In this document: positions 1-64,000 of the stretch, piece after piece
Position numbering within the stretch: position 1 is the first letter of the stretch
How the letters are laid out: each line of letters opens with the position of its first letter
Assembly: GCA_963701965.1 (NCBI GenBank)
Contig: OY969695.1
Coordinates: 3,456,001-3,520,000, forward strand
Length of the DNA stretch: 64,000 bases
Origin: an uncultured Gemmatimonadales bacterium
GTDB taxonomy: Bacteria; Gemmatimonadota; Gemmatimonadetes; Gemmatimonadales; Gemmatimonadaceae
Direction: 5' to 3'
Notes under the pieces: generated by a model
What the model saw: only the letters and a program-made list of their open reading frames with translations
Databases searched by the model: none
Told to the model about the DNA's origin: nothing
Translations under genes and position numbers: made by a program

Positions 1-925
1 ACGCAGAACCTCGCCGGATACGTGCAGGAAGGGTTACGCCTCACGGACAAGACTGACCGTGACCCCGGGCGTGCGCGGCGAATGGCTCCAGAGCAACATC
101 CACGGATTCACCGCAAATGACGGCGCCATCCCGTTCGACCAACGCGCCCAGACGTTCGCCATCGGCTCCCTTGGCGTCGAGTACGCCGCGAGCCCAGCGC
201 TTACGCTCTACGGCAACATCACGCAAGCCTATCGTCCCATCACCTATGACAACCTGATCCCGTTCGGCACGGCGAACACGGCGATCATCGATCCCCATCT
301 GCACCGTTCGACGGGCTACACGTCGGATGTCGGGGTGCGCGGGCGCGCCGGCCCGCTCACCGGCGACGTCGACGCATTCTATCTCTGGTACGGCGACCGC
401 ATCGGTACCGTCGCCATCAACGATTCGGTTGTGGAGACGACCAACGTCGCCGATAGCCGGCACTATGGGATCGAGGCGTCGCTCGATCTCGCCATCTACG
501 AGAAGGACAACTGGCACGTCTCCCTCTTCGACTCCTTCTCCTGGGTCGACGCCCACTACGTGAATGGCCAGTTCAAGGGCAACGTCGTCGAGTACGCCCC
601 ACCGATCACCAACCGCGTGGGCCCGACGGTCGGATATGGACCGTTCGCGACGACCCTCACCTTCAGCTATACCGCGAAGCAATACGGCGACGCGAGCAAC
701 GCCCTGTCCGATCCGAACGACCCGAGCGTTGGCGTCATACCGGCTTACCGGGTCTGGGATTGGGCCGGGCACCTGGATGTGGGGTCCCGCTACCAGATTC
801 AGTTCGGAATCGACAACTTGTTGAACGCGTACTATTTCACGTTCCGCGCCATCGAATATCCCGGACCGGGCATCATTCCAGCCAACGGCCGCACTGCGTA
901 CGCGGGAGTCGTCGCCAAATTCTGA
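1..925 (+). CDS. TonB-dependent receptor, C-terminal part (5' truncated by window edge; apparent +1 frameshift near nt 49-52)
   Basis: Frame 1 reads TQNLAGYVQEGLRLTDK and continues in frame 2 as LTVTPGVRGEWL. Beta-barrel strands, a typical QFGIDNLLNAYY...GRTAYAGVVAKF tail and a terminal Phe. Confidence 0.85.
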   Translation, partial: RRTSPDTCRKGYASRTRLTVTPGVRGEWLQSNIHGFTANDGAIPFDQRAQTFAIGSLGVEYAASPALTLYGNITQAYRPITYDNLIPFGTANTAIIDPHLHRSTGYTSDVGVRGRAGPLTGDVDAFYLWYGDRIGTVAINDSVVETTNVADSRHYGIEASLDLAIYEKDNWHVSLFDSFSWVDAHYVNGQFKGNVVEYAPPITNRVGPTVGYGPFATTLTFSYTAKQYGDASNALSDPNDPSVGVIPAYRVWDWAGHLDVGSRYQIQFGIDNLLNAYYFTFRAIEYPGPGIIPANGRTAYAGVVAKF

Positions 926-1494
926 CCTTTGACTGGCTGTTCGAGACGTGGTATCCGCGACTGGTGGCCGCCCTGCGGCCACTCGTCGGCACCGCGGACG
1001 AGGCGGAGGACGTGGCCCAGGACGCGTTCATTCGGCTGCTCGATCGGGAGGAACCTCGTAACCCGCGCGCCTGGCTCTTGACCGTCGCGCGGCGGCTGGC
1101 GTCGGACCACCGGCGCGCGGCGTTCCGCCGGCGACGCCTCGAGGTCGCGCCGGACGACGCGCCCGGCGCGCCAGCGATGGACGAGCGGTTGGTCAGAGCC
1201 GAGCAGATCGCCTCGGTCCGCGCGGTCCTCGGCACCCTGTCCGAACGCGATCAACGACTTCTGCTGTGGCACCACGACGGCCTGCCCTATCGCCGGATCG
1301 CCGAGCGACTCGGCGTGGCCCCCTCCTCGGTCGGCGCCTTGCTCACGCGGGCCCACCGGAGGTTTCTGCGAGCCTACGAACGCACTGAAACCATTGAGGA
1401 CGCGCGCGCCGGCAGTCACATTGGGTCGTGCCACGACTCGGAATCATCAGCGTCCTCGCGGTCGCCGTCCTTGCCATCGCGCCGGCGCGGCTGA
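922..1494 (+). CDS. ECF (sigma-70 family) RNA polymerase sigma factor
   Basis: Region 2 motifs DEAEDVAQDAFIRL and PRAWLLTVARR; region 4 motif LSERDQRLLLWHHDGLPYRRIAERLGV. Start is uncertain: a CTG at 922 overlaps the upstream TGA. Confidence 0.8.
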   Translation: MTFDWLFETWYPRLVAALRPLVGTADEAEDVAQDAFIRLLDREEPRNPRAWLLTVARRLASDHRRAAFRRRRLEVAPDDAPGAPAMDERLVRAEQIASVRAVLGTLSERDQRLLLWHHDGLPYRRIAERLGVAPSSVGALLTRAHRRFLRAYERTETIEDARAGSHIGSCHDSESSASSRSPSLPSRRRG

Positions 1495-3050
1495 CGGCCC
1501 AGGGATCGGAAGACGTCCCGCTGGGCGACAATGCGTACGTCTATCTCGACGCGTTGTTGAATCGCGGCGCTCTGCGCTCGCTGTCCGCCCTCGAACGGCC
1601 GTACAACGTCGCCCAGATCGCGGCCGCGCTCACGAAGCAGATGCCGGCCAATCCCTCGCCCGTCATCAAGAGCTATGAGCGCGCGTTGCGGCGCGCGCTG
1701 GTCAAGTACAATGTGGGCGGTCTGCTCTCGGGGGCACCGCGCAAGCCCGGGTTGCACTACCAGCTCGGCGGCGACGTGTATGGCACCGCGCAGAGCACGT
1801 CGATCCGCGAGATGATGCGCGCCAACGACGTGCGCGGCATCTATGCCGGCGGCGGCATCCAAGGCGCGGTCCAAGTGGGCCCGGTGACGGCGGTCGTCCA
1901 TCCCATCTGGGACGGACGGCTCAACGCCGATCCGGAATACTCGAAGCTGACCCAATCTCGGGCCGACCCCGTGCGCCTCCAGGAGGGGTACGTCGACGCC
2001 CGCTGGAAATACGGGGAGATCTTCGTCGGGCGCGAGGGCCGGAACTCGGGCCCCTCCGACTACGACGGCCTGCTGCTCGGCAACTACGCGTACTCCTACG
2101 ACCATATCTACGGTCAAGTCGGCGTCCCGCAGATTCACTTGCAGTGGCTCGTCACGCGCCTCAACGACGAGCAGTTCGGCGACACGATCGAGCAACGCTA
2201 TTTCTCCTGGCACCGCATCGCGTCCCACATTGGCCCCGTCGAAGTCGCGGGCGAAGAATCGATCGTCTACGGTCGTCCCGGCCAGTCGTTCGTGCTCAAT
2301 TACGTGAATCCGGTCGCAATGTACTACTTCACCGAGATCAACGAAGAGCAGGGAGGCACGAACGCCAACAAAATGATCGGCATGCAAGCCGCCTGGCGTT
2401 CGCCGGTCGGCACGTTCAGCGGCGAGTTCTATCTCAATGACGTGCAGGCATTCAGCGATTGCACGCCAGCCGTCCTGTGCGAGAAGCCGTTCAGTGGGGG
2501 ATGGACCGTCACGGCCAATGGCATTCCGCTGGTCGGCGATCAGCGCCTGTTCGCGTCATACACCCGGCTCCAGAACCTCTCCTACCGGACCTTCGAGCAG
2601 AAGTGGACGGACTACACGTCGTACGACGTGAGCCTCGGCCGCGGCTACGCCGACTATGACGAGTACCGTCTGGGGCTCGATCTGGCCGCCGTTCCCGCCG
2701 TGCCGCTCAAGATCTACGCCGCCTACAGCCGGCAAGGACAGGGCGACTATCGCATCCCGTTCCCGCCGCCCGACTCATTTCCGGTGACGACCGGTTTCTT
2801 AAGCGGCGTGGTGAGCCACGTCTATCGGGGCGCGGTGTCCGGCGCCCTCTCTTTACCGTGGATCGACGTGAGCGGCGACATCGGCATCAATCACGTGAGC
2901 AACTGGCAGCACCTGCCCGGCGTCGATCACACGCATTTCGCCGGCAGCGTGAAATTCGCGCTCACCTGGCGCCGCATCTTCGGCGGCACCTTCGAGCCGC
3001 CGCCCGATGTCAGCGAGCGAGACGTGAGCGGCGCAAGGTCTGATCAATGA
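1428..3050 (+). CDS. Outer-membrane beta-barrel protein, Wzi (capsule assembly)-like
   Basis: Signal peptide ending LTA-Q; N-terminal AYVYLDALLNRG...ERPY pattern; EGYVDARW...VGREGRNSGP...GLLLG and SWHR motifs resemble the Wzi family. Confidence 0.55.
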   Translation: MPRLGIISVLAVAVLAIAPARLTAQGSEDVPLGDNAYVYLDALLNRGALRSLSALERPYNVAQIAAALTKQMPANPSPVIKSYERALRRALVKYNVGGLLSGAPRKPGLHYQLGGDVYGTAQSTSIREMMRANDVRGIYAGGGIQGAVQVGPVTAVVHPIWDGRLNADPEYSKLTQSRADPVRLQEGYVDARWKYGEIFVGREGRNSGPSDYDGLLLGNYAYSYDHIYGQVGVPQIHLQWLVTRLNDEQFGDTIEQRYFSWHRIASHIGPVEVAGEESIVYGRPGQSFVLNYVNPVAMYYFTEINEEQGGTNANKMIGMQAAWRSPVGTFSGEFYLNDVQAFSDCTPAVLCEKPFSGGWTVTANGIPLVGDQRLFASYTRLQNLSYRTFEQKWTDYTSYDVSLGRGYADYDEYRLGLDLAAVPAVPLKIYAAYSRQGQGDYRIPFPPPDSFPVTTGFLSGVVSHVYRGAVSGALSLPWIDVSGDIGINHVSNWQHLPGVDHTHFAGSVKFALTWRRIFGGTFEPPPDVSERDVSGARSDQ

Positions 3051-3696
3051 CCGATTGCCGGCGCTCGACGTCCACCGTCGACGCGTCCGGGTTGTAGGCC
3101 CGCGGATCGCGCGGCGCCGCCAACGCGGCGGGCAGGGGGGCCGACGTGCCATCATTGAACAAGTCGGCCAGGGCCTTGATCTCCTGCTCCAGGTCGACCA
3201 ACGACGCCGTCACGCCGGCGAGTTGCTGGGCGATGATGTCCTGAAACTGGAGATGGGTGTACAGGTGGTTCACCTCATCGCGCATCGCGTCGAAGCCCGC
3301 ATCCGGTGCGCCCGACCGCTGCTGCAATCCGTCGATGATCTCGAGGGTCCGATCGAGTCCGTTCAGCATCGCCAGCGTCGCCGATTCAGTCGCCTTGTTG
3401 ACCTCATCCAGCCGCGCGTGCGTCGAGGACATCCGCTCGGGCTGCGGGGCGTGCAACAGGTCCCGGGCCCGGCGAATACGGGCCAACGCTTCGCCGACCT
3501 GGGAGCGAATGCGCGGCATGAGCGACGGCAGGCTTTGGTCCGGCGACTGCTTGGTGAGCGTGCGCAGCAGGACATGGATGCGATGCGCGGCCTCGAGACT
3601 GGGCTCGGACTGACCCGACGTCACCAGTAACTGATGCAGCAGACCGAGCGTCAGCTCCAGTCCGCTCGGCGCGGCCTCCGGTGTCCCGATGGTCAT
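3010..3696 (-). CDS. cheZ: CheZ-like chemotaxis phosphatase
   Basis: ATG at 3696 overlaps the cheY stop. Motifs LDEVNKATESAT and LQFQDIIAQQL (DxxxQ catalytic motif); C-terminal QSVIDQ CheY-binding-type peptide. Confidence 0.8.
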   Translation of the reverse strand: MTIGTPEAAPSGLELTLGLLHQLLVTSGQSEPSLEAAHRIHVLLRTLTKQSPDQSLPSLMPRIRSQVGEALARIRRARDLLHAPQPERMSSTHARLDEVNKATESATLAMLNGLDRTLEIIDGLQQRSGAPDAGFDAMRDEVNHLYTHLQFQDIIAQQLAGVTASLVDLEQEIKALADLFNDGTSAPLPAALAAPRDPRAYNPDASTVDVERRQSVIDQTLRRSRLAR

Positions 3697-4061
3697 GGGA
3701 CGCTTGCGCACACCTCGTCGATCTTCGCCTTCAAGACTTCCGGTGTGAACGGCTTCAGGATATAGCTGTTGACGCCGGCTTCGGCGGCCTGGACAATGTC
3801 GTCCTTCACACTGCGCGTCGTCACCATGAGGATCGGCAGCTTGGCCGTCGCCGCGTTGGCGCGCAGGGCTTTGACCAGATCGAGGCCGCCCATGTTGGGC
3901 ATGTTCCAGTCCGTGATCACGAGCCCCACCGACTGGTCGCACTTGGCCAACGCTTCGCGCCCGTCACCAGCCTCGATCACGTCGGAGAACCCGACCGTCT
4001 TGAGCGCGTTGACCAGAATGCGCCGCATGGTGGCCGAGTCATCGACACACAAACATTTCAT
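3693..4061 (-). CDS. cheY: Chemotaxis response regulator CheY
   Basis: Stand-alone 122-aa receiver: VDDSATMRRI, DWNMPNMGG, MVTT, YILKPFT. Confidence 0.92.
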   Translation of the reverse strand: MKCLCVDDSATMRRILVNALKTVGFSDVIEAGDGREALAKCDQSVGLVITDWNMPNMGGLDLVKALRANAATAKLPILMVTTRSVKDDIVQAAEAGVNSYILKPFTPEVLKAKIDEVCASVP

Positions 4062-4372
4062 AGATCGCTGGCAACTCGATTCGCAATGGTGTCCTGTACC
4101 GAGGCCTGATCGTAGTGCCCGCTGGAGAGTCGTCCGGCGATCGTCGACAGGCGCTCGGCCGATAGCGTGCCCGAGGGCGGCCGCTCTTCGCCGACGGCCG
4201 CCTGCTCGCTCAAGCGCATCGAGTCGGCGGACAACTGCACACTGTCGCCGGGACCGCCGTCCGGCCTCGGCGTCTCGCCACTCGAACGGGCGTTCGCGTT
4301 GCCGTCGACCGACTTGGCGTCCGTCTGCTGCTGAACGCTGTTCGGGTTGACGTGCAAAGGATTAACCGGCAT
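4058..4372 (-). CDS. flgM: Anti-sigma28 factor FlgM
   Basis: 104 aa; DSVQLS motif and C-terminal ERLSTIAGRLSSGHY...IANRV; lies downstream of a sigma28 promoter. Confidence 0.7.
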   Translation of the reverse strand: MPVNPLHVNPNSVQQQTDAKSVDGNANARSSGETPRPDGGPGDSVQLSADSMRLSEQAAVGEERPPSGTLSAERLSTIAGRLSSGHYDQASVQDTIANRVASDL

Positions 4373-4556
4373 GGTCGGTCTCTTCGGCTTCGAGGGCTTC
4401 GCTCAGGGCGCGGGCGGCTTCCGACAGCTCCAATTGATCCTCGTCGGACTGAGGGCGCCGCGGCGCGGGACGGCGCGGTTTCCGGCCGTCCTTGCCGCCG
4501 CCGTATCCGGCTGCAGGCTGAATCCCCGTTGGCCCATCAAGTGGCGAGATTGGCAT
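4362..4556 (-). CDS. Small hypothetical protein (64 aa) resembling the N-terminal half of FlgM
   Basis: Strong GGGGAGG RBS, first gene after a sigma28 promoter, DQLELSEAARAL motif. Confidence 0.6.
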   Translation of the reverse strand: MPISPLDGPTGIQPAAGYGGGKDGRKPRRPAPRRPQSDEDQLELSEAARALSEALEAEETDHAG

Positions 4557-4576
4557 CAGTGCCTCCCCTGCGTACA

Positions 4577-4604
4577 GTATCGGCAGCGGGCGCCGGAACT
4601 TGAG
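4577..4604 (-). promoter_or_regulatory. sigma28 promoter for orf64-flgM-cheY-cheZ
   Basis: CTCAAG-N14-GCCGATAC on the minus strand. Confidence 0.8.
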
Positions 4605-4617
4605 CCCGCGGATGCCG

Positions 4618-5013
4618 CTACGACGCCACCGCCACCGGGACCGGCGACTCGCTCAACCCCATGGCAATCTGGCGGTTAATGTCGATCAACGGCTGCAGCG
4701 CGGCGGCCGAAGGTTTCGCGAAGACCTCGAGGGTCCGGCGATTGATGAAGCGGGTCAGCAGGATCACGTTGATCCGAACCTGCTTCGGCAGCGGGCAATC
4801 GGCCTCCTCGGCCGACGCCTGAAACACGGCCCAGAGGCGCGTGTTGTATTTGAGCGCGGCATCCAACTGGGCCGCGCGATCCGGCGCATCCCAAGCGCGC
4901 ACGACGGCCTCGATTTGTCGTGCGGACCGGAACAGCAAGAAGGCTTCCAGTTCGCGCGGGGAAGTGGCGGTGCGCTGCGCGGCGCGGTATGCGTCAGAGG
5001 CAGTCGTGGGCAT
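4618..5013 (-). CDS. flaF: Flagellin regulator/chaperone FlaF
   Basis: AYRAAQ...SPRELEA, ALKYNTRLW, PLPKQVR and LIDINRQIAMGL motifs; adjacent to flbT. Confidence 0.88.
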   Translation of the reverse strand: MPTTASDAYRAAQRTATSPRELEAFLLFRSARQIEAVVRAWDAPDRAAQLDAALKYNTRLWAVFQASAEEADCPLPKQVRINVILLTRFINRRTLEVFAKPSAAALQPLIDINRQIAMGLSESPVPVAVAS

Positions 5014-5392
5014 GGGCGAGAAGCTCGTGTTCGTAGTTGAGCAGCTCACGCGCCGTTTTGAGCGCGTGGTAGAAGCGGCCTTTGGACAAATCTTCGTTCA
5101 TTCGGGCGATGAACTTGAGCGTGCTGGGTGCGGCCTTGATGACGTCTTGCGACAGCTTGACGTAGATCTCCTGCTGTTGCGCGCGATTCCGCGGCTCGAC
5201 GTACATGAGCTGAATCGCCAGGTAGATCATCCCGCACGGGCTCGTCGCCGTCCGCGGCGTCAGGATGTCGCGCTCGCGGAGAATCGGCACCGTGTTTTCG
5301 ATGATCAACTCGGTGCGGGCGTTGCCGTTGCGGACCACGGCGCCGCCGAGGATCAGTCGTTCATTCGGTTTCAATACGAGTCGAAGCGCCAT
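4994..5392 (-). CDS. flbT: Flagellin mRNA-binding regulator FlbT
   Basis: MALRLVLKPNERLILGGAVVRNG, PILRERDIL, IYLAIQLMY, FYHALKTARELLNYE. Confidence 0.92.
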   Translation of the reverse strand: MALRLVLKPNERLILGGAVVRNGNARTELIIENTVPILRERDILTPRTATSPCGMIYLAIQLMYVEPRNRAQQQEIYVKLSQDVIKAAPSTLKFIARMNEDLSKGRFYHALKTARELLNYEHELLAHAHDCL

Positions 5393-5406
5393 AGATCGTT
5401 CTCTCG

Positions 5407-5435
5407 GTATCGGCAGGGGACAGCCACAACGTGAG
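5407..5435 (-). promoter_or_regulatory. sigma28 promoter for flbT-flaF
   Basis: CTCACG-N15-GCCGATAC, 14 nt before the flbT ATG. Confidence 0.7.
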
Positions 5436-5440
5436 CCCCC

Positions 5441-5475
5441 CGGCAACTTTGGCCGGGTACGGCAGTTTCTGCGCG
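5441..5475 (+). promoter_or_regulatory. Paired ftr-like enhancer boxes (sigma54 activator sites)
   Basis: CGGCAACTTTGGCCG and CGGCAGTTTCTGCGCG, 112 and 93 bp upstream of the -24 GG. Confidence 0.55.
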
Positions 5476-5550
5476 TTTCTTTTCTCATACCGGAACGGGA
5501 CGACGTCAGGTAAGTCGTGATGTGAAAACAATATACGCGTGTAGTCCAGG

Positions 5551-5567
5551 TTGGCACAGGAGATGCT
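5551..5567 (+). promoter_or_regulatory. sigma54 promoter for the glycosylation operon
   Basis: TTGGCACAGGAGATGCT (GG-N10-GC) with an AT-rich upstream tract. Confidence 0.8.
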
Positions 5568-5597
5568 TTCCGGCGAACCCAACCATCCGCGTATCGA

Positions 5598-7814
5598 ATG
5601 ACCGCTCCCGCCCGACTTGGCCAAAATGACCTGCAAGAGGTGCTCATGTTCGCCCTCGCCCGGCACCGCGCCGGCGACATGGGTGAGGCCGAACGCATCT
5701 ATCGGCGCGTACTGGACATCGATCCGGATCAACCCGACGCGCTGCACCTCCTCGGACTGATTACGCTCGATCGCGATACGGCGGAAGCGGTCGCTCTCCT
5801 GACCCGAGCCGCCGAAGCGGCGCCGACCGTCGCGGCGATCCAGAATGCGCTCGGTACCGCCCAGCGGGCGGCCGGCGCCCTCAATGCCGCGATCGCCAGC
5901 TACACCAACGCGACGCGTCTCGACGAACGTCCCGAGTTCTTGACCAACCTCGCCGCGGCGTTGCTCGAAGCCGGCGACCTGGCCGCGGCCGAAGCCGCGG
6001 CAATGCGCGCGAGTGACCTGGCGCCCCAGTTCCTCGACGCGGCGTTCGTCCTCGGCAACGTCTCTCGCGCCCGCGGCGAACATACGCTCGCCGAGCGGTG
6101 GTACACGCGCGCCACGGCCTCCGATCACCTCAAACGCCCGGCGCTCCTCAATCTGGGCAACACCCGCCGCGCACTCGGCCGGCTGGACGAGGCGATCGCC
6201 ACGTACCAAGAGTTGCTGGCGCTGGGCGCCAGCGAGATGGATGCCACGGCGCGGTTCGCCCTCGGCACCACACTGCGCGATGCGGGCCGCGACACCGACG
6301 CCATGGAATGCTTGCGCGCGCTCGTGTTGCACTGCCCCACGCATCGGGATGGTTGGTTTCATCTCGGTGTCCTGGTGCACCAGTCGGGCGCGGCGCCCGT
6401 CGCGATCGAAGCGTATACCCGCGCCGAACGTTGCGGACTGGATACCGCGGCCCTGCATACGAACCTCGGACTGGCACTGTCGCAGCTCGGACGACTCGGC
6501 GAAGCCGTGGACCATCAGCGCCGCGCGGTGGCGCTCGAGGCCACCGCCGCCGATCTCCGCATCAACCTGGCGACGACGTTGCACCAGGCCGGGGCCCTCA
6601 ATGAGGCGGCGGCGGCCTGCAATGCCGCCATCGCGATCGACCCGCACCGCGCCGCGTCGCATTCGGTCCTCGGCGCTGTCCGCATGCAGCAGGGGCGCCG
6701 CGACGCCGCGTTCGCGGCGCACGCGCGCGCGCTGACGCTCGATCCGCGGTCGGCGACGGTGCTCAACGAATACGCGCACGCGCTCATCGACGACAATGAC
6801 GTCCCCGGCGCGCTGGAGCTGTACCGACGCGCGCTGGACGCCGCGCCGGACATGCCCGAGCTGCATTTTCACCGGGCGCTCGCCTTGCTCTCGGCCGGGG
6901 ACCTCCTCGCGGGTTGGGACGAGTATGCCTGGCGCTGGCGCCTGCCCAAGATGTCGTTGCAATGGCGCATTCCGCGCCCGCTGTGGCAGGGCGAGCCGCT
7001 CGACGGCCGCACGCTCCTGGTGTGGCGCGAGCAGGGGATCGGCGATGAGCTGATGTTCGCCAGCTGCCTGCCCGATCTGGCTGAAGCGGGCGGGCGACTC
7101 ATTATCGCCTGCGCGCCGAAGCTCCGATCGCTCTTCGCGCGATCATTTCCGCGGGCGACCCTCATCGATGAGCGGGCCCTCGCCGCGCCGGCAGCGCTGG
7201 CGGCCGACGTGCACGCCCCTATCGGCGATCTGCCCCGCTGGCTTCGACCGACCGTGGGTGACTTCCCACAACGGCGCGGGTTCCTGAGCGCCGATCCCGA
7301 TCGGGTCGCCGTGTGGAAGCAGCGGCTGGCGGCGCTCGGTCCGGGACCGGCGATCGGGATCTGCTGGCGCAGCGGCCTGCTCACGCCGTCGCGCCGGGCG
7401 GGTTACGCCGCGCTCTCCGAGTGGGCACCCGTGCTGCGCGTGCCCGGCGTCAAGTTCGTGAGCCTGCAATACGACGACTGCGGACCCGAGATCGCCGCGG
7501 CGGCGCACGAGCTCGGGGTCACGGTGCACCAACCCGACATCGATCTCTTGAACGACATGGACGAGGCGGCCGCGTTGACAGCGGCCCTCGACCGCGTCAT
7601 CTCGGCGCCCACCGCGGTCAGCGAGTTGGCGGGCGCGCTGGGCGTTCCCACGTGGCGGGTCACCGCCGGTCGGGATTGGACGATGCTCGGCACCCCGGGC
7701 CGTCCCTGGTTCCCCACCATGCAAATGTTCTCGCGCGCGCCCGGAGAGTCCTGGCGCAATGTGTTCACCCGTGTCGCCGCCGGCCTGGCGACACATCCGG
7801 AGAATGGCTCGTGA
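5598..7814 (+). CDS. TPR-repeat plus GT-B glycosyltransferase (candidate flagellin glycosyltransferase)
   Basis: Many TPR repeats, then WQGEPLDGRTLLVWREQGIGDELMFA, GICWRSG, VSLQY and LAGALGVP. Confidence 0.75.
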   Translation: MTAPARLGQNDLQEVLMFALARHRAGDMGEAERIYRRVLDIDPDQPDALHLLGLITLDRDTAEAVALLTRAAEAAPTVAAIQNALGTAQRAAGALNAAIASYTNATRLDERPEFLTNLAAALLEAGDLAAAEAAAMRASDLAPQFLDAAFVLGNVSRARGEHTLAERWYTRATASDHLKRPALLNLGNTRRALGRLDEAIATYQELLALGASEMDATARFALGTTLRDAGRDTDAMECLRALVLHCPTHRDGWFHLGVLVHQSGAAPVAIEAYTRAERCGLDTAALHTNLGLALSQLGRLGEAVDHQRRAVALEATAADLRINLATTLHQAGALNEAAAACNAAIAIDPHRAASHSVLGAVRMQQGRRDAAFAAHARALTLDPRSATVLNEYAHALIDDNDVPGALELYRRALDAAPDMPELHFHRALALLSAGDLLAGWDEYAWRWRLPKMSLQWRIPRPLWQGEPLDGRTLLVWREQGIGDELMFASCLPDLAEAGGRLIIACAPKLRSLFARSFPRATLIDERALAAPAALAADVHAPIGDLPRWLRPTVGDFPQRRGFLSADPDRVAVWKQRLAALGPGPAIGICWRSGLLTPSRRAGYAALSEWAPVLRVPGVKFVSLQYDDCGPEIAAAAHELGVTVHQPDIDLLNDMDEAAALTAALDRVISAPTAVSELAGALGVPTWRVTAGRDWTMLGTPGRPWFPTMQMFSRAPGESWRNVFTRVAAGLATHPENGS

Positions 7815-8854
7815 TAAATGTCGAGAGCCTCGACTGCGCAGTCGAGGGTGCCCCCACGATCGAACGGCGCACCGGATACCTGTTGACGGACAAGACGGTG
7901 CTGATCACCGGTGGCACGGGATCCTTCGGCCGGGCGTTTGTGCAGACGCTCCTCGACGAGCACTTGCCGCGTCGCGTCATCATCTACAGCCGCGACGAGC
8001 TCAAACAGTCGGAGATGCAGGAGCAGCAGAAAGATCCGCGACTGCGGTTCTTCATCGGGGATGTCCGCGACTTGGAACGGCTCCGTCGCGCCTGCCGTGG
8101 GGTGAACGTGATCGTCCACGCCGCGGCCCTCAAACAGGTGCCCGCGGCCGAGTACAACCCGTTCGAGTGCATTCGCACGAACATCTTGGGCGCCCAGAAC
8201 GTCATCGAGGCCGCGCTGGACAACGGGGTGGAGCGCGTCCTCGCGCTGAGCACGGACAAGGCGGCGAACCCGATCAACTTGTACGGTGCCACCAAGCTCT
8301 GCTCCGACAAACTGTTCATTGCCGGCAACGCGTACTCCGGCGGCCGCGAGATCCGCCTCTCCGTCGTGCGCTATGGGAACGTCGTCGGAAGCCGGGGCTC
8401 GGTCGTGCCGTATTTCCGCGGACTCCGCGAGACCGGCGTGCTGCCGATCACCGATCCGCGCATGACGCGGTTCCTCATCACGCTCGAACAGGGCGTGCGA
8501 TTCGTGATCGCGTGCATTCGCCGGACCTGGGGCGGGGAGCTGTTCGTGCCCAAGATCCCGTCGGCCGACATCGTGAGCCTGGCGGAGGCGATTGCGCCCG
8601 GCGCCGAGTTGCGCACCGTGGGCATCCGGCCCGGGGAGAAGTTGCACGAGATGATGATCAGCGAAGACGATGCGCGGCGTTGCGTCGACATGGGCGACCA
8701 CTATGTCCTCCAGCCGCAGTTCCCCTGGTGGCCAGAGCGGCGGCTGGCGGGTGCGACGGTGCCCGAAGGGTTCGCCTACCGGAGCGACACCAACCCGCAC
8801 CGGCTCTCCGTCGAAGAGATCCGGACAATGCTGGCCAAGCTGAATCTCCTGTGA
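7811..8854 (+). CDS. pseB: UDP-GlcNAc 4,6-dehydratase (inverting)
   Basis: ITGGTGSFG, SRDELKQ, HAAALKQVPAAEYNPFE, STDKAANPINLYGATK, RYGNV, GIRPGEKLHE. Confidence 0.93.
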   Translation: MINVESLDCAVEGAPTIERRTGYLLTDKTVLITGGTGSFGRAFVQTLLDEHLPRRVIIYSRDELKQSEMQEQQKDPRLRFFIGDVRDLERLRRACRGVNVIVHAAALKQVPAAEYNPFECIRTNILGAQNVIEAALDNGVERVLALSTDKAANPINLYGATKLCSDKLFIAGNAYSGGREIRLSVVRYGNVVGSRGSVVPYFRGLRETGVLPITDPRMTRFLITLEQGVRFVIACIRRTWGGELFVPKIPSADIVSLAEAIAPGAELRTVGIRPGEKLHEMMISEDDARRCVDMGDHYVLQPQFPWWPERRLAGATVPEGFAYRSDTNPHRLSVEEIRTMLAKLNLL

Positions 8855-10011
8855 ACGCGGTGCGCGCGCTTCCCTACGCCCGGCAGACCATCGGCCCCGA
8901 GGATATCGCCGCGGTCGTCGAGGCGCTTGGGGCTCCGCTCGTCACCCAAGGCCCGCTCGTCGAAGCCTTTGAAGCGCGGTTCGCCGGGATCGTCGGCGCA
9001 CGGCACGCCATCGCGTTCAACAGCGGCACCGCCGCGCTGCATGGGGCCTATGCCGCCGCCGGCGTGGGACGTGGGCACAAGATCATCACGTCCCCGATCA
9101 CCTTCGCCGCGACCGCGAACGCGGCGCGGTATCTCGGGGCCGAGGTCGATTTCGTCGACGTCGACACCGGCACCGCCCTCATCGATCCGGACTCCGTCGC
9201 CGCGGCTCCGGGGCACGGCGTCTATGCCCTCGTGCCCGTCCATTTTGGCGGACAGGTCGCCGACATGGTCGCGCTTTCGACCATCGCGGGGCGCGAGGGT
9301 TGGGTGGTCATCGAGGACGCGGCCCACGCGCTGGGCGCCTCCTATCGCACGCCCGAAGGCCGGGAGTACCAGGTGGGCGCCTGCGCCCACTCGGCCATGT
9401 GCTGTTTCAGCCTCCACGCCGTGAAGCACGTCACGACGGGCGAAGGCGGTATGGTCACCACGAATGACGCCGAGCTCGCGCGCGTCATGCGCCTCTTCCG
9501 GACGCACGGGATCACGCGGGACCGATCCGACATGCTGCACGACGAAGGCCCGTGGTACTACGAGCAGCACGATCTCGGCTACAACTACCGGCTGACGGAG
9601 TTTCAGAGCGCGCTGGGCATGAGCCAACTGGGCCGGCTGCCCGCCTTCGTCGCCCAACGCCGCGCGATCGCCGCGCAGTACAATGCCGCCTTCGCGGCCG
9701 TCCCTTGCGTGCGCCCTCTCGCGGTGCCCTCGTGGTCCGACGGTTCCTACCACCTGTACGTGATTCGGGTGCCGGCGCCGGCCCGTCGCGCGGTGTTTGA
9801 TGGCCTCCGCGCCGCCGGGATCATGGCCAACGTGCACTACGTGCCGGTCTACCACCACCCGTACTATCAACGCACCGGGTTCGCCGGCTTTGCGCTGGGG
9901 GGCGCCGAGATGTACTACGGGCAAGCCATCTCGCTGCCAATGTATCCGGGGCTGACCAGCGAAGACGTCGCGCGGGTCGTCGATTGCGTCATCGCGCAGG
10001 CCACGGCGTGA
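8851..10011 (+). CDS. pseC: PLP-dependent UDP-4-keto-sugar aminotransferase
   Basis: LPYARQTI, NSGTAALH, IEDAAHALGA, FSLHAVKHVTTGEGG, WYYEQHDLGYNYR. Confidence 0.88.
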   Translation: MNAVRALPYARQTIGPEDIAAVVEALGAPLVTQGPLVEAFEARFAGIVGARHAIAFNSGTAALHGAYAAAGVGRGHKIITSPITFAATANAARYLGAEVDFVDVDTGTALIDPDSVAAAPGHGVYALVPVHFGGQVADMVALSTIAGREGWVVIEDAAHALGASYRTPEGREYQVGACAHSAMCCFSLHAVKHVTTGEGGMVTTNDAELARVMRLFRTHGITRDRSDMLHDEGPWYYEQHDLGYNYRLTEFQSALGMSQLGRLPAFVAQRRAIAAQYNAAFAAVPCVRPLAVPSWSDGSYHLYVIRVPAPARRAVFDGLRAAGIMANVHYVPVYHHPYYQRTGFAGFALGGAEMYYGQAISLPMYPGLTSEDVARVVDCVIAQATA

Positions 10012-10862
10012 CCACGTTCATCGCCGAGGTGTCGAGCAACCACCACGCCGACCTTTCGCGCGCGCTGGCGTTCGTCGACGCCTCGGCGGCCATCGGGTGC
10101 GATGCCGTCAAGTTTCAACTCTTTCGCGTGCGCGAGCTGTTCGCGCCCGAGATCCTGGCGCGGAGCGCGCGCCATCGCGCGCGCGAGGCGTGGGAGTTGC
10201 CGCCGGCGTTCCTGGCGCCTTTGGCCGAGCGATGCGCCGAACGGGGCGTGGCCTTCGGCTGCACGCCGTTCTATCTGCGCGCGGTGGACGAGTTGGCGCC
10301 GTACGTGGCGTTCTACAAGATCGCCTCGTACGAGCTGCTGTGGACCGAGCTCCTCATCGCCTGCGCCCGGACCGGCAAGCCGGTCATCCTGTCGACCGGC
10401 ATGGCCACGCTGGCCGAGGTCGGCGAGGCGGTCGCCACGTTGCGGGGCGCAGGATGCCGCGATCTCACCCTCTTGCACTGCGTATCGGGTTACCCCACGC
10501 CGGTCGCCGAATGCAATCTCTCGGCGATCGCCGAACTGCGCGATGCGTTCGGGTCTCCCGTGGGATGGTCGGACCACAGCGTGTCGCCCGGCGTCGTGCA
10601 ACGCGCCATCCACCGGTGGGGCGCGACCGCGATCGAATTTCACCTCGATCTCGATGGCCAGGGCGACGAGTTTCGGACGGGGCATTGTTGGCTGCCCGGG
10701 CAAATGGCGCCCGTCATCGGGGCGGTCCGCGACGGGCTGCGTGCCGACGGCGACGGCCGCAAGGCGCCGGTGCCGAGCGAGCTGCCGGATCGCGCCTGGC
10801 GCGCCGATCCCAGCGACGGCCTGCGCCCCCTGCGCGCCACCCGGGAGACGTTCGTCGGGTGA
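10008..10862 (+). CDS. pseI: Nonulosonic acid synthase (PseI/NeuB family; 284 aa, appears to lack the C-terminal SAF/AFP-like domain)
   Basis: FIAEVSSNH, DAVKFQ, KIASYE, LSTGMA, LLHCVSGYP, GWSDHS, IEFH. Confidence 0.8.
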   Translation: MTTFIAEVSSNHHADLSRALAFVDASAAIGCDAVKFQLFRVRELFAPEILARSARHRAREAWELPPAFLAPLAERCAERGVAFGCTPFYLRAVDELAPYVAFYKIASYELLWTELLIACARTGKPVILSTGMATLAEVGEAVATLRGAGCRDLTLLHCVSGYPTPVAECNLSAIAELRDAFGSPVGWSDHSVSPGVVQRAIHRWGATAIEFHLDLDGQGDEFRTGHCWLPGQMAPVIGAVRDGLRADGDGRKAPVPSELPDRAWRADPSDGLRPLRATRETFVG

Positions 10863-11827
10863 TGCGCATCCGGTTTCTGGTCACGGGCGGTGCCGGGTGG
10901 GGACTCGGCCACGTCATGCGCACCGCGGTGCTGGCCGGCGAGGCCCGGGAGCGGGGCTACGACGTCCGCGTCGCGCTGCGCGGCGACGCTGCCGCTCGCA
11001 CTGCGCTGTCTGTCGAACTGCCCGACACGACTCCCTGCTGCTGGCCCACAGGCGACGACGTGAGCGCCAACGAGCATCTGGTGATCGACTCTCCGGAGTC
11101 CATTGGGGATGTGATCGCCGCCGCGCGCGACGCGGGGGCGCGGACCGTGGTTATCGATCGCCTCGATCATCTGGACGATGCCGATGCGACGGTGCTTCCC
11201 ATCGTCCACGGCCCGGCGTTACCCCATCCCCGTCTTTTTCAGGGGCCCGCCTACGTCCTCACCGCGCCCATCGTGCGGGCCCACGCCGGCGCGCCCTATC
11301 CGGGCGACCGCCGGGTCGCGCTGATCACGTTCGGCGGCGCCGACCCGGCCGGCCTCACGCTGCCGGTGACCCGCGTGCTGCTCGACACCGGTGTCGACTT
11401 CGAAACGCACGTGGTGATCGGCCCGGCGTTCGCCGAGGCCGACGCGCTGGCCAAACGGCTCACGGCGTTGGGGGCTCGTGTCCATCGCGGCCTCACCCGC
11501 GCCGACGTCGTCGGGCTCATGGTCCGGTCGCGCTTCGCGCTGACCGGGTTTGGCACGAGCTTGTACGATCTCGCCGTCATCGGGACACCGGCCGTCTACT
11601 GGACGCATCGGGCGTCTGATCTCGCCGACGCCGGGCGTCTCGAGACGCGCGGTCTCGGCGCCTGCGCCGGAAGCGGCGATGCCTTTGACGACACGCGCGC
11701 CCGCTCGGCGATCGCACGCACGGTGCTGGACGCTGCGTGGCGCGAGCGGGCCAGTGCCAGCGCGCGGCAACTGGTCGGCGCCGGGGACGGCGCCCGCAAC
11801 GTGCTCGATCTGGTCGCGCGGCTATGA
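10862..11827 (+). CDS. pseG: PseG/SpsG-like UDP-sugar hydrolase
   Basis: GWGLGHVMR, LITFGGADP and GTSLYDL motifs. Confidence 0.65.
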   Translation: MRIRFLVTGGAGWGLGHVMRTAVLAGEARERGYDVRVALRGDAAARTALSVELPDTTPCCWPTGDDVSANEHLVIDSPESIGDVIAAARDAGARTVVIDRLDHLDDADATVLPIVHGPALPHPRLFQGPAYVLTAPIVRAHAGAPYPGDRRVALITFGGADPAGLTLPVTRVLLDTGVDFETHVVIGPAFAEADALAKRLTALGARVHRGLTRADVVGLMVRSRFALTGFGTSLYDLAVIGTPAVYWTHRASDLADAGRLETRGLGACAGSGDAFDDTRARSAIARTVLDAAWRERASASARQLVGAGDGARNVLDLVARL

Positions 11828-12552
11828 ACGCTGGCGCTATCGTCCAGGCGCGCTTGGGCAGCACCCGCCTCCCGGGGAAAGTCCTGGCTGATCTCGGCGG
11901 CCGCCCGATCCTGGGCCGCGTGGTCGATCGGCTGCGGCTGGCGCGCGCGTTCGCCTTCGTCGGCGTGGCCACGACGACCGACGCCGGCGACGACGCCGTC
12001 GCGGCCTGGTGCGCACAGGAAAACGTGCCCTGCTTTCGGGGCCCCGTGGACGACGTGCTGCACCGATACGTCGCCGCGGCCCAGGCCTGGCGCATCGACC
12101 CGATCGTTCGCATCACGGCCGATTGTCCGTTCGTGTGCCCGCTCGCGATCGACACGTTGGTCCCGGCGCTGGTGGCCGCGAACGCCGACTATGCCGGGTA
12201 CGACGGCCCGCGGTTGGGCGAAGGCATCGATCCCTTTTCCTTGCGCGTGTTGGCGCACTTCGACGCGCTCCCGATCCCGGCGGACGAACGCGAGCACTTG
12301 GCGCTCCTGGTCCGCCGGCACCGCGAGTCGATCGCCTGCGTGTGGGTCCCGCCGGAACCGGGCCTGGAAGCCATTCCGGGCGCCCGCCTTTCGGTCGACG
12401 AGCCGGCCGACCTCGCGTTCGCGCGGGAACTGCAACGCGCCCTCCCGCGCGACTTCACGTCCTACGATCTCGCGACCCTGCTCGCCCGCCGGCCGGAGCT
12501 CGCGGACCACAATCGGCACGTGGTGCGCACCGTCCCGTCGGGGGTCCGATGA
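11824..12552 (+). CDS. pseF: SpsF/PseF-type cytidylyltransferase
   Basis: IVQARLGSTRLPGKVL, DDVLHRY, RITADCP, REH, RLSVDEPAD. Confidence 0.75.
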   Translation: MNAGAIVQARLGSTRLPGKVLADLGGRPILGRVVDRLRLARAFAFVGVATTTDAGDDAVAAWCAQENVPCFRGPVDDVLHRYVAAAQAWRIDPIVRITADCPFVCPLAIDTLVPALVAANADYAGYDGPRLGEGIDPFSLRVLAHFDALPIPADEREHLALLVRRHRESIACVWVPPEPGLEAIPGARLSVDEPADLAFARELQRALPRDFTSYDLATLLARRPELADHNRHVVRTVPSGVR

Positions 12553-13442
12553 CACACCACGGCGCGCTGCGCGACGCGGTGCAGGGGTTCGACGTCATCG
12601 ACTGCACGGAGTGCGGATTCGCGCACGTCATGCCCTTGCCGTCGCCGGCCGATCTCGCACCGGTGTACACCCATGAGTACTACGCGCGGGAAAAGCCCGA
12701 CTATCTGAGCGTCGTTCGGAAGGACCTGTCCTGGTACGAGATCGGCTACCGCGAGCGCTTCGACACGTTCGAGCAGTTCCTGCCCCCCGATCGCCGCCGC
12801 GTGCTGGATGTCGGGTGCGGCCCCGGGTTTTTTCTGGCGCACGGCGCCGGGCGCGGATGGCGCGCCATGGGCGTCGAGCCGTCGACCCAGGCGGCGGCCC
12901 ACGCCCGGAGCTTGGGCGTCGACATCGTGGAGGAGTTCTTCGACGCCCCCCTCGCCCGGCGGCTGGGGCCCGTCGACGTCGTGCAGATGACCAACGTGCT
13001 CGAACACGTGCCCGATCCGCTGGCCTTCATTGGGGCGGCGCGCGATGCCTTGCAGCCGGGCGGCCTGCTCTCGATCTGCGTCCCCAACGACTACAACCCG
13101 TTTCAGGACGCGTTGCGCAACGGCTGTGGCTTTGCGCCCTGGTGGGTCGCCCCACCACACCATCTCAACCACTTCACGTTCGACTCGCTGGCGACGGTCC
13201 TCGAGCGGACGGGGTTCGACATCGCCGAGCGGAACGCCTCGTTTCCCATCGATCTGTTCCTGCTCATGGGAGACAACTACGTCGGCGATCCGGTGCTCGG
13301 GCGCGCCTGTCACGAGAAGCGCATGCGGTTCGAGCAGACAATGGCGGGTACGGGTCACGAACATCTGCGCCGCCAGTTCTATCGCTCGCTCGCCGCGCTC
13401 GGCCTCGGGCGCGAGATCATCATGATCGCGAGGATGCAATGA
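12549..13442 (+). CDS. Class I SAM-dependent methyltransferase
   Basis: N-terminal CxxCG, VLDVGCGPGFF, GVEPS, NVLEHVPDP, VPND. Confidence 0.85.
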   Translation: MTHHGALRDAVQGFDVIDCTECGFAHVMPLPSPADLAPVYTHEYYAREKPDYLSVVRKDLSWYEIGYRERFDTFEQFLPPDRRRVLDVGCGPGFFLAHGAGRGWRAMGVEPSTQAAAHARSLGVDIVEEFFDAPLARRLGPVDVVQMTNVLEHVPDPLAFIGAARDALQPGGLLSICVPNDYNPFQDALRNGCGFAPWWVAPPHHLNHFTFDSLATVLERTGFDIAERNASFPIDLFLLMGDNYVGDPVLGRACHEKRMRFEQTMAGTGHEHLRRQFYRSLAALGLGREIIMIARMQ

Positions 13443-13454
13443 TCGCGAGGATGC
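13422..13454 (+). repeat. 17-bp-period tandem duplication at the methyltransferase/SDR junction
   Basis: ATGATCGCGAGGATGC-A-ATGATCGCGAGGATGC. Confidence 0.9.
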
Positions 13455-13458
13455 GCTG

Positions 13459-14193
13459 ATGCCGGTCGCGCTCGTCACCGGTGCAAGCCGCGGGATCGGT
13501 CGCGCCATCGCGCTGGCCCTCGGCGAGGCCGGCATGGACGTCGTGCTGACGTACGCCACGGGGCGCGAAGCGGCCGAGGCGACCGCTCGCGCGCTTCGCG
13601 CGCGCGGTCGTTCCGCCACGGTGGTCGCGTTGGACGTGGCCCGGCGGGAAAGCATCAAAGACGCAGTTGGGACGACGAAAAAAGCCCATGGGAGAATCGA
13701 CGTTCTGGTCAACAACGCCGGGATCCTGCGGCAGAAGCCGTTCGCCGAGATCAGCGACGCCGAGTTCGACGACACGATCGGCGTCAACCTGCGCGGCCCG
13801 TTCGCGCTGGCGCAGGAAGTGTTGCCCCTCATGCGCGAGCAGGGCGGGGGCGCGATCGTGAACATCGCGTCGGTCGGCGGCCAATTGGGCGGTCCCTTGG
13901 CGGTGCACTACTCGGCGAGCAAGGCAGGGGTGATCGCGCTCACGCGGTCCCTGGCCCGGCTCGGCGCCCCGACCGTGCGGGTCAATTGCGTGGCCCCGGG
14001 CCTCATCGCGACGGACATGACGCGTGACGAGCTCGCGTCTCCAGGTGTCGGAGAGAAGATGCGACAGATCCTGCTGGGCCGCGCGGGCACGCCCGAGGAG
14101 GTCGCGGGCGCGGTGGCGTTCCTCGCTTCTCCCGCCGCGGCGTACGTAACGGGACAGGTCCTCAACGTGAACGGCGGACTCTATCTTGGCTGA
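13459..14193 (+). CDS. Short-chain dehydrogenase/reductase (FabG-like)
   Basis: TGASRGIG, NNAG, YSASK, VAPG, GQVLNVNGG. Confidence 0.9.
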   Translation: MPVALVTGASRGIGRAIALALGEAGMDVVLTYATGREAAEATARALRARGRSATVVALDVARRESIKDAVGTTKKAHGRIDVLVNNAGILRQKPFAEISDAEFDDTIGVNLRGPFALAQEVLPLMREQGGGAIVNIASVGGQLGGPLAVHYSASKAGVIALTRSLARLGAPTVRVNCVAPGLIATDMTRDELASPGVGEKMRQILLGRAGTPEEVAGAVAFLASPAAAYVTGQVLNVNGGLYLG

Positions 14194-15898
14194 CACGGTA
14201 ACGATCCAAGGAGCCGGTGTCATCGCGGACGCTTTCGTCCGCCATGGCATCGCGGAGGTTTTCGTCTATCCCGGCGGCACCATCGGCCCAATCCTCGATC
14301 TCATGGAGGGTTTGGGGATCTCGGTCTTTTGCTCGCGCCACGAGCAGGGCGCGGGCTACGCCGCCCTGGCCGTGGCCCGACTGTCGGGACGGCCGCAGGT
14401 CGTGATGGTCACCTCCGGCCCGGGCGTGACGAATCTGGTGACACCGATCGCCGACGCCTATTTCGACTCCGTGCCGCTGGTCATCCTCACGGGACAGGTC
14501 GGCACCACGGACATGCGCGGCAGGCTCCCGGTCCGGCAACGCGGATTTCAGGAAGTCGACACCGTCGCGCTGCTCAAGCCGATCACGAAGGCGCAATTTC
14601 TCCCGCTGACGCCGGACGACGTCCCGGGCGCGATCGAGCGCGCGTTCGCGATCGCCGCCGACGGCCGTCCGGGCCCCGTCGTCGTCGATCTCCCAATGAA
14701 CGTGCAGCGCGGTGACTTGTCGGCCGCGCCGCTCAGCATCGTGCCCCAACTCCCGCTCACGCCCGAACCATCCGCCGTGTCGATGGCCCAAGCCGCGGCC
14801 TGGCTCTCGTGCGCCGAGCGGCCGCTCATCGTCGCCGGGCACGGGGTGCTGTTGGCGAATGCCCACGCGGCGCTGCGGCGGATCGCCGACGGTGGCCGCA
14901 TTCCCGTCACCCAGAGCCTTCTCGGTCTGGGCGCCTTCCCGACCGATCATCCCCTGGCGCTGGGCTTTCACGGCCACACGGGCAACCAGGTCGCCGGTCT
15001 GGCCATTCAGCACGCCGACGTCGTGCTCGTCGTGGGCTCTCGCCTCGACGTCCGGCAGACAGGCACGCGCCCCGATGCCTTCGCGCCGGCCGCCCGCATC
15101 ATCCGCATCGATCTCGACGAGGCCGAGCTGACCCACTCGCGCGTTGCCGCGCATTTGACGGTCCGCGCCAATGCCCACGCCGCCCTGTCGACCCTGGCCG
15201 ATCTCATCGCCCCCCGCGACTACGCCGTGCAGCGGCGCCCCTGGTTGACGCAGATCGCCGAATGGCGGCGCGAACACCGGCTGACGTATGTGACCGGCGG
15301 CCCGCTCAAGCCGCAGCGCGTGATCGAGACGCTCGACCAGTTGACCGCGGGCGAGCCCGTGATCTGCGTCTCGGGCGTGGGGTCGCATCAACAATGGACG
15401 GCCCGGCATTTCACGTTCGATTATCCCACGCGCATCTGGCTCACCTCCGGCGGCCATGGCGCCATGGGCTTTGATCTCCCCGCGGCGATCGGCGCCCAGC
15501 GCCACGCGCCGTCATCGCTCGTGGTGTGCTGCGTGGGCGACGGCTCGTTCCAGATGAACCTGCAGGAGCTGGCGACGCTCGTCGCTTACGAGCTGCCGGT
15601 CAAGGTCATCGTGCTCGATAACCACCGCCTCGGCATCGTCTCCCAGTTCCAGAAGCTCAACTGGCAGCGCGATCCGGCCTGCGGCGACAAGTGGAATCCC
15701 GACTTCGCGGCTATTGCCCGGGGATACGGGCTCATGGCCCACACCGTCGAGCACAGCGCCGACCTCGAGGCCGGTCTGCGCCGGGTCCTCGCGGTGCGCG
15801 GTCCCGCTCTGCTCCATTGTCTCGTCGATCCCAACGAAGATGTGAGTCCCATGCTCCTCGGCGGGCAGACGCTCGACCAGATGTGGACCCGTGCGTAA
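14186..15898 (+). CDS. ThDP-dependent acetolactate synthase-like enzyme
   Basis: YPGG, RHEQGA, TSGPGVTN, FQE, GAMGF and GDGSFQMN...DN ThDP motif. Confidence 0.88.
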   Translation: MADTVTIQGAGVIADAFVRHGIAEVFVYPGGTIGPILDLMEGLGISVFCSRHEQGAGYAALAVARLSGRPQVVMVTSGPGVTNLVTPIADAYFDSVPLVILTGQVGTTDMRGRLPVRQRGFQEVDTVALLKPITKAQFLPLTPDDVPGAIERAFAIAADGRPGPVVVDLPMNVQRGDLSAAPLSIVPQLPLTPEPSAVSMAQAAAWLSCAERPLIVAGHGVLLANAHAALRRIADGGRIPVTQSLLGLGAFPTDHPLALGFHGHTGNQVAGLAIQHADVVLVVGSRLDVRQTGTRPDAFAPAARIIRIDLDEAELTHSRVAAHLTVRANAHAALSTLADLIAPRDYAVQRRPWLTQIAEWRREHRLTYVTGGPLKPQRVIETLDQLTAGEPVICVSGVGSHQQWTARHFTFDYPTRIWLTSGGHGAMGFDLPAAIGAQRHAPSSLVVCCVGDGSFQMNLQELATLVAYELPVKVIVLDNHRLGIVSQFQKLNWQRDPACGDKWNPDFAAIARGYGLMAHTVEHSADLEAGLRRVLAVRGPALLHCLVDPNEDVSPMLLGGQTLDQMWTRA

Positions 15899-17126
15899 GA
15901 CGGTCCTGATCGTGAGCGGCGGCGCCGAGGCCGTGCCCGGCATCCGCCGCGCGCGCGAGCTTGGGTTGCACGTGGTCGTCGCCGACCACGATCCCGCGGC
16001 ACCGGGCATGGCGCTGGCCGACGATCAACTGGTCATCAGCACGTATGACGCTCGAGGGATGGCGGAGGCGGCAGCGCGTTTCGCGCGCGCCGTACGGCGC
16101 ATCGACGGTGTGCTGTCCATCGCCGCCAATGTGCCGCTGACCGTCGCGACGGTCGCCGAGCGGCTGGGGCTCCCGGGGCCCTCGATCGAGACGGCAAGGC
16201 TGGCATCCGATAAGCTGGCTATGAAAGAGCGCTTTGCGTCCGCCGGGGTGCCCATTCCGTGGTACCAGGCAGTCGAGAGCGCGACGGCGCTCGCGGCAAT
16301 CGCGCGTCAGCGAGGGTTGCCATTGGTGATCAAGCCGGTCGACAGCCGGGGAGCGCGCGGCGTGCTGCGGTTGACGCCAGCGGTCGACTTGGGCTGGGCT
16401 TTCGATCATTCCCGGTCGGCATCGCCGACGGGCCGGGTGATGGTCGAGGAATACCTGCCAGGTCCGCAGTACAGCACGGAGTCCGTGCTCCTCGCGTCGG
16501 GCGCCTGGATGCCCGGACTGGCCGAACGCAACTACGAGCGCCTCGAGCGCTTCGCGCCGTTCATCATCGAAGACGGCGGTCAACAGCCACCGGATCTGTC
16601 GCCGGTCGACCGGCAGGCGCTCGCCGATCTTACCGAGGCCGCGGGGCGGGCCCTGGGCGTGACGCAGGGCATCGTCAAAGGCGATCTCGTCATCACACCG
16701 GATGGCCCGCGCGTCATCGAAGTCGCCGTCCGACTCTCGGGCGGATGGTTCTCCACGGATCAGGTCCCGCTGGCCACGGGCGTCGATCTCGTCGGGGCCG
16801 CGATCAAAATGGCCGTGGGCGAGCCGCTCGATCCCGCGACGCTCGTGCCCCAACGCCGCCAGGGCGTGGCGATCCGCTACTTCTTTCCGCGGGCGGGACG
16901 GGTCGAGTCGATCGAGGATGAGGGCCGCTTCCGGAACGTGCCGGGGATCAACCGGATCGGGTTCTTCGTCCGCGCCGGCGACCGGATCGGGACGCCGACC
17001 AACCACACGCAGCGCGCCGGATTCGTCATCGCCACGGGCGCCACGTGCGCCGAGGCGGTCGGCCGCGCCGAATCGGTGGCCCGCGACATTCGCATCGCGA
17101 CGGTCGAGACCGGAGCCGACGCGTGA
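15891..17126 (+). CDS. ATP-grasp ligase (L-amino acid ligase-like)
   Basis: DKLAMKE, VIKPVDSRGARGV, VEEYLPGPQYSTE, IEVAVRLSGG. Confidence 0.82.
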   Translation: MRKTVLIVSGGAEAVPGIRRARELGLHVVVADHDPAAPGMALADDQLVISTYDARGMAEAAARFARAVRRIDGVLSIAANVPLTVATVAERLGLPGPSIETARLASDKLAMKERFASAGVPIPWYQAVESATALAAIARQRGLPLVIKPVDSRGARGVLRLTPAVDLGWAFDHSRSASPTGRVMVEEYLPGPQYSTESVLLASGAWMPGLAERNYERLERFAPFIIEDGGQQPPDLSPVDRQALADLTEAAGRALGVTQGIVKGDLVITPDGPRVIEVAVRLSGGWFSTDQVPLATGVDLVGAAIKMAVGEPLDPATLVPQRRQGVAIRYFFPRAGRVESIEDEGRFRNVPGINRIGFFVRAGDRIGTPTNHTQRAGFVIATGATCAEAVGRAESVARDIRIATVETGADA

Positions 17127-19081
17127 CGCTGCACTGCTTCGCCGTCTTTCACCTCAATCTCGCGTTCTCGTCCATCGAGGAAGAACAGCGTCCGACGGTG
17201 ATGGACCGGTGCTACTGGCCGCTGCTCGATCTCGTGCGCCAGCATCGCGTCCCGATCGGGATCGAGGCGCCCGGCTCCACGTTGGAGATGGCCGAGGCGA
17301 TCGATCCGGAGTGGGTCAATGTGCTGCGCGCCCTGGTGCGGAATGGGCAGGTCGAGTTCATCGGCAGCGGATATGCGCAGCTCATCGGACCGCTGGTACC
17401 GGCCGACGTGGTGCGCGCCAACCTGCGCCTTGGGCACGCCGTGTACGAACGATTGCTCGGCGTCCGTCCGACGGTCGCCCTGGTGCACGAGCAGGCCTGG
17501 TCGGCCTCGCTGGTCTCGCATTACCGCGACGCCGGATACGGCGCCGTCATCATGGAGTGGGAGAATCCTCGCGCGACGCACGAGGAGTGGCCGGCCGAAT
17601 GGCGCTACCATCCCCAGCGCGCGCTCGGGACCGACGGCGCATCGATTCCGGTGCTGTGGAATCACTCCATCGCGTTCCAGAAGCTGCAGCGCTACGCCCA
17701 CGGCGAGATCGAGACCGAGGAGTATCTCGAGTATCTGCGCGGCCACTATGGCGCCGGCGATCGGGTACTGGCGATCTACGGCAGCGACGCCGAGGTGTTC
17801 GACTACCGGCCGGGCCGCTATCGCACCGAGGCCGCGCTGAGCGCGCTGGGCGAGTGGCAGCGGTTGAACGCCCTCTTCACTGTGCTGGGCGCCGAGCCCG
17901 GTCTGGCGCCGATCACGCCGAGCGCGGCGCTCGGGCTGATCAATGGTCCGGATGCCGGCCATGATGTGCGGCTGGAAACCGCCCGGCACCCGGTACCGGT
18001 CAAGAAGCAGCCCAAGTATGACCTCGCGCGCTGGGCCGTCACGGGTCGCGATGATCTCGGCATCAACACGGCGTGTTGGCGTATCGCCGAGGCGCTGATC
18101 GCCCGCGGTGGGGACGACAGCGAGTGGCGGGAGTTGTGCTATCTGTGGAGCAGCGACTTTCGCACGCATATCACGGCGTCCCGTTGGGACGCCTATATCG
18201 CGCGTCTCGCTGCGCTCGACGCGCGTCATCGTCGGCCCAGGGTACTCCGGTCGGCGCAGCCGTTGCCGGCCGAGGTCACCGTGCGCCGCGAAGGCCGGTA
18301 CCTGACCGTCGACACTGAAACCGTTGGCGTGCGGCTCAACTGCCGGCGCGGCCTGGCCATCGACGCGCTGACGTTTCCCCATCTCTCGCCGCTGGCGCTG
18401 TGCGGCAGTGTGCCGCACGGCTACTTCGACCGCATCGATTGGAGCGCCGACCAGTACACGGGGTTTCTGGTCCTCGCGGCCGCCGGTCAACACCAGGTCA
18501 CGGATCTCGAGCCGGCCGAGCCCGTGGTGACGTGGGATGAGGCGACCGACCGCGTCATCGTGAGCGCGTGTGTCGGGACGCCGTTGGGCCGGATCGAAAA
18601 GACAATCGCGGTGGGCCGTGCCGACGCGCGGGTGGAAGTGCGCTACCGGCTCGACTGGCCGGAGATTCCGCTGGGGACACTGCGGCTGGGGCACGTCACG
18701 CTCATCCCGACGTCATTCGATGCCGGCTCTCTGTTCTATGCGACGCACAACGGCGGCACGACGCTGGAGCGCTTCGCGCTCGACGGCGAAGTCGATCATG
18801 TGCAGCCCGTGTCCCACCTCGTCTCGTGTCGAGGGGGCGTGGGTGCGACCGGCGGTGTCATCCTACTGGGTGACGCTCAGAGGGCCGTTCAGATAGAGAT
18901 CGACCGGCAGGCGGCGGCGTTGTTTCCCCTGATCACGATGCATCGCATCGGCGACCGCTATCTGTGCCGGGTGACGCTCTCGGCCCGGGAGTTGGATGAC
19001 ACCAGCCGACTGGGCCGGAGTCGTTTCGTCGACGAGCTGGCCTTCGCGATCTCAGGCCGCGAGCGCGCGGCGGCCCTCTAA
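17123..19081 (+). CDS. GH57/NodB-superfamily (beta/alpha)7 protein, putative sugar deacetylase/hydrolase
   Basis: FHLN...CYWPLL, VEFIGSGYAQLIGPL, YGSDAEVFD motifs; C-terminal beta-rich domain. Confidence 0.55.
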   Translation: MTLHCFAVFHLNLAFSSIEEEQRPTVMDRCYWPLLDLVRQHRVPIGIEAPGSTLEMAEAIDPEWVNVLRALVRNGQVEFIGSGYAQLIGPLVPADVVRANLRLGHAVYERLLGVRPTVALVHEQAWSASLVSHYRDAGYGAVIMEWENPRATHEEWPAEWRYHPQRALGTDGASIPVLWNHSIAFQKLQRYAHGEIETEEYLEYLRGHYGAGDRVLAIYGSDAEVFDYRPGRYRTEAALSALGEWQRLNALFTVLGAEPGLAPITPSAALGLINGPDAGHDVRLETARHPVPVKKQPKYDLARWAVTGRDDLGINTACWRIAEALIARGGDDSEWRELCYLWSSDFRTHITASRWDAYIARLAALDARHRRPRVLRSAQPLPAEVTVRREGRYLTVDTETVGVRLNCRRGLAIDALTFPHLSPLALCGSVPHGYFDRIDWSADQYTGFLVLAAAGQHQVTDLEPAEPVVTWDEATDRVIVSACVGTPLGRIEKTIAVGRADARVEVRYRLDWPEIPLGTLRLGHVTLIPTSFDAGSLFYATHNGGTTLERFALDGEVDHVQPVSHLVSCRGGVGATGGVILLGDAQRAVQIEIDRQAAALFPLITMHRIGDRYLCRVTLSARELDDTSRLGRSRFVDELAFAISGRERAAAL

Positions 19082-20027
19082 CCACTCCGCGAACCGCGCC
19101 AGTCCCGCGGTCAGCGTCGTGGCCGGCCGGTAGCCCAGGAGTCGCCCGGCTTTCTCAATGTTGGCCCAAGTCGCGGGGACATCGCCGGGTTGCATCGGCA
19201 GATGTTCGATCGCGGCCGGGCGTCCGAGGGCGTCCTCGATCCCGGTCAGGAGCTCCCGCATCGAGACCGGCTGGTCGTTCCCCAGGTTCATGATCTCGAA
19301 CGGGGTCGCCCGATAGTCGAGCGCCGCCCGAATGCCGGCGACAATGTCATCGACGTACGTGTAGTCGCGCATGGTGGCGCCGTCGCCGAACACCGGCAGG
19401 CGCTCACCGCGCAGGACCTTCGACGCGAACCGGTGAATCGCCAGATCCGGCCGCTGGCGCGGGCCGTAGACCGTGAAGAGGCGGAGCGCCAGGAATCGCA
19501 TGCCGTGCCGCGCGGCGTACTCCCGTCCCAGGTCCTCGCCCAACAGCTTCGTGAGCGCGTATGGGCTGATGGGCTGCAATGCCGCATCCTCGTTCCACGG
19601 CGTATGCGGATTCACGCCATAGACACTGCTCGACGATGCGAAGACGAACTGGGGGATGCCCCGCTCGCGCGCCAGCTCCAGCAGATTGTAGGTGCCGTTC
19701 ACGTTGACATCGTGATACAGCGCCGGGTGTTCGAGCGACGGACGGACCCCGGCCCGCGCCGCCAGAATGCACCACGGCGTCGTAGTCGCCGCGGAGCCGC
19801 GCCCGCAGGGTGGGGAGCGTCCGGATGTCCGACTGGACGAGCGTGTAGCCGCGATAGGCCCCGTGTCGCGCCACCTGCTGGCGCTTGAACGCCGGCGGAG
19901 AGAAGTCGTTGAAGTCGTCGACGACCGTGACGCGCCATCCCTCGGCCAGCAGCGCGTCGGTCACGTGGCTGCCGATGAATCCCGCGCCGCCGGTGACGAG
20001 TGCGTGCCGCGTCATGTGAGAGCTCAT
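19052..20027 (-). CDS. NAD-dependent epimerase (UDP-glucuronate 4-epimerase-like) with apparent +1 frameshift near 19766
   Basis: TGGAGFIGSH...DAVVH in one frame joins LAARAGVRPSL...ASSSSVYG, PYALTK and TVYGPRQRPDLA in the next. Confidence 0.8.
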
Positions 20028-21421
20028 GTGAGGGCCGCCAGCTCGCCGGCGACGCGCGTCAAGAGCGCGCTCCAGTCATGGCGGGGCTCGGCGCCCATGA
20101 TGCGCATCGTCGGATACCACGGCCGCCGCCCGGTGTTGAACGACGTCCAGTCACCCTGGGGGCTCGGCAGGAGCCGCCACGCCGGCACGCCGAGGGCGCC
20201 GCTCAGCTCCCCGACGGCGTTGCCGACGGTGATGACCAGGTCCAGGTTCGCGATCAACGCCGCCATGCCGTCGAAGTCATCGCGCCGGTCGAGATCCGGG
20301 AACTCGTGAATGTGGACGCCGAACCGGTCCCGCGCGGTCGCCAGAGCGAGCGAGCAGTCGTCGTACTGCAGGTTGATGAACTGCGCGCCGGGCGTCTGCA
20401 GCACCGGACCCCACCGGTCGAGCGTCGAGTAGGAACGGGCCCGCTCGGCGGTCATGAGCCCGCTGCGCCAGCTGATCCCCACCTTGAGCCCGGGGCCGAG
20501 CGCGGCGACGCGCGCGTGCCACTGCCGCACGCGCTCCGCGTCGGGAACGAGATACCCTGAGTGCGTGGGGAAGCTCTCGACCGTGGGCCTAAGCCAACGC
20601 GGCAGATCACCGATCGCCGACTGGTAGTCCGCCGCGAGCGGTTCGGCGGGCGGTTCGACCCGGGCCGAGTTGATGACGTCGGCCTGGGGGAACGATCGGG
20701 TAAAGAGCGAGACGAGTCGCGACGTGCAGGCGAACGTCACTTTGCCGGCGCGGGCGATGAGATCGGGCAGGCAGTTGGCGAACATGATCTCGTCTCCCAC
20801 GCCCTGCTCGCGCCACACCAACACGTGCTGGCCCGTGATGTCCTCGCCCGACCACTGCGGGTAGGGGAGTGGATAGCGCCACTTCGCGTACCGCGTATGT
20901 TGCCAGCGGTAGGCGTAGCCTTCCCAGCCCGCCTGGAGATCGCCCGCGCACAACTCGTGGAGGGCCAGATCCCAACGCGCTTCGTTCTGCTCAGGCTTGA
21001 GCGCGACATAGCGCCGTCCGGCCGCGACGCGCTCGTCGAGCAACTCCAGGTCGTCCGTGATCCTCCACAGCGCCGACGCCGCATCCACCGAGTCCGGCGC
21101 GTAGCGCACGGCGTCCCGGAAAAATTCCCGGGCCGCCGGCAAATCGCCCGCCATGGCGCGCAACTGCCCCAGTGCGAGATGCGCGCCGGATAACGTGCGA
21201 TCCAGCGCGAGGGCGCGCCGGAGCGAAGCGACGGCGTCGTCGTGTTGGTTGAGGCTCGCCAGCGCGAGTCCCAGCGCCAGGTGACCTGCCGCGAGCCGCG
21301 GCGTCTCCGCCAGCCCGCGCCGGTAGGCGACGACCGCGGCATCCAGGTTCCCGGACCGGTGCAGTTCCGCGGCCGATTCCAGCGAGCGAACGGCGCGCTG
21401 GATCTTGGCGGTGGCCGTCAC
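20024..21421 (-). CDS. Second TPR plus GT-B glycosyltransferase
   Basis: TPRs, then VWREQGVGDEIMFA, GISWRSG and INLQY; paralog of 5598-7814. GTG start overlaps the upstream stop. Confidence 0.75.
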   Translation of the reverse strand: MTATAKIQRAVRSLESAAELHRSGNLDAAVVAYRRGLAETPRLAAGHLALGLALASLNQHDDAVASLRRALALDRTLSGAHLALGQLRAMAGDLPAAREFFRDAVRYAPDSVDAASALWRITDDLELLDERVAAGRRYVALKPEQNEARWDLALHELCAGDLQAGWEGYAYRWQHTRYAKWRYPLPYPQWSGEDITGQHVLVWREQGVGDEIMFANCLPDLIARAGKVTFACTSRLVSLFTRSFPQADVINSARVEPPAEPLAADYQSAIGDLPRWLRPTVESFPTHSGYLVPDAERVRQWHARVAALGPGLKVGISWRSGLMTAERARSYSTLDRWGPVLQTPGAQFINLQYDDCSLALATARDRFGVHIHEFPDLDRRDDFDGMAALIANLDLVITVGNAVGELSGALGVPAWRLLPSPQGDWTSFNTGRRPWYPTMRIMGAEPRHDWSALLTRVAGELAALT

Positions 21422-21927
21422 GCGTGCACCGGCGCCGCGACCACTTCCAGCGTCGGATCCAGTGCGATGGCCCGTGCGCGGCAGCGGGCCGCCTCCGTCG
21501 GATCTCCCCCAATCTCGCACAGGTGCGCGAGGTTGAGCCATGCCAGCGCGTTCGTGGGATCGATCTCGATCGCGGTCGTGTAGCAGCGTGCCGCGTCGGC
21601 CGGGCGTCCCAGGGCGACCATGACCCGTCCCAGATTGCTATGGTACGCCGGGACCCGGTGTTGGCGCGCGATCGCTTGGCCGATCCAGTCGGCGGCCAGG
21701 GCGTGTTGCCCCAGCTGGCTGGCGGCGACCCCGGCCAAATGCATGGCACCGGGGTCGCTTTCGTCGACAGCCAGTCCCCTCATGTACAACACTGCTGCCT
21801 CTATGTACCGCCCCGCGACGTGGTGCGCGTAGCCGTCCCGAATGTATGTCCGGACCCGAGCGGCATCCGAGGCGGAGAGCGCTGGTGAAGCGTCCCAGTC
21901 CCGCATCGGGGCGAAGTCGAACATCAT
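21418..21927 (-). CDS. Small TPR-only protein
   Basis: About four TPR repeats (AMHLAGV, YHSNLGRV, AWLNLA). Confidence 0.7.
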   Translation of the reverse strand: MMFDFAPMRDWDASPALSASDAARVRTYIRDGYAHHVAGRYIEAAVLYMRGLAVDESDPGAMHLAGVAASQLGQHALAADWIGQAIARQHRVPAYHSNLGRVMVALGRPADAARCYTTAIEIDPTNALAWLNLAHLCEIGGDPTEAARCRARAIALDPTLEVVAAPVHA

Positions 21928-21943
21928 GTGCTCTTACTCTTCT

Positions 21944-21979
21944 CAACGGAGGGGGAGCTCGTCGCTCCCCCGTCCGTTG
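21944..21979 (-). terminator. Strong hairpin just downstream of flagellin (mRNA stabiliser or partial terminator)
   Basis: CAACGGA-GGGGGAGC / GCTCCCCC-g-TCCGTTG inverted repeat; no U-tract on the flagellin strand. Confidence 0.55.
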
Positions 21980-21985
21980 TTTGGG

Positions 21986-22855
21986 TCAGAGACCAAAAAG
22001 ATGGAGGACGCTCGCGTTCGCCTGACTAGCCAAGCTCAGAGACTCGATACCGAGGCTCTGGCGAGTCTGGAGGGCCAACATGTTCGCGCCTTCCTGGTTC
22101 GGATCGGCCAGGGTGAGGTTATCCGCGCCCTGGTTCAGGGTGTTGACCGTGCTCGACGCGAACTGCTGACGGATCGTGACCACGCCGAGGTTCGCGGCGA
22201 GGGTCTGCGTCTGCGTCTGGAGGCTGGACAGCGCCGAGGTCAACTGGTTCGCGTGCGTGTCGAGGATGTTCTGGAAGCTCGCATTGCCCCAGCTGTGGGC
22301 GCCGGTCGCACCTGCCGACACGATACCCAGACCGGTGGCCGTCGACGCCGCGAAGGTCGTGCGCCCGCCGGCCAGCGCCGAGAAGCCTTGCAGCTTCAGC
22401 GAGCTGGTGTTGTTCTCGTTGAACACGACGGTCAACGACTGGTTCTCGAGCAGGTTGATGCCCTTGTAGTTGGCATCGGCGACTGCCTGGTTCACCTGCG
22501 TGCGAAGCGTGTTGAACTGCGTCTGCAGCGTGTCGCGGCCGGCCGTCGTCGCCGAGCGGGCCGACTGAATGACACCTTGCATCTGCTGGATCAGGGCCGT
22601 GATCGCGGTGATGCCGTTCTGGGCCTGCGTCACCGTCTGCACCGCCTCACCCATGTCGTTCTGCAGACCCTGGAGGTCGTTGGCGCGGTTCCGCTCCGAC
22701 GACGCCGTGAAGAACGAGCTCGGATCGTCGATCGCGCTGTTGACCTTGAACCCAGTGGCCAGATCGTTCTGGGTCTTGTTCATCTGCGTGGTCGTGTTCT
22801 GGAGGCTGAGCAGGTTCTGCTGCATCGAGGCCGACAGAACGATATTCGTCGACAT
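21986..22855 (-). CDS. fliC: Flagellin (289 aa, alpha/Desulfobacterota type)
   Basis: LSASMQQNLLSLQ...LATGFKVNSAIDDPSSFF and LTLADPNQEGANMLALQTRQSL...SLSLASQANASVL. Confidence 0.93.
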   Translation of the reverse strand: MSTNIVLSASMQQNLLSLQNTTTQMNKTQNDLATGFKVNSAIDDPSSFFTASSERNRANDLQGLQNDMGEAVQTVTQAQNGITAITALIQQMQGVIQSARSATTAGRDTLQTQFNTLRTQVNQAVADANYKGINLLENQSLTVVFNENNTSSLKLQGFSALAGGRTTFAASTATGLGIVSAGATGAHSWGNASFQNILDTHANQLTSALSSLQTQTQTLAANLGVVTIRQQFASSTVNTLNQGADNLTLADPNQEGANMLALQTRQSLGIESLSLASQANASVLHLFGL

Positions 22856-22867
22856 ACTGTGTGTGCT

Positions 22868-22921
22868 CCCATTCTGGGTTGACTGTCGCCGGGTTCTTCC
22901 GGCGGGGTCCCGATTCTCGGG
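22868..22921 (-). promoter_or_regulatory. Structured flagellin 5'UTR with three AGAAY-loop hairpins
   Basis: mRNA sense: CCCG-AGAAT-CGGG, CGCCGG-AAGAAC-CCGGCG, CCC-AGAAT-GGG. The last overlaps the GGGAG SD. Confidence 0.6.
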
Positions 22922-22933
22922 GCCTGTAGTTCA

Positions 22934-22962
22934 GTATCGGCCGGCACCGCCGCCGAGTTGAG
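22934..22962 (-). promoter_or_regulatory. sigma28 promoter for flagellin
   Basis: CTCAAC-N15-GCCGATAC. Confidence 0.85.
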
Positions 22963-22977
22963 GATGTGCTGCACCGA

Positions 22978-23006
22978 CTCAAGTCTGGACACCGCGCCGC
23001 CGATAC
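22978..23006 (+). promoter_or_regulatory. sigma28 promoter for the divergent unknown gene
   Basis: CTCAAG-N15-GCCGATAC, 8 nt before ATG 23015. Confidence 0.85.
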
Positions 23007-23014
23007 TGGACAGC

Positions 23015-23749
23015 ATGTCCGTCAGTGTCCTGACTTCCACGATCCAGAACACGTTTGGTGAGACGCGCACCGATGCGCAGTACATCGGGGATCTCAACAA
23101 CCGTCAAACGTATCGGATCGACTTGACCGGGTCGCTCGTCCCGCGCGATAAGGGCGACTACTACAAGTTCCGCGTCACGGCGAACAACACGAACATTCGG
23201 TTGTTCTCATTCGAGCAGACGGCGGGCAGCGGGACCACTGCCGCCAACAGCTCCAGCACGCCGCAGGGCACGGCCGCCAATCCGCTGGACACCGGCAACC
23301 TCACGTCCCTCGTCGACCAGGGACAGTTGCGGTACCAGTTGTATACCCAGACGGGCAAGCTGGTGGCCGATAGCAGCCCGGGGTCGGGGAACCTGTTCCA
23401 TGCCTATCAGAACCTCACCAGCTCGACGAATATGCAGCTGTCGACGGGCACCTACACGATCAAGGTCTCGCCGGGGCCGAACGCGAACCCGCACACCACG
23501 TACGAGTACCTCTTCACGCTGCGGGGCGACGGTTCGCCGATCACCGATACCAGCACCAATGCCACGCGCCGCGCGTTCGACACCACGGCGACGGCCGCTA
23601 GCAACAAGGACACGACGGTGACGCTCGGCAGTGCCGGGAATGCCACCATCCTGAGCACGAATGCGGGTGTGTCGGAGAGCCTGTTCACCACTCTGCAGAA
23701 CAGCGCCAGCGGCCAGACCAGCGGGTCGACGATCAACCTGCTGGCGTAG
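23015..23749 (+). CDS. Unknown Ser/Thr-rich protein with PPC-like beta-sandwich motifs, candidate flagellar export substrate
   Basis: DKGDYYKFRV...YQLY...GTYTIKVS pattern, no signal peptide, C-terminal GSTINLLA, own sigma28 promoter. Confidence 0.7.
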   Translation: MSVSVLTSTIQNTFGETRTDAQYIGDLNNRQTYRIDLTGSLVPRDKGDYYKFRVTANNTNIRLFSFEQTAGSGTTAANSSSTPQGTAANPLDTGNLTSLVDQGQLRYQLYTQTGKLVADSSPGSGNLFHAYQNLTSSTNMQLSTGTYTIKVSPGPNANPHTTYEYLFTLRGDGSPITDTSTNATRRAFDTTATAASNKDTTVTLGSAGNATILSTNAGVSESLFTTLQNSASGQTSGSTINLLA

Positions 23750-23750
23750 G

Positions 23751-24908
23751 CTAGGCTGTCGGTCCCAAATAGTTCGCCAACGAGAGACCGAGCACGCGGC
23801 TGGTCGCTTCGTACGCCGCGCTCAGCGCCGTCTGCGCGGTCAGGAGCTGCGTCGCCACCTGCGCCGTATTGATATTCTCGATATTCCCCTGCTGGGTGCT
23901 CAGGCTCGCCGCCTGGGTCGACTGCGTGCTGGCCGTGTTCTGCATCGTCTGCAGTGTCACGCCGGTCTCACTCTGGAGCCCCAGCACCTGCGTCTGCGTG
24001 CTCTCCAGCTGCGTGGTGGCCGAGGAGATCGTGTCGCTGGTCCCGGTCTGGAGCGCCTGCAGGGTCCCCTGGAGGGCGGCGATCGTGTTGCCGAAGATCT
24101 GGTCGCCGGTATGGTTCGTCGACACGGTCTGGCCGCTGCCAATGAGCGCTTGCGGGCGGTTCGTATCGCCCTGATAGGACAGGCCGGATGCGACGGCGAT
24201 CGTTTGCTTGTTGAGCGCCGCGACCGTGAACCCGGTGCCCGCCGCGATGGTGACGCCGAGGGTGCTGAAATTGAGCGCCGTCGTGCCGTTGGTCACGCCC
24301 GTGATCGTCTGCGACTGCGTCGGATCGCTCTGATTCGTCAGTGTGACGTCGCCGGCGCCGTCGGTGGTCAATTCGTAGACACCGGCTTCCGCGCCACTGC
24401 CCACAGTGACCGCACCGTCGGTCGCGCTGAGACTCGTGCCAACGAGTCCCGCCGTGCCAGGGGGCGTGGCCTGCATCGGCGGCTGGTCGGTCTTCAAGCC
24501 TCCAAAGACGTAGTTGGAGCCCACCTGCGTATTCGCCAGGTCGACGACCTGTTGCAGCAAGTCGTTGATCTCGGTGATCGCCGAGGTCCGGGTGGAGTCC
24601 CCGGGCTGCGAGTTGGCCGCGCTGGCCGCGCTCGACTGCGCCGAGGCCAGCATCTGGTTCACCGCCGTCTCCACCGAATCCTCGGTATCGAGATTCGTCT
24701 GGACGACAGCCTGATTCTGCTGGTACTGGGTGATCGCCGCCTGATTGAACGAGATGTTTATGACCTGACCCGTTCCCTGTGGGTCATCCGACGGCTGATT
24801 GAGCTTACGCTGCGTCGCCAACTCCCCGGCAAGTTGCTGGAGCTGGCTGTCCTGCGTCATTATGCCGTTGACCAGCGTTTGGTACCGGCTGAGGTCTGAA
24901 ATTCCCAT
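23751..24908 (-). CDS. flgL: Hook-filament junction protein FlgL
   Basis: ATQRKLNQPSDDP, LANTQVGSNYVFGG, ALSAAYEATSRVLGLSLANYL. Start moved to ATG 24908, just after the promoter. Confidence 0.88.
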   Translation of the reverse strand: MGISDLSRYQTLVNGIMTQDSQLQQLAGELATQRKLNQPSDDPQGTGQVINISFNQAAITQYQQNQAVVQTNLDTEDSVETAVNQMLASAQSSAASAANSQPGDSTRTSAITEINDLLQQVVDLANTQVGSNYVFGGLKTDQPPMQATPPGTAGLVGTSLSATDGAVTVGSGAEAGVYELTTDGAGDVTLTNQSDPTQSQTITGVTNGTTALNFSTLGVTIAAGTGFTVAALNKQTIAVASGLSYQGDTNRPQALIGSGQTVSTNHTGDQIFGNTIAALQGTLQALQTGTSDTISSATTQLESTQTQVLGLQSETGVTLQTMQNTASTQSTQAASLSTQQGNIENINTAQVATQLLTAQTALSAAYEATSRVLGLSLANYLGPTA

Positions 24909-24915
24909 ATCGTTG

Positions 24916-24943
24916 GTATCGGCAGCTCGGCGAAAAAGTTTAG
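24916..24943 (-). promoter_or_regulatory. sigma28 promoter for flgL
   Basis: CTAAAC-N14-GCCGATAC (TAAA-N15-GCCGATAC), 7 nt before the ATG. Confidence 0.8.
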
Positions 24944-24949
24944 GGGTTA

Positions 24950-26398
24950 ATGGCGACAATTCTCTGCGTAGACGACGAACCAGCAGTCTGTGCGGTCCTG
25001 GAGCATGCGTTGGCCAAGATCTCGCATACGCCGCTCATAGCCTCCAGCGTGGAAGAGGCGCTCAAGATCGCGGCCAACGGCGGGGTCGACCTCATCATCT
25101 CCGACTATATCATGCCGGGGTTGAACGGTCTCGATCTGATCCGCCTGCTCGAGCGGGAAGGGCACCCGGTGCCCGTCATCATCATGACCGGATTCTCCAG
25201 CATCGAGAACGCGGTCGCGTCCATCAAGACCGGGGCGATCGACTACCTCACGAAGCCGGTGTTGGCCGACACGCTGGAAGTGGCCGTCAACCAGGCGTTG
25301 GAGATGGTGCGCCTCCGCCGTGAAAACGAGTCGTACCGGACCGAGATTCGGAAGTTGCGGTCCACCAAGCGCTTGGTCGGGGACAGCCCGTCGTTCCGCC
25401 GGACAATGGAAGTCGTATCCATGGTGGCGCCCACGCGGGCGACGGTGTTGCTGCACGGCGAGTCGGGCACGGGCAAAGAGCTGTTCGCGCGCGCGGTGCA
25501 CGACCAAAGCCCCCGGGCCGACGGACCATTCATCACGATCAACTGTGCCGCCATGCCGGAAGGGCTGGTGGAGAGCGCCTTGTTCGGGCACGAGAAAGGC
25601 GCGTTCACGGGAGCGACCGTCCGCACCGCGGGCGCGTTCGAGCGCGCCAACGGCGGCACGCTGCTGCTCGATGAAATCTCGGAGATGCGGCTCGACCTCC
25701 AGTCCAAGCTTCTGCGCGTCATTCAGGAGCAGGAGTTCGAGCGCGTGGGCGGGACCCAGCCGATCAAGGTCGACGTCCGGCTGATCGCGACCACGAACCG
25801 CGATCTCAAAGTGGCCGTGGAAGAGGGGCGGTTTCGGAGCGACCTCTATTACCGCCTGAACGTCATGCCGATTCGCACCACGCCATTGCGCGAGCGGCGC
25901 GAAGACATCCCGCGCCTGGCGCAGCATTTCGTGCAGCGGACCGCGGAGAGCCTCGGGCTCAATGTGCCCACCATCGCGCCGGACGCCATGCGGCTGTTGC
26001 TCACCTATGATTGGCCGGGCAATGTCCGGGAGCTCGGCAACGCCATCGAGCGCGCCATCATATTGTCGCGCAACGGAGCGCTCCACCCCGGGCACTTCAC
26101 CGAACACTTGGAGATGTCACCAGCGATGGTAGCCGTACCCAGCCCCGCCGGTCCATCCCGGATGCCGGTCGGCGTCGCCGCGCCAGTCGCGCCAGCGGCG
26201 CCGGCCGCCCTGCCATTCGATCTCGATAGCATCGAGCGCGAGGCCATCGATCGCGCGCTCACCGCCACGGGCGGCAATCGCACCCGGGCCGCGAAACTGC
26301 TCGGCATCAGCGAACGCACCTTGCGCAATAAACTCAACGGACCGACCCCCGCGATCGGCCGCCGGCACTCCGGCGAGACGGAAGAGACGATCAGTTAG
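24950..26398 (+). CDS. sigma54-dependent REC-AAA+-HTH activator, probable flagellar regulator (FlbD/FleR/FlgR-like)
   Basis: Receiver domain, GESGTGKE, GAFTGA, LLLDEISE, WPGNVREL, Fis-type HTH. Confidence 0.9.
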   Translation: MATILCVDDEPAVCAVLEHALAKISHTPLIASSVEEALKIAANGGVDLIISDYIMPGLNGLDLIRLLEREGHPVPVIIMTGFSSIENAVASIKTGAIDYLTKPVLADTLEVAVNQALEMVRLRRENESYRTEIRKLRSTKRLVGDSPSFRRTMEVVSMVAPTRATVLLHGESGTGKELFARAVHDQSPRADGPFITINCAAMPEGLVESALFGHEKGAFTGATVRTAGAFERANGGTLLLDEISEMRLDLQSKLLRVIQEQEFERVGGTQPIKVDVRLIATTNRDLKVAVEEGRFRSDLYYRLNVMPIRTTPLRERREDIPRLAQHFVQRTAESLGLNVPTIAPDAMRLLLTYDWPGNVRELGNAIERAIILSRNGALHPGHFTEHLEMSPAMVAVPSPAGPSRMPVGVAAPVAPAAPAALPFDLDSIEREAIDRALTATGGNRTRAAKLLGISERTLRNKLNGPTPAIGRRHSGETEETIS

Positions 26399-26400
26399 GC

Positions 26401-26433
26401 CGGCACTTTCTTCCCCTACGTCGCGCGTTGCCG
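26401..26433 (+). promoter_or_regulatory. ftr-like enhancer boxes upstream of flgB
   Basis: CGGCACTTTCTTCCCC 115 bp upstream of the -24 GG, plus an inverted TTGCCG. Confidence 0.4.
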
Positions 26434-26514
26434 GGCGCGCCGCCGCGCGGAGGCGAAGAGATAACCACAAGATATAGAACGAGATAACCGCTCAAAACCA
26501 GGCCATGCCGCGAT

Positions 26515-26530
26515 CGGCATGGCCTTTGCT
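26515..26530 (+). promoter_or_regulatory. sigma54 promoter for the flgB operon
   Basis: CGGCATGGCCTTTGCT (GG-N10-GC) with an AT-rich tract at 26461-26488. Confidence 0.75.
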
Positions 26531-26576
26531 TTTGCCGGCCTCGACTGTTACGCCCATCGAACTCGTGGAGCCAGAC

Positions 26577-26888
26577 ATGATGATCCGCTCGTTGTTCGGT
26601 CCGGACACGACCGCCGCGATGCTCCGCGGCGGGCTCGAGGAGACCAGCGCCACGCAGCGCGGCATCGCCGCCCGGGTCGCCGCGGTCACGACCTCGAGCG
26701 CCAACGGTGATTTCGCTTCCCAGTTGAACGCCAAGACTGGCGCCGGGGCCACGCGCCCCAGTGAGGCCGATCTCCAACAGGAGATGGCCGCGCTCGCCGA
26801 CACGGAGCTGCGCTACGAGACCTGCGCCAAGCTCCTGCAAGGCGAGTACGCCGGAATCAAGAGCGCCATCCAGACGACCAGTGCCTAA
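26577..26888 (+). CDS. flgB: Rod protein FlgB (divergent)
   Basis: GGAG RBS, QRGIAARVA and DLQQEMAALADTELRYE; position before flgC. Confidence 0.75.
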   Translation: MMIRSLFGPDTTAAMLRGGLEETSATQRGIAARVAAVTTSSANGDFASQLNAKTGAGATRPSEADLQQEMAALADTELRYETCAKLLQGEYAGIKSAIQTTSA

Positions 26889-27315
26889 TATCGTCCCCGT
26901 CCCCCGCGCCCATCTGCTGCCGCGACCCATCCGGCAGCTCTTCCGACCGCTGGCCATCAGCGAGGTCGGGATGAGCGCCCAGCAGAATTTCATGGAGACG
27001 ATCTCGGCGAACATCGCGAACGCCGAGACGACGCGCACGGCCGAGGGCGGCCCTTATCACCGGCGTGTCGCCGTCATTCACGGCAGCGCGTCGGGCAACG
27101 GCGTCACCGCGCAGGTGCTCGAGGACAAGTCGGACGGCCGCATGGTCTACGATCCGGGACACCCGGACGCGGACGCCAATGGCTACGTCCGCATGCCGAA
27201 CGTCGACATCCCCACCGAAACGGTTGACCTGATGGTCGCGCGCCGGATGCACGAGGCCAACGCCACGGCCTTCCAGGCCGCCAAGGCCATGCTGCGTCGC
27301 GCCCTGGATATCTGA
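26881..27315 (+). CDS. flgC: Rod protein FlgC
   Basis: ISANIANAETTRT...GGPYHRR, YDPGHPDADANGYVRMPNVD. Confidence 0.93.
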   Translation: MPNIVPVPRAHLLPRPIRQLFRPLAISEVGMSAQQNFMETISANIANAETTRTAEGGPYHRRVAVIHGSASGNGVTAQVLEDKSDGRMVYDPGHPDADANGYVRMPNVDIPTETVDLMVARRMHEANATAFQAAKAMLRRALDI

Positions 27316-27329
27316 GAGGACCATACCCG

Positions 27330-27569
27330 ATGCACGTGTCCGGCCCCAACGGCGCCAACCCCTATCTCAATGTCCTGTCGCCGCAACCGGCGCCGAAGCC
27401 GCAGGCCGCGGCAAAGCCTGATGCCGCGCTCTGGAACGTCTTGACCGATGAAGAGAAGGGCTTCTTCGAACAACTCGCGTCCATGGGACCGCTGACGTAC
27501 GGCGGCCGTGGGGCGCAGCAGCAACCGGCCGAGGCCCCCCTCGGCCAACGCATCGACGTGCGAGGCTAG
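27330..27569 (+). CDS. Small hypothetical protein between flgC and fliE
   Basis: GAGAGGA RBS, LTDEEKGFF helix, C-terminal GQRIDVRG. Confidence 0.65.
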   Translation: MHVSGPNGANPYLNVLSPQPAPKPQAAAKPDAALWNVLTDEEKGFFEQLASMGPLTYGGRGAQQQPAEAPLGQRIDVRG

Positions 27570-27572
27570 CCG

Positions 27573-27875
27573 ATGACGATCCCGATACGTCCTGACGGAC
27601 CGATATCGATCCCAATCGGCGGCCCGCACGGCCCCTTGGAGACGGAGCCGAGCGGTGCATCGTTCGGCGATCTGCTCAAGCACGGACTGGGCGAAGTGTC
27701 CGGCTTGCAGGACGACTCCCAAAACATGATCGCCTCGTTCTTGAGAGGCGACCCGGTCGAGCTGCACCAGGTCGTCGCGTCGGCCGAAGAAGCCGGCATC
27801 GCGGTCGACCTGCTGGTGCAGATGCGCAACAAACTCACCAATGCATATCGCACGGTGATGAACACCCAGATCTGA
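27573..27875 (+). CDS. fliE: FliE
   Basis: SFGDLLK, ELHQVV, VQMRNKLTNAYRTVMN. Confidence 0.9.
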   Translation: MTIPIRPDGPISIPIGGPHGPLETEPSGASFGDLLKHGLGEVSGLQDDSQNMIASFLRGDPVELHQVVASAEEAGIAVDLLVQMRNKLTNAYRTVMNTQI

Positions 27876-27880
27876 CGTAA

Positions 27881-29377
27881 GTGGCTACGCTCGTTCCGGC
27901 GGACCTTCTCGCCCAGACTCGTGCCTTTGGCGCGGCCAACCGCCGATTCGCGGCGCTCGGCCTCATCATCGGCGGCCTCGCCGTCCTGTGGGTCGCCAGC
28001 AAGTGGATGACGGGGCCGACCTACGTGACGCTGTACCACGACATCGAGCTGTCCGCGATGAGCGGCATGACGGAGAGCTTGACCAAGGGCGGCATCGCGT
28101 ACCGCTTGGAGAGCGGCGGCAGCGAGATCCTGGTGCCCGTGCAGGACGTGGCCCGCGCCCGCGTGCTCTTGGCCAAAGACGGCATGCCCATGTCGGGCCG
28201 GCCGGGCATGGAGCTCTTCGACAAGCCGACGTGGGGCATGACCGACTTCACGCAGCGGGTCACCTATCGGCGCGCGCTCGAGGGCGAGCTGTCCCGCACC
28301 ATCGGTTCATTGGAGGGGGTCCAGCGCGCCGAAGTCCACCTGGCGTTGCCGGAGGACAGTCCGCTCCGCCGGCTCAATCGCCCGGCCGAGGCGGCCGTCG
28401 TCGTGAGCCTCAGGCCGGGTGGGATGCTCACGCCCGGAGTCGTCCAGGGCATCTCTTATATAGTCTCGAACAGCGTGGAAGGCCTGCCCGCGCAAAACGT
28501 CGCGGTCATCGACGCCGCCGGCCGCCTCTTGTCGTCACCCGTCGACACCGGGACATCCGGGCTGTCGTCGCGGCAGCTCGACATGCAGCGCGCCACCGAG
28601 AAGGAACTGGGCGACAAGATCAATGGGCTGGTGGCGACGGTACTGGGCCCGGGGCATAGCCGCGTGCAGATCGCGGCCAAGATGGACTTCGACCAGACCG
28701 AGCGCACCACCGAGACGTACGATCCCGACGGGCAGGTGCTCAATACCGAGCAACGCAGCGAAGCCACGGGTGACCAGACCGAGGCGGGTAGCGGCAACCA
28801 GACCGTCATCAGCAACACGTACGCGAACACCAAGAAGGTCGAGCGCACCATCGGCTCGACGGGCACGATCAACAAGCTGACCGTCGCCGTCTTCGTCGAC
28901 GAAAAGGCGCTCGCCAAGAGCGCGGCGACGCCGGCCAAGGCCGACTCGACGCTCAAGAGCTTCAATGCCGCGATCCGGAATGCGATCGGACTCGACACCG
29001 CGCGGGGCGATCGCCTGACCTTGGCGACCATGCCGTTCGAGATCGACCCGCTGGCGATCACGAAACTCCCGGCCGATTCGGCGCCCAAGCGCGACGTGCT
29101 GGTCGTGGTCGAGCGCTTCAGCCGCCCGGTCATCATGCTCATCGGTATCGCGCTCGCGTTCGTGCTGGCGCTCAAGCTGATGGCGGCGGCGCCCGGATCG
29201 CCGGGGTCCGCGCCCGGCGCGCTGGCATCGGGATCCGCCGAGCTGGCCACGCCCGTCGCGCCGATCGTCATGGCTGACGCCACGCACCGGCTCAAGGCTG
29301 GCGTGCGCAACCACATGTCCGAGGAGCCGGCCCAGGCCGCACAGGTCGTCCGGGCCTGGATCGGGGAATCGCGCTGA
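27881..29377 (+). CDS. fliF: MS-ring protein FliF
   Basis: GMELFDK, YRRALEGELSRTI, AEVHLALPE; two TM segments. Confidence 0.93.
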   Translation: MATLVPADLLAQTRAFGAANRRFAALGLIIGGLAVLWVASKWMTGPTYVTLYHDIELSAMSGMTESLTKGGIAYRLESGGSEILVPVQDVARARVLLAKDGMPMSGRPGMELFDKPTWGMTDFTQRVTYRRALEGELSRTIGSLEGVQRAEVHLALPEDSPLRRLNRPAEAAVVVSLRPGGMLTPGVVQGISYIVSNSVEGLPAQNVAVIDAAGRLLSSPVDTGTSGLSSRQLDMQRATEKELGDKINGLVATVLGPGHSRVQIAAKMDFDQTERTTETYDPDGQVLNTEQRSEATGDQTEAGSGNQTVISNTYANTKKVERTIGSTGTINKLTVAVFVDEKALAKSAATPAKADSTLKSFNAAIRNAIGLDTARGDRLTLATMPFEIDPLAITKLPADSAPKRDVLVVVERFSRPVIMLIGIALAFVLALKLMAAAPGSPGSAPGALASGSAELATPVAPIVMADATHRLKAGVRNHMSEEPAQAAQVVRAWIGESR

Positions 29378-30403
29378 TGGCGCTCCAGTTTCCGCGGCAG
29401 GAGGCGGAGCTGACGGGCGTCCAGAAGGCGGCCGTCCTCATGATCGCGGTTGGCAAGGACAAGAGCGCCGCGATCCTCCAGCATCTGACACCCGAGGAAG
29501 TCGAGGCCATCTCGAAAGAGATCGCCGCCCTCCGGACGGTGAAGGCCGACGTCGTCAATGCGGTACTCAACGAGTACCAGGGCGTCGCCCGCGCCGTGCA
29601 GTCGTTCGCGACCGGCGGCCCGGAGGTCGCGCAGGAGATCCTGGAGGCCGCCGTGGGATCGGATCGCGCCAAGGTCATCTTCGTGCGCATTCGCGAGGCG
29701 CTGGTGCCGACCGCGCTTGGCAAGCTCAAAAAGGCGCCGCCGGACATGCTCTTGAGCGTTCTCCGCGGCGAGCACCCGCAAACGTTGGCGCTCATCCTCG
29801 CCCACCTGGACAGCGCGCAAGCGGCCCTCGTCATCGAGCTCATGGAGCCGGTGTTGGCGGGCGAGGTGCTGTACCGAATGGCCTCGATGGACAAAGTCTC
29901 GCCGGACATGCTGGCGCTGGTCGAAGATGGCCTGCGGTCGAAAACCGACCTGACGCTGACGCAGGAGATGACGCTGTCGGGCGGACCCAAGGCGGTCGCC
30001 CAGAATGCTCAACTTCGCGCCGCCGTCGATCGAGCAGGCGTTGATCGCCAGCATCGGCGAGCGCGATGAGGCGCTGGCCACGCAGATCAAAGATCTCATG
30101 TTCGTGTTCGAGGACCTGGTCCTGCTCGACGGGCGGTCGATGCAGCGCGTCCTCCGCGATGTCGACGGCAAGGAGCTGGCGGTGGCGCTCAAAGTCGCCA
30201 GCGAAGCGCTCAAACAGCACATCTACCAGAACATGTCGGAACGCGCCGCGGCGGCGCTCAAGGAGGAGTTGGAGTACCTGGGCGCCGTCAAGGTCAAGGA
30301 TGTCGAGGCGGCGCACATGAACATCGTGCAGCGCGTGCGCGCGCTGCAGGAGACGAACGAGATCACGATCTCGGGACGGGGCGGCGGCAATGTCATCCTT
30401 TAA
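29377..30403 (+). CDS. fliG: C-ring protein FliG with apparent +1 frameshift near 30004
   Basis: LTGVQKAAVL, EHPQTLALIL, GGPKAVAQ, then MLN...MFVFEDL, LAVALK and NMSERAA in the next frame. Confidence 0.9.
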
Positions 30404-30971
30404 ACGGTGGTCGCTGCCGGACTTCGCGGTGGTGCCCGGGGATGCGCCGGTGCTGCCCGCTCCCGTCACAATGGAAGAGGCCTACGCCCGCGGGTACACG
30501 AACGGCTCCAACGACGGGTACAGCGAGGGGATGCGCGACGGCCTGCGCGACGGGGCCGGCGAGGGCGAGCGCCGGTTCGGAACGGCGTGTGAGGCGGTGG
30601 AAGCCGCCGCGCAGGCGTTGCGCGAGGCGCACGCGACGGCCGTGGCCGAGATCGAGGAGACGTTGACGGTGCTGGCCCTGGCCGTGGCCCGTCGCATCAT
30701 CCAGCGCGAAGTCACCGCCGACCCGACGGTCGTGCCGGACTTGGTGCGGCGCGCGGTCGAGACGCTGACGTCGGACACGCCGCCCACGGTCCGCCTCAAT
30801 CCCGACGACCTGGCCACGCTCAGCGACGCCGGGCGCCGCCTGGAAGTCGAGTGGGTGGCCGATCACGAGGTGGAACGCGGGGGGTTCATCATCGAGACGC
30901 CGCACCGGGTGCTCGACGGCCGCCTCGATGGGATGCTGCGCAACTTCTACGAGCATCTCCGCAATGTCTGA
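30390..30971 (+). CDS. fliH: FliH
   Basis: GxxxG repeats, VRLNPDD, GGFIIET...DGRLD. Confidence 0.85.
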   Translation: MSSFKRWSLPDFAVVPGDAPVLPAPVTMEEAYARGYTNGSNDGYSEGMRDGLRDGAGEGERRFGTACEAVEAAAQALREAHATAVAEIEETLTVLALAVARRIIQREVTADPTVVPDLVRRAVETLTSDTPPTVRLNPDDLATLSDAGRRLEVEWVADHEVERGGFIIETPHRVLDGRLDGMLRNFYEHLRNV

Positions 30972-32310
30972 GGCGTTTCGGACGGACGCGCTGCGGCGCA
31001 TCGAGGAGACGCCGCGATTCACGGTCTACGGGCGCGTGACGCGGGTCATCGGCCAGGTGATCGAAAGCTCCTGGCTGCCGGTGGCGCTGGGCGAGATTTG
31101 CCGCATCGAGAGCGCCCACTTGGAGCGGGTGACGGCGCAGGTGGTGGGCTTTCACGAACGGGGCATCCTGCTGGTGCCGCTCCGGGGGCTGGACGGCCTG
31201 CAGGCGGGAGCGACGGTGCGCCCACTGGGCCGCCCGCTCGACTGCATCGTCGGCGACTCGCTCATCGGACGCGTGATCGATGGCCTGGGACGCCCGATCG
31301 ATGGCCTCGGGCCGCTCGGTGGCACCAAACGCAGCTCGCTGCAGGCGCATCCGCCGAACCCGCTGCGCCGCGCGCGCATCGGCTCGCCGCTGCCCACCGG
31401 TGTGCGCGTCCTGGATGGTCTGGTCACGCTCGGCCGGGGCCAGCGCGTGGGTATCATGGCCGGGAGCGGCGTCGGAAAAAGCGTCCTCCTCGGCATGATC
31501 GCGCGCCATACCGCGGCGCAGGTCAACGTGATCGCGCTGCTCGGCGAACGCGGCCGCGAGGTCCGCGAGTTCATCGAACGCGATCTCGGGCCCGAAGGCC
31601 TGGCCCGCTCCGTCGTCGTCGTGGCGACCAGCGACCAGTCGGCGGTGCTGCGGGCCACGGGGGCGTTCGTGGCCACGACGATCGCCGAGTATTTCCGCGA
31701 TCAGGGAAAAGACGTGCTGCTCATGGTCGACTCGATCACCCGCGTCGCCATGGCGTGGCGCGAGACGGGTCTGGCGATCGGCGAGCCGCCCACGACCAAG
31801 GGATATCCGCCGTCGGTGTTCGCGCAGCTGCCGCGCTTGCTGGAACGCGCCGGGACTGGTGAGCGGGGCAGCATCACGGGCCTCTATACCGTGCTCGTCG
31901 AAGGCGACGACTTCAACGAGCCGGTCGCCGATGCGGCGCGGTCGATCCTCGACGGGCACATCGTGTTGAGCCGGCGCCTGGCGGCCGGAAAGCAGTTTCC
32001 CGCCGTGGATGTGCTGGAGAGCGTCAGTCGCGTGCGCGACGGCGTCATCTCGGCCGAGCATCTGGAGGCGGCCAATCTCATTCTGCGCGCCGAAGCGACG
32101 TATCGGGCGCACGAAGATCTCATCGCCGTGGGCGCGTACAAGAGCGGGGCGGATCGACTCGTCGATGCCGCGATCGCGTTACGAGGGGAAATGTTGCAGT
32201 TCCTGGTTCAGCGGCCGGCGGATAGCTGCACGTTCGACGAAGTGCGCGGCCGGCTGGTCGCGCTGGCGCACCGCATCGTGGCCCACCAGGCCGGTCGGGC
32301 GGCGGCATGA
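30964..32310 (+). CDS. fliI: Export ATPase FliI
   Basis: GQRVGIMAGSGVGKS, GERGREV, DSITR, GEPPTTKGYPPS. Confidence 0.95.
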   Translation: MSEAFRTDALRRIEETPRFTVYGRVTRVIGQVIESSWLPVALGEICRIESAHLERVTAQVVGFHERGILLVPLRGLDGLQAGATVRPLGRPLDCIVGDSLIGRVIDGLGRPIDGLGPLGGTKRSSLQAHPPNPLRRARIGSPLPTGVRVLDGLVTLGRGQRVGIMAGSGVGKSVLLGMIARHTAAQVNVIALLGERGREVREFIERDLGPEGLARSVVVVATSDQSAVLRATGAFVATTIAEYFRDQGKDVLLMVDSITRVAMAWRETGLAIGEPPTTKGYPPSVFAQLPRLLERAGTGERGSITGLYTVLVEGDDFNEPVADAARSILDGHIVLSRRLAAGKQFPAVDVLESVSRVRDGVISAEHLEAANLILRAEATYRAHEDLIAVGAYKSGADRLVDAAIALRGEMLQFLVQRPADSCTFDEVRGRLVALAHRIVAHQAGRAAA

Positions 32311-32756
32311 AGCGATTTCAGTTCCGGCTGGAACGGCTGCTCCAAGTCCGCCAGGCCGTCGAATCGGAGCAGGCCCGGCGCCTCGGCGAGGCGCAGTGGG
32401 TCCAGACCGAGTGCGAGCGCGTGGTCGACGAGCGGGCGGCGCGGGTCATCGAGGCGACCCTGCAGCTGGCCACCGAGTCGCCCACCGGGCGGACGGTCGG
32501 CATGTGGTCGAACCTCGCTTTGATCCTCAATGCGGCGCGGGCGGCGCTGGTCGTCGCCGAAAAGGAGTACCGCGATGCCTCGGACGTCGTGGCGACGGAG
32601 CGGGCGCAGTTCGACGAGGCGCGACAGGCGCGCCGGACGATCGAGCGGTTGCGCGAGCAGCGGTATGAGACGTGGCAGATGGATGTGACGCACGAAGAGC
32701 AGCGGACGGTCGACGAGGTCGCGCTCCGGCGCTTTCGCGCGCGAGGCGTGACATGA
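32307..32756 (+). CDS. fliJ: FliJ
   Basis: MKRFQFRLERLL, EEQRTVDE; coiled coil after fliI. Confidence 0.85.
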   Translation: MKRFQFRLERLLQVRQAVESEQARRLGEAQWVQTECERVVDERAARVIEATLQLATESPTGRTVGMWSNLALILNAARAALVVAEKEYRDASDVVATERAQFDEARQARRTIERLREQRYETWQMDVTHEEQRTVDEVALRRFRARGVT

Positions 32757-33505
32757 AGAACGTCATCGTCGCGGTCATCGCTTTCGCGTTGGCGCTGGGG
32801 GGGAGTACGGGGCTCGCGGTCACGCGGCTGCGCAAAGCGGCGGCGGCCGCGGCGGCCGCTGCGGCCGCGGACTCGGCGGCTCGCAAAGCGCGCCCCAAAC
32901 CGATCAATCCGGACTCGGTGGGTCTCGTGCACGACTCGACGGCCAAGTCGGATTCCGCCGCGACGCACGACTCGGCGGGGGCCAAGCACGACACGACGGC
33001 CGTGAAATCCGACTCGGCCGCGTTGGCCAATGCGATGCGGGCCGTGCGGACGCCGGTCGTCCCGGCGAGACCGGCGCCGCGTCCGACCAAGCGCGCGAAA
33101 CGCGCGCCGAAGCCGGCGCCGCCGGCTCCGAAGCCAACGCCCAAGCCGGCCGACTCGGCGGCGGCGCCGGTCGCGCAGAGCGCGCAGCCGGCCAAGGCGA
33201 TACCGACCGCGGGCAAGCCGGGTCCGGCGAAAGCGACGCCGGCCAGTGGCAAGCCGGCGCATGCCGCGCCTCCCATGTCGAAATCCGAGGCGCAGATCGC
33301 CGCGCTCAAGCGCATCGGCAAGGTGCTGGCGAACATGAAGCCGGCCGAGGCGGCGAAAGTGCTGGCCTATCTGAACGACACGCAGGTGGCGGAGATCATC
33401 AGCCAACTCAGTCCACGCACCGCCGGACCGGTCATGGCGGCGCTCCCACAGGAACGGGCGGGCGCCGTGAGCCAACGGCTCTTGCAAGTCAAGGAGGCTC
33501 CCTAA
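32753..33505 (+). CDS. MotE/FlbB-like protein (TM anchor, Ala/Pro/Lys linker, MgtE_N-like C-terminus)
   Basis: N-terminal TM segment; C-terminal ANMKPAEAAKVL...LSPRTAGPVMAAL. Confidence 0.7.
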   Translation: MKNVIVAVIAFALALGGSTGLAVTRLRKAAAAAAAAAAADSAARKARPKPINPDSVGLVHDSTAKSDSAATHDSAGAKHDTTAVKSDSAALANAMRAVRTPVVPARPAPRPTKRAKRAPKPAPPAPKPTPKPADSAAAPVAQSAQPAKAIPTAGKPGPAKATPASGKPAHAAPPMSKSEAQIAALKRIGKVLANMKPAEAAKVLAYLNDTQVAEIISQLSPRTAGPVMAALPQERAGAVSQRLLQVKEAP

Positions 33506-35059
33506 GTGCATCCGATTTCCGCGACGCATCACGCCGCGCCGACGCAGGACCGACAGAATGCGACGCAAGGGTCGTCGGACGGAACGGTAAACCCGTTCGC
33601 GTTCCTCCTGCTCGGCGCGTTGCAGCCGCTCCTGGCGACGCCGCCCCTGGGGCCGGCGACCGGTGCGGCGCCGGGGTCCGACGGTGGCGCGACGCCCCAG
33701 GCGTCGACGACCGCGGACCCCGCGTCGCCGCCGCCTCTGCCAGCCGTCCTGGCATCGTCGCCGTCGGCGCGCACCGGCGTGTCGCTCATCCAACCGCTGC
33801 CGCCGGACGTCAAGGTCATCGAAGCCGTCATCGGCGGTGCGCAGGCCCCGCAGGTGCGGGGGCAGATCCAGGCCGCCGAGAATGCGCTGGCGACGACGCC
33901 TCCGGCGTCGATCGCATCGCACAACGCGGCGACCAATGCCTCGTCAGGCAACGCGGCCTCGGTGCTCGCGGCCATCGCCGGCGAGGCATCCCATGCGCTG
34001 AGCCAATTGTCGACTGGGACACCCGCGCCGTTTGCGACGCAGGCCAATGCCGCGCGGTCGAACACGCCGGCGCCTTCGGCGCCAGGCGCATCGCTGTCAG
34101 GCGCACTGACATCAGGCGCATCGACGTCGGGTACGTTGACATCAGGTGCGTTGACAGCAGGGTTCGGCGCATCGACGGCAGGCGCGTCGATATCAGGTGC
34201 GTCGACATCGGGCGGATCGGCGTCAGCCGCATCCGCGTCAGGCGCATCGTCATCAGGCGCATCGTCGTCTGGGGCATCGTCACACGCGTTGACGGCCGGC
34301 GCGGTACGCGCCGCGCCGTCGTACACGGGATCCGGGTCAGGTGGGGGCTCGGGAGCAGGCACCCGATTTGGTTCAGGTTCGGGGTCGTCGAGCTCCGGCG
34401 CGCCCGGTTCGGGCGCGTCCGGTTACGGCTCGTCAAGTTCGGGCTCCGATTCGGGCACGGGTTCGAGCAGCTCGAGCGCGACGGGGGGCCGCGCCGCGCG
34501 CGGCGCAAAGGGTCCCGTCTCCGCGTCCTCCGTCGCCGCCGAGTCCCACGCGGCGGCGCCGATGCCATTCGCCGCGCCTGGCACACCGGGTTCACCCACG
34601 GTGCCCGCCGCGCCCGATGGCTCGCAGGTCGCCATCGCCGCCCCGGTCGACCTGTCGATGCGGCCGACGACGCCAAGCACGCCGTCGCTGCCCGCGGCGC
34701 CGCTGACGGAGCCGCCACCGCCGGCCCCGCCGCGGACCGATCGGATCACGCTGCAGGTCGCGGACGAATCAGGCCCGGCCCGCATTCAGGTCTCCGTGCG
34801 AGGCACGGAAGTCACCGCCCGCATCGTGACCTCCGATGCCACGAGCAACACGAACCTCGCCAGCTCGGCGAACGAACTGCGCGATGCCCTGGCGCGCCAA
34901 GGCTACGACCAGGTCAAGGTGACGGTGCCACCAACCCCGTTGGCGCTCCGTGACACCCCACGCGAACCCGCCAACCAACACACCTCCACCCCTCAAGGGC
35001 GCGACCAACAGCCGAACGGCCGCCCGCAACAACGCTCCCGCCGCGAGCGGGAAAGGTAG
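33506..35059 (+). CDS. fliK: Hook-length control protein FliK
   Basis: Low-complexity A/S/G/P body, C-terminal RIQVSVRGTEVTARI...ELRDALARQGY; position before flgD. Confidence 0.75.
   Translation: MHPISATHHAAPTQDRQNATQGSSDGTVNPFAFLLLGALQPLLATPPLGPATGAAPGSDGGATPQASTTADPASPPPLPAVLASSPSARTGVSLIQPLPPDVKVIEAVIGGAQAPQVRGQIQAAENALATTPPASIASHNAATNASSGNAASVLAAIAGEASHALSQLSTGTPAPFATQANAARSNTPAPSAPGASLSGALTSGASTSGTLTSGALTAGFGASTAGASISGASTSGGSASAASASGASSSGASSSGASSHALTAGAVRAAPSYTGSGSGGGSGAGTRFGSGSGSSSSGAPGSGASGYGSSSSGSDSGTGSSSSSATGGRAARGAKGPVSASSVAAESHAAAPMPFAAPGTPGSPTVPAAPDGSQVAIAAPVDLSMRPTTPSTPSLPAAPLTEPPPPAPPRTDRITLQVADESGPARIQVSVRGTEVTARIVTSDATSNTNLASSANELRDALARQGYDQVKVTVPPTPLALRDTPREPANQHTSTPQGRDQQPNGRPQQRSRRERER
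34084..34281 (+). repeat. Degenerate 15-bp coding repeat (SGASx/SGALT) in fliK
   Basis: Recurrent tcaggcgcatcgNNN units. Confidence 0.7.
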
Positions 35060-35062
35060 ACC

Positions 35063-35872
35063 ATGCAGACGACGACGATCAGACACCCCATGCTGCAGTC
35101 GACGGTGCTGGCGCCCAAGACGCACGCCGCCGCCGCGAGCGCGCCGGCCAACGGCACGACGCCCAATGCCGGCACCAATGGTACCGGCGGCACGGGCAGC
35201 ACGTCGAATACCAATGCCGCCACGGGCTCGAGCGCCGACGCGACCGGGAATCCGAACGCGACGCTCAACGAGTCGGACTTCATCACCCTGCTCGTGACGC
35301 AGCTCCAAAACCAGGACCCATTGAACACGGTCCCGCCCGACCAGCTCGCGTCCGAGCTGGCCCAGTTCACGAGCGTCTCCGAGCTCCAGCAGCTCAACTC
35401 GCAGTTCGCCAATCAGGTCACCGCCACGAACTCGAACACCGCGGCGGTGCAAGCCAGCTTGGGCGAATCGCTCATCGGCCGCCAGGTGATCGGCACGGGC
35501 AACCAGGTCGACGTCAGCGGCAACACCACGAGCGTGATCGCCGACATCGGCGGTTCCGGCGGCGTCGCCTCGCTCACGCTGTCCGATGGCAACGGCAACA
35601 CGGTCGGCACGTTCCCCTTGGGTCCCGTGCAGGCCGGGCGTCAGGTCCTGTCGTTCCCAACCAACGGCGTCAAGGCCGGTCCGTACACCTACGCCCTCAA
35701 GGTCACCGACCCGTCGGGTAACTCCGTTTCGTCGACGACCTACATGGCCGGTACGGTCAACGGCGTCGACCTCTCCAACGGCGCGCCAACGCTCGACTTG
35801 GGCGATCTGACGTTGCCGATCAGCAATCTCATTGAAGTGCTCCCCGTTCAAGCCGCAGCGAACTCCAACTAA
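35063..35872 (+). CDS. flgD: Hook cap FlgD
   Basis: DFITLLVTQLQNQDPL...ELAQFTSV. Confidence 0.92.
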   Translation: MQTTTIRHPMLQSTVLAPKTHAAAASAPANGTTPNAGTNGTGGTGSTSNTNAATGSSADATGNPNATLNESDFITLLVTQLQNQDPLNTVPPDQLASELAQFTSVSELQQLNSQFANQVTATNSNTAAVQASLGESLIGRQVIGTGNQVDVSGNTTSVIADIGGSGGVASLTLSDGNGNTVGTFPLGPVQAGRQVLSFPTNGVKAGPYTYALKVTDPSGNSVSSTTYMAGTVNGVDLSNGAPTLDLGDLTLPISNLIEVLPVQAAANSN

Positions 35873-35886
35873 GAGGCTTTTCCCTT

Positions 35887-37151
35887 ATGATGCCCGCTCT
35901 CTACTCGGCCGTGTCCGGGTTGACCAACGAACAAACCGCTATGGACGTGATCGGTAACAACATCGCCAACGTCAATACGGTGGCGTTCAAGGCGTCGCGC
36001 ACGACGTTCAAGGAAGCGTTCTCGCAGCTGCTCCAGGGCGCCGGTCAGCCCAACGGCAACATCGGCGGCACCGATCCGGTGCAGATCGGATCCGGCATGG
36101 ACCTGGGTAGCGTCGACCAGCTGTTCACGCAAGGGACGATGCAGAACACCGGCGTCAATACCGACCTCGCGATCCAGGGCAACAGCTTCTTCGTGCTCAA
36201 GAACGGCGAGCAGGATCTCTACACCCGCGCGGGGAATTTCCAGTTCGACGCCAATGGCAACCTCGTGGCGCCGGACAGTGGCTTCATTGTTCAAGGCATC
36301 AATGCCGATACCGCCGGCAACTTCTCGGCAAACGCCGCGATCGGGGACATCACGATCGCGCAGGGCCAGCAGACGCCGGCCAAGGCGACGGCCAACGTCA
36401 CGTTGACCGGGAACCTCGATCAGGGCGCGGCGGCTGGCACCACGACCAGATGGGCATCACCGTGTTCGACTCGGCCGGTGGGCCGCACAACATGGATTTG
36501 ACGTTCACGGCGACGGCCACGCCGGGCAGTTGGACGTGGGCCGCCACCGACGGTGACACCCCGCCGACGGCGACCATTACGGCCGGTGGCACGGGCACGG
36601 CGACGTTCAGCCCCACGGGGTCGCTGGCCACGTTCACCGGCGGTCAGCCGATGACGATCACGCCGAGCGGCGGTGGCGCGGCGTTCAACGTCACGGTCAA
36701 TCCCGGCGCCGTCAACGGCATCAGTGGTCTGGCGGGCTTCGCCGCGACGTCGAACGCGGTCATCAGCGCGCAGGACGGCTTTCAGGCGGGCAAGCTCTCG
36801 AGCATCAGCATCAACTCGAGCGGCGTGATCAGCGGCACATTCACCAACGGCGTGACGCGCGACCTGGCGCAGATCGCCCTGGCGCAATTCAACAATCCCT
36901 CGGGATTGGTGCAGAGCGGGAACAACACGTACGAGCAGTCGTCCAACTCCGGCACCGGCGTCATTGGGTTCGCCGGCATCAGTGACCCGTCGAGCATTAC
37001 GGCGGGTGCGCTCGAGAACTCGAACGTCGACATCAGCACCGAGTTCACGAACATGATCGTGTCGGAGCGCGGCTTCCAAGCCAACGCCCAGGTCATCACC
37101 ACGGCCAATACGATGCTCCAGACCCTGGTGAACCTGACCGGGCCGGCGTAA
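35887..37151 (+). CDS. flgE: Hook protein FlgE with apparent -1 frameshift near 36445
   Basis: DVIGNNIANVNTVAFK, YTRAGNF, LTGNLD, then ITVFDSAG...LENSNVDISTEFTNMIVSERGFQANA in another frame. Confidence 0.9.
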
Positions 37152-37159
37152 GGCCAGGG

Positions 37160-37207
37160 GTTTGCCGGGGCGGCAAAGCTCGACCGCGCCCCGGCAAACT
37201 CTTCCCG
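37160..37207 (+). promoter_or_regulatory. 13-bp perfect inverted repeat after flgE overlapping two ftr-like boxes
   Basis: GTTTGCCGGGGCG...CGCCCCGGCAAAC. Boxes CGGCAAAGCTCGACCG and CGGCAAACTCTTCCCG lie 112 and 91 bp upstream of the -24 GG. Confidence 0.6.
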
Positions 37208-37240
37208 GTCTCCCCCCGGGTCGAACCGGGGCTGTAAGCA

Positions 37241-37252
37241 TAAGTTGTTGAT
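37241..37252 (+). promoter_or_regulatory. IHF-binding consensus site
   Basis: TAAGTTGTTGAT matches TAAnnnnTTGAT, between the enhancer boxes and the sigma54 promoter. Confidence 0.7.
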
Positions 37253-37280
37253 ATTCAAGCATTTATACTTCCGGCCGAGG

Positions 37281-37297
37281 TTGGTATGACCGTTGCC
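37281..37297 (+). promoter_or_regulatory. sigma54 promoter for the fliL operon
   Basis: TTGGTATGACCGTTGC (GG-N10-GC). Confidence 0.75.
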
Positions 37298-37310
37298 TTA
37301 GGCACCGGTC

Positions 37311-37850
37311 ATGAGCAACGAACCCGAACCGGCCGAAGCAGCAGCTCCGGAAGCTCAAGCCCCGGCCAAGCGCAGCGGAAGTCTCCTCCTCGTCGTCGCC
37401 GGTCTGGTCGGCGGCGTGCTCGGGGGCGGTGTGGGCGGTGTGGTCCTCGCCCCTCGCATGGTCGGCAAGACCCCCGCGAGCGCCGAAGCGGCCCAATCAG
37501 GCAAAAGCGGAAAAAGCGAAAAGGGTGAGAAGAAGGGCACCCCGGCGGCCGACCGCGTGTTCCGCATCGACAACGTGATCGTGAACCCGGCGGGTTCCGA
37601 AGGCACGCGGTTTCTCATGACGTCGGTCGCGTTCGAGGTCAGTGACGAGGTGGCCGAGTCGGCGCTCAAGGCCCACGAGCTCGAGCTGCGCGACCTGGTG
37701 GTCGGCAAGCTCCTGACGATGACCATGCCGATGTTGACGGCCCCGCATGCCCGCGACTCGCTCAAGATCGCGCTGGCCCAGGCCGCGCGGCAGTTCGTCG
37801 GGCCCACGGGCGATATCGCCGTCTACCTCCCGCAATTCGTGATTCAGTAA
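37311..37850 (+). CDS. fliL: FliL
   Basis: TM segment, IVNPAGSEGTRFL, LRDLVV, VYLPQFVIQ. Confidence 0.88.
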   Translation: MSNEPEPAEAAAPEAQAPAKRSGSLLLVVAGLVGGVLGGGVGGVVLAPRMVGKTPASAEAAQSGKSGKSEKGEKKGTPAADRVFRIDNVIVNPAGSEGTRFLMTSVAFEVSDEVAESALKAHELELRDLVVGKLLTMTMPMLTAPHARDSLKIALAQAARQFVGPTGDIAVYLPQFVIQ

Positions 37851-37851
37851 C

Positions 37852-38860
37852 GTGGTCAACTTCATCGATCAGCAGAAGGACATCGACTCGATCCTCAAGG
37901 GCGCGTCGGTCGCGGCCCGTGCGACCGCGCCGCCGGTCGATGCGCAGCCGTACAACTTTCTGCGCCCCCACCGGATCTCCAAGGATCGCCGGAACGCGCT
38001 CAACGCGATCTATCAGCGGTTTTGCTTCTCGCTGCAGACGCTGCTCACGTCGCGGTTCCGCCAAGCGACCGACGCGGTCGTCGCCGGCGTCGAGCAAGCG
38101 ACGTTCGCCGAATTCATCATGTCGCTGGGCACGCCCTGCGCGGCGTTCGTGTTCGACCTGGGCGACGGCAGCGGCATCCTCGGCGTGTGCGATCTCGGGA
38201 CGGAGCTGGCCTTTCGGTTGATCGATCGCATGTTCGGCGGGCCGGGGACGACGCGCGATATCGCGCGGCCGCCGACCCAGCTCGAGCAGCTCGTGCTCAA
38301 GGGCGTGGTCGACTACGTCCTGCAGGCGCTGGGGAACGCGTGGCAGGAATACCTCCCCTTCCGGCCGATCCAGATCGCCTTCGACGCCACGCCCGAGCAT
38401 TCTGGCGGTCGCCAATCGCGAAGACAGCGTGCTGGTGGCCAATATCGACGTCAAGACGGCGGGGTTCAGCGCGCCGGTGACGGTCTGCATTCCGCTGCAA
38501 GCGCTCGAGTCGTTCCTGCAGGAAAAGCGCTCGATGATCACGCGCGTGGGCCAGCACGAGGCGCAGAACCGCGCCGCCGTGCGGGCCGACGTCGAAGCGG
38601 CGATCCGGCGGGCGCGGGTCATGGTCGCGGCGCGATTTCCGACGTTCGGGTTACCCGCGCGTAGCCTCGTCGGCCTCTCGGCCGGCCAAGTCATCGAGAC
38701 CGGTCTCCCGCTCGATGTGCCCGCCGAAGTGTTGGTCAGCGGGCGCGTGCGGTTTCTCGGCAATGCTGGACAAGTCCGCCGGAATGCCGGCGTCCGGATT
38801 CTCCAATCGGCTCAGGGCGAACGGTCCGGAGCCACTACGCGCGTGCGCGCGAGGATTCTC
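37852..38860 (+). CDS. fliM: FliM with apparent +1 frameshift near 38398; no stop codon before fliN
   Basis: QKDIDSIL CheY-binding peptide, PYNFLRPHRISKD, IDRMFGG, PTQLE; the SpoA domain follows in the shifted frame. Confidence 0.85.
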
Positions 38861-39211
38861 ATGAACTACCCCAATTCCGATCAGAACAGCGATCCGGCGT
38901 TCGACCAAATCGATGTCGCGCCGCTGGCCGAGCTGGGCGCGTCGGCGGGCAACGGCGGCGTGCAGACGCTCGACGCGCTGCTCGACGTCAACCTGCCGGT
39001 CACGATCGAGTTCGGGCGGACCGCCATGGTCGTGCAAGAGGTGCTGGGCTTGGGACCAGGATCGGTGATCCAGCTGAGCCGCATGGTCGGCGAGCCGGTC
39101 GACGTCTATGTCGCCGACCGCAAGTTCGCCGAGGGCGAAGTCGTGGTCGTCGGCGAGCACTTCGGCGTCCGTATCATCCGCATTCTTCCCGCTAGCGATC
39201 AACAGGCTTGA
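38861..39211 (+). CDS. fliN: FliN (in frame with the FliM C-terminus)
   Basis: GAGGA RBS before ATG 38861; LLDVNLPVTIEFGRT, GEVVVVGEHFGVRI. Confidence 0.88.
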   Translation: MNYPNSDQNSDPAFDQIDVAPLAELGASAGNGGVQTLDALLDVNLPVTIEFGRTAMVVQEVLGLGPGSVIQLSRMVGEPVDVYVADRKFAEGEVVVVGEHFGVRIIRILPASDQQA

Positions 39212-40614
39212 GCGGTTTCTCCATGTTCTCGATGCTCGCCGCGTTCGCGGTCACGATCGGTCTGCTCTTTCTCACGCTCCACCTGCTCCGGCGGCTCAAC
39301 GGCTCGGCCGGCGCACGGGGGCGCGTGCCCATGACCATGATCCAGCGCGTGGCGACCGGGCCCAAACAGAGTGTCGGGCTCCTGCGCGTTGGCGATCGTG
39401 TGCTCGTCGTGTCGCTGGCGGAGCGCGGGACCACGTTGCTCACCGAGCTGTCGGGCGACGCGTTGCGTGACGCCATCGCCGAGGCGCCCGCGGCCACGCC
39501 GGCTCAGCGGGTTGCGCCGTTCCGGTTGGCGCTTGGCAAGGCCATGGGATTCGCGCGGGTTGGGACGCTCGCTCTTGTAATGAGTGTCGGCGCGCACGCC
39601 GCGCGTGCGCAGGCGCCTGCTCCCGCTCCCGCGCCCAAGGCCGGCGCGAACGCCCCAGCGAACGCGACAGCGAACGCGACAGCGAACGCCCCGGCAACGC
39701 CGGCTCCCGCAACGCCGGCTCCCGCGACGCCGGCTGCCCCGGGCTTCCGCACCGGGACGCGCTTGTCGCCGAGCGCCGCGCGAGCGGCGTTATCGGCAGC
39801 GCTGGCGGCGCCGCAGGCGCCGACAGCGCCGACGATCCAGGCGACAATCCCGATCCAGCCGATCGCCCCACGCCCCGGCAAACAAGCCATCGGCGCCCGC
39901 GGCCCCACGCTGCCGGTCCCGAGCGTCAGCGGCCCGGCGAGCCCCAAGGTCGACTTCAACATCGGCCAGGGCGACAGCCAGCTCAAGCTGACGGGCACCG
40001 TCGGCCTCGTCGTCTTCCTGGGCGCGATGACGGTGCTGCCCGCGCTCTTCTTGTTGATGACGAGCTTCACCCGCGTGCTGATCGTCTTGCATTTCCTGCG
40101 GTCGGCGCTCGGCACCCAAACCGCGCCCCCCAGCCAGCTGCTCGTCGCGCTCTCCGTCCTCCTGACGGGCGTGATCATGCACCCGGTCCTCGACCGCGTC
40201 ACCGCCGACGCACTCACGCCGTACTTCGACGGCCGCCTGTCCCAGGTCGAGGCCTACAACAAGGGCGTGCTCCCGTTCCGCGAATTCATGCTGGCGAACG
40301 TCCGCGAGAGCGATATCGCCTCATTCGCCGACATGAGCGGCATCACCAATGTGAAGTCGGTCGACGATCTCCCCACCGTGACCATTGTCGCCGCGTTCGT
40401 CACCAGCGAGCTCCGGACGTCCTTCCAGATGGGCTTCGCGATCTTCCTGCCATTCATCGTGGTCGACATGATCGTCGCCTCGGTGCTCATGAGCATGGGG
40501 ATGATGATGCTCCCGCCGGCCATGGTGTCGCTGCCATTCAAGTTGCTGCTCTTCGTGCTCGCCGATGGATGGACGCTCGTGATCCGCAACCTCGTCGCCA
40601 GCTTCAAGGTCTAG
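39208..40614 (+). CDS. fliP: FliO-FliP fusion protein
   Basis: N-terminal FliO-like TM and GPKQSVGLLRVGDRVLVV; Pro/Ala linker; FliP motifs MTSFTRVLIV and MMMLPPAMVSLPFKLLLFVLADGW. Confidence 0.88.
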   Translation: MSGFSMFSMLAAFAVTIGLLFLTLHLLRRLNGSAGARGRVPMTMIQRVATGPKQSVGLLRVGDRVLVVSLAERGTTLLTELSGDALRDAIAEAPAATPAQRVAPFRLALGKAMGFARVGTLALVMSVGAHAARAQAPAPAPAPKAGANAPANATANATANAPATPAPATPAPATPAAPGFRTGTRLSPSAARAALSAALAAPQAPTAPTIQATIPIQPIAPRPGKQAIGARGPTLPVPSVSGPASPKVDFNIGQGDSQLKLTGTVGLVVFLGAMTVLPALFLLMTSFTRVLIVLHFLRSALGTQTAPPSQLLVALSVLLTGVIMHPVLDRVTADALTPYFDGRLSQVEAYNKGVLPFREFMLANVRESDIASFADMSGITNVKSVDDLPTVTIVAAFVTSELRTSFQMGFAIFLPFIVVDMIVASVLMSMGMMMLPPAMVSLPFKLLLFVLADGWTLVIRNLVASFKV

Positions 40615-40618
40615 CCCA

Positions 40619-40888
40619 ATGACTCCCATCATGGCGATCGAGCTGGTGCGCCGCGCCGTCACGCTGACCCTGATGATCGCGGGTCCGCTGCTGGTGACAG
40701 GTCTGCTCGTCGGGATCGTCGTTGGCCTGATCCAGGCCGTCACCCAGATCCAGGAACAGACCCTGACGTTCATCCCCAAGGCCGCGGCCGTGAGCGTCGT
40801 GCTCCTGCTGCTCCTGCCCTGGATGCTGCGCCAACTGATCGAGTACCTGATCGAAGTGATGCGCTCGCTCCCGATGCTCGCCGGATGA
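40619..40888 (+). CDS. fliQ: FliQ
   Basis: QAVTQIQEQTLTFIPK. Confidence 0.95.
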   Translation: MTPIMAIELVRRAVTLTLMIAGPLLVTGLLVGIVVGLIQAVTQIQEQTLTFIPKAAAVSVVLLLLLPWMLRQLIEYLIEVMRSLPMLAG

Positions 40889-41682
40889 TGGCGCCGTCCC
40901 TGATCGACGGTCTGGCACCCGAACGGTGGCCGACGCTCGTCATCGTCGGTGGCCGTTTCGCGGGCCTCATGTTCATCGACCCCTTGTGGGGCATGACAGA
41001 CATGCCGGGATCCCTGCGCGCCGCCCTCGTCGCACTGTTCGCGCTGGCGGTGCTCCCGGGCGTGCACACGCTCAGCGTCGCCGCCGACGTCGGGAGCCTG
41101 GTCGCGCCGCTGGCGACCGAGGTCATGCTCGGCGTCGCGATCGGCCTGACCGCCGCGATCTTCCTCTCCGCCTTCTCGCTCGCCGGCCAGATCGCCTCGG
41201 CACAGATGGGACTCAACGTCTCGGCCACGATCACGGGTTCGCCCGATGACACCATGGGCGGTATCGGCGAGTTGGAGCGCCGGTTCGCCACCACGATCTA
41301 CGTCGCGCTCGGCGGCCACATCGTGCTGCTCACCGGCGTGGCCCACAGCCTGTCCGTGATCCCGCCCGGCTCGGTGATCAACATCGCCGAGGGCGGACGA
41401 ACGGTCATGGTGCTCGCCGGTACGATCTTCACCACCGCGGCCCGCATCGCCGCGCCCGTCCTGGCCACGCTGCTGTTGGCGCACCTGGTCGTCGCCGTCC
41501 TGGCCCGCGCCGTGCCCCAGCTGCAGTCGTTTGCCGTCGCGTTTCCGATCACGATCGGCTTGGGCTTCATCGTGTTGGGCGCCGTGCTGCCTTTCTTCGC
41601 GTCGCTGGTCGCCGACACGGTGCGCTGGATGCCCCACACGATCTCCGATCTCCTCAACGCCTTCGCCACACCGGGGCACTGA
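40885..41682 (+). CDS. fliR: FliR
   Basis: Hydrophobic; AGQIASAQMG, RAVPQLQSFAVAFP. Confidence 0.9.
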   Translation: MMAPSLIDGLAPERWPTLVIVGGRFAGLMFIDPLWGMTDMPGSLRAALVALFALAVLPGVHTLSVAADVGSLVAPLATEVMLGVAIGLTAAIFLSAFSLAGQIASAQMGLNVSATITGSPDDTMGGIGELERRFATTIYVALGGHIVLLTGVAHSLSVIPPGSVINIAEGGRTVMVLAGTIFTTAARIAAPVLATLLLAHLVVAVLARAVPQLQSFAVAFPITIGLGFIVLGAVLPFFASLVADTVRWMPHTISDLLNAFATPGH

Positions 41683-41685
41683 GCC

Positions 41686-42771
41686 ATGGCGACCAACGGC
41701 GGCGACGAATCGTCCGGCGACAAGACCGAACGCGCCACCCCGCGGCGCCGCCAGGAGGCGGAACGCGAGGGGCGCATTCCGCGGAGCCGCGAGTTGTCCG
41801 GCGCCGCCGTCCTGGTGGCGGCCACGGTCACGCTCGGCTCGGCCGGCGCCGCGGCCATTGGCCGCGAGACCACGCAGATCCTCCGCGCGAACATCGGCGG
41901 GATGACCGCCGAGCCGATGCCCGTGAGCGGCGCCGTGTCCATGCTCCAGACGACCGGATACCACATGCTCCTCGGCCTCGCGCCGTTCCTGCTCGTGGTG
42001 ACGGCCACCGCCGTGGTCATCAACGCCGTGCAGGCCCGTGGAATCATTTCGTTCGAGCGCATCACCCCCAAACTCTCCAATCTCGATCCGCGCCAAGGGT
42101 TGAAACGCATTATCGGGCTCCAAGGGGCGTTCACCCTGGTGAAATCGCTGGCCAAGCTCATCGTGCTCGGCTGCGTCGCCTGGGTGACCCTGCATGGCGC
42201 CTGGCCGCAGCTGACGGGGCTGGCCGCGGCCGACATCACGGCCACGATCGTCGTGTTGCGCACGCTGTCGATGCGTCTCGTCTTCCACGTCGGCCTGGCC
42301 TATCTGGTGATCGCCGCCGGCGACTACGCGTTCGAGGTCTACCGGTTCGAGCAGGATATCCGGATGTCCAAACAGGACATCAAGCGGGAGTACAAGGAGA
42401 GCGACGGCGACCCGATGATCAAGGGCCGTATCCGGGCGCTCATGCGCGCCTTGAGCCGGAAGCGCATGTTGCACGCCGTCGCCAAGGCCGACGTGGTGAT
42501 CACCAACCCGACGCACATCGCCGTGGCACTCAAGTACGACACCGCGGTGGCTTCGGCGCCGATCGTCGTCGCCATCGGCGAACGCAAGCTGGCGGAACGG
42601 ATCAAGTGGATCGCGCGCCAGCACAGCGTGCCCTGTATCGAGAACAAACCGCTGGCCCGGGCGCTCAAGGCGACCGCGGTCGTCGGCTATCCGATTCCGG
42701 CGGCGCTGTACGCCGCGGTCGCTGAAGTCCTGGCCTGGGTGTACAAGCGCCGCGCCGTGGGGATCGCATGA
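41686..42771 (+). CDS. flhB: FlhB
   Basis: KTERATPRR, ESDGDP, NPTH autocleavage motif. Confidence 0.95.
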   Translation: MATNGGDESSGDKTERATPRRRQEAEREGRIPRSRELSGAAVLVAATVTLGSAGAAAIGRETTQILRANIGGMTAEPMPVSGAVSMLQTTGYHMLLGLAPFLLVVTATAVVINAVQARGIISFERITPKLSNLDPRQGLKRIIGLQGAFTLVKSLAKLIVLGCVAWVTLHGAWPQLTGLAAADITATIVVLRTLSMRLVFHVGLAYLVIAAGDYAFEVYRFEQDIRMSKQDIKREYKESDGDPMIKGRIRALMRALSRKRMLHAVAKADVVITNPTHIAVALKYDTAVASAPIVVAIGERKLAERIKWIARQHSVPCIENKPLARALKATAVVGYPIPAALYAAVAEVLAWVYKRRAVGIA

Positions 42772-44855
42772 CGACGGCCGCGCTGCCGATTCCGCCGCGC
42801 CGGCTCGCCGTCGGCGCGCTCTCCGCCGAAACCTGGCTGGCGATCGCGGTCGTGACGGTGGTGGGCCTGTTGGTCCTGCCACTGCCGCCCCTGGCGCTCG
42901 ATGCCATGCTGGCGCTCAGTATCGCGCTCTCCATCGTCGTGTTGCTGGTCACGGTCTCGACGCGCGACCCGCTCGACTTCAGCATCTTCCCCAGCCTCCT
43001 GCTGTTGCTGACGTTGTTCCGGTTGGGCCTCAACGTCGCCACGACGCGCCTCATCCTCGGGCGGGGACAGGCCGGGCACGTGATCGCCGCATTCGGCAAC
43101 GCGGTGGTCGGTGGGAACTATGTTGTCGGCCTCGTGATCTTCCTGATCCTGATCGTGATCAACTTCATGGTGATCACGAAGGGCGCCGGGCGCATCGCTG
43201 AAGTGGCGGCGCGGTTCACGTTGGACGCGATGCCCGGGCGGCAGATGAGTATCGACGCCGATCTCTCGGCGGGCATCATCGATGAGAACGAGGCGCGCCG
43301 GCGACGCGAGCAGATCGCGCGGTACGCCGACTTTTACGGCGCCATGGACGGCGCCGCCAAGTTCGTCCGCGGCGACGCCGTGGCCGGTCTCATCATCACG
43401 ATCATCAATCTGGTCGGTGGCTTCGTGATCGGCATGGCGCAGCTGGGCATGAGCGCGTCGGAGTCGGCCCAGACGTTCTCGTCCTTGTCGGTCGGCGACG
43501 GTCTGGTGACGCAGATTCCGGCGCTCATCGTCAGCACGGCGGCCGGCATCATCGTCACCTACGGCTCGTCGAGCCCCAGCGTCGGGCCGGCGATCGCCGC
43601 GCAGCTTACGCGATATCCGCGGGCCATGTGGATCGCGTCGGGCATTCTGGCGCTATTGTCGGTGGCTCCGGGGTTTCCGTTTGCGCCGTTCATGCTGCTG
43701 GCGGTGGCCACGGCCGCGGTCGGGCGCTTCTCGGCGAGACGGAGCCGGGAAGCGATCGCGGAGGCCGAGGCGCCCGCGGCGCCGCCGCCGCCCGCGGAGA
43801 CCGCGGGGCAGCAGGTGAAAGAGGCGATGAAGGTCGAGCCGTTGGAGTTGGAGATTGGCTATGCGCTGGTGCCGATCGTCAACGGCGCGCAGGGCGATCT
43901 CCTGCAGCGCATCGCGCTCATGCGCAAACAGCTCGCGGTCGATCTCGGCATCGTGGTTCCGTCAGTGCGCATTCGGGACAACATCCAGCTGCCGTCTACC
44001 GGGTATGCGATCAAGCTCCGCGGCGTCAAAGCCGCTGGCGGCGAGCTGATGTCGCATCACTTGCTGGCGCTCGACACGACGGGCATGGCCCGCGCGATCG
44101 AAGGCGTGCCGACGAAAGATCCCAGTTTTGGCATTCCCGCGGTGTGGATTCGGCCGGAGAGCCGGCTGGAGGCGGAAGGGCGGGGGTTCAGTGTCGTCGA
44201 GCCCGCGGTCGTGTTGTCGACGCATCTCATGGAGTCGATCCGCCGGCATGCGTCGGAGTTGCTCACGCGGCAGAATGTGCGCGAGCTGCTGGATACGCTC
44301 AAAGAGACCAATCCGGTGCTGGTCGACAATGTCGCGGCCAAGCTGTCGCTGGGCATCGTCCATCGGGTCCTGCAACGGTTGCTCAAGGAAGGGGTGCCGG
44401 TCCGCGATCTCGTCATCATCCTCGAGACGCTGTCGGACGCGGGCGATCAGGCGAAAGACCCCGAGGCGCTGACCGAGCATGTCCGCCGGGCGCTGGGCGG
44501 GGTCATCGCCCACCAGTACGCCGATGTCGACGGCGTGATCCGTGGCATCACCATCGGGCCCAAGCTGGAATCGGCGCTCATGACGCTGTTCACCGCGCGG
44601 CCGACGCGCGAGTCGGTGAAGGCGCTGGAGCCCGATGACATCGCGGCGGCGCTCCGGGCGTTGGCGGATACGGCAGCGCGGACGAAACGCGATGGCCAGT
44701 ATCGGCCGCTGGTCACGCCGCCGGCGCTCCGCGTCGGCGTGCGGCGGCTGGTCGAACCCGTGCTGCCGCTCCTACCCGTACTCTCGCTCGGCGAACTGCC
44801 GGCGCAGACGATCATCAATCCGGTTGCCACCTGGGAAGTGAGCCGTGTCGCTTAG
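42768..44855 (+). CDS. flhA: FlhA
   Basis: RIAEVAARFTLDAMPGRQMSIDADL, FYGAMDGAAKFVRGDA. Confidence 0.96.
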   Translation: MTTAALPIPPRRLAVGALSAETWLAIAVVTVVGLLVLPLPPLALDAMLALSIALSIVVLLVTVSTRDPLDFSIFPSLLLLLTLFRLGLNVATTRLILGRGQAGHVIAAFGNAVVGGNYVVGLVIFLILIVINFMVITKGAGRIAEVAARFTLDAMPGRQMSIDADLSAGIIDENEARRRREQIARYADFYGAMDGAAKFVRGDAVAGLIITIINLVGGFVIGMAQLGMSASESAQTFSSLSVGDGLVTQIPALIVSTAAGIIVTYGSSSPSVGPAIAAQLTRYPRAMWIASGILALLSVAPGFPFAPFMLLAVATAAVGRFSARRSREAIAEAEAPAAPPPPAETAGQQVKEAMKVEPLELEIGYALVPIVNGAQGDLLQRIALMRKQLAVDLGIVVPSVRIRDNIQLPSTGYAIKLRGVKAAGGELMSHHLLALDTTGMARAIEGVPTKDPSFGIPAVWIRPESRLEAEGRGFSVVEPAVVLSTHLMESIRRHASELLTRQNVRELLDTLKETNPVLVDNVAAKLSLGIVHRVLQRLLKEGVPVRDLVIILETLSDAGDQAKDPEALTEHVRRALGGVIAHQYADVDGVIRGITIGPKLESALMTLFTARPTRESVKALEPDDIAAALRALADTAARTKRDGQYRPLVTPPALRVGVRRLVEPVLPLLPVLSLGELPAQTIINPVATWEVSRVA

Positions 44856-46512
44856 AACCTACGAAGGCGCCACGGTCGGCGACCTCCTCTCCCGCGCCCG
44901 CCGCGATCTCGGCGCCGACGCGGTCATCATCGAAGTCCAGCAGCGCGGCGGTCGCGTCGTGCTGACCGCGGCCGACCCGGGCACCGCGACGGACATTGCG
45001 CACGCCCGGAACGGCGCCTCGGCCCCCGCACCGGCGCCGCTCCCTACGCGCTCGCCCCGCGCCTCCGCCGCGTACGCGGCCGCCGCCCACGACCCCGCGG
45101 AGCTCGTCACCGCGCGCGCCGAGGCGGCACGCCTCGAAGCCTGGCGGACCCAAGCCCTCCGCGCGGCGGCGCGGGTGGAAGCCACGCGCGCCGAGAACAT
45201 GCGCGCCAATGCCACCCGCGCCGAGGCTGCGCGCAACGAAGCTGCGCGCACTGAGGCCGATCGCACGGACACCACCCGGGCCGCGGCCACTCTTTCCGGC
45301 GCCGTGCTGACGGCCGACGATTATGAAGCGGTGATTGGCGGACTCGGACGCGCCTCCGGCGCGCCGAGTGAAAACACCGGCCGCGACACCGCCGCCCGCC
45401 TCGCGGCGCGCATCGCCGCTCGCCAGGAGCCCCGCGACAATGTGCGCGCCGAGACGCGCCCCGAGCCCCGAGCGGACACTCGCGAGGGGACCCGCGACGG
45501 GACGCGTAGCGGGGGCCGTGACGAGACCCGCGATTGGACTCGTGATGAGACCCGTGAGGCGAGCCGTAACAGGACCCGTGGTGGGAGCCGTGACGAGACC
45601 CATGCCGCGACGCGTGAAGGGACCCGCAATGGGCCCCGCAATGCGAGCAGTGACGAGAGCCGTGAACCGGCTCGTGGTGAGAACCGCAACGGGGACCGTG
45701 ACTGGACTCGCGTGGACTCGCGCGAGACCGTCAGGCGTGAGACCGAGCACCGCGAGACCGAGGCTCGGGCCCGCCGTGAGGCGCGCACGGCCGAGCGGAC
45801 CGGCGCCGCGCCGGAGGCGTCGACGCGGGACACCGACAATGCCGCCAATGACGCGCCCCTAGCCTTCGCGCGCCCGGGCGACCGCCGCACCGTGCTGGCC
45901 TTTCTCGGCCCGACAGGCGCCGGCAAGACCACGACGGTCGCCAAGCTGGCCGCGCACCCCAGGGTCTTCAGCGGCCGCCGCGTCGGGATCCTGAACCTCG
46001 ATACGTACCGCGTCAGCGCCGCCGAGCAAATCGCGGCCTACGCGTCGCTGACGTCGACGCCCGTCGCGTCCGTCCACGAACCGCGGGACCTCGACCGCGC
46101 GATGAAGACGCTCAAAAGCTGCAATGTCGTGCTCGTCGACTGCCCGGGCCGCGGCCCGCGCCTCGAGCGCGACCTCTCGACGATCCGCGCGATCCTGGCC
46201 GCCGTGCGCCCCACGGAGCGCCACCTCACGCTCCCGGTCGGCACGCAGCCCGGCCTCGTGCGCCGCACCATCGCCAACTTCGCCGCCTTCCAGGTCACGC
46301 ACCTCCTGGCGACCAAAGTCGACGAGATGCCCGACGACTGGATTCTGTTCGACGTCGCCGCCGAGCTCAGTCTCCCCATGCGCTGGCTGACCGACGGCCA
46401 GTCCGTGCCCCACGACGTCCGGTCCGCCACCGCGCGGATGGAAGCCGTGCGCGCCGGTCTCAACGGCCGCCGCTCCGCGCCGGGCGCGCGGGTGGCGCAC
46501 GGAGTCGCATGA
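44845..46512 (+). CDS. flhF: SRP-family GTPase FlhF with a charged repeat insert
   Basis: GPTGAGKTTTVAKLAA, DTYR, TKVDE, GQSVP. Confidence 0.88.
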   Translation: MSLRTYEGATVGDLLSRARRDLGADAVIIEVQQRGGRVVLTAADPGTATDIAHARNGASAPAPAPLPTRSPRASAAYAAAAHDPAELVTARAEAARLEAWRTQALRAAARVEATRAENMRANATRAEAARNEAARTEADRTDTTRAAATLSGAVLTADDYEAVIGGLGRASGAPSENTGRDTAARLAARIAARQEPRDNVRAETRPEPRADTREGTRDGTRSGGRDETRDWTRDETREASRNRTRGGSRDETHAATREGTRNGPRNASSDESREPARGENRNGDRDWTRVDSRETVRRETEHRETEARARREARTAERTGAAPEASTRDTDNAANDAPLAFARPGDRRTVLAFLGPTGAGKTTTVAKLAAHPRVFSGRRVGILNLDTYRVSAAEQIAAYASLTSTPVASVHEPRDLDRAMKTLKSCNVVLVDCPGRGPRLERDLSTIRAILAAVRPTERHLTLPVGTQPGLVRRTIANFAAFQVTHLLATKVDEMPDDWILFDVAAELSLPMRWLTDGQSVPHDVRSATARMEAVRAGLNGRRSAPGARVAHGVA

Positions 46513-47291
46513 CCACGCCCTTGGCGGAGGGCCCCCTCGTGCTGCTCGTCGGCAGCGGCAAGGGCGGCGTCGGCAAGTCGGTGCTCTCGATCATTCTGGG
46601 ATCGATCGCCGCCCGTGCCGGCCGCCGCACGCTGCTGTTCAATGCCGATCTCAACCTCGGCAACCTGCACGTGCTCCTCGGCGTCCGCCCCACGGCCCGC
46701 GTCGACGCGCTGCTCAATGGCGACGTCGAAGCCGCCGATCTCGTGCGCCCCCTGCGCGAGAACCTCTGGCTCCTCCCGGGGACATCGGGCGGCGAGCGAC
46801 TGCACGGTCTCGAGTCCCTTGACCGCGCCCGCTTGGAAACCCGGCTCAGCGTCCCCTTCACCGACTACGACGTCGTGATCGTCGACGCCGGTGCCGGCAT
46901 CGACGGCGTGGTGCGCACCGCGACCATCAGCGCCAGTCGCCTGGTCGTCGTCACCGTCCCGGAACCCGCGGCCCTCACCGACGCCTACGCCCTGATGAAG
47001 ATCGTGCACCTCCGCACCCCCGACATTCCGATCGACGTCCTGGTCAATCGCTGCCGGGATGATGCGGAAGGACGTGCCGCATTCGATAAACTGGCCACGG
47101 CCAGTGAACGCTTCCTGCGCCGCGGCATTCGACACCTTGGCAGCGTCGGCGAGGAGTCAACCATCGGCGCCGCCGCTCGCGAGCCCTCCAGCTGTCTGTC
47201 GATTCTCGACGCCAGCCTCGCGGCACAGAGCTTGACTTCCTGTCTCCTCGACCGGATGGAATTACCGGCACCTGTACGGAGTACGCAATGA
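46509..47291 (+). CDS. flhG: MinD-like ATPase FlhG/FleN
   Basis: SGKGGVGKS, ADLNLGNL, DAGAGI, PEPAALTDAYALMK. Confidence 0.9.
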   Translation: MTTPLAEGPLVLLVGSGKGGVGKSVLSIILGSIAARAGRRTLLFNADLNLGNLHVLLGVRPTARVDALLNGDVEAADLVRPLRENLWLLPGTSGGERLHGLESLDRARLETRLSVPFTDYDVVIVDAGAGIDGVVRTATISASRLVVVTVPEPAALTDAYALMKIVHLRTPDIPIDVLVNRCRDDAEGRAAFDKLATASERFLRRGIRHLGSVGEESTIGAAAREPSSCLSILDASLAAQSLTSCLLDRMELPAPVRSTQ

Positions 47292-48058
47292 CCCCAACGG
47301 CAGAACACACGGACATCCTCTGGTCGCGCTATCGCTCGACCGGCGATCCGGACGCGCGCCGGCAACTGCTCGACCGCTACCTCGGCCTCGTGCACCACGT
47401 CGCCCGCGAGATCGCGTCGCGGACGCCGGCCGTGGAGCTGGATGATCTGGTGAATGCCGGCGCACTGGGGCTCGTGCGGGCGTTGGAGAGCTTTGACATC
47501 TCGCGCGGACTGGCGTTCAGCACCTACGCCATGACGCGCATCCGCGGCGCGGTGCTCGACGACCTGCGGGCCCGGGACTGGACCCCGCGGTCCGTCCGGG
47601 TCAAAGCCCGGCAGTTGGCGGCGGCCGTCGCCGCGCTGGAGAGTCGCTTGAACCGCGCGCCCGAACCGAAAGAGATCGCCGAAGCCCTGGACATCGATAT
47701 CGAGACGTACTGGGCCTGGCAGGCCGCGATCGGAGGCGGCGTGATGGTCTCGATCCATCACTCGGCCGCCGACGAGCATATGGAAGGGCCCACGCTGGAG
47801 GAGACCCTCAATGATCCCGACGCGCAGGGGCCCGGCGCCGAGCTCGCCCAGGGCGAGCAGCGCGCGCTCTTGCGCGAGGCCATCGCGGCCCTGCCCGAGA
47901 AAGAGCGCACCGTGCTCGCCCTCTACTACTACGAAGAGTTGACGCTCAAGCAGATCGCCGAAGTGCTGCACGTGACCGAATCGCGCATCTCGCAGATTCG
48001 GACGCAAAGCCTCCGGCGGTTGAAGCAGCTTCTTACTACCGAGGCCATGTTCTCATGA
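47288..48058 (+). CDS. fliA: Flagellar sigma factor FliA (sigma28)
   Basis: FSTYAMTRIRGAVLDDLRARDWTPRSVR, LYYYEELTLKQIAEVLHVTESRISQI. Confidence 0.95.
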   Translation: MTPTAEHTDILWSRYRSTGDPDARRQLLDRYLGLVHHVAREIASRTPAVELDDLVNAGALGLVRALESFDISRGLAFSTYAMTRIRGAVLDDLRARDWTPRSVRVKARQLAAAVAALESRLNRAPEPKEIAEALDIDIETYWAWQAAIGGGVMVSIHHSAADEHMEGPTLEETLNDPDAQGPGAELAQGEQRALLREAIAALPEKERTVLALYYYEELTLKQIAEVLHVTESRISQIRTQSLRRLKQLLTTEAMFS

Positions 48059-48537
48059 CACGTCGACGCTTGTGGCTCGCCACAATGACCTGCTGTCTCC
48101 TGCTCGCCCTTCCAACGCTCACGTCGCTGCGGTGGTCGCTCGCGCCTGCGGCGCTTCGCGCGCTGCACTGGCCGACGATCAGCCTCCCGGCAATCGCTTG
48201 GGGCGCGTGGGCCGTCGATCTGTCGTCCCGCGCGATGGCGGCGATCGATACGATACGGTCCGGCTTGGAGCGACCGGCGATAGCCGGGTCGCAATGGGTC
48301 TTGATCGGCGCCATTGCGCTGAGCAGCCTCGCCGTCCTGACGTTCGGCGTCGCCATGCGCCGCCGACACGCCAACGTGCCGGCGCGCGTGCGCCGGATGT
48401 CCAAGAGTGGGATCCCGGTCAGCCAGATCTCCCGCCGCACCGGCTTGGCACAGGACGCCATCCGCGACCTGCTGCAGCTGGCCGGCCGCCCGGGCTTCGC
48501 GTCCGTGCTCGCCGCGACCCTCCACAAACACCCCTAG
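48055..48537 (+). CDS. Hypothetical membrane protein with C-terminal HTH-like segment
   Basis: ATGA-coupled to fliA; hydrophobic segments, then GIPVSQISRRTGLAQDAIR. Confidence 0.55.
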   Translation: MTRRRLWLATMTCCLLLALPTLTSLRWSLAPAALRALHWPTISLPAIAWGAWAVDLSSRAMAAIDTIRSGLERPAIAGSQWVLIGAIALSSLAVLTFGVAMRRRHANVPARVRRMSKSGIPVSQISRRTGLAQDAIRDLLQLAGRPGFASVLAATLHKHP

Positions 48538-48547
48538 GAGGGCCGCC

Positions 48548-49249
48548 ATGCCAATCAAGGGAATACTGAACTCGGCCCACGCGCTCTCGTACTACACGCG
48601 TTGGCAAGAGGTCACGGCCAACAACCTGGCCAACGCGTCGACCGACGGCTTCAAGCTGGAGCGGTTGACCGGGTCACTCAATGCGGGCACGGCGTTCCCG
48701 TCCCCCGTCGAGAAACTGGACTTGCAACAGGGCCCCATCCGGCACACCGGACGCGATCTCAATGTCGCGCTCGAGGGCCAGGGCTTCCTCGTGGTCGACA
48801 CGCCCCAGGGCCAGCGCCTGTCGCGCGGCGGCTCGCTGCACGTCGACGTCTCCGGCAAGCTGGTGGACGGCGACGGGAACAGCGTCCAAGGCGACGCCGG
48901 CCCCATCGTCATCCCCGACGGCGCCAAGATCGACATTCAGGGCGACGGCACGATCCTCTTGGACGGCGCGCCGCTCGACAAGCTGCGCATCGAAACCGTC
49001 GCCGACCCGAACACCCTGCAGCAAGAGAGCGGCGGCCGCCTCAGCACCAGCGCGCCCCTGATTCCGGCGGCGCCGGGTACGGTCACGCTCCAACAGGGTG
49101 CGGTCGAAGATCCCAACGGCGACTCGGTGGTTGGCATGGTCGATCTCGTCACCATCCAGCGCGCCTACGCCGCCAACGTTGATGCACTCAAGGCCATGGA
49201 CGGCGTGCTCGACACGGTCGCCGGCCAGATCGGCTCCACTCAATCATAG
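48548..49249 (+). CDS. flgF: Rod protein FlgF
   Basis: ANNLANASTDGFK, TGRDLNVALEGQGF, IQRAYAAN. Confidence 0.85.
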   Translation: MPIKGILNSAHALSYYTRWQEVTANNLANASTDGFKLERLTGSLNAGTAFPSPVEKLDLQQGPIRHTGRDLNVALEGQGFLVVDTPQGQRLSRGGSLHVDVSGKLVDGDGNSVQGDAGPIVIPDGAKIDIQGDGTILLDGAPLDKLRIETVADPNTLQQESGGRLSTSAPLIPAAPGTVTLQQGAVEDPNGDSVVGMVDLVTIQRAYAANVDALKAMDGVLDTVAGQIGSTQS

Positions 49250-49263
49250 AAGGGGATACCACG

Positions 49264-50046
49264 ATGCCCAGTTTCACGACGTCAGCCACCGGCATGGAAG
49301 CCCAGCAACAGATGATCAACGTGATCGCCAACAACCTGGCGAACGTGAACACCACGGGCTTCAAACGCAGCCGCGCCTGCTTCTCCGACCTGCTCTACGA
49401 GACGCTCCAAGGCGCGCGCGTCGTCAACCCGGAGAACGAGCAAGTGCTCGCGCCCGTCCAGATCGGATCCGGCGTCCGCCTCTCGGCCGTCATGCGGCTC
49501 CACACGCAAGGCACCGCGGTGCAGACCGGCCGTACGCTCGACCTGGCCATTCAGGGCGACGGGTTCTTTCAGGTCCAGAAAGCCAATGGCACCACGGCCT
49601 ACACCCGCGACGGCACGTTCTCGCTGTCGGACACGGGCACGGTCGTGACCAGCGATGGCTTCCCGCTCATCCCGAATGTCACCGTGCCCAACGGCGCCCA
49701 GAACTTGTCGATCTCGTCGAGCGGTGTCGTCAGCGTCACCACGAACGGATCGGCCACCACCGACATCGGGCACATCGAGCTGGCGCGGTTCATCAACCCG
49801 AGCGGACTCGAAGACCTGGGCGGCAATCTCTATCAGGAGACCGCCGCGTCCGGACTGCCGCAGCTGGGCCAGCCGGGCACGTCGAACTACGGCACCATCC
49901 TCCAAGGCAATCTCGAGTCGAGCAACGTCGAGATGGTGCAGGAGATGACCGACATGATCACGGCGCAGCGCGCGTACGAGATCAACGCCAAGGCCGTGAC
50001 CACGGCCGAAGACATGCTGGACGCGACGAATGCACTTATTCGCTAG
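49264..50046 (+). CDS. flgG: Distal rod protein FlgG
   Basis: IANNLANVNTTGFK, YTRDG, LESSNVEMVQEMTDMITAQRAYEIN. Confidence 0.93.
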   Translation: MPSFTTSATGMEAQQQMINVIANNLANVNTTGFKRSRACFSDLLYETLQGARVVNPENEQVLAPVQIGSGVRLSAVMRLHTQGTAVQTGRTLDLAIQGDGFFQVQKANGTTAYTRDGTFSLSDTGTVVTSDGFPLIPNVTVPNGAQNLSISSSGVVSVTTNGSATTDIGHIELARFINPSGLEDLGGNLYQETAASGLPQLGQPGTSNYGTILQGNLESSNVEMVQEMTDMITAQRAYEINAKAVTTAEDMLDATNALIR

Positions 50047-50698
50047 CCTGCTGCTGCTCGTCGAAGCCGCGTTGGGCGGGGGGGCGCCGGTGGATTCCGT
50101 GCCGGCGCCGCTCTCCGCGCAAGTCGCCGGCGCCGTCGCCCACCTGTGGGGCGACGACTCGGCGCGCGTGCGGCTGCAATGGATGGCGCTCCCGCCCGCC
50201 GCGGAGTTTCCGGCGCGGACCGACGTGCGCCTCATGGGACGCGGGGATCGGGGATGGTTCTCGGCTGTGTTCTCGCACGATGGCAAGCCCCTGTTCGCCC
50301 TCCGCGTGCACGCCGGTGCGCTGGATACCGGGTTCGTCGCGGCGCGCGCCGTCAGCCAAGGCGCGGCGCTCACCGCCGACGATCTGCGGAGCAACGTCGC
50401 CGTACGTTGGGGACCGCCGCTCAACGCGGCCGAACGGCCCACCTTGGGCTGGATCGCGCGGCATCCGCTCGTCGCCGGCGAGGCGATCACCAGCGGTACC
50501 GTCGCGCCACCGTTGCTCGTACACGTCGGCGATACCGTGCACCTCGAATGGCGGCGCGGGGCCGTCGTGATCGCCATGGACGGCACGGCGCTCGGCTCCG
50601 GCACCGCCGGACAACCCGTCCGCGTGCGCATCACCCAACGCTCTGAAGAGAAAAGTGGGACCATCGTCGGTCCCGACCTCGTGAGGCTTGATTCATGA
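50030..50698 (+). CDS. flgA: P-ring chaperone FlgA
   Basis: Signal peptide, SAF-like region, LVHVGDTV...GTALGSGTAGQPVRV. Confidence 0.8.
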   Translation: MHLFASLLLLVEAALGGGAPVDSVPAPLSAQVAGAVAHLWGDDSARVRLQWMALPPAAEFPARTDVRLMGRGDRGWFSAVFSHDGKPLFALRVHAGALDTGFVAARAVSQGAALTADDLRSNVAVRWGPPLNAAERPTLGWIARHPLVAGEAITSGTVAPPLLVHVGDTVHLEWRRGAVVIAMDGTALGSGTAGQPVRVRITQRSEEKSGTIVGPDLVRLDS

Positions 50699-50704
50699 AC
50701 AAGA

Positions 50705-51376
50705 ATGCTGCGCTTCGCGCCTGCGGCGCTCGCGCTCACCGCCATTCCCGCGTGGGGTCAGGCCGCGAGTCCGCCGGCGAGTAAGCAAGCGGCTAACGTG
50801 GCGACGGCGGCGACGGCGGCGACAGCCGCCGAGACGCCGGACGCGCCGAAAACGACACCGACAGAGAACATGCGCGCGTCGTGGCTGTCCGACCGCCGCC
50901 CGCTCCACGTCGGCGACATTCTGACGGTGCTGGTCGATGAACAGACCAGCGCCAGCGAGCAGCACACGACCAACGCCACGGCCAACCGGTTCTTCAATCC
51001 GTCGCTCAACGTGAACACGGGGTCGCTCACGAGTGACCTGATCGGTCCCACGAAGCAATTCGCGACGGGCGTGAACAACAACTCACAGGATGAGGGCGAC
51101 GCGGGCCGAAGCGGCAACTTCACCGCGACCCTCGCCGTCAAGGTCACCGGGATCGACGCGCTGGGCAACGCGCAGGTGTCGGGGACGAAGAACGTGCTGA
51201 TCGATGGCCGCCAACAGGAAGTGAAGCTGTCCGGCCTCGTGCGCGCCGACGACGTCACGTTCGACTATCAAGTCTCGTCGACCCGCATCGCCAATGCGAC
51301 GATCAGCTACAAGGGCAAGACCATCAAGCCGAAACAGGGCTTGATCGGGAAGATCGTCGGTCTGATCTGGCCATGA
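50705..51376 (+). CDS. flgH: L-ring protein FlgH
   Basis: SDRRPLHVGDILTVLVDE, LSGLVRADD, STRIANATISY. Confidence 0.87.
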   Translation: MLRFAPAALALTAIPAWGQAASPPASKQAANVATAATAATAAETPDAPKTTPTENMRASWLSDRRPLHVGDILTVLVDEQTSASEQHTTNATANRFFNPSLNVNTGSLTSDLIGPTKQFATGVNNNSQDEGDAGRSGNFTATLAVKVTGIDALGNAQVSGTKNVLIDGRQQEVKLSGLVRADDVTFDYQVSSTRIANATISYKGKTIKPKQGLIGKIVGLIWP

Positions 51377-52449
51377 AAATTCTCGCGCTGGCGCTCACGG
51401 CCCTCACCGCGCTCGTCGCGCCGGTCGCCGGCGCCCAAACCGCGCGCATTGGGGACCTCACGGTGCGCGCCGGCGACGTGCCCCGCCGCATCGTGGGCTA
51501 TGGTCTGGTCGTTGGTCTCGACGGCACCGGGGACCGGAGCTATGGCGGATCGACGAACCAGACCCCGACGGTGATGTCGATCGTCAACCTGCTGCTGCAC
51601 TTCGGTGTGCGCGTGCCGACGGATCAGCTGATGCCGCGCAACGTCGCCGCCGTCTTGGTGACCGCCGAAGCCTCGCCCTATCTCCACGCCGGTGGGCGGT
51701 TCGAGGTGCAGGTCTCATCACTCGGCGACGCGACGTCCCTCCGGGGCGGCGTGCTCTGGATCACGCCAATGGTGACCGACCCGAATCAACCGCCGGTAGC
51801 GACGGCGCAAGGTCCCGTGCTGATCACCAGCGAAGACGGCTCCGGCCGGACATCAATGTATTCGGTGGCGCGCCGCGGGAACTCCGGGCGCCTGCCTGAT
51901 GGCGGCGTGCTCGAAGTCGATTGGCCCACGCCGCCCGCCAGCGCCACCCCAAAACTCGTGTTGCGCCAACCCGACTTGGCCGTGGCCACGCACATCGTGG
52001 CGGCTGTCAATACGGCATACGGCCCCGGTACGGCCACGCTAACGGACCCTGGCGCCATCACGCTCAAGACCCCGAAGTCGCATGCCGATAGTCTATATCA
52101 GTTTCTGGCGGCGGTGGATACGCTGTCGGTCTTGCAGGCGTATCCGGCGCGGATCGTCATCAATGGGCGGGATGGCACCGTGGTTACGGGTGGCGAAGTT
52201 CGCGTTGGTCCCGCCTCCGTCAGTCACCGCGGTCTGACGCTCAAGATTGGCAATGCGCCGGCCCCGACAGTTGCGGCGGCAACAGGAAATACAGCGCCGC
52301 CGGCCGTCTTGACGCTGAGCGCGGGAGCAACGGTGCAGGATGTCGCGGCCGGTTTGCACGCAGCAGGCGCCACCACCGGGGAGATCGCGGCGATCTTCGA
52401 CGCCCTCCGTTCCGTCGGTGCACTCACCGCCGAGGTCACGATCCAATGA
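51373..52449 (+). CDS. flgI: P-ring protein FlgI
   Basis: GYGLVVGLDGTGD, NVAAVLVTA, SSLGDATSLRGG. Confidence 0.93.
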   Translation: MKILALALTALTALVAPVAGAQTARIGDLTVRAGDVPRRIVGYGLVVGLDGTGDRSYGGSTNQTPTVMSIVNLLLHFGVRVPTDQLMPRNVAAVLVTAEASPYLHAGGRFEVQVSSLGDATSLRGGVLWITPMVTDPNQPPVATAQGPVLITSEDGSGRTSMYSVARRGNSGRLPDGGVLEVDWPTPPASATPKLVLRQPDLAVATHIVAAVNTAYGPGTATLTDPGAITLKTPKSHADSLYQFLAAVDTLSVLQAYPARIVINGRDGTVVTGGEVRVGPASVSHRGLTLKIGNAPAPTVAAATGNTAPPAVLTLSAGATVQDVAAGLHAAGATTGEIAAIFDALRSVGALTAEVTIQ

Positions 52450-52733
52450 CCGCGCTCCCCGCCGTCGCCCAATCGGCGACCCCGCCGCTCGACGACGCCC
52501 ACCAGAAGCTCAAGAAGGCGGCGCAGGCCCTGGAGGGCATGTTCTTCCGCCAACTCTTGAGCGCCATGCGCGCCACCGTGCCCTCCGGGCCCGGCAATGG
52601 TGGTCCCGGCGGCGAGATGTTCACCGGCATGATGGACGACACGATCGCCGATCGCGCCGCCGAGCACATGCAGCGCGGCATCGGCAATGCCTTGTACCGC
52701 CAGCTCAGCGCTAAACTGGACTCTACCACATGA
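52446..52733 (+). CDS. flgJ: FlgJ, rod-binding domain only
   Basis: LKKAAQALEGMFFRQLLSAMR...GIGNALYRQL; no muramidase domain. Confidence 0.85.
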   Translation: MTALPAVAQSATPPLDDAHQKLKKAAQALEGMFFRQLLSAMRATVPSGPGNGGPGGEMFTGMMDDTIADRAAEHMQRGIGNALYRQLSAKLDSTT

Positions 52734-53236
52734 AACTCATGCTGGTGCAGGACGACCCGACGTGCGTCCCCCTCACCCGCGCGCTCGAAGCCGAGCGCCG
52801 GTTGATCAATGACCTGCGCCAGGCGCTGTTGCGCCAGCGCGCGGGCATTGCCGCCGCCGATACATCCGCGATCGAAGCCAGTGCCCAGGTGATCAGCCGG
52901 ACGCTGTCGTCGCTCAGCCAAGCGCGGCGCACGCGCGAGCAGCTGGTGACAGCGCTCGCCGGCGACGCCTCCGTGCCGCTGGCGCAGCTCGAGGACGCCC
53001 TCGGCGGCACGGTGCCGCCCGCGTTGCGCGATGCGCGCGCGGCGCTCCGCGCCTCGGCCACCGCGACCGCCAGCGAAGTGGCGATCAACCAGCACGTCCT
53101 GCGCCGGGCGCTCGAGGCCGGCAATGCGTTCTTGCAGCGCCTGTTCGCCAGCGCCGCGAACCCATTGCCAATGTATTCGCCAGCTCCGAAGCGTCCGTCG
53201 ACGCCGTCGGGCGTCCTGGTCAATCAGAGGGCCTGA
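52730..53236 (+). CDS. flgN: Export chaperone FlgN
   Basis: Helical protein immediately before flgK; INQHVLRRAL. Confidence 0.65.
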   Translation: MKLMLVQDDPTCVPLTRALEAERRLINDLRQALLRQRAGIAAADTSAIEASAQVISRTLSSLSQARRTREQLVTALAGDASVPLAQLEDALGGTVPPALRDARAALRASATATASEVAINQHVLRRALEAGNAFLQRLFASAANPLPMYSPAPKRPSTPSGVLVNQRA

Positions 53237-53239
53237 CCA

Positions 53240-54616
53240 ATGTCTCTCAACAGTGTGTTCAACAGCGCCAACTCCGCTCTGCAAGCGCAGGAGCGGGTCA
53301 TGGCGACCATCTCCGAGAACATCGCGAACGCCAACACGCCGGGCTACACCGTCGAGCAGACGAGCCTCGTGCCGTCCACGCCGATCGCGACGCCCGAAGG
53401 GCAGATCGGCACCGGTGTCACGGTGGCCGATACGCAGCGCCTGCGCAACTCGTTCCTCGACGATCAGTTCCGGACGGAATCGGGTCTGAGCGGTCAGTCG
53501 GACGCCACGCAGACGCTCATGAACGAAGTGCAAGGCGTGCTGAACGAGCCGAGCGACTCTGGTTTGTCGTCGGCGCTGAGCGGATTCTTCGATGCGTTCA
53601 GCAGTTTGAGCACGAACCCCAGCAACACCACGGACCAGCAGATCGCGCAGCAGGCGGGCGCCAACCTCGCGCAGACGTTCAATGGCCTGAGCGGATCGCT
53701 GGATCAGGTGAGCCAGGACGCCGAGACGCAGCTCCAGAACAATGTCAACCAGGCCAACGCGCTCCTGGGGCAGATTCAGAACCTCAACCAGCAGATCGTC
53801 GCCGCCAACGGGCAGGGCGGCGCGCCAGCGCTGGCCGACCAGCGCGATCAGGCGATCGATCAGCTGTCGACGCTCGTCGGCGTGCGCACGGTGGACTACG
53901 GGAACGGCGCCGTCGGCGTGATGGCCGGGAGCACGCTGGTGGCCGATGCGACGCAGCACGTCACGCTGGGCGTGGTCTCGAGCGGGCCGGGCTTCGGCGT
54001 CGGAGTCAACGGCTCGACCTCCGCGGCGGATCTGGGCAGCGGATCGTTGAGCGCCATCAGCACCTTCACGCAGACGACGCTGCCGGGCATCAAGGGTCAG
54101 CTGGATCAGCTGGCCGCGGGCGTCGTCTCGTCGGTGAACACGCTCTCGCAGTCGGGCACCGTGACCGGGTCGAATCCCCCCGTCACTGGCGTGCCGTTCT
54201 TTGCCACGACGGGGACGACGGCGGCATCGATCGCGCTCAGCACGCAGGTCGCGGCGTCACCCGGCAACATCGTTACGGGGACCACCGGCTCCTCCGGCAA
54301 TGGCGGCATCGCGCTCCAGATCGCGCAGTTGGAGCAGAACCCCGTCGCCACCCTGGGCAACCAGTCGATCCCCAACTTTTACGCGGGGTTCGTGTCCACC
54401 ATCGGCGCCACGGCCCAGAGCGCGCAGCAGGCGGCGACGGCCCAGAGCACGTTGGTGTCGAACCTCGGCACGCAGCGATCGGCCGCCAATGGGGTGAACA
54501 CCGACCAGCAGTTGGTCTCCATGCTCCAGACGCAGAGCGCGTACGTCGCGGCCGCGCACCTCATCACGACAGCGAACGCGATGATGCAGAGTCTCCTGCA
54601 AGCCGTTCAGGGCTGA
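53240..54616 (+). CDS. flgK: Hook-filament junction protein FlgK
   Basis: SENIANANTPGY, DQRDQAIDQLS, GVNTDQQLVSMLQTQSAY. Confidence 0.92.
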   Translation: MSLNSVFNSANSALQAQERVMATISENIANANTPGYTVEQTSLVPSTPIATPEGQIGTGVTVADTQRLRNSFLDDQFRTESGLSGQSDATQTLMNEVQGVLNEPSDSGLSSALSGFFDAFSSLSTNPSNTTDQQIAQQAGANLAQTFNGLSGSLDQVSQDAETQLQNNVNQANALLGQIQNLNQQIVAANGQGGAPALADQRDQAIDQLSTLVGVRTVDYGNGAVGVMAGSTLVADATQHVTLGVVSSGPGFGVGVNGSTSAADLGSGSLSAISTFTQTTLPGIKGQLDQLAAGVVSSVNTLSQSGTVTGSNPPVTGVPFFATTGTTAASIALSTQVAASPGNIVTGTTGSSGNGGIALQIAQLEQNPVATLGNQSIPNFYAGFVSTIGATAQSAQQAATAQSTLVSNLGTQRSAANGVNTDQQLVSMLQTQSAYVAAAHLITTANAMMQSLLQAVQG

Positions 54617-55325
54617 TCGAGCGCCAGACGTCGAGGGTGATCACGAAACGGGCGCCGTGGGCGCCTGTTTCGTTTTTGAGCGACCCGCCCCAGGGTTCGA
54701 TGATGTGGCGGGCAACAGCCAACCCCAGACCCGCGACCGCCGCTGGTTTGGTCGTCGCGAATGGTTCGAACAGCCGGTCGCGCATGACCGCGGCAACGCC
54801 CGGCCCATTGTCCTCGACCGTGATGGCGACGACTCCGTCGCGCGCGCCCGCGGAGAGCCGGATCACGCCGTCCGGGCGATCGCCCAGCGCTTCCAGCGCA
54901 TTCAGCACGATGTTGAGCAGCGCGTGGGTGAGCGCCGCGGCATTGGCGCGGACGGCGGGCAGCTGGGGCGCGATGCCCGTCAAGTCCAATGCCGCGGAGG
55001 ACGGGCGTCCCCGATGCGCGGCGACGATCAACTCGACGATCTCGGCGAGTGGCGTTGGTGCCGGCTCGTCGTCGACCGGCGGACGCTGCGCGCGCGAGCA
55101 GAAGTCGAGCAGTGGACGGATTTGACGCGCGTGGACCGCGAGCGACTGGCGGATCGGCTCCGTGATCGCCGCGCCGTTCCGGGCGATCAGCTCACCAGCG
55201 AGCGAGAGGGCTTGGGCCGGGGTCCGCAGCTCGTGCAGCAGCCAGCGGGTGACGAGACCGAAGACGATGCCGCGATTGGCCGCGACCAGCACCGCGGCAG
55301 TGCGCGGATCATCAGAGAGTGGCAC
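54564..55325 (-). CDS. Sensorless histidine kinase (HisKA plus HATPase_c)
   Basis: LHELRTP H-box, NIVLNALEA, EDNGPG, FEPFATTK, GLGL. Start is approximate. Confidence 0.75.
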   Translation of the reverse strand: MPLSDDPRTAAVLVAANRGIVFGLVTRWLLHELRTPAQALSLAGELIARNGAAITEPIRQSLAVHARQIRPLLDFCSRAQRPPVDDEPAPTPLAEIVELIVAAHRGRPSSAALDLTGIAPQLPAVRANAAALTHALLNIVLNALEALGDRPDGVIRLSAGARDGVVAITVEDNGPGVAAVMRDRLFEPFATTKPAAVAGLGLAVARHIIEPWGGSLKNETGAHGARFVITLDVWRSISPERLAGDSASSRSLS

Positions 55326-55336
55326 ACGGGAGTGTA

Positions 55337-56494
55337 CTACACGACCGCGGGGCAGATCCAGGCGCCGTCGATGATCGGATCGATCAGATCGCGGCGGCGC
55401 ACGACCTCCAGCGTCGGCGCGGTCAGCGTCGCGCCGGCGGCCAGGAGCTTCACGCCCGACTCGGTGCACAAGTCTTCGGCCAGCACCATGCCGGCCGACA
55501 GCGCCGAGATCGGCACGCGCCATTTGTGGCGACCGCCCCCGCTATCCGGCGCCTTGGCCATGATCGCTTCCACCTGCGCCACGACTGCCGGGTCGTACCA
55601 CGTGCCGGCGTGCGGCGTGAGTGCCCCGACGTCGCCGCCGGCCGCGTAGAAGTCGATCAGGACCCGCAGGAGACGGGAGCGAAGGGGGATCTGTCCCCGC
55701 TGCCGGCGGTCGGGGAAGCCGCTGCCGTCCCAGTTCTCGCCGACCGCCGATACGAGGTCGGCGGCCGAGTGCAGCGCCTCCACGCGCGAGAGCACGTGCG
55801 CGGCGACGACGAGGGAACGCCACCCGGAGGGCGTCAGCCATCCCGGCGCGGCGTCCTTCTCCACGGCCAGGCCCACCTCGTGCAGGAGCGCCGCCCGCTC
55901 CAGATCGCGCGTGAACACGGGCGGTACCTGAAACCGTTTCGCCAGCCGCAGGCTGGATTCGGCGAGCTGTCGTCCCCGATCCGCCGCGCCCGGCCGGGTC
56001 ACGTCGATCATGTACGCCAGGAGGCCGACAAAATGATCGATGCTTTGCAGGAGCGCCGCGTGCGATCCGCCGAGGTCGATCCGGTCGGCCACCAGTTGCT
56101 GCCGGATGCGCCGGGTCCGGAGGGCCGCCCGCACCCGCGACACCAGCTCAATGTCGGACGCTGGCTCGAGGACATAGTCGTCGACCCCACAGGCCAGCCC
56201 GTCGAAGGCGCGCTGGCGGTTCTTCTCACTGGTCAGGACGACGATGACGGCGTCCACCAAAACAGGGTCGGTCTTGAGGCGCTGACACAACGCCATCCCG
56301 GCTTCACCGCCCGTGCCATCGAGGTCGATGAGGACACAGTCCGGCTTCGCGCGCCGCGCCGCGTCGAACGCCGCCGTCGCGTCGGCCTCGATCTCAATGT
56401 TGAACCCCGCGTCGGGGCCGAGCAGCGCGAGGTGCCGCCCGCGACTTTCGGCGTTCCCGTCGACCAGGAGGATCGTCGACCAGGCGGGCTTCAC
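55337..56494 (-). CDS. Degenerate REC-HD-GYP protein
   Basis: Receiver-like N-terminus; ALLHEVG, GENWDGSGFP, IPLRSRLL; C-terminal GMVLAEDL motif. GTGA-coupled to motB. Confidence 0.75.
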   Translation of the reverse strand: MKPAWSTILLVDGNAESRGRHLALLGPDAGFNIEIEADATAAFDAARRAKPDCVLIDLDGTGGEAGMALCQRLKTDPVLVDAVIVVLTSEKNRQRAFDGLACGVDDYVLEPASDIELVSRVRAALRTRRIRQQLVADRIDLGGSHAALLQSIDHFVGLLAYMIDVTRPGAADRGRQLAESSLRLAKRFQVPPVFTRDLERAALLHEVGLAVEKDAAPGWLTPSGWRSLVVAAHVLSRVEALHSAADLVSAVGENWDGSGFPDRRQRGQIPLRSRLLRVLIDFYAAGGDVGALTPHAGTWYDPAVVAQVEAIMAKAPDSGGGRHKWRVPISALSAGMVLAEDLCTESGVKLLAAGATLTAPTLEVVRRRDLIDPIIDGAWICPAVV

Positions 56495-57321
56495 GGCGAC
56501 GCGGTCCCGGTCGAATCGGGCAGGTCCGGCAGCGGTTTGCCGGGCGCCTCCTTCGACGGCGGTGTTTCGAACAGCATCGTGATCGTGACGCGCCGGTTGC
56601 GGGGCGCCGTCGGATTGTCCGGTTCGCGGAGCTGGCGGTCGGCGTGTCCGCGCACTTCCCACACCTGGGCGACGTGGAGGCCGCCCTGCACCAGGATGCG
56701 CCGCGAGACGTTGGCCCGGTCGGAGCTCAATTCCCAGTTCGTGTAGGTCGCGTCCACATGATAGGGTACCGCGTCCGTGTACCCTTCGATGGTCACGGGA
56801 TTGGGCAGCGTGCCCAACTCTTCGCCGAGGACTTCGAGCAACTGGGCGACTTCGGCCCGCGGGACCGCTGAACCGGTCTCGAAGAACACCCCGCTCGAGT
56901 CCTCCAGGAGCTGGATCCGGAGCCCCTCGTCCGTGATCTCGATCTCGATATGGCTCGCCAGCTCCTTGAACTCCGGCGTCTTGAGCCGGCGCTGGATTTC
57001 CTTCCCCAGCTGCGCGACCAGCGCTTCCTTCATGCTGGTGATTTCGGCCTGATTGATGGGGCGCGGGTTGGGCGTGGCCCCCTCGCCCTTGACAATGGTG
57101 GCGCCAAACTCCGTGGCGCGGCCTAACGGGTCCTGGAAGTACCCGGCGATGGCCGTCCGGATGTCCGAGCTCTGGGACACGATCCACAGTACCAGGAACA
57201 GCGCCATCATCAATGTCATGAAGTCGGCGAACGCGACTTTCCACGCGCCCCCATGGTGGCCGCCGGCGTGCCGCGATTTCTTCTTGCGGACGATGTAGAC
57301 GGTTTCGCGGTCCTTGTTCAC
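56491..57321 (-). CDS. motB: Stator protein MotB
   Basis: [45 protein letters not shown]. Confidence 0.93.
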
Positions 57322-57322
57322 G

Positions 57323-58195
57323 CTACGCCGCCTTGGCTTTCTTCGCCGACTCCTTGCACGCGCTCTCCATCTCCTGGAAACTCGGTCGGATGTCCTCGGC
57401 GATCGTGCGCCGCCCGAACTCCACGGCGACCATCGGGGGCACCCCCTTGGCAAAGGCCACGACGGAGGCTTTCAGGAACCCCAGGCACCGGGTCTCCTCG
57501 GAGTCGCGCATCTCGATGCTGGTCGCCACCGGTCCCACGAACCCGTAGGACAGCAAGATCCCCAGGAACGTGCCGACGAGGGCCGACGCCACGTGGTGGC
57601 CAATCGCCTCGATCGGGCCGCCGACGGATTGCATGGTGACCACGATGCCGAGCACCGCCGCCACGATGCCGATACCCGGCAGCGAGTCGCCGACCTTGTT
57701 GATCGCCGAGACGATCTGCGCGTTCGTCTCGTGGTGGACGTCGATCTCCGAGTCCATCATCGCGTCCAGATCGAACGGCGGAACGCTGCCCAGGAGCACC
57801 AGCCGCAGGGAGTCGCACAGGAACGTCACCAGATGGTGGTCGTTGGCGACCTTTGGGTAGCGCTTGAAAATGAGACTTTTCTCAGGCGACTCAATGTGCG
57901 ACTCGATCGCGATCAGCCCGTCGCGCCGGGCGCTCTGAAACAGCTCGTGGAGCAGTTTCAGCGCGTCCAGATACATGGTCCGGCTGAACGGGCTGGGTTT
58001 GAGAACCGACACGATCTTGGTGAACACCCCTTTGATCACGCCGGGGGGCGTGGACACCAGCAGGGTCCCCAGCGCTGTGCCGATAATGACCACGTACTCG
58101 GACGTGACGAGGAGGACGGCGAATGGCCCACCCGCCATCGCGAATCCACCGAGTACGGAACAAACGACTATGAGAAAGCCGACAATGGCGAGCAT
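57323..58195 (-). CDS. motA: Stator protein MotA
   Basis: [49 protein letters not shown]. Confidence 0.95.
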
Positions 58196-58204
58196 TCCTG
58201 GCTA

Positions 58205-58256
58205 GTATCGGCCGGTACGGCACGCATCTACAGTCCCCCACGTGCGGTGCCGATAG
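58205..58256. promoter_or_regulatory. Bidirectional sigma28 promoter with one shared -35 hexamer
   Basis: GTATCGGC-N15-CTACAG-N15-GCCGATAG. Confidence 0.75.
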
Positions 58257-58264
58257 TAACCAAC

Positions 58265-60241
58265 ATGCGCTTTCTGTACACATGGCTCGCCCGTGTGAGT
58301 CTCCGGCCCAAGCTCGTCGGAGCCTTCCTGCTGCTCGCCTTGACGGCGGCGATCGCCGGCGAAATCGGGCTCGCGCGGTTCAAGGCCTCCGACGTGGCCA
58401 GCGACGAGGCGGATGTCCGGGCGATCCGTCAGGAGCGGGCGCTCTACGACGTGACGACGCACTTCCTGATGGCGCGCGACACGTTGGCGCTGGCGGACCG
58501 GGAGCTGTCGCTCGTCGACACGGGACTGGACACGCTGGCGACCATTGTTCCCGACGCGACCGCCCGCGTGCGACTGGACCGCGTCCGGCAGCTCGCGCGG
58601 GACTACGCCGCGGCTCCCGACGCGGCGTCGCGGAAGCGCGCCGAGGGCGCCATGATGACGGCGCTCGCGGCGTTTCGGGAGATGGCCGACAGCGAGGCGA
58701 TGACCGCGAGCCGCAACGCCGAAACGGCGACCCGTCGCGCGGTCAACGCCTTCATGGTCTCGGGGCTCGTCGTCGTCGTGCTGTCGGTCGTCCTCGGGTT
58801 TGGGCTGGCGGCCCATATCGCCGCGCCCTTGCAACGGCTGGGCGAGATGGCGGAAGCCATGGCCACCGGCCGTACCCCGAGGGGCAAATTGCGCATCACC
58901 TCGCGGGACGAGATCGGTTTGGTCGGATACTCAATGGACCGCCAATTCCAAGCGGCGCAGGAGATGGCGGCGATCGCCGACCGGATCGCGTCGGGCGACA
59001 TGACGAACGAGATCAAGGTCCGGGGCGACGAGGACCACTTCATGCTCGCGTTCGCGCGGTTGCAGGAAACGGTCGCCGCTTTGACCTCGGAGACGATCCG
59101 CCTCATGGAGGCGGCGCGGGCCGGCAACCTCCGCCAGCGCGGCAATGCCAGCCGGTTCGCCGGCGGCTATCGGGAGTTGATCAATGGCTTCAACGCGACG
59201 TTGGAGGCCGTCATCGCGCCAATGAACGAAGCGGCGCAGGTGCTCGATCGGTTGGCCCAACGCGACCTGACCACGGAAATGCGCGGCGCCTACGCGGGGG
59301 ATCACGCCCGGATCAAGGACGCCATGAACAAGGCCATTGGCGAGGTCAGCCGGGCCTTGGGCACCATCGGCGAGCACGCCCGGACGCTGGCGGCGCACGC
59401 GGAGCAGCTGTCCGTGGTGTCCGGCCACATGGGGACGGCGGCCGAGCGGACCAACACGCAGGCGTCGACGGCATCGGCGGCGTCGGAGCAAGTCTCGCAG
59501 AACATCGCGACCGTGGCGACGGGCACCGAGGAGATGAGCGCCTCGATTCGTGAGATCGCGGCCAACGCCGCCGAGGCCGCGCGCGTCGCGGTGGATGCGC
59601 GCGAGGACGCCGCCGTCACCAATCGCCTGGTCATCACGCTGGGCGAGTCGACGGCCGAGATCGGCGAAGTGCTCAAACTGATCACGACGATCGCGCAGCA
59701 GACCAACTTGCTGGCGTTGAACGCGACGATCGAGGCCGCCCGCGCCGGCGAGGCGGGGAAGGGTTTCGCGGTCGTGGCCAGCGAGGTCAAGGAGTTGGCG
59801 AAGCAGACCGCCCGTTCCACCGACGAGATCGCGGCCAAGATCGCGACGGTGCAGGAGAGTGCGCGCGCCGCGGTCGACGCCATGGCCCGCATCGGCAAGA
59901 CGGTGACGCGCATTTCCGACATCCAGGGCACGATCGCCAGCGCCGTGGAAGAGCAGACCGCGACCACGAACGAGATGAACCGCAACGTCACGGAAGCGGC
60001 GAAAGGCGCGATGGAGATTGCCGCCAGCGTGTCGGCGCTCGCCCAGGCCGCGCAGGAGACCACCACGGGCGCGCAGCAGACGCGCGACGCCGCGGAGGAG
60101 TTGACCCGAATGGCCGCCGGGCTGACCGATCTGGTCGCCCAATTCCGCCTGGCGACGATCGCCCCCGCGACGGCCGGCGCCGGGCCGCCACCATTGCCGG
60201 CGCGCTTTCGCCGGCCCGCCCGCCATTCCCTCGGAAAATGA
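58265..60241 (+). CDS. Methyl-accepting chemotaxis protein
   Basis: Two TM segments, HAMP domains, [30 protein letters not shown]. Confidence 0.92.
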
Positions 60242-62230
60242 CGATACGCTCGAAATTGATGCTGGGGTTCGGGACGATCAGCGCGCTGTCGGTCGTCGTC
60301 GGCCTCGCGGGACTCTGGAGTCTGCGCGCCGCCAACCGGTCGACCGAGATCATCGCGCGCCAACGGATGCCGGCGGCCGTCGCCGTGCTGGAGGTCCTGG
60401 CCGGGAGCCGCACGATCGAGCGCGATCTCCGGCAGAGCGTCCTCGCCCGGTCGCCCGCCGAGACGCGGATGTGGGAGCGCAGCATTGGCGGCGCCGAGAC
60501 CATGGAAGCCGCGGCCATGCGGGAGCTCGACAGCCTGCGCCTCTCGTCCGAGGGGATGGCCAAGCTGAAGGAGCTCCGTCAAGCGCTGGCGGTCGACGCG
60601 CCGTTTGAGCAGCGGATCGCCGTGGCCAGCGGCGCCGGACACGCCGACCTGGCCCGCGAGATCATCTTCGGCGCCGACTACACGGCCGCCGCGGCGGCGG
60701 TCAATGATCGGGCGCTGGAGCTGGTCGCCATCATTAAAGCCCACTCCGACGCCATCATCGCCCAGGATCGAGCGCGCGGCCACCCAGGCGTCGACGCTGG
60801 TCCTCATCGTCTTGGCCGTCGTGGTGGCGTTGGGTGTAGGGATCGCGGCGATCCTCTCGCGACGGTTCACGCTCACCGTCCGCGAGATTCTCGACCGCGC
60901 CGACCGCCTCAGCGAGAATTGCGTCGCCAGTTTGAACAGCGGTCTGGAGCGCTTGGCGGTGGGAGATCTCACCACCCAGCCGGAAGCGACCACGCCGCCG
61001 ATCGTCGTCCACGGCACCGACGAGTTGAGCCAGCTCGCGACGCGCATGAACCAGATCATTCAGCGCACGCAGTCCACGCTGCGGAGCTTCGGAACGGCGC
61101 AAGACGTCGTGCGCCGTCTCATCGCCGAGATGGAGATGCTGCGCGTGGCGGGCACCGAGGGCAAGCTGTCCACGCGCGGCGCCGCCGACTCCTATGCCGG
61201 CGCCTTCCGCAATGTGATCGCGGGGGTGAACGCGACGTTGGAAGCGGTCGTGGCGCCCATGCACGAGGCGGCCGCGGTGCTCGAAGGCATGGCCCAGCGC
61301 GATCTCACGGCGCACATGACGGGCGCCTACTCCGGCGATCACGCCATGATCAAGTACGCCCTCAACGCCACGCTCGACGAAGTGCGCCGCGCCATCGCGA
61401 CGATCGGCGAGCACGTCCAGATCCTGGCGTCGAGCTCCGAGGAGTTGTCGGCGGTGTCGGCCCAGTTGGGCGCGGCGGCCGAGGAGACGAGCCAGCAGAT
61501 GCGGGTCGTCTCGGGCGGTTCCGAACACGTCTCGGAGAGCGTCCAGACGGTGGCCGCGGGCACCGAGGAGATGACCGCCTCGATGCACGAGATCGCCAAG
61601 AGCGCCAACATCGCGGCACAGGTCGCGGCCCGCGGCGTCGGCGTCGCCACGGCGACCAACGCGACGGTCGTGAAGCTGGGCGAATCGAGCGCCGAGATCG
61701 GCAACGTGATCAAGGTCATCACGTCGATCGCCCAGCAGACGAACCTGCTGGCGCTCAACGCGACTATCGAGGCGGCGCGCGCGGGCGAGGCCGGAAAGGG
61801 CTTCGCGGTCGTGGCCAACGAGGTCAAGGAGCTCGCCAAGCAGACGGCCCAGGCGACCGAGGACATCAGCCGGCGGATCGTCGGACTCCAGGAGAACGCC
61901 CACGCGGCGGTCCAGGCAATCGGCGAGATCAACGCGATCATCACGCAGATCTCCGACATTCAAGGCGCCATCGCCAGCGCCGTCGAGGAGCAGACGGCGA
62001 CCACCAACGAGATGAGCCGGAACGTGACGGCGGCCGCGCGCGGCGCCGCCGAGATCGCGTCCAGCGTCTCGGGCGTGACCCAGGCGGTGGGCGAGACGAC
62101 CACGGGCGCGCAGCAGGCGCGCCGGTCGGCCGAAGAACTGTCGCGCATGGCGAACAGCCTGCGCGAGTTGGTGGCCCAATTCCGGTTGGGCGATGGCAGC
62201 CAACGCGCCATCCGGCGCGTCGCGGCCTGA
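60238..62230 (+). CDS. Methyl-accepting chemotaxis protein with apparent +1 frameshift near 60765
   Basis: TM1 and 4-helix-bundle sensor in frame 1; TM2, HAMP and signalling domain in frame 2. Confidence 0.88.
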
Positions 62231-62237
62231 CGGCGGT

Positions 62238-64000
62238 ATGGACGACGTCCTGCGGGAGTTTCTGGTCGAGAGCATCGAAGGGCTCGACCAGCTCGACCGG
62301 AATCTGGTCGCGCTGGAGCAGCGACCGGGTGATGGCGAGCTGCTGGCGTCCATCTTCCGCTGCGTCCACACCATAAAGGGCACCTGCGGATTCCTCGGCT
62401 TTCCGATCCTCGAGTCGGTCGCCCACGCCGGGGAGAGCCTGCTCGCGCTCCTGCGCGATGGCACCGTGAGCCTGACGCCGGCCATCACCAATGGCCTGCT
62501 CCAGCTGGTCGACGCCATCCGGTCGATCCTGGGGCGGATCGAGTCGACGGGAAAGGAAGGGGCGATCGCCTACACCGATCTCATCGCCCTGCTCAGCCGG
62601 CTCCACTCCGGAGAGGCCGCGTCGGAGACAGTGGCTGGCGTCGCCGAGCCCGCCGATGGCCGGATGGCGTTGGCCGATACGACGGTCCGTGTCGACGTGA
62701 CGTTGCTCGACCGGCTCATGAACCTCGTCGGCGAGTTGGTCCTGGCCCGCAACCAGGTCTTGCAGTACACCGCGCGCACGAGCGACGCGACGTTCTTGCC
62801 GACGTCGCAGCGCTTGAATCTCATCACCAGCGAGCTCCAAGAAGGGGTGATGAAGACCCGCATGCAGCCGATCGGGAACGTGTGGGGCAAGTTCCCGCGC
62901 GTCGTACGCGACCTGGCGGTCGTCTGCGGCAAGCAGGTGGCGTTGGAGATGACGGGTGAGGACACGGAACTGGACCGCACGATCATCGAGGCGGTCAAGG
63001 ATCCGCTCACCCATATCGTCCGCAACAGCATCGATCACGGGATCGAGCTCCCCGCGGACCGCGTCGCCGCCGGCAAGCCTGCCGAGGGGCGGATCACCAT
63101 GCGGGCCTACCACGAGGGTGGGCAGGTCAACATCGAGATCGGGGACGACGGCGGGGGAGTGGACACCAATCGGGTGCGGAAGCGCGCGATCGAGCGCGGA
63201 TTGATCACGCCCGATCACGCCGCCCAGATGACCGAGCGTGAAGCGCTCGACATCATCTTCCAGCCGGGGTTCTCGACGGCCGCGCAGGTGAGCACGATAT
63301 CCGGCCGCGGGGTGGGGATGGATGTGGTGCGGACCAACATCGAGAGGATCGGCGGCACGGTGGACGTCGAGACGGTCGCCGGCCGGGGGTCGACGATCCA
63401 CATCAAGATCCCGTTGACGCTGGCCATCGTGCCGGCGCTGGTCGTCACCTGCGCCGGCGATCGCTACGCCATTCCCCAGGTCAATCTCGTCGAGCTGGTC
63501 CGGAGCGCGCGGGCCGTCGAGATGGTGCACGGCGCTCCGGTGTACCGGCTCCGCGGCCGCCTGCTGCCCCTCGTCTGGCTGAACGAAGCCTTGGGCGATC
63601 CCATCGCCGCCCGGCACGCCGAACGGCAGGTCGAGACGATCGTCGTGCTCCGCGCGGGCGAGAGCGTGTTCGGGGTCGTGGTCGATGAGGTGAATGACAC
63701 CGAGGAGATCGTCGTCAAGCCGCTCGGGAAGATGCTCAAGGGCATTCCCCTGTTCGCTGGTGCCACGATCATGGGGGACGGCGGCGTGGCGCTCATCCTC
63801 AATGTGGTCGGGCTGGCGCAACAGGCGCACGTCGTGTCGGGCCCGCGCGAACGCGCCCGGGCCGATGCGAAAGGGGAGCGGCTCACGACCGACCCGCGAC
63901 AGACGCTGCTCATCCTCGGGTTGGGAACCGATCGCCGGCTGGCGGTCCCGCTGTCCGCGGTGGCGCGCCTCGAGCAGCTCCCCCGCGGCACGGTCGAACG
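62238..64000 (+). CDS. cheA: Chemotaxis kinase CheA (3' truncated by window edge; not in the ORF track)
   Basis: MDDVLREFLVES...IFRCVHTIKG (P1), TVRVDVTLLDRLMNLVGEL, HIVRNSIDHGIE, GRGVGMDVV, IPLTLAI; a CheW domain followed by the start of a second one. Confidence 0.93.
   Translation, partial: MDDVLREFLVESIEGLDQLDRNLVALEQRPGDGELLASIFRCVHTIKGTCGFLGFPILESVAHAGESLLALLRDGTVSLTPAITNGLLQLVDAIRSILGRIESTGKEGAIAYTDLIALLSRLHSGEAASETVAGVAEPADGRMALADTTVRVDVTLLDRLMNLVGELVLARNQVLQYTARTSDATFLPTSQRLNLITSELQEGVMKTRMQPIGNVWGKFPRVVRDLAVVCGKQVALEMTGEDTELDRTIIEAVKDPLTHIVRNSIDHGIELPADRVAAGKPAEGRITMRAYHEGGQVNIEIGDDGGGVDTNRVRKRAIERGLITPDHAAQMTEREALDIIFQPGFSTAAQVSTISGRGVGMDVVRTNIERIGGTVDVETVAGRGSTIHIKIPLTLAIVPALVVTCAGDRYAIPQVNLVELVRSARAVEMVHGAPVYRLRGRLLPLVWLNEALGDPIAARHAERQVETIVVLRAGESVFGVVVDEVNDTEEIVVKPLGKMLKGIPLFAGATIMGDGGVALILNVVGLAQQAHVVSGPRERARADAKGERLTTDPRQTLLILGLGTDRRLAVPLSAVARLEQLPRGTVE

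Follow-up and report, generated by a model that had tools for sequence, protein, structure and literature searches.

The flagellar genes of this Gemmatimonadales genome are, in our judgement, quite probably a motor cluster of the Gemmatimonadota type in which the block of late genes has been exchanged for a mobile filament set, and we hold the working order outlined below to be part of the same explanation. The motor genes, FliA and FlgM would have been retained, a mobile set comprising flagellin, FlaF, FlbT, genes for sugar modification and a gene that we call orfX would have taken over the position of the fliW-fliC-fliD-fliS block, and csrA was likely lost. A sequence-only reading of the window, as we refer to the whole 64,000-nucleotide stretch of DNA that was analysed, had proposed that a filament module replaced the usual late genes, and this proposal is supported both by comparison of the slot with that of the relatives G163 and G196 and by an AU test against a single clade of FlbT-type motors. 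Profile searches also confirmed that flbT, flaF, a flagellin, FliA and FlgM are all present, as that reading had maintained; the flagellin is Caulobacter-like and FlgM divergent. Because no flagellin was found in five genomes of the same genus, the whole flagellar cluster, and not the late genes alone, may be foreign to this genome.

The late-gene slot and the genes that fill it

In Gemmatimonadota relatives that carry FliD, fliW-fliC-fliD-fliS lies between flgL and flgM, and the order flgL-fliW-fliC-fliD-fliS-orf-orf-flgM-cheY is that of G163 and G196, whose motor clusters are the closest to the one studied here. The same flgL and flgM flanks in the window enclose a Caulobacter-type set instead. 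The hook-filament junction gene flgL (23751..24908, minus strand; TIGR02550 over cut-off) is in its native position, the same place as in FliD-type relatives, and the downstream edge of the swapped block is marked by orf64 (4362..4556, minus strand), a small gene 5' of flgM with homologues in G196 and G532 that is also found in FliD-type sister clusters. At the end of the motor operon lies flgK (53240..54616, plus strand; TIGR02492). Its separation from flgL, earlier taken as a sign of rewiring, does exist and amounts to 28 kb, but it is not special, as the distance is at least 25 kb in every one of the 11 FliD-type relatives for which the DNA examined contains both.

The lack of fliD, fliS, fliW and csrA that had been noticed in the cluster extends to the whole genome (one contig, 94.96% complete), in which profile searches for FliD_C, FliD_N, FliS, FliW and CsrA gave no match while positive controls were detected. 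csrA, which lies 3' of flgK in several FliD-type relatives, is absent from the window. FlbT was found in 6 of the 221 Gemmatimonadota genomes sampled, none of them with FliD, vs FliD in 50 of the 52 other flagellin-positive genomes of this sample; CsrA and FliS were present in 38 and 39, respectively, of 41 FlbT-negative flagellated relatives, and in none of 10 FlbT-positive ones.

The gene for a predicted flagellin mRNA-binding regulator, flbT (4994..5392, minus strand; PF07378, E 1e-39), is adjacent to flaF (4618..5013, minus strand; PF07309, E 3e-27; NF009435 over cut-off), predicted to encode a flagellin export chaperone analogous to FliS, and this pair, with a flagellin of the Flj/alpha type and neither FliD nor FliS, constitutes an FlbT/FlaF filament module. 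The flagellin (21986..22855, minus strand) is of the alphaproteobacterial/FlbT type according to its best NCBIfam models (PRK12688/PRK14708) and to the module tree, and its seven best PDB matches are flagellins of 270-273 aa, four of them named Flj. It is the only one in the genome besides FlgL, and a paralogue profile search of the genome found no FljJ-like regulatory paralogue. Approximately 16 kb with nonulosonate-sugar and TPR genes separate fliC from flbT-flaF. These include a TPR protein with a C-terminal domain (5598..7814, plus strand), likely a flagellin glycosyltransferase of the FlmG type judging from its TPR repeats, whose C-terminal part gave no meaningful Pfam match; a pseudaminic-acid-type sugar pathway with accessory enzymes (7811..19081, plus strand), in which PseB and PseC score over cut-off and the PseI/NeuB, PseG and cytidylyltransferase matches below it; and a second TPR protein with a C-terminal domain (20024..21541, minus strand), also likely FlmG-type from its repeats, which is found 3' of fliC in G532 and the g56 genomes as well. 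TPR genes were present in 70 of 85 FlbT loci. By analogy with Caulobacter, the TPR proteins would glycosylate flagellin, and FlaF would bring it to export in place of FliS.

The remaining member of the set, orfX (23015..23749, plus strand), encodes a 244-aa candidate cap substitute with no Pfam match, FliD included, and no hydrophobic signal-peptide-like stretch in its first 40 residues. A beta-sandwich of the PPC/collagen-binding type is predicted: such domains are the best folds for the structure model (pLDDT 80), with a Z of 10.0 and an rmsd of 3.1 over 111 residues against 5iku. Nine of 10 FlbT-positive relatives carry orfX vs none of 15 FlbT-negative ones, and all 20 alphaproteobacterial copies are in FlbT-positive genomes, four directly 3' of flaF and 16 not beside it. 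orfX is nonetheless ruled out as a general cap substitute because it is missing from G261, from 43 other non-alphaproteobacterial FlbT genomes, in which the single match was weak (E 3.6e-4), and from 91 of 111 FlbT-positive alphaproteobacteria.

We lean slightly toward OrfX being a late flagellar accessory, such as a secreted adhesin, a filament coat or a glycan-binding helper, with a filament that grows capless or by means of another factor. PPC/collagen-binding folds are binding modules, tandem multi-domain homologues of orfX exist, two of the alphaproteobacterial copies adjoin pseB/pseC-like genes, and many FliD-less genomes have no orfX. An accessory role agrees less well with the location of orfX in the slot 3' of flaF/flbT, which DUF1217 fills in a Sulfitobacter plasmid and CP1 in Rhodobacterales, where a CP1 mutant secretes flagellin and forms no filament (excerpts of PMC12363192), nor does it easily account for the sigma28 motif kept with orfX even when the gene is unlinked (8/8, six exact). 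The least certain step of the mechanism, in which an exported OrfX would take over from FliD in helping flagellin to polymerise, is a tentative proposal. Just as speculative is its broader form, namely that OrfX might represent a novel kind of factor for flagellin polymerisation, being a small PPC-type beta-sandwich that is exported and replaces the FliD cap in Gemmatimonadota and in part of the Alphaproteobacteria, and that flagellin as subunit, FlaF as chaperone, FlbT as translational regulator with the AGAA operator described below as its RNA site, and OrfX as cap might form a complete plug-in kit that repeatedly displaced FliC, FliS, CsrA-FliW and FliD under an unchanged sigma28 switch.

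Sigma28 control and the flagellin leader

The sigma28 gene fliA (47288..48058, plus strand) scored 236.8 bits with TIGR02479, for a cut-off of 189.6. Alone, the divergent anti-sigma28 factor gene flgM (4058..4372, minus strand), native to this lineage and preceding cheY as in FliD-type relatives, had no Pfam match and an E of 0.015 with TIGR03824; it was identified through a profile of 21 Gemmatimonadota orthologues which, in a search of 765 frames, recovered 30 of 30 Pfam-positive FlgM loci of other phyla at E 7e-4 or lower, with the next match at E 0.27. When sigma28-type sites were ranked over the 5.1 Mb genome with a matrix built from 20 sites of other genomes, the first four places went to the motifs of orf64-flgM-cheY (4577..4603, minus strand; conserved in G532, G163 and G196), orfX (22979..23006, plus strand), fliC (22934..22961, minus strand) and flgL (24916..24942, minus strand), in this order, and the eleventh to that of flbT-flaF (5407..5434, minus strand). 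The sigma28 promoters previously proposed for flbT and fliC were hence borne out as motifs. All five sites recur in G532, including one before its flbT, and the divergent orfX and fliC motifs are also conserved in L306 and L307; before flbT, the motif was not enriched in other phyla (4/67). As the FliA and FlgM families suggest, FlgM would hold FliA until the hook is finished and then be exported, after which FliA, reading sigma28-type motifs, would transcribe flgL, fliC, orfX, flbT-flaF, flgM-cheY and motA.

The idea that FlbT with FliA and FlgM but no FliD is an unusual combination did not hold, as, of 47 non-alphaproteobacterial FlbT genomes, 39 scored over cut-off for both FliA and FlgM and lack FliD; the combination is indeed rare in this phylum (6/221), but commonplace among the Desulfobacterota and Nitrospirota that were sampled. 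A sigma28 -10 motif was seen at 29 of 64 flagellins of non-alphaproteobacterial FlbT genomes vs 2.8 by shuffling. As other lineages have the combination too, the filament set may have been under sigma28 control before it arrived.

The flagellin leader carries an element (22866..22904, minus strand) that, from its sequence and predicted fold, is likely the FlbT site, and which consists of an AGAA-loop hairpin (22887-22904) and a CCAGAA motif (22872-22877) directly 5' of the Shine-Dalgarno sequence. The element occurs once in the genome, matches no family in Rfam, and was present in 35 of 46 module leaders and in none of seven FliD-type leaders; its covariation (50 cells with changes on both sides vs 18 in shuffles) is inflated by the choice of the 35 leader rows for having the hairpin. 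Where the window flagellin has the AGAA-loop hairpin, five of seven FliD-type leaders have GGA hairpins, which are also found in 4 of 13 module leaders and 23 of 37 alphaproteobacterial ones. FlbT would bind the hairpin as well as the second AGAA, next to the ribosome site, thus holding back flagellin translation and taking over the role of CsrA/FliW in relatives. Of the transcriptional and translational checkpoints earlier envisaged, control at the RNA level has become more likely with the leader hairpin; an early assembly checkpoint, on the other hand, is less likely than a feedback brake matching synthesis to export, because flbT is itself preceded by a sigma28 motif and a second, regulatory flagellin is lacking.

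Excerpts of PMC7591256 describe FlaF as a chaperone, FlbT-FljJ repression, FlmG, and the need of Caulobacter FlbT for the paralogue FljJ. It is conceivable, albeit doubtful, that FlbT here activates or stabilises flagellin mRNA instead of repressing it, leaving one checkpoint (FlgM) and a feed-forward boost. Brucella FlbT is reported as an activator (excerpts of PMC8781033 and PMC4347634), flbT has its own sigma28 motif, the genome has no FljJ-like co-repressor, and the leader can form a small hairpin that covers the ribosome site and that a protein could open. The AGAA element, however, stands where relatives have CsrA-type GGA hairpins; the solved structures closest to the flagellin are Flj proteins of Caulobacter, where FlbT is a repressor; and a Phaeobacter flbT mutant is still motile (excerpts of PMC12363192).

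Phylogeny and integrity of the cluster

In the motor tree, the window and G532 are sister to the FliD-type G163/G196 (100/100), and a single clade of FlbT-type motors was rejected (AU test, p 3.6e-38); the phylum's FlbT-FlaF-FliC sets, by contrast, cluster with one another (SH-aLRT 98; 88/90 in a second tree). Since the same slot holds a foreign set and the trees reject one FlbT-motor clade, a swap in place that happened more than once appears likely. AU tests on the donor of the set gave no decision (p 0.13 and 0.25). FliD as the older state fits the tree of the FliD-type late genes, which shows the same family split as the motor tree and does not reject the latter's G043-G163-G196 grouping (p 0.13). 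We consider it improbable that the FlbT-type set is older in this branch and FliD-type genes returned several times, even if the FlbT sets and the orfX copies of the phylum each form one clade (99/98 for orfX), as one early acquisition would give, and the motor tree leaves the f2-type motor clade without a settled base: at least three returns to FliD (G043, G163/G196 and the G142-G021 group) would be needed vs two or three gains, each rebuilding the same fliW-fliC-fliD-fliS order and csrA after flgK, and the family split speaks against them. Decay of the cluster, with no flagellum made, is also hardly probable, for although frameshifts in this assembly break up fliG, flgE, fliM and an epimerase gene in the window and flagellin is absent from same-genus genomes, split genes are about as frequent in the rest of the assembly (3/33 vs 4 real ones of 33 in the window), as would result from indel errors, the late genes and motifs are intact, and flgE of G532 is whole.

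Significance and comparison with known systems

These results suggest that the textbook split between FliA/FlgM with FliD/FliS/CsrA and RpoN with FlbT/FlaF is not fixed, that filament genes can be exchanged as a unit whose members have one-for-one analogues, and that a FliA-coupled form of FlbT is widespread in little-studied phyla. The RNA element recognised by FlbT, described as unresolved in excerpts of PMC4347634, is now directly testable, and so is filament growth in FliD-less flagella outside Caulobacter, through the orfX family, homologues of which are found in culturable Azospirillum.

Like the FlbT/FlaF/FljJ/FlmG system of Caulobacter crescentus, as portrayed in excerpts of PMC7591256, PMC13277936 and PMC3930126, the window has FlbT, FlaF, a Flj-like flagellin, putative TPR-type glycosyltransferases and pseudaminic-acid-type genes, and no FliD or FliS. 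Caulobacter, however, is described there as using RpoN with no FliA, six flagellins including the regulatory FljJ, and FlaY as the FliD analogue, whereas the window has FliA, FlgM and sigma28 motifs, one flagellin with no FljJ-like paralogue, and orfX. The fliC-flaF-flbT-CP1 genes of Rhodobacterales (excerpts of PMC12363192) and the flaF-flbT-DUF1217 locus of a Sulfitobacter plasmid are likewise FliD-less with a fourth, lineage-specific gene; in the window this gene encodes a predicted PPC-fold protein, with no match in the Sulfitobacter locus, and in Rhodobacterales control is by CtrA, and the same excerpts state that CP1 was not detected in the exoproteome. Desulfobacterota and Nitrospirota (Geomonas, Citrifermentans bremense, Desulfatitalea alkaliphila), on whose FlbT, FliA and FlgM flagella our literature search found no paper, share this combination, the sigma28 flagellin motif and the AGAA leader element, but they differ in that flgK and flgL stay together in the loci examined, in that a divergent flagellin paralogue usually separates fliC from flbT, and in having no orfX. 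With the canonical FliA/FlgM hierarchy of FliD-type Gemmatimonadota (compare the co-presence clusters in excerpts of PMC13277936), the window has in common FliA, FlgM, FlhF/FlhG, the motor genes, gene order, and the places of flgL and flgM; that hierarchy has fliW, fliD, fliS, csrA and a canonical flagellin, all five absent from the window, and its GGA leader hairpins contrast with the AGAA element found here.

Composition and recurrence of the flagellar type

The window holds one flagellar cluster, in a genome of 5.12 Mb assembled as a single contig and 94.96% complete. The sequence-only reading had described a cluster in which flbT, flaF and an alphaproteobacterial-type flagellin sit with fliA and flgM, in the absence of fliD, fliS, fliW and csrA, and this observation is real and mostly as described. 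Both flaF and flbT exceed Pfam cut-offs, fliA, flgL and flgK exceed those of NCBIfam, and the sole flagellin of the genome is of the alphaproteobacterial type. The FlgM candidate has no Pfam match and was recognized through a profile built from 21 orthologues, including the window's own protein and a single orf64-like row; this profile recovers 30/30 Pfam-positive FlgM loci and finds nothing else below E 0.27 among 765 frames. A whole-genome profile search in which the controls matched returned zero matches for FliD_C, FliD_N, FliS, FliW and CsrA.

The genes run in the order flgL, orfX (on the opposite strand), fliC, TPR and sugar genes, flbT-flaF, and orf64-flgM-cheY. Two small, unnamed genes are conserved in these clusters, namely orf64 (4362-4556), which precedes flgM and has a D-x-x-x-L-S motif in common with it, and orf79 (27330-27569), between flgC and fliE. 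A sugar island common to G532, a genome of the same family, occupies 13459-19081 and encodes an SDR reductase, an acetolactate-synthase-like enzyme, an ATP-grasp protein and a 678-aa unknown; these enzymes possibly provide an unusual acyl decoration of a flagellin sugar.

Within the phylum the combination is not routine. In a sample of 221 genomes, flagellin was over the cut-off in 58, FliD in 50 and FlbT in only 6 (the window's genome and five of genus g56), with FliD in 0/6 FlbT genomes as opposed to 50/52 of the other flagellin-positive ones; G532 was the only addition when FlbT was sought in 321 genomes of the window's family. Likewise CsrA (38/41) and FliS (39/41) are found in FlbT-negative flagellated relatives versus 0/10 FlbT-positive genomes, in counts that leave out 11 genomes of family f10. 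Relatives of the FliD type carry the order flgL-fliW-fliC-fliD-fliS-orf-(orf64-like)-flgM-cheY. The separation of flgL from flgK, which had been put forward as a peculiarity of this cluster, does exist, but it is ordinary because the two genes lie at least 25 kb apart in 11/11 FliD-type clusters with both genes in the retrieved sequence (of 13 clusters retrieved). The displaced flgL was accordingly rejected as evidence of rewiring. Base composition is no module marker either, as GC3 is 0.81-0.90 over module and motor genes alike. In G261, whose genome lacks orfX, a minimal flgL-fliC-flbT-flaF-flgM set (L285:908-4078) has no adjoining paralogue or sugar genes.

Outside the phylum, the best 80 FlbT loci in GTDB genomes belong mainly to Nitrospirota, Desulfobacterota and Alphaproteobacteria, and 50 genomes picked among them for long contigs and spread were tested. 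The 47 non-alphaproteobacterial genomes had FliA in 45, FlgM in 40 and FliD over the cut-off in 1, while the alphaproteobacterial controls with FlbT had neither FliA (0/3) nor FlgM (0/3). A sigma28 -10 motif precedes the flagellin in 29/64 non-alphaproteobacterial cases (2.8 by shuffling) and in 3/39 alphaproteobacterial ones (2.0 by shuffling). Because 39/47 non-alphaproteobacterial genomes combine FliA and FlgM without FliD, the hybrid is less singular than had been supposed: it is a recurring flagellar type that is rare in this phylum. Our literature search, to which subscription papers were mostly inaccessible, turned up no paper about orfX, about the AGAA element discussed below, or about FlbT combined with FliA/FlgM in these phyla. 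One report describes the co-presence of FlaF and FlbT and lists FlaF as the counterpart of FliS and FlaY as that of FliD (PMC13277936).

Origin of the module and of the cluster

In a motor tree of 11 genes and 18 rows (LG+G4, with 8 genomes of fewer than five genes and 4 outgroups left out), the window and G532 stand beside the FliD-type genomes G163 and G196 with support of 100/100, and G261 (L103) belongs to that motor clade as well and shares its gene order. The phylum's FlbT-FlaF-FliC sets, on the other hand, form one group, joined by single records from Eisenbacteria and Myxococcales (SH-aLRT 98, 77 rows), a group also found on FlbT and FlaF alone (88/90). A single clade of the five FlbT-type motor clusters, a grouping chosen after seeing a first tree, was rejected (p-AU 3.6e-38). 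We read this as one related FlbT-FlaF-FliC set that would have entered two or more motor lineages. The proposed replacement of the late genes by a filament module draws support from the comparison of gene order and from the rejection of one clade of FlbT-type motors; the mechanism overall holds only partly as proposed.

As for the donor, a Desulfobacterota/Nitrospirota sister was not rejected, nor was one from Hyphomicrobiales. The non-alphaproteobacterial FlbT sets ceased to form one clade once the sampling was widened by 10 further alphaproteobacterial sets and one from Sulfitobacter, and a delta-type donor was therefore dropped. It may also be that the entire flagellar cluster moved after the swap, since the window's motor genes (24950-54616) group with clusters of family f2 and apart from those of their own family, and flagellin is present in 0/5 same-genus genomes. 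In the Eisenbacteria genome G235 (L092, L176, L296), FliA passes the cut-off twice, CsrA is present along with two module-type flagellins, and the motor order is Gemmatimonadota-like.

Four genes, fliG, flgE, fliM and an NAD-dependent epimerase gene, are split by frameshifts (at about 30003, 36445, 38395 and 19750, respectively); a fifth flag was an artefact of a long query. Because the rate is similar elsewhere in the assembly (3/33, versus 4 real cases in 33 genes tested in the window), these frameshifts fit assembly indels. Two runs of public reads (shares 0.06-0.07) yielded scraps only, and say nothing on expression or on the frameshifts.

Leader element and putative late promoters

The leaders of module flagellins carry an AGAA-loop hairpin and, just ahead of the ribosome site, a second motif, CYAGRA. 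Both occur in 9/13 leaders of the Gemmatimonadota group and in 26/33 of Desulfobacterota, Nitrospirota and a betaproteobacterium; in Alphaproteobacteria the element is found in 1/37, and the second motif in 22/37. FliD-type leaders have the AGAA element in 0/7 and GGA hairpins, the CsrA-type site, in 5/7. The window's genome has the element once, at fliC, where Rfam has no family. Over the 35 rows with the element 84.7% of cells pair, and both-side changes occur in 50 cells versus 18 in shuffles, exceeding all slid controls, figures that lean high because the rows chosen for the hairpin were also the source of the motif. Judging from sequence, the element is likely a FlbT site. FlbT may either repress or activate here: in Caulobacter it is reported to bind the leader as a repressor that requires FljJ (PMC7591256, PMC3930126), and in Brucella it is reported to activate (PMC8781033, PMC4347634).

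Of the FlbT loci examined, 46/85 encode a protein of 155-290 aa that bears a YPP motif, mostly between fliC and flbT (L087:9162-9998, L010:10413-11000 and about 44 others, from Desulfobacterota, Nitrospirota, g56 Gemmatimonadota and a betaproteobacterium). By profile comparison this protein is a divergent flagellin (probability 95.8, E 7.5e-9; Flagellin_N match in 4/43 members), and it may be a cap helper or, as we infer, a FljJ-like regulator. Unlike Caulobacter, where FlbT works with FljJ, the window's genome has no YPP paralogue by profile search, so FlbT here would have to act alone or with the structural flagellin.

The strict motif T[AC]AA-N14-16-GCCGATAH has 11 sites genome-wide, 4 of them within the flagellar cluster. 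With a matrix trained on 20 sites, all from other genomes, those at orf64/flgM, orfX, fliC and flgL rank 1st-4th genome-wide and that at flbT 11th, which agrees with the sigma28 promoters claimed for flbT and fliC, and G532 has the same five sites. As motifs, these five are putative sigma28 promoters. A general sigma28 promoter on flbT was rejected, there being no enrichment outside the window's sub-lineage. At motA (57323-58195, minus strand) a GCCGATAC motif lies just upstream (site at 58212), and the motA genes of relatives are preceded by full sigma28 motifs. By eye, no further cap candidate was obvious behind the top 32 sites of the genome. One strong site outside the cluster (G000:C1:4780650, minus strand) precedes a 429-aa gene whose start resembles EAL/HDOD proteins.

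orfX and comparison with known systems

The 244-aa product of orfX (23015-23749, plus strand) has no Pfam match; searches gave 10 close relatives (45-54%) and 97 representatives with E values no higher than 0.001. Its model (pLDDT 80, 60 sequences) is a beta-sandwich with a low-confidence tail, closest to collagenase PPC/collagen-binding domains (Z 10.0, rmsd 3.1, 111 residues). No cap protein was among the matches listed in the fold searches, which does not exclude a cap role, and a complex prediction with flagellin (score 0.00) counts neither for nor against. FlaY has a beta-propeller fold.

Across the phylum orfX is present in 9/10 FlbT-positive versus 0/15 FlbT-negative genomes, and all copies form one clade (99/98). 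In the window, G532, L306 and L307 the gene is divergent from its neighbour fliC. The 8 g56-type copies are unlinked to the cluster; 6 have an exact sigma28 -10 motif 20-27 bases upstream, and in the other 2 the -10 differs by one base while the -35 is good. Among 291 Alphaproteobacteria, orfX occurs in 20, all within the 111 that have FlbT, although the nominal p of 1e-9 is overstated because kin are not independent. It lies directly 3' of flaF in 4 of these 20, and 5 tested genomes among these alphaproteobacterial orfX carriers lack FliA. Both orfX homologues viewed in Azospirillum lipoferum are away from flagellar genes. Several small-genome alphaproteobacteria with orfX (L356, L357, L358, L364-L367) have flbT without detectable flaF in the fetched 9-12 kb.

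Taken together, orfX is very probably a late flagellar gene of this module. As a substitute for the cap it is a rather doubtful candidate; its absence from G261, from 43 other non-alphaproteobacterial genomes with FlbT (a single weak match) and from 91/111 FlbT-bearing alphaproteobacteria counts against a general cap role.

The slot after flaF/flbT is filled by orfX in four alphaproteobacteria, whereas DUF1217 occupies it on a Sulfitobacter plasmid. In Rhodobacterales, CP1 clusters with fliC-flaF-flbT in one species and is reported to be required for the filament while flagellin is still secreted (PMC12363192). To the hybrid type itself the analysis adds two testable points, orfX and the putative FlbT leader site.

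Follow-up and report, generated by a model that had tools for sequence, protein, structure and literature searches.

Eleven closely spaced plus-strand genes (5598-19081 by open reading frame calls), lying inside a flagellar cluster of the 64,000-nucleotide stretch of DNA analysed here (the window), appear on balance to specify a pseudaminic acid (Pse) pathway without PseH, in which flagellin Pse would carry at N7 not acetyl but a uronate-derived C8 polyhydroxy acyl group (8-deoxy-octonoyl, variably O-methylated). All ten genes named in the first-pass annotation were found in place on the plus strand. Nine of the ten junctions in the operon are overlaps of 1, 4 or 8 nt, including one of 4 nt between pseB and the FlmG-like gene ahead of it; the sole gap, 16 nt between the methyltransferase and SDR genes, is bridged by a 6-codon open reading frame derived from a short tandem duplication.

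Features of the operon and its flagellar surroundings, with positions in the window
Feature	Position	Strand	Evidence
flaF, flagellin regulator/chaperone	4618..5049	-	PF07309, 94.8 bits
flbT, flagellin repressor	4994..5392	-	Domain part of ORF 4994-5698; NF009432, 125.9 bits, residues 103-227
FlmG-like candidate 1, putative flagellin glycosyltransferase with TPRs and a C-terminal domain	5598..7814	+	TPR Pfams
pseB, UDP-GlcNAc 4,6-dehydratase (inverting)	7811..8854	+	TIGR03589, 503.8 bits, passes cut-off 407.75
pseC, aminotransferase	8851..10011	+	TIGR03588, 450.6 bits, passes cut-off 423.5
Short NeuB-family synthase, SfmA-like	10008..10862	+	PF03102, 196.8 bits; 284 aa
Divergent PseG-like UDP-sugar hydrolase	10862..11827	+	TIGR03590, 63.5 bits, below cut-off 153.55
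Cytidylyltransferase, PseF role	11824..12552	+	PF02348, 84.8 bits, Pfam only
Class I SAM methyltransferase, variable tailoring gene	12549..13442	+	PF13489, 86.7 bits; 297 aa
FabG-like SDR ketoreductase, SfmC-like	13459..14193	+	PF13561, 229 bits; 244 aa
AHAS-like ThDP carboligase, SfmB-like	14186..15898	+	Three TPP Pfams; 570 aa
L-amino-acid-ligase-type ATP-grasp, SfmE-like, candidate PseH replacement	15891..17126	+	PF18603 and PF18130; 411 aa
GH57-family glycosidase-like protein	17123..19081	+	PF03065, 60.6 > 21.2 bits
UDP-glucuronate 4-epimerase-like NAD epimerase	19052..20027	-	PF01370; ORF in two frames, frameshifted in assembly
FlmG-like candidate 2, with TPRs and a C-terminal domain	20024..21541	-	TPR Pfams
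Flagellin	21986..22855	-	PF00669; 289 aa, 63 Ser/Thr

The earlier proposal that flagellin is the target is supported by this setting, which combines two FlmG-like TPR proteins, flaF, flbT and one flagellin gene; the latter is the only flagellin match in the genome (a single tblastn match) and its product is likely the acceptor of the glycan. FlmG-like candidate 1 matches a FlmG-like gene adjoining flagellin, flaF and flbT in locus L054 (37% over 495 aa), and candidate 2 is 37% identical to that gene and 49% to candidate 1. Neither protein matches a glycosyltransferase Pfam family, the TPRs and the flagellin/flaF/flbT context being present. A Maf-like query from locus L070 likewise found no match in the genome, which has the two FlmG-like genes instead. 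The neighbouring epimerase, probably UDP-glucuronate 4-epimerase-like by its motif, is 56% identical to the epimerase of locus L023 and is a possible supplier of UDP-uronate.

The family cut-offs indicate that PseB and PseC would together make UDP-4-amino-4,6-dideoxy-AltNAc, and PseC is the only amine-forming enzyme within the operon. The other Pse labels of the first-pass annotation stood less well, as its PseI, PseG and PseF are divergent relatives that score below cut-off or match at the Pfam level only. For example, the synthase scores 161.6 bits against the PseI model (cut-off 340.25) and has no match to the C-terminal SAF domain; its NeuB motif residues are invariant in 41 homologues, and it has a conserved WRADPxDGLRP tail. 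It is 56-77% identical to members of its own clade and at most 41% to the synthases of canonical PseI loci, and this clade travels with the ATP-grasp/GH57 module. Structure comparison gave no PseG match for the PseG-like protein, whose gene is often fused in relatives to that of the cytidylyltransferase (presumably SpsF/FlmC-like) and is separate here. Canonical PseBCHGIF and the Caulobacter FlmABHD-NeuB-FlmC-FlmG system, as outlined in PMC7591256, share with this operon PseB and PseC above cut-off, candidates for the hydrolase, synthase and cytidylyltransferase steps, and a candidate TPR-type flagellin transferase with flaF and flbT close by; here, however, PseH/FlmH is missing, the synthase forms a short separate clade, and five genes are added.

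No operon gene matches a GNAT or other acyltransferase family, as noted earlier, and the genome-wide profile search for PseH that had been proposed gave no match above 32 bits, the cut-off being 93. This absence alone is weak evidence, because the PseH model is insensitive, with a passing score in only 2 of 69 control genomes that have PseC; PseH/GNAT markers occur in 3 of 161 GH57 loci versus 8 of 17 control loci with canonical PseI. We consider it extremely improbable that the flagellin carries ordinary Pse5Ac7Ac made by an unlinked promiscuous acetyltransferase, with the extra genes dispensable or decorating another glycan. Five weak GNAT matches in the genome, the lack of a recognisable PseH in most control pse loci too, and the glycosylation that remained in a C. 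crescentus triple flmH-paralogue deletion (as outlined in PMC7591256) lean that way, but the extra genes overlap within one operon, the short NeuB clade accompanies the module, and look-alike Shewanella genes are required for flagellin modification (PMC3765264).

The ATP-grasp protein instead probably replaces PseH, linking an acid to the PseC amine through an amide bond. Its top PDB match is an L-amino acid ligase (3vot), and orthologues are present in 10 of 10 GH57-positive versus 2 of 59 GH57-negative PseC-positive genomes. Moreover, in all seven GH57 genomes without a ligase in the retrieved locus one was found elsewhere in the genome. Two genomes, G529 and G702, speak against the model, as ligase and short NeuB occur there with no GH57 match.

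We compared 161 related loci, taken from best-hit lists with near-duplicates included, and found a core of short NeuB, ATP-grasp and GH57. Of the 44 loci with full flanks, 43 have ATP-grasp within 10 kb of GH57, 36 have PseG-like, 35 cytidylyltransferase and 33 NeuB; this clustering is not chance. The five added genes had been described as a fixed cassette, but an ALS-like gene is present in only 7 of these 44 loci. The ThDP gene in fact sits in a swappable slot. Among the 100 of 161 loci with a slot marker within 8 kb of GH57, the ThDP classes comprise ALS-like (20), split transketolase (TK; 53), DXS alone (3), DXS+TK (1) and DXS+GFO (1), and the others are IolB/KduI (11), GFO (6), UxaC (3) and AKR (2); none pairs ALS-like with TK, nor any ThDP enzyme with an isomerase. 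The UxaC of locus L014 exceeds the glucuronate isomerase cut-off (520.6 versus 387) and the KduI-family slot gene is closest to 5-deoxy-glucuronate isomerase, suggesting that the common slot substrate is an aldehyde-bearing uronate. As summarised in PMC8317047, 7-keto-octuronate is formed from galacturonate by a wild-type transketolase in vitro. Counting against a uronate source, UDP-uronate supply genes (epimerase-like or Ugd) accompany only 26 of 73 loci outside the alphaproteobacteria and 0 of 25 within them, counts that have no matched control. The same gene set also recurs in the gammaproteobacterial loci L218 and L219, with NeuB, SDR, ThDP enzyme and ligase at 46-66% identity.

The ligase clade appears, from these trees, to follow the acid, that is, the slot class: across 91 loci a single change (support 98) accounts for isomerase versus ThDP class on the ATP-grasp tree, where the GH57 tree needs eight. 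Ligase clade and slot class agree in 6 of 6 independent pairs (p ~0.03, at a 38% identity threshold picked after the data were seen), a co-variation that could also reflect hitchhiking because the two genes are neighbours.

The ThDP enzyme was considered and rejected as a biosynthetic acetolactate synthase (IlvB), as it scores below the equivalog cut-off (TIGR00118, 514.9 versus 538.35), a housekeeping ilvB adjoins ilvC elsewhere in the genome, and its clade has an altered acceptor site, with a conserved RQxG insertion and further clade-wide substitutions relative to AHAS. The SDR is likewise under the TIGR01830 cut-off, at 250 bits, and the methyltransferase has no match in the close relative L002. 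The clade retains the AHAS-type Arg of the RxDxR motif, to which we assume a role in AHAS, and its profile matches AHAS better than 5ahk, which we take to be YerE (489 versus 420 bits). UxaC, IolB-like, AKR and DXS enzymes act on aldose aldehydes. The use of such aldehydes by the slot alternatives and the higher AHAS score both argue against a branched C8/C9 acid, also amide-linked, in which the ThDP enzyme would add acetyl to a ketone (keto-hexonate or keto-uronyl conjugate) to give a tertiary alcohol in the manner of YerE, GH57 acting elsewhere, for example on a UDP- or CMP-sugar. We regard this acid as unlikely, although it would be isobaric with the linear 8-deoxy-octonoyl model, the Arg is retained, two genomes do without GH57, and YerE-like enzymes and transketolases, as summarised in PMC12247030, branch keto sugars, after which the ketone so formed undergoes reduction or methylation. 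Those YerE/YerF systems (yersiniose, erwiniose, caryophyllose; PMC12247030) have in common with this operon an AHAS- or transketolase-like carboligase, a ketoreductase and a methyltransferase in a surface-glycan locus, whereas here an amide ligase is always paired with them, and no gene of the CDP-3,6-dideoxy-4-keto-sugar pathway was found among the operon ORFs.

The closest known counterpart is in Shewanella oneidensis MR-1, where sfmABCDE (SO_3261-3265) encode the same five families (short NeuB, IlvB-like ThDP enzyme, FabG-like SDR, SAM methyltransferase and ATP-grasp; PMC3765264), alongside pseB/pseC (SO_3271/3270) and a large cytidylyltransferase, SO_3269 (PMC3765264; PMC3120886; bioRxiv 2023.12.03.569772), whose size fits a fused PseF-PseG, a frequent arrangement at related loci. 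NeuB, ThDP, SDR and ATP-grasp lengths are 290/581/255/412 aa there and 284/570/244/411 here, the methyltransferases differ (395 aa for SfmD, 297 here), and both systems have PseB/C, no clear PseH and a flagellar context. By family and length, not by sequence, the operon mirrors the Sfm set. It differs in having candidate FlmG-like TPR transferases and not Maf, separate PseF and PseG, and all genes, GH57 included, in one operon with pseB/C. No Shewanella name occurs among the best 120 homologues listed, and a GH57 gene at the sfm locus, of which the S. oneidensis papers cited here make no mention, is our assumption.

The product had been called undescribed, but the S. oneidensis genes were knocked out in 2013, found necessary for flagellin modification, and the glycan masses measured (PMC3765264); its structure is unsolved. 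The glycan (510/524/538 Da, with no report of the unmethylated 496 Da form, a point against the model) comprises a mono-acetyl Pse with a basic group and a nitrogen-free C9H16O7/C10H18O7/C11H20O7 unit that gave no oxonium ion and was lost in source (PMC3765264), behaviour that would suit a polyhydroxy amide. We tested 12 acceptors with pyruvate as donor and five YerE-type glycosyl residues against these formulae. Only hexuronate/keto-hexonate fitted (hexuronate plus C2, reduction and one to three methyls), a fit that is not unique, since a branched isomer is isobaric, as are a methyl-octose glycoside and the products of TK on penturonate or KDG. None of the five glycosyl residues fitted. The first-pass annotation had the acid start, for example, from acetolactate, with reduction and methylation giving a small branched hydroxy/methoxy acid for the ligase to attach, possibly after deacetylation by GH57. 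The best PDB matches of the ThDP enzyme are indeed AHAS enzymes, and a small O-methylated acyl on flagellin Pse is known from C. jejuni (di-O-methylglyceroyl, Cj1295), where it is a three-carbon group beside a standard Pse5Ac7Ac pathway, the abstract describing no such cassette (PMC3068675). Nonetheless, acetolactate is not supported as the source because its products (C5H8O3-C7H12O3) cannot match C9-C11 O7 units; this route, which we judge very unlikely, would also duplicate the resident ilvB and ilvC and leave the UxaC/IolB alternatives and the obligatory-looking glycosidase unexplained. The broader logic of that annotation, a ThDP- and SDR-built acid, with or without methylation, that ATP-grasp probably joins to the PseC amine, is upheld.

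GH57 is the remaining core component, with at least 3363 uncharacterised homologues. Its predicted model (pLDDT 94.9) has 1k1x as best Foldseek match (E 6.5e-26), and every match listed is a GH57 or GH38 glycosidase. It shares the barrel and C-terminal beta-sandwich of the Thermococcus litoralis 4-alpha-glucanotransferase (1k1w/1k1x) at 14-15% identity; E123/D222, invariant in 120 of 120 homologues, align with Glu123/Asp214 of that enzyme, presumably its catalytic pair. Unlike that enzyme it sits with nonulosonate genes and has a cluster of many invariant Lys/Arg, which suggests an anionic substrate. Of the earlier description as a GH57/NodB-fold protein the glycosidase part stands and the NodB deacetylase part does not: PF03065 is the only profile match, and no deacetylase fold appears among the matches listed. 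Because the glycosidase Glu/Asp pair and fold are kept, GH57 likely frees the uronate and is no deacetylase; in 5 of 57 genome loci a PIG-L deacetylase and a formyltransferase occur together with it. The retained retaining-glycosidase pair and the glucanotransferase as nearest structure would also suit a scheme in which GH57 transfers a C8/C9 sugar, built by the ThDP enzyme and SDR, to a Pse hydroxyl by transglycosylation, leaving N7 a free amine and ATP-grasp a side role. A methyl-octose residue has the identical formula, the Shewanella core fragment acts like a free amine, and the ligase-gene deletion there keeps its flagellum, a milder phenotype than those of the sfmA-D deletions (PMC3765264), which is also as expected if ligation is the first step. 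This glycoside is quite unlikely in our estimation, given the missing oxonium ion, the misfit of all five YerE-type residues, a ligase that is near-universal with GH57 and changes clade with the slot, and an operon whose sole nucleotidyltransferase is the CMP enzyme.

In the N7-acyl pathway that we favour, ATP-grasp would first activate a hexuronate (probably UDP-GlcA or UDP-GalA) at its C6 carboxylate and join it to the 4-amine as an amide. GH57 may then cut the glycosyl-UDP bond of the uronate to unmask its aldehyde, the least certain step, after which the ThDP enzyme would add a pyruvate-derived acetyl unit (2-oxobutyrate would yield the C9 homologue), the SDR would reduce the ketone and the methyltransferase O-methylate the product. 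The PseG-like hydrolase, short NeuB and cytidylyltransferase would complete CMP-Pse5Ac7acyl for transfer to flagellin by a FlmG-like enzyme. If this is true, residue masses of 496.190, 510.206, 524.222 and 538.237 Da are expected, and relatives sharing the core are predicted to carry octonoyl forms (512.185) where transketolase fills the slot, or hexonoyl forms (452.164) where a uronate isomerase does. The predicted acyl formula fits the unexplained flagellin masses of Shewanella.

The ten genes named in the first-pass annotation were all recovered in place, and an upstream putative TPR-glycosyltransferase belongs to the same gene run. Nine of the ten junctions in this operon are overlaps of 1-8 nt, and the methyltransferase/SDR junction is a 16-nt gap spanned by a repeat-derived ORF (see table), which apparently keeps translational coupling across it. 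A scan for promoters and terminators gave matches at the level of shuffled sequence. Against the NCBIfam models, PseB and PseC score above cut-off. Three other proteins are divergent relatives that fall below it: the PseG-like protein, the cytidylyltransferase and the synthase, which has 284 aa and a NeuB domain as its sole domain. The host genome holds one copy each of pseB, GH57 and a NeuB-type synthase of this kind. The operon sits within a flagellar supercluster comprising flaF, flbT, one flagellin and two FlmG-like genes, which are candidates for TPR flagellin glycosyltransferases. The closest named homologues are from Gemmatimonadota MAGs, and GH57 is patchy across Gemmatimonadota (3/401 genomes, the window genome included). 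According to the available part of a 2023 preprint (bioRxiv 2023.12.03.569772), FlmG is confined to Caulobacterales. In contrast, flaF, flbT and two FlmG-like genes are present in the window genome despite its Gemmatimonadota affinities, and many other loci, these alphaproteobacterial, have FlmG-like genes on the flanks of the module. Since several of the frameshifts found here fall in core genes, they suggest assembly indels rather than decay.

Coordinates of features in the window, its genome and the fetched loci
Feature	Sequence	Coordinates	Observation
flaF/flbT	window	4618-5392	
FlmG-like genes and flagellin	window	5598-7814 and 20024-22855	
Repeat at methyltransferase/SDR junction	window	13422-13459	16-bp unit repeated at 17-bp spacing, giving a 6-codon ORF overlapping both the stop of the methyltransferase gene and the start of the SDR gene
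epimerase	window	19052-20027	split or cut short by frameshift
fliG	window	29377-30069	split or cut short by frameshift
flgE	window	35887-37151	split or cut short by frameshift
housekeeping ilvB	window's own genome (G000:C1)	4251587-4253285	split or cut short by frameshift
Variant slot	L117	4783-5740	two-subunit pair and Fe-alcohol dehydrogenase
Plasmid module	L081 (NZ_CP026539.1)	86057-98866	complete, transketolase slot

A pathway without PseH, the GNAT N-acetyltransferase of canonical pseudaminic acid (Pse) synthesis, had been proposed from the operon, and this proposal was supported: the best PseH match in the genome reached 32 bits, and a profile search with acyltransferase families matched no operon gene. 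At the genome level we dropped PseH absence as proof of such a pathway; the cut-off was exceeded in 0/50 module genomes and 2/69 control genomes, a count that is uninformative because only two of the controls themselves pass. The locus-level contrast was retained. GNAT markers occurred in 3 of the 161 module loci, as compared to 8 of 17 control loci with canonical PseI. The three positive module loci comprise a GNAT-PseG fusion (L033), a second canonical pathway (L162) and a distal match (L168). In L162 a short NeuB-PseG-GH57 set lies beside a canonical PseH and PseI pair, placing two nonulosonate pathways in one locus. Acetylation by an unlinked enzyme is possible, because Caulobacter tolerates the loss of flmH and two paralogues (available text of PMC7591256).

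The surrounding gene set was examined in loci around GH57 homologues, 80 from genomes and 80 from metagenomes (best-hit lists, near-duplicates included) plus one from a plasmid. For 44 genome loci the flanking sequence exceeded 9 kb in each direction; ATP-grasp was detected in 43 of them, PseG-like in 36, cytidylyltransferase in 35, methyltransferase in 34, NeuB and SDR in 33 each, PseC in 26 and PseB in 22. The ALS-like gene was present in just 7, so the fixed five-gene cassette of the first-pass annotation was abandoned; the unit exceeds five genes and varies more. The short NeuB clade (at least 55% identity) occurred in 68/89 GH57 loci with more than 8 kb upstream. In 36 control pseC loci, drawn from 59 GH57-negative genomes and chosen for long contigs, one short NeuB and one weak ATP-grasp (28%) were seen. 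At the genome level, a sample of 301 Alphaproteobacteria contained 69 that were PseC-positive; of these, 10 had GH57 (one being the seed genome) and 12 had an ATP-grasp orthologue, including all 10 GH57 genomes. Short NeuB was also listed in 12, including 9 of those 10; the tenth has a two-piece short NeuB. Wherever a fetched GH57 locus showed no ligase, it was located elsewhere in the genome (7/7 cases). Counter-examples were G529 and G702, with ligase and short NeuB and no GH57 match, and G572 (L191), which keeps short NeuB and transketolase and has no SDR, ligase or GH57 at the locus. In G537 the module genes are dispersed around the chromosome (L213, L236-L238). The module was present in 7 of 400 genomes of an unbiased gammaproteobacterial sample (seed genome included, one unscored). 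In methanogenic archaea (L017, L040), a Methanothrix MAG carries an ALS slot, and Methanocalculus taiwanensis an IolB-like plus aminotransferase slot with three ATP-grasp genes. The plasmid collection yielded one module, carried by pDCAR1 from Solidesulfovibrio carbinolicus DSM 3852, an organism available in culture.

Residues E123 and D222 of the GH57 protein align with Glu123 and Asp214 of T. litoralis 4-alpha-glucanotransferase, which we take to be catalytic. They are invariant across 120 homologues, as are R229, R232, K294, K295, K298, R303, R347 and R354. Among the matches listed for its structural model (pLDDT 94.9), only GH57 and GH38 glycosidases appear. A PIG-L deacetylase and a formyltransferase lie beside GH57 in 5 of 57 genome loci, which makes GH57 itself unlikely to be a deacetylase; profile, fold and this co-occurrence together led us to reject the NodB deacetylase role first suggested for it. 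It may instead be a UDP-uronate hydrolase, an assignment to which we give slightly less than even weight. In five loci (L035, L039, L042, L068, L071) the deacetylase and formyltransferase sit between ligase and GH57, and an N5-formyl variant is predicted. The ThDP enzyme resembles AHAS most closely. It is not the housekeeping ilvB, a separate gene that stands beside ilvC in the host genome. In its clade a conserved RQxG insertion precedes FQE, and residues are replaced at the AHAS Lys, Met and Trp positions, presumably part of the acceptor site; these changes are consistent with an acceptor other than that of AHAS. Both the N- and C-terminal domains of the ligase are of the L-amino-acid-ligase type.

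A slot marker, that is, a swappable gene adjoining the ligase, was identified in 100/161 loci: ALS-like in 20, split transketolase in 53, IolB/KduI-like in 11, GFO oxidoreductase in 6, DXS alone in 3, UxaC in 3, aldo-keto reductase in 2, and DXS with transketolase or with GFO in 1 each. Within 8 kb, none of the 161 loci paired an ALS-like gene with transketolase, or an isomerase gene with one for any ThDP enzyme. The UxaC of L014 scores above cut-off as a glucuronate isomerase. The slot gene of the KduI family is closest to 5-deoxy-glucuronate isomerase. Enzymes of these slot families are known to act on an aldose aldehyde, and the isomerases among them on uronic acids. A transketolase converts galacturonate to 7-keto-octuronate in vitro (available text of PMC8317047). 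When slot class was mapped on FastTree trees for 91 loci, isomerase and ThDP classes changed once on the ligase tree and 8 times on the GH57 tree; all 6 of 6 independent pairs agreed (p ~0.03, with the threshold set after the data were seen). This co-variation may reflect hitchhiking. One ligase clade is common to ALS and transketolase loci, and we therefore read the ligase as specific for the acid, with the ThDP step following ligation or altering just the distal end of the chain. The variant slot of L117 holds a pair that presumably resembles phosphonopyruvate/sulfopyruvate decarboxylase. Nine loci (L008, L011, L013, L018, L021, L022, L031, L034, L055) have a class III aminotransferase and an aldo-keto reductase inserted between the cytidylyltransferase and PseG-like genes, whatever the slot type, with flippase/AsnB polysaccharide genes adjoining; this pair possibly adds a further amination to the nonulosonate backbone. 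In L009, L015, L019, L027, L029 and L040 the slot is preceded by one or two extra ATP-grasp genes of divergent sequence (24-29% identity), which suggest further amide decorations.

The operon also resembles, by family and length, the sfmABCDE flagellin-modification operon of Shewanella oneidensis. As described in the available text of PMC3765264, the latter encodes a 290-aa NeuB, a 581-aa IlvB-like TPP enzyme, a 255-aa FabG-like reductase, a 395-aa methyltransferase and a 412-aa ATP-grasp protein, and clear PseH, G, I and F orthologues are reported lacking. Deletion of sfmA-D left flagellin of unmodified mass, and deletion of sfmE gave a smaller mass shift with the filament kept. That source gives the glycan core as a 274-Da mono-acetyl Pse with a basic group, and the outer unit, which bears O-methyl groups and gave no oxonium ion, as nitrogen-free C9H16O7, C10H18O7 or C11H20O7. 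These masses are confirmed in the 2023 preprint, where the function of the proteins responsible is still listed as unknown. The same five families, together with a PseF-G fusion and GH57, occur in loci L218 and L219 of the unbiased gammaproteobacterial sample, the former additionally with Maf. The window operon probably works like this system as an Sfm member, with FlmG-like transferases instead of Maf. No named Shewanella homologue appeared among the matches listed for the window proteins, and no annotation of SO_3266-3269 was found in PMC3120886.

Of 12 acceptors combined with pyruvate as donor and a reduction step, hexuronate and keto-hexonate alone yield the Shewanella formulae (C8H14O7 plus 1-3 CH2). 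Acetolactate, named as an example source by the first-pass annotation, yields C5H8O3 and misses them, and 0/5 YerE-type glycosyl residues fit. With a ketol donor, penturonate and KDG match too; the Shewanella enzyme is of the IlvB type. YerE accepts a 2-oxobutyrate donor (available text of PMC12247030); by arithmetic, such a donor would give unmethylated C9H16O7, suiting the Shewanella authors' reading of 0-2 methyl groups. The window operon is neither a canonical Pse pathway, nor a YerE system, nor a deacetylase pathway. Overall, the observations that began this work are confirmed and their interpretation is supported in part.

The uronate model, together with its agreement with the published Shewanella formulae, is what this analysis adds. 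In the open-licence literature we found no paper on pseudaminic acid with ATP-grasp and acetolactate synthase, nothing in searches on Treponema denticola, and nothing on GH57 with pseudaminic acid; the papers listed by a broader search likewise lacked the GH57 term. Searches on nonulosonic acid with ATP-grasp, and on Shewanella, returned PMC3765264 alone, and a subscription journal may have solved the structure. Beyond the gene content, family assignments, co-occurrence, co-variation and formula match, which are shown here, we infer the following steps. The ligase would couple a hexuronate to the PseC amine, GH57 would unmask the aldehyde of the hexuronate, and C2 extension, reduction and methylation would follow. 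The PseG-like, short NeuB and cytidylyltransferase steps would come next, and then FlmG-like transfer. An order in which ligation precedes the other steps, proposed for the ThDP class, explains why the ligase mutant is mild (Pse with a free amine would still pass) and why the mutants in the ThDP enzyme, SDR and methyltransferase reach a dead end. For the isomerase class, remodelling of the acid would have to come before ligation, which fits the separate ligase clade.

An Sfm-like acyl-Pse of some polyhydroxy kind is likely the product, and we lean slightly towards a linear, uronate-derived C8/C9 acyl group. The full reading is tentative, and as a whole somewhat more apt to fail in one part than to hold in all. 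It describes a widespread bacterial and archaeal pathway in which Pse would be N-acylated with uronate-derived C6-C8 aldonic acids. The GH57 subfamily would hydrolyse a nucleotide-activated uronate, an activity new for an alpha-amylase family; the L-amino-acid-ligase-type ATP-grasp enzyme would be a sugar-acid:amino-sugar ligase replacing PseH; the swappable ThDP or isomerase slot would set chain length; and the 510/524/538-Da S. oneidensis flagellin glycan would be a methylated 8-deoxy-octonoyl-Pse. The model offers a concrete structure and route for a flagellin glycan with an elemental formula on record since 2013 and still unexplained in the 2023 preprint, in a genetically tractable organism for which mutants already exist. 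The module is common, spanning Alphaproteobacteria, Gammaproteobacteria and methanogenic archaea, with at least 3363 GH57 homologues. If true, the model would provide functions for a GH57 subfamily that is large and unannotated, for an ATP-grasp clade and for the clade of short NeuB synthases. It would also establish a CoA-independent route for nonulosonic acid acylation and reveal natural ThDP carboligases for the extension of uronic acids, which has until now been shown just as a biocatalytic side activity.

Follow-up and report, generated by a model that had tools for sequence, protein, structure and literature searches.

Repeated A(G/A)AAN hairpins in the flagellin leader of a Gemmatimonadales bacterium, a probable multi-site FlbT operator

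The window, namely the whole stretch of 64,000 nucleotides that was analysed, is a flagellar gene cluster and contains the only flagellin gene that we found in this genome. The named relatives of this flagellin are alphaproteobacterial, with 35-56% identity in the best segment. Among 40 near relatives of the host, the same flagellin type was found in none, and weak matches were present in three. The features discussed here are as follows, with the basis of each assignment in brackets.

4618..5013, minus strand: flaF, 131 aa, overlapping the end of flbT (FlaF, E 4e-27; above the NCBIfam cut-off)
4994..5392, minus strand: flbT, 132 aa (Pfam FlbT above cut-off, E 4.9e-39; below the NCBIfam equivalog cut-off)
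21986..22855, minus strand: flagellin, 289 aa, of the FlbT-associated (alphaproteobacterial-type) clade
22856..22927, minus strand: flagellin 5' leader, about 72 nt, with three hairpins (sequence and predicted fold)
22866..22870, minus strand: Shine-Dalgarno sequence GGGAG, 10 nt before the AUG (sequence)
22868..22878, minus strand: hairpin 3 (H3), CCC-AGAAU-GGG, the 3' arm being part of the Shine-Dalgarno sequence (fold, alignment)
22887..22904, minus strand: hairpin 2 (H2), six G-C pairs and a 6-nt loop AAGAAC, the conserved upstream site (fold, alignment)
22909..22921, minus strand: hairpin 1 (H1), AGAAU loop, the least conserved of the three (fold)
22935..22961, minus strand: sigma28-type promoter pattern (TCAA, 16 nt, GCCGATA; pattern scan)
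47288-48058: fliA, the sigma28 gene within the window

The flaF gene adjoins flbT in the window as in the loci examined elsewhere. Neither csrA nor fliW was found in this 95% complete genome, and searches of it for fliS, fliD and a paralogue of FljJ also found none. Within the host phylum, 76 of 301 genomes have a flagellin-family match over the cut-off, and six carry flbT, namely this genome and five of one genus of the same order (g75). None of these six has csrA, against 65 of the 70 other flagellated genomes. Moreover, fliW was not found in any of the five flbT-positive genomes searched for it, and fliS and fliD were not found in three of three flbT-positive genomes but were found in both flbT-negative controls. 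Because flbT and flaF are present, csrA, fliW, fliS and fliD were not found and the kin carry csrA, the host appears to use the FlbT type of filament module in place of the CsrA type of its kin. We also considered a separate acquisition by this genome and by g75; the flagellin tree sets the two apart, and the FlbT tree places both close.

Several other genes of the cluster deserve mention. Between flbT and flagellin (5598-21927) lie genes with TPR plus a C-terminal domain (5598-7814, 20024-21541 and 21418-21927) and sugar biosynthesis-like genes; the TPR itself was found by search, and together we take these genes to resemble FlmG-type flagellin glycosylation genes. Four genes are each split over two overlapping frames (29377-30403, 35887-37151, 37852-39211 and 19052-20027) and are presumably fliG, flgE, fliM and a nucleotide-sugar epimerase. 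The split frames of these flagellar genes appear to be either assembly indels or real decay.

The sigma28-type pattern ends at 22935, 8 nt from the leader, and places the predicted transcription start at about 22927 (22928-22926). The same arrangement occurs in the closest metagenomic relative (L063, flagellin 71% identical) and in relatives of the same order (L028-L032). An earlier sequence-only reading of this DNA had named a start downstream of the hairpins as evidence against itself; the promoter pattern lies 5' of all three. It had also remarked that several other sigma28 genes here are nearly leaderless. This holds by pattern, since two of the five further sigma28-type patterns in the window have an AUG within 9 nt (8 and 9 nt past the -10 box) and a third leader is about 14 nt. 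One of these genes is the flgL-like gene at 23751-24917 (minus strand), which has its own pattern and lies apart from flgK at 53240; its AUG follows the -10 box by 8 nt and it is therefore likely leaderless. Another is a divergent gene at 23015-23749 (plus strand; own pattern at 22979-23005), which is nearly leaderless and encodes 244 aa from that AUG. It has no Pfam or NCBIfam match, and we guess that it may be a FlaY-like cap substitute, because fliD was not found. A further pattern precedes a short unannotated ORF and a 104-aa ORF at 4603-4058 (minus strand); the latter has no Pfam match and could, as a guess, be FlgM-like.

Folded from 22927 to 22856, the leader forms three stems with a predicted energy of -25.6 kcal/mol, and the minimum free energy structure equals the centroid. 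It is more stable than most shuffles (z = -3.1; 2 of 200 dinucleotide shuffles were equally stable). The sequence-only reading had described three stems, each presenting AGAA(U/C), with the third pairing the GGG of GGGAG. Both points were reproduced on the minus strand, directly 5' of the flagellin ORF, where the 3' arm of H3 supplies the GGG of the Shine-Dalgarno sequence at 22870..22866. We dropped the plus-strand fold of these coordinates, as the flagellin is transcribed from the other strand, and a reading of the element as a terminator or sigma70 promoter was rejected as none is present. In the energy model an A-U pair closes H1 and H3 and leaves a GAA triloop. Relatives carry C, A or G at this position, and what is conserved is therefore an AGAAN loop of 5 nt. 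H3 alone is weak (-2.8 kcal/mol), and opening GGGAG in the predicted ensemble of the leader costs about 5 kcal/mol. The loops are spaced 20 nt apart from H1 to H2 and 22 nt from H2 to H3.

Such an array is rare in this genome. Three AGAAY hairpins within 60 nt occur at two places across 5.1 Mb, and when 5,018 crude ORF leaders were scanned, three A(G/A)AAN hairpins turned up in the flagellin leader alone. It is also the only clear match of the genome to a covariance model of H2 and H3, with the leader itself being part of the training set. The leader element has no match among the 4,227 families of Rfam 15; at E<=5 the search gave CcsR1 alone, on the opposite strand, with 13.3 bits against a cut-off of 65.3. 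A small share of one soil metatranscriptome run gave three short contigs, none covering the leader. Only one other leader in the genome (G000:C1:698461, minus strand; L292:2393-2962) has an AGAA-type Shine-Dalgarno hairpin, in single copy. It precedes a 189-aa gene that we assume to be SRPBCC-like, and the gene ahead of it is presumably ArsR-like.

We then compared flagellin leaders among relatives. In L063, H2 and H3 are kept, and the stem of H1 is present by eye with a different loop; the H3 loop ends in C there, hence the modelled A-U pair is not conserved. All five g75 leaders share the sigma28 pattern. Each has a long stem that carries an AGAAN loop and, at the Shine-Dalgarno sequence, a hairpin whose loop reads AG(A/G)AN; their stems are unlike those of the window. 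When pentaloops were counted without bias in 121 leaders from the clade of this flagellin, the result was AGAAU 35, AGAAA 35, AGAAG 24, AGGAA 9 and AGAAC 5, where 0.2-0.6 of each were expected, which is an enrichment of about 100-fold over shuffles. With at most one additional base tolerated at either side of the loop, at least two A(G/A)AAN hairpins are present in four of five g75 leaders, in 45 of 98 metagenomic leaders (0.7 in shuffles) and in 22 of 87 leaders from flbT-positive Alphaproteobacteria, against none of 28 from flbT-negative Alphaproteobacteria. None of 40 leaders from flbT-negative members of the host phylum has two; nor has any of 18 leaders in L001-L017, where the loops are AGUAY or AGGAA. 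At least three hairpins occur in 11/98 metagenomic and 7/87 flbT-positive alphaproteobacterial leaders, so two is the usual number. The unit of three hairpins stated by the sequence-only reading thus stands for the window leader, while the conserved core comprises H2 and H3, the H1 loop being different in L063. Likewise, the loop AGAAY is correct for this leader, and the consensus is wider (AGAAN, and AAAAY in Caulobacter-like leaders). Spacing between sites in relatives is 21-27 nt in 43 of 49 cases.

Some leaders deviate in an orderly way. Loci L003, L004, L006, L011, L013 and L014, and L002, L005, L007 and L016, have FlbT-type leaders whose upstream loops are AGUAC/AGUAU or AGGAA, suggesting lineage-specific loop codes. 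In tandem flagellin pairs (L115-L118, L123, L127-L130 and L134), the first gene is without a multi-hairpin leader and the second has one with two or three hairpins, echoing the split between regulatory and structural flagellins.

The stems vary and yet pair. We dereplicated the FlbT-type leaders to 186 and took 118 AGAA sites near the Shine-Dalgarno sequence, unselected for pairing. The first three flanking positions pair in 94, 99 and 90 of them, against 80, 82 and 62 after column shuffling (reached in 0 of 2000 shuffles). For 136 upstream AGAA sites the excess of pairing is weaker and clearest at positions 2-4. In an alignment of H2 and H3 from 18 sequences, 81.6% of cells pair and 19 cells change on both sides; the H3 helix is 94% paired, with the closing pair being U-A in 8, C-G in 4 and U-G in 4. 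Covariation is 0.288, compared with 0.145 when shuffled and at most 0.099 with slid partners, a figure that is supportive and is not a probability, because the 18 sequences are related and hand-chosen. The covariation check proposed by the sequence-only reading therefore came out in its favour: the stems differ and covary around conserved loops. For H2 we also tried a register with a 6-nt loop and rejected it, since it fits the alignment worse than the 5-nt one (covariation 0.172, 14 of 500 shuffles), even though H2 of the window itself has 6 nt. Searching 828 kb of alphaproteobacterial DNA with the covariance model gave 14 held-out matches at E<=5, and 10 of these, including the top five, have their end no more than 12 nt from a flagellin start. 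The five g75 genomes belong to the training set, and in them nothing but the flagellin leader matches clearly.

The loop type follows the regulator gene. CsrA-type ANGGAN hairpins are present in 32 of the 40 flbT-negative leaders of the host phylum and in none of 209 FlbT-type leaders. Of 70 fetched loci, these 40 controls passed the start and score filters; the 12 loci of family f10 and most of genus g35 were dropped. For Alphaproteobacteria we sampled 161 genomes, with flbT in 62 and a flagellin-family match in 105, and obtained leaders from 45 flbT-positive and 25 flbT-negative genomes. A strict A(G/A)AAN pentaloop hairpin was found in 26 of 45 flbT-positive against 2 of 25 flbT-negative genomes, and at least two in 14 of 45 against none of 25; the sampling differs between the two sets, the former leaders being mostly from near flbT and the latter those of the best-scoring flagellin. 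No strict hairpin is present in 19 of the 45 flbT-positive genomes. The csrA gene, in turn, was found in 1 of 33 flbT-positive and 20 of 25 flbT-negative alphaproteobacterial genomes searched. Since the motif, flbT, flaF and the flagellin clade are inherited together, these genome counts represent few independent events and cannot by themselves name the binding protein. As judged from these comparisons, structure and loops are conserved in flbT-positive genomes and rare in flbT-negative ones, the motif being neither universal nor separable from the flagellin clade.

A hairpin over the Shine-Dalgarno sequence is not specific to flbT, because such a hairpin, with an A(A/U)GUA loop, is present in 11 of 28 flbT-negative alphaproteobacterial leaders. 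Their bearers include L193, L194, L196, L204, L207, L208, L210 (with three tandem copies) and L211, and most of them have csrA. The AGAA just 5' of GGAG may also be partly favoured as the purine-rich context of a ribosome site. GC-rich 5' stems protect mRNA. The hairpins might accordingly need no protein and simply stabilise the 5' end of a very abundant mRNA while damping its initiation by a fixed amount, which would suit both this protective role and the occurrence of Shine-Dalgarno hairpins without flbT. We consider this very unlikely, as the loops are conserved while the stems vary freely, loop identity switches with the regulator gene, and paralogues that are likely FljJ-like (see below) are without the motif. 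Decayed CsrA sites or chance folds in GC-rich DNA are extremely improbable and already largely excluded. AGAAN is indeed one base from the CsrA-type AGGAN loop, and AGGAN is present in 13 of 190 FlbT-type leaders (0/5, 4/98 and 6/87, plus cases in L001-L017), but csrA was not found in this 95% complete genome, and neither the roughly 100-fold enrichment over shuffles nor the uniqueness of the leader in its genome suits chance.

The best known FlbT system is that of Caulobacter. Control of its flagellin mRNAs by FlbT, FljJ and FlaF was reportedly described by Anderson and Gober in 2000 and by Ardissone et al. in 2020. In C. crescentus these proteins act via the 5' UTR (PMC3930126, PMC4347634, PMC7591256), and reviews state that FlbT binds flagellin 5' UTRs (PMC3930126, PMC4347634). 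We analyzed 30 loci of an order whose flagellins resemble Caulobacter FljK-N (310-330 bits). At least one hairpin is present in 43 of 58 leaders and at least two in 26, with shuffle expectations of 6.8 and 0.4, and the loops are mostly AAAAU and AAAAC. In loci L313-L320, by our own count based on an N-terminal signature, all eight FljK-like genes have two hairpins and nine of ten divergent paralogues have none. One divergent paralogue scored 219-237 bits against solved Caulobacter flagellins, while its neighbour scored 312-329. From these sequences we infer that the divergent paralogues are FljJ-like. The lack of hairpins is as expected if so, and it fits the report that FlbT-FljJ represses five other flagellin transcripts in Caulobacter (PMC7591256).

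The window resembles the Caulobacter system in having flbT and flaF, a structured flagellin leader and no csrA, fliW, fliS or fliD that we could find, and in the A(G/A)AAN hairpins, related forms of which occur in relatives, in leaders of flagellins close to Caulobacter FljK-N. It differs in several respects: the promoter is of sigma28 type here and RpoN-dependent there; a single flagellin is present, with no FljJ paralogue found; the Shine-Dalgarno sequence is overlapped by one hairpin, whereas in many Caulobacter-like leaders the hairpins stay 5' of it; and the host lies outside Alphaproteobacteria, in a phylum with flbT in 6 of 301 genomes.

We further focused on the FlbT protein. In an AlphaFold2 model (101 sequences, pLDDT 95.5), residues 3-39 form five short strands (3-7, 12-15, 18-21, 27-31 and 37-39), and a four-helix bundle follows. 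Leu3 is conserved in 99 of 101 sequences and Arg39 in 97 of 101. Residues 1-45 agree with the CsrA-family pattern, that is, five beta-strands and then a helix, with Leu in strand 1 and Arg in strand 5. Comparison of the FlbT profile with a 16-sequence CsrA profile gave E 1.2e-4, and hhalign of the N-terminus gave a probability of 82 and a pairwise E of 1.1e-5; the score of 26.7 exceeds that of each of 100 column shuffles (16.0 at most) and of the reversed profile (12.2). Arg39 aligns with Arg44 of CsrA, which together with Leu4 is described as critical for RNA binding (PMC7652899). When 97 FlbT N-termini were searched against 24,736 Pfam models, CsrA was the top non-self family, with weak matches in 14 of 97 at E<=1 (best E 0.01), and Sm_like came next with 12 of 97.

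Structure searches brought no confirmation of this. The full-length model matched only generic four-helix bundles in the fold search (best Z 9.1, rmsd 1.8, 74 aligned) and nothing in Foldseek, and the N-terminal model reached Z 3.4 at best with no CsrA chain listed. A PDB sequence search with FlbT profiles gave no CsrA, an Atlas search with residues 1-48 gave no usable match, and we found no relative of FlbT among solved structures. CsrA forms a strand-swapped dimer, and comparing it with a model of the monomer may not be valid. As these searches with monomer models listed no CsrA, homology of the FlbT N-terminus to CsrA is likely from the profiles and short of established. The available text of PMC4894983 calls FlaF/FlbT "analogous", not homologous, to the CsrA system. 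For the bundle of residues 50-132, FliS chaperones are among the matches (Z 7.1-7.2), not above background.

The leader itself is laid out like CsrA/RsmA operators, which are described as short stem-loops that recur about every 20-25 nt, have purine-rich loops and include one at the Shine-Dalgarno sequence (PMC7652899, PMC4894983, PMC8306008). The spacing in relatives, mostly 21-27 nt, is within the 10-63 nt that CsrA dimers are reported to bridge (PMC7652899). It also recalls the CsrA-FliW-flagellin switch of Bacillus and Campylobacter, as the target is a flagellin mRNA and the N-terminus of the regulator aligns with CsrA. It nevertheless does not fit a CsrA operator: the loops are A(G/A)AAN with no GGA, the window leader has no ANGGAN or AGGAN hairpin, neither csrA nor fliW was found in the 95% complete genome, and FlbT has an additional four-helix bundle.

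We conclude that the leader is probably a multi-site FlbT operator that works as CsrA operators do but uses another loop code. The sequence, the predicted fold, the covariation of stems and the co-occurrence with flbT and flaF in place of csrA are observed here. The hairpins are likely FlbT sites because the design recurs with flbT and is replaced by CsrA-type GGA hairpins without it. The FlbT operator proposed by the sequence-only reading has gained conserved loops, covarying stems, a distribution that tracks flbT and CsrA hairpins where csrA is present; binding by FlbT itself we infer. The loops could also be protein sites read by FlaF, by flagellin itself or by a factor coupling translation to export, given that flaF adjoins flbT in the window and the loci examined and that the motif tracks the flagellin clade no less closely than flbT. 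Such a reader is unlikely, for the CsrA-like, arginine-bearing domain sits in FlbT, which is the reported 5' UTR binder, while FlaF is described as a secretion chaperone (PMC3930126, PMC7591256).

Under the operator reading, the CsrA-like N-terminus of FlbT would recognise the A(G/A)AAN loops. The stable H2 upstream would serve as its docking point, H1 being held in reserve, and from there FlbT would span about 22 nt to reach the weak H3. In this way it would clamp the Shine-Dalgarno sequence closed and repress flagellin translation until the flagellum can export flagellin. Stems usually gain stability when a protein binds their loop. If control runs as in Caulobacter, flagellin that has not been secreted would be the co-repressor, and export with the help of FlaF would lift the block and couple release to hook completion (PMC7591256, PMC3930126). 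Because no FljJ paralogue was found, the single flagellin must serve as co-repressor in this scheme.

The sign of control might instead be positive, with FlbT opening H3 or shielding the mRNA, so that flagellin synthesis needs FlbT. FlbT is described as an activator in Brucella, and the direction of its control differs between species (PMC4347634, PMC8781033); moreover, the naked leader is predicted to partly hide the Shine-Dalgarno sequence, and the first codons fold too. Activation is nonetheless quite improbable here, as loop binding would stabilise the H3 stem that holds the Shine-Dalgarno sequence, the module replaces a CsrA repressor module in the host phylum, and FlbT of Caulobacter represses (PMC7591256).

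A broader picture, to which we give slightly less than an even chance, goes beyond the operator. FlbT would be a divergent CsrA-family protein whose loop code changed from GGA to A(G/A)AA and whose four-helix bundle senses unsecreted flagellin in place of FliW, with the A(G/A)AAN array as its operator, so far uncatalogued and spread over several lineages besides Alphaproteobacteria. In this picture bacteria would exchange CsrA and FlbT versions of the complete filament module (flagellin, leader code, regulator, chaperone and cap), as would have happened here with the native sigma28 promoter kept.

The action of FlbT on flagellin leaders has been known since 2000, and the available text of a 2015 review left its binding motif blank and its mechanism unresolved (PMC4347634). 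Our literature search found no account of the A(G/A)AAN motif or of FlbT-CsrA homology, while hairpins of Caulobacter or Bradyrhizobium may be described in Anderson and Gober 2000, Mangan 1999, Mongiardini 2017 or Ardissone 2020. The present analysis provides a concrete candidate for the FlbT site, predictions at the level of residues (Arg39, Lys8 and Leu3) and a natural swap control against CsrA, and the question of the FlbT site thereby becomes testable. If the link to CsrA is true, both known checkpoints of flagellin translation would share one ancestral RNA-binding domain with two loop codes.

Follow-up and report, generated by a model that had tools for sequence, protein, structure and literature searches.

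To our knowledge, how a flagellar filament is built without the cap protein FliD has been answered for Caulobacter only, by FlaY. FliD (HAP2) itself is encoded by a late gene beside flagellin. In the case of Caulobacter crescentus, with a flagellum of the FlbT/FlaF type and a genome without FliD, FlaY is encoded together with flagellin, flbT and flaF and is presented as a FliD analog (Kint and Viollier 2023, as cited in PMC13277936 and 10.1101/2024.09.25.614892); as a control in our searches, that genome gave no FliD match. In a table of PMC13277936, FlaF, a flagellin secretion chaperone (PMC7591256), appears as the counterpart of FliS in the same species. Additionally, PMC12363192 describes CP1: the Phaeobacter mutant secretes FliC and is without flagella, the C. 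sphaeroides gene belongs to a fliC-flaF-flbT-CP1 run, and the protein was not found in the exoproteome. Finally, the last six residues of C. jejuni FlaG are predicted to pair with the FlhA strand IRIRDNLRL, and this pairing is backed by mutants in the strand, which show longer filaments and less FlaG secretion (PMC11536152).

The window analysed here (the whole stretch of 64,000 nucleotides) comes from an uncultured Gemmatimonadales bacterium, the genome of which is 95% complete and a single contig. Between flagellin and flgL it carries a gene, in the following called X, which a first-pass annotation had read as a possible filament cap or accessory protein (Table 1). The flagellar, late-gene and FliD-exclusive part of that reading found strong support, whereas the export of X and its placement at the filament tip are points that we still infer.

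Table 1. Positions in the window of X and of the flagellar features to which it is compared.
Feature	Position	Strand	Remark
flaF	4618..5013	-	flagellin chaperone, swapped filament module; Pfam FlaF E 3e-27
flbT	4994..5392	-	swapped filament module; Pfam FlbT E 1e-39
Flagellin	21986..22855	-	alphaproteobacterial-type, 289 aa
Sigma28-type promoter of flagellin	22934..22961	-	same form as that of X, back to back with it
Sigma28-type promoter of X	22979..23006	+	TCAA-N16-GCCGATAC, ATG 8 nt downstream
Gene X	23015..23749	+	244-aa ORF
flgL	23751..24908	-	convergent with X
Sigma28-type promoter of flgL	24942-24916	-	same form
FlhA strand VRIRDNIQL	43965..43991	+	counterpart of the C. jejuni FlaG-binding strand
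Sigma factor gene, likely fliA	47288..48058	+	sigma70 regions 2, 3 and 4; after flhF/flhG

Gene and promoter

X is rich in Thr (17.2%), Ser (11.5%) and Asn (8.2%), with Cys and Trp absent, and in this respect it does resemble the adjoining flagellin and FlgL, as had been proposed when it was likened to the exported axial proteins of the cluster. The proposed lack of a Sec signal also agrees with our analysis, the highest N-terminal 10-residue hydropathy being 1.48; a value of 2.0 was reached by none of the 168 members of the family, and none was signal-like. The X stop codon (TAG, 23747-23749) and the flgL stop (23751-23753) are separated by one base, as described before. Against Pfam, X had no match at E<=0.1, and Pfam and NCBIfam together provided no family for it, merely weak DVUA0089/PPC-type matches; the ESM Atlas gave unnamed clusters at 0.93 and PPC at 0.82. 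No account of the family was found in the mainly open-access literature searched, so that an earlier mention is possible.

The first-pass annotation had also assigned to X its own sigma28 promoter, back to back with that of flagellin. Motif inspection and a random-window control confirm this, as a perfect match to TCAA-N16-GCCGATAC was absent from all 5000 random windows of 100 nt drawn from the genome. The same form also stands before the operon at 4603, in which a flgM-like gene follows. As the X promoter ends so shortly before the ATG, the transcript is likely leaderless; in both flgL and X the start lies 7-8 nt past the -10 box, and both are likely leaderless sigma28 transcripts. Judged from its sequence, the sigma factor gene of Table 1 is likely the one that reads these promoters.

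The promoter is kept in relatives. All seven Gemmatimonadota homologs of X have it upstream with 0-2 mismatches, and in the six copies unlinked to flagellar genes it lies 7-10 nt before the ATG; matches positioned in this way, with 0-2 mismatches, were seen in 0.26% of 5000 random windows. A genome-wide promoter matrix gave the highest ranks to flagellin, flgL, X and the flgM-like operon, having been trained on those very sites, and its sole independent match was a sigma28-like site of flbT. Altogether, consensus -35 and -10 elements, their spacing, conservation in relatives and the presence of a sigma factor gene indicate that X probably belongs to the sigma28 regulon. One RNA run, with 0.06 of the words present and three short contigs, was uninformative for the transcription of X.

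Filament module and distribution in Gemmatimonadota

The absence of fliD, first noted for the cluster, extends to the whole genome: FliD_N and FliD_C were unmatched anywhere, so none is located outside the cluster either. Within the same genome, no FliS profile match, no DUF1217, no FlaY-like gene (profile search, best E 0.32) and no FlaG-like gene were found. As a separate observation, the flagellin, flbT and flaF of this Gemmatimonadota cluster are all of alphaproteobacterial type.

To describe the distribution, 401 genomes of the phylum were searched for X, for window-type flagellin (E<1e-57) and for FliD_C. X was detected in 8 genomes spanning 3 genera, its homologs carrying the source label Gemmatimonadales. 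Window-type flagellin was likewise detected in 8 genomes, 7 of them common to both sets (Fisher p 2e-13, which is overstated because few lineages are involved). FliD_C was present in 91 genomes, none of them among the 9 with X or window-type flagellin. In the tested genomes with this flagellin type, FlaF occurred in 5/5 and FliS in 0/5. Seven FliD-type loci of the phylum, 25 of whose 126 ORFs were compared with Pfam, were all ordered fliC-fliD with fliS nearby, and X was in none of them; at the same cluster position, the swapped-type loci have fliC-flbT-flaF (4/4 loci). Thus the filament module has been exchanged at this position and, with FlaF counted as the FliS analog, X is left as the member of the module that is set against FliD. 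Like FliD, X is a late gene beside flagellin, and it is found where fliD is missing, in the same cluster position of the phylum.

Individual genomes deviate from this pattern. In G345, X, flgL, flaF and flbT are present and flagellin was not found. G365 (93% complete) has flagellin, flaF and flbT, yet it is without FliD_C, and X was not found in it even with a 142-row profile. G396 retains the gene order flgL-X-fliC, and in six genomes of the phylum X adjoins a phosphodiesterase-like gene, distant from flagellar genes.

Distribution in Alphaproteobacteria

In a sample of 241 alphaproteobacterial genomes, X was present in 18, of which 17 also had Flagellin_N; the remaining one (G451), a fragmented genome, gave no Flagellin_N match. 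A 19th match (G467) was dropped as an M23 peptidase. FliD_C was over the cut-off in 60 and DUF1217 in 33 of the 241. Three of the 18 X genomes have FliD_C, each time with a further, canonical flagellin at a distance of 1.5-1.7 kb and thus as a separate fliC-fliD pair, an arrangement that A. brasilense also shows in its minor FliC2-FliD cluster (PMC12826043). DUF1217 was found in one X genome, which is one of these three. X genomes with FliD or DUF1217 numbered 3 against 6.8 expected (241 genomes, p 0.075), a weak avoidance computed over related genomes that are not independent. The expected overlap rises to 10-13 if 160-130 genomes are flagellated, a number that is assumed, and solely then is the avoidance strong. 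DUF1217 itself (33/241) overlaps with FliD in 2 genomes and with X in 1 and is a second unrecognised candidate cap.

Of 11 genomes with neither X nor FliD nor DUF1217, FlaF occurred in 5. G405, which has FlaF and none of the three, carries a FlaY-like gene. In G413, the flagellins are of the window class, and X, FliD_C and DUF1217 are all absent. Overall, the co-occurrence with FlbT/FlaF-type flagellin and the exclusion of fliD, both anticipated at first reading, were seen in two phyla. X occurs in FliD-less flagella and is tied to flagellin genes, with G365, G413, G451 and G345 as exceptions, and comparison of the genomes shows it to be a member of the FlbT/FlaF filament module that avoids FliD.

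Regarding gene neighbourhood, a fliC-flbT-flaF-X run was found in three alphaproteobacterial genomes among the 16 non-Azospirillum loci; two further loci sit inside flagellar clusters, fliR lies 6.6 kb from another, and 10 lack any flagellar structural gene over a distance of 8 kb. Homologs were also found in 19 Azospirillum replicons, with 2-3 paralogs per genome, and the three annotated Azospirillum loci are all unlinked hypothetical genes, likewise with no such structural gene over that distance. The expectation that homologs are linked to flagellar genes was consequently only partly borne out: linkage is missing for most alphaproteobacterial copies and for six of the seven Gemmatimonadota copies, which retain the promoter. 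On the basis of these sequence comparisons, we give the retained promoter and the phylogenetic profile more weight than the missing linkage. In small-genome alphaproteobacteria, X was seen near an EAL-like gene (L159, L160, L165; 3 loci) or adjoining an adenylate-cyclase-like gene (L164, L167, L169-L171; 5 loci, Pfam on one).

A profile search for X returned 195 representatives at E<=0.001, including 2-4-fold tandem forms; a tandem three-domain form and a cadherin-insertion form lie at L165:7125-8870 and L168:7449-8543. No X was found in 80 Caulobacter-like metagenome FlaF loci, many of them short. Cluster look-ups for 20 proteins named a single taxon, Dongiaceae. Twelve residues are conserved in both phyla: A21, G25, L41, D48, F52, G114, A118, D119, G145, Y147, Y165 and T190. 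In a tree of 37 rows, from which the three-domain member and the M23 false match were excluded, a branch (99/94) separates the copies of the phylum from all other rows, their neighbours being alphaproteobacterial. As this tree is unrooted, the direction of transfer is taken from the wider spread of X in Alphaproteobacteria.

Comparison with FliD, FlaY and CP1

X had no match to FliD_N or FliD_C at E<=0.1, nor had 16 family members at E<=0.5. It is under half the size of FliD and differs from it in predicted fold: FliD has long coiled-coil legs, whereas the model of X has one 10-residue C-terminal helix of low confidence. In some alphaproteobacterial members, the sequence points to longer helical stretches at the termini.

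For FlaY, we took the gene that follows the final flagellin gene of Caulobacter-like metagenome loci, a choice based on the accession order in the table of PMC13277936. These FlaY-position genes encode 921-971 aa with beta-propeller repeats, whereas the X family has 190-300 aa and a predicted beta-sandwich. No profile similarity was found between X and the FlaY-position proteins: hhalign gave a probability of 0.1, and 4.8 bits was the best score within the X family. The beta-propeller is presumably the fold of FlaY and is, together with gene order, the basis of this label. Next to X, G190 and G345 each have a FlaY-profile match; these are propeller proteins with signal peptides and were rejected as FlaY.

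Neither DUF1217 nor CP1, which by our guess may be DUF1217, matched X in sequence. The slot after fliC-flaF-flbT that CP1 has in C. sphaeroides, according to PMC12363192, is that of X in the three alphaproteobacterial runs.

Predicted fold

A structure model of X was built on a 142-sequence alignment (pLDDT 81 overall, core >90). It predicts a single jelly-roll beta-sandwich of the PPC/collagen-binding type at about residues 4-193, together with a helix and two terminal strands, followed by a flexible tail. The PPC-like nature first read from the motifs DYYKF and GTYTIKVS, both present, is thus backed by the model, and Foldseek returned a PPC/collagen-binding-type match at E 3.4e-4. For an earlier model from a shallow alignment (pLDDT 67), none of the Foldseek matches reached E<=0.001. 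The best fold match was the collagenase collagen-binding/PPC domain 5iku (Z 10.6, rmsd 3.0, 111 aligned), and the sandwiches of PPC, ColG collagen-binding domain and PliG superpose on the model with Z 8-10.6. The PF04151 cut-off was passed by a three-domain member of the family, with X itself below it. In contrast to these domains, X stands alone, with no protease and no signal peptide, is tied to flagella, and is predicted to have an additional helix and further strands at both termini. The fold matches listed for the two models include no flagellar protein, a result that rules nothing out. Likewise, a predicted PPC-type fold shared with other proteins is no proof of function.

This generic extracellular binding fold, the missing legs and the flagellin class without X (G365, G413) are evidence against a cap. 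The fold and these two genomes would suit an X that is exported through the flagellar channel as an accessory protein or adhesin, decorating the filament or being released, with the filament assembling capless. The match to collagen-binding/PPC domains, the tandem forms of 2-4 copies, the cadherin insertion and the paralogs point in this direction; the tandem forms and the Azospirillum paralogs fit an adhesin equally well. However, an accessory protein is not expected to avoid FliD and DUF1217, nor to be retained in 7 of 8 genomes with window-type flagellin, and the 12 residues conserved in both phyla also argue against it. We therefore regard this explanation as unlikely.

PliG among the fold matches (Z 8.4-8.5) brings in another explanation, namely that X is co-regulated with motility but has its function outside the filament, such as binding flagellin in the cytoplasm or, with its PliG-like fold, inhibiting a lytic enzyme. 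The majority of copies being unlinked to flagellar genes would be in line with this. PliG is periplasmic, though, whereas 168/168 members of the X family are without signal peptide, the composition of X is like that of exported axial proteins, and the exclusion of FliD would be unaccounted for. In our view such a role is improbable.

C-terminal tail

The G-x-x-hydrophobic-N/D-x-x-A end that the first-pass annotation had pointed out is present, closing the flexible tail together with a short helix. A pattern G-x(1-3)-hydrophobic-D/N-x(1-3)-end was found in 50/142 X members, 7/14 FlaG-like proteins and 1/441 other ORFs, counts to be read knowing that the pattern was composed after viewing the ends and that the relatives are not independent. 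This FlaG-like tail suggests an export route for X, for which the VRIRDNIQL strand of FlhA is a possible candidate docking site, and equally underlies an alternative in which X is itself FlaG-like, its C-terminal strand binding the FlhA gate and tuning flagellin delivery and filament length. FlaG resembles X in the pattern of its C-terminal strand and is likewise a sigma28-type late gene by flagellin. The tail pattern common to both families, the window FlhA with its counterpart of the C. jejuni strand (PMC11536152) and the lack of a FlaG-like gene in this genome are in favour of this alternative. Size and predicted fold differ, however, and X had no match to the FlaG Pfam family (PF03646). 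None of the FliD-type clusters of the phylum showed FlaG (Pfam on the ORF subset), consequently X is not a FlaG replacement there. FlaG also occurs together with a FlaY-position gene in Caulobacter-like loci, so the two coexist; moreover, the 190-residue extracellular-type domain would be left without explanation, and the tail may be the simple export signal of a cap. A FlaG-like role is, for these reasons, quite unlikely.

Proposed role

We consider it somewhat more likely than not that X is exported and caps or nucleates the growing filament where FliD is lacking, or acts there as a polymerisation factor, without being related to FliD or FlaY. In such a mechanism, sigma28 would switch X on together with flagellin and FlgL, after hook completion. 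X would leave through the flagellar export channel, its C-terminal strand possibly docking on FlhA, and a chaperone would not be needed. Several copies could then sit on FlgL and later on the filament tip, where the beta-sandwich would hold unfolded flagellin until it is folded in. In terms of evolution, some Gemmatimonadota may have traded fliC-fliD-fliS for fliC-flbT-flaF-X, the incoming genes being rewired to the host's own sigma28. That X further represents an independently evolved class of cap, with a small PPC fold, FlaG-like docking on FlhA, independence of FliT and an inter-phylum fliC-flbT-flaF-X module, has in our estimate an even chance.

If the cap role is true, X is a new, unrelated solution to the problem of filament assembly. 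With FlaY and probably DUF1217, there would be at least three unrelated, rarely co-occurring caps in FliD-less bacteria, which suggests that flagellin incorporation may be catalysed by unrelated folds. X would also be the candidate cap for Azospirillum and other alphaproteobacteria, some of which are genetically tractable. The comparison also shows a filament module that has crossed between phyla and come under the sigma28 of its host.

Other observations in the window

A 79-aa gene between flgC and fliE (27330-27569) is kept in relatives of both flagellar types; it has no Pfam match, and its tail G-x-x-I-D-x-x resembles the end of X. The genes fliG (29377-30403), flgE (35887-37151) and fliM (37852-39211) seem to be split by frameshifts that are probably assembly errors. 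Finally, a flagellin glycosylation island extends over about 5600-21900 and includes FlmG-like TPR glycosyltransferases. Genes of this island are 41-59% identical to flagellin neighbours in Caulobacter-like loci, and the island was therefore likely acquired with the filament module.
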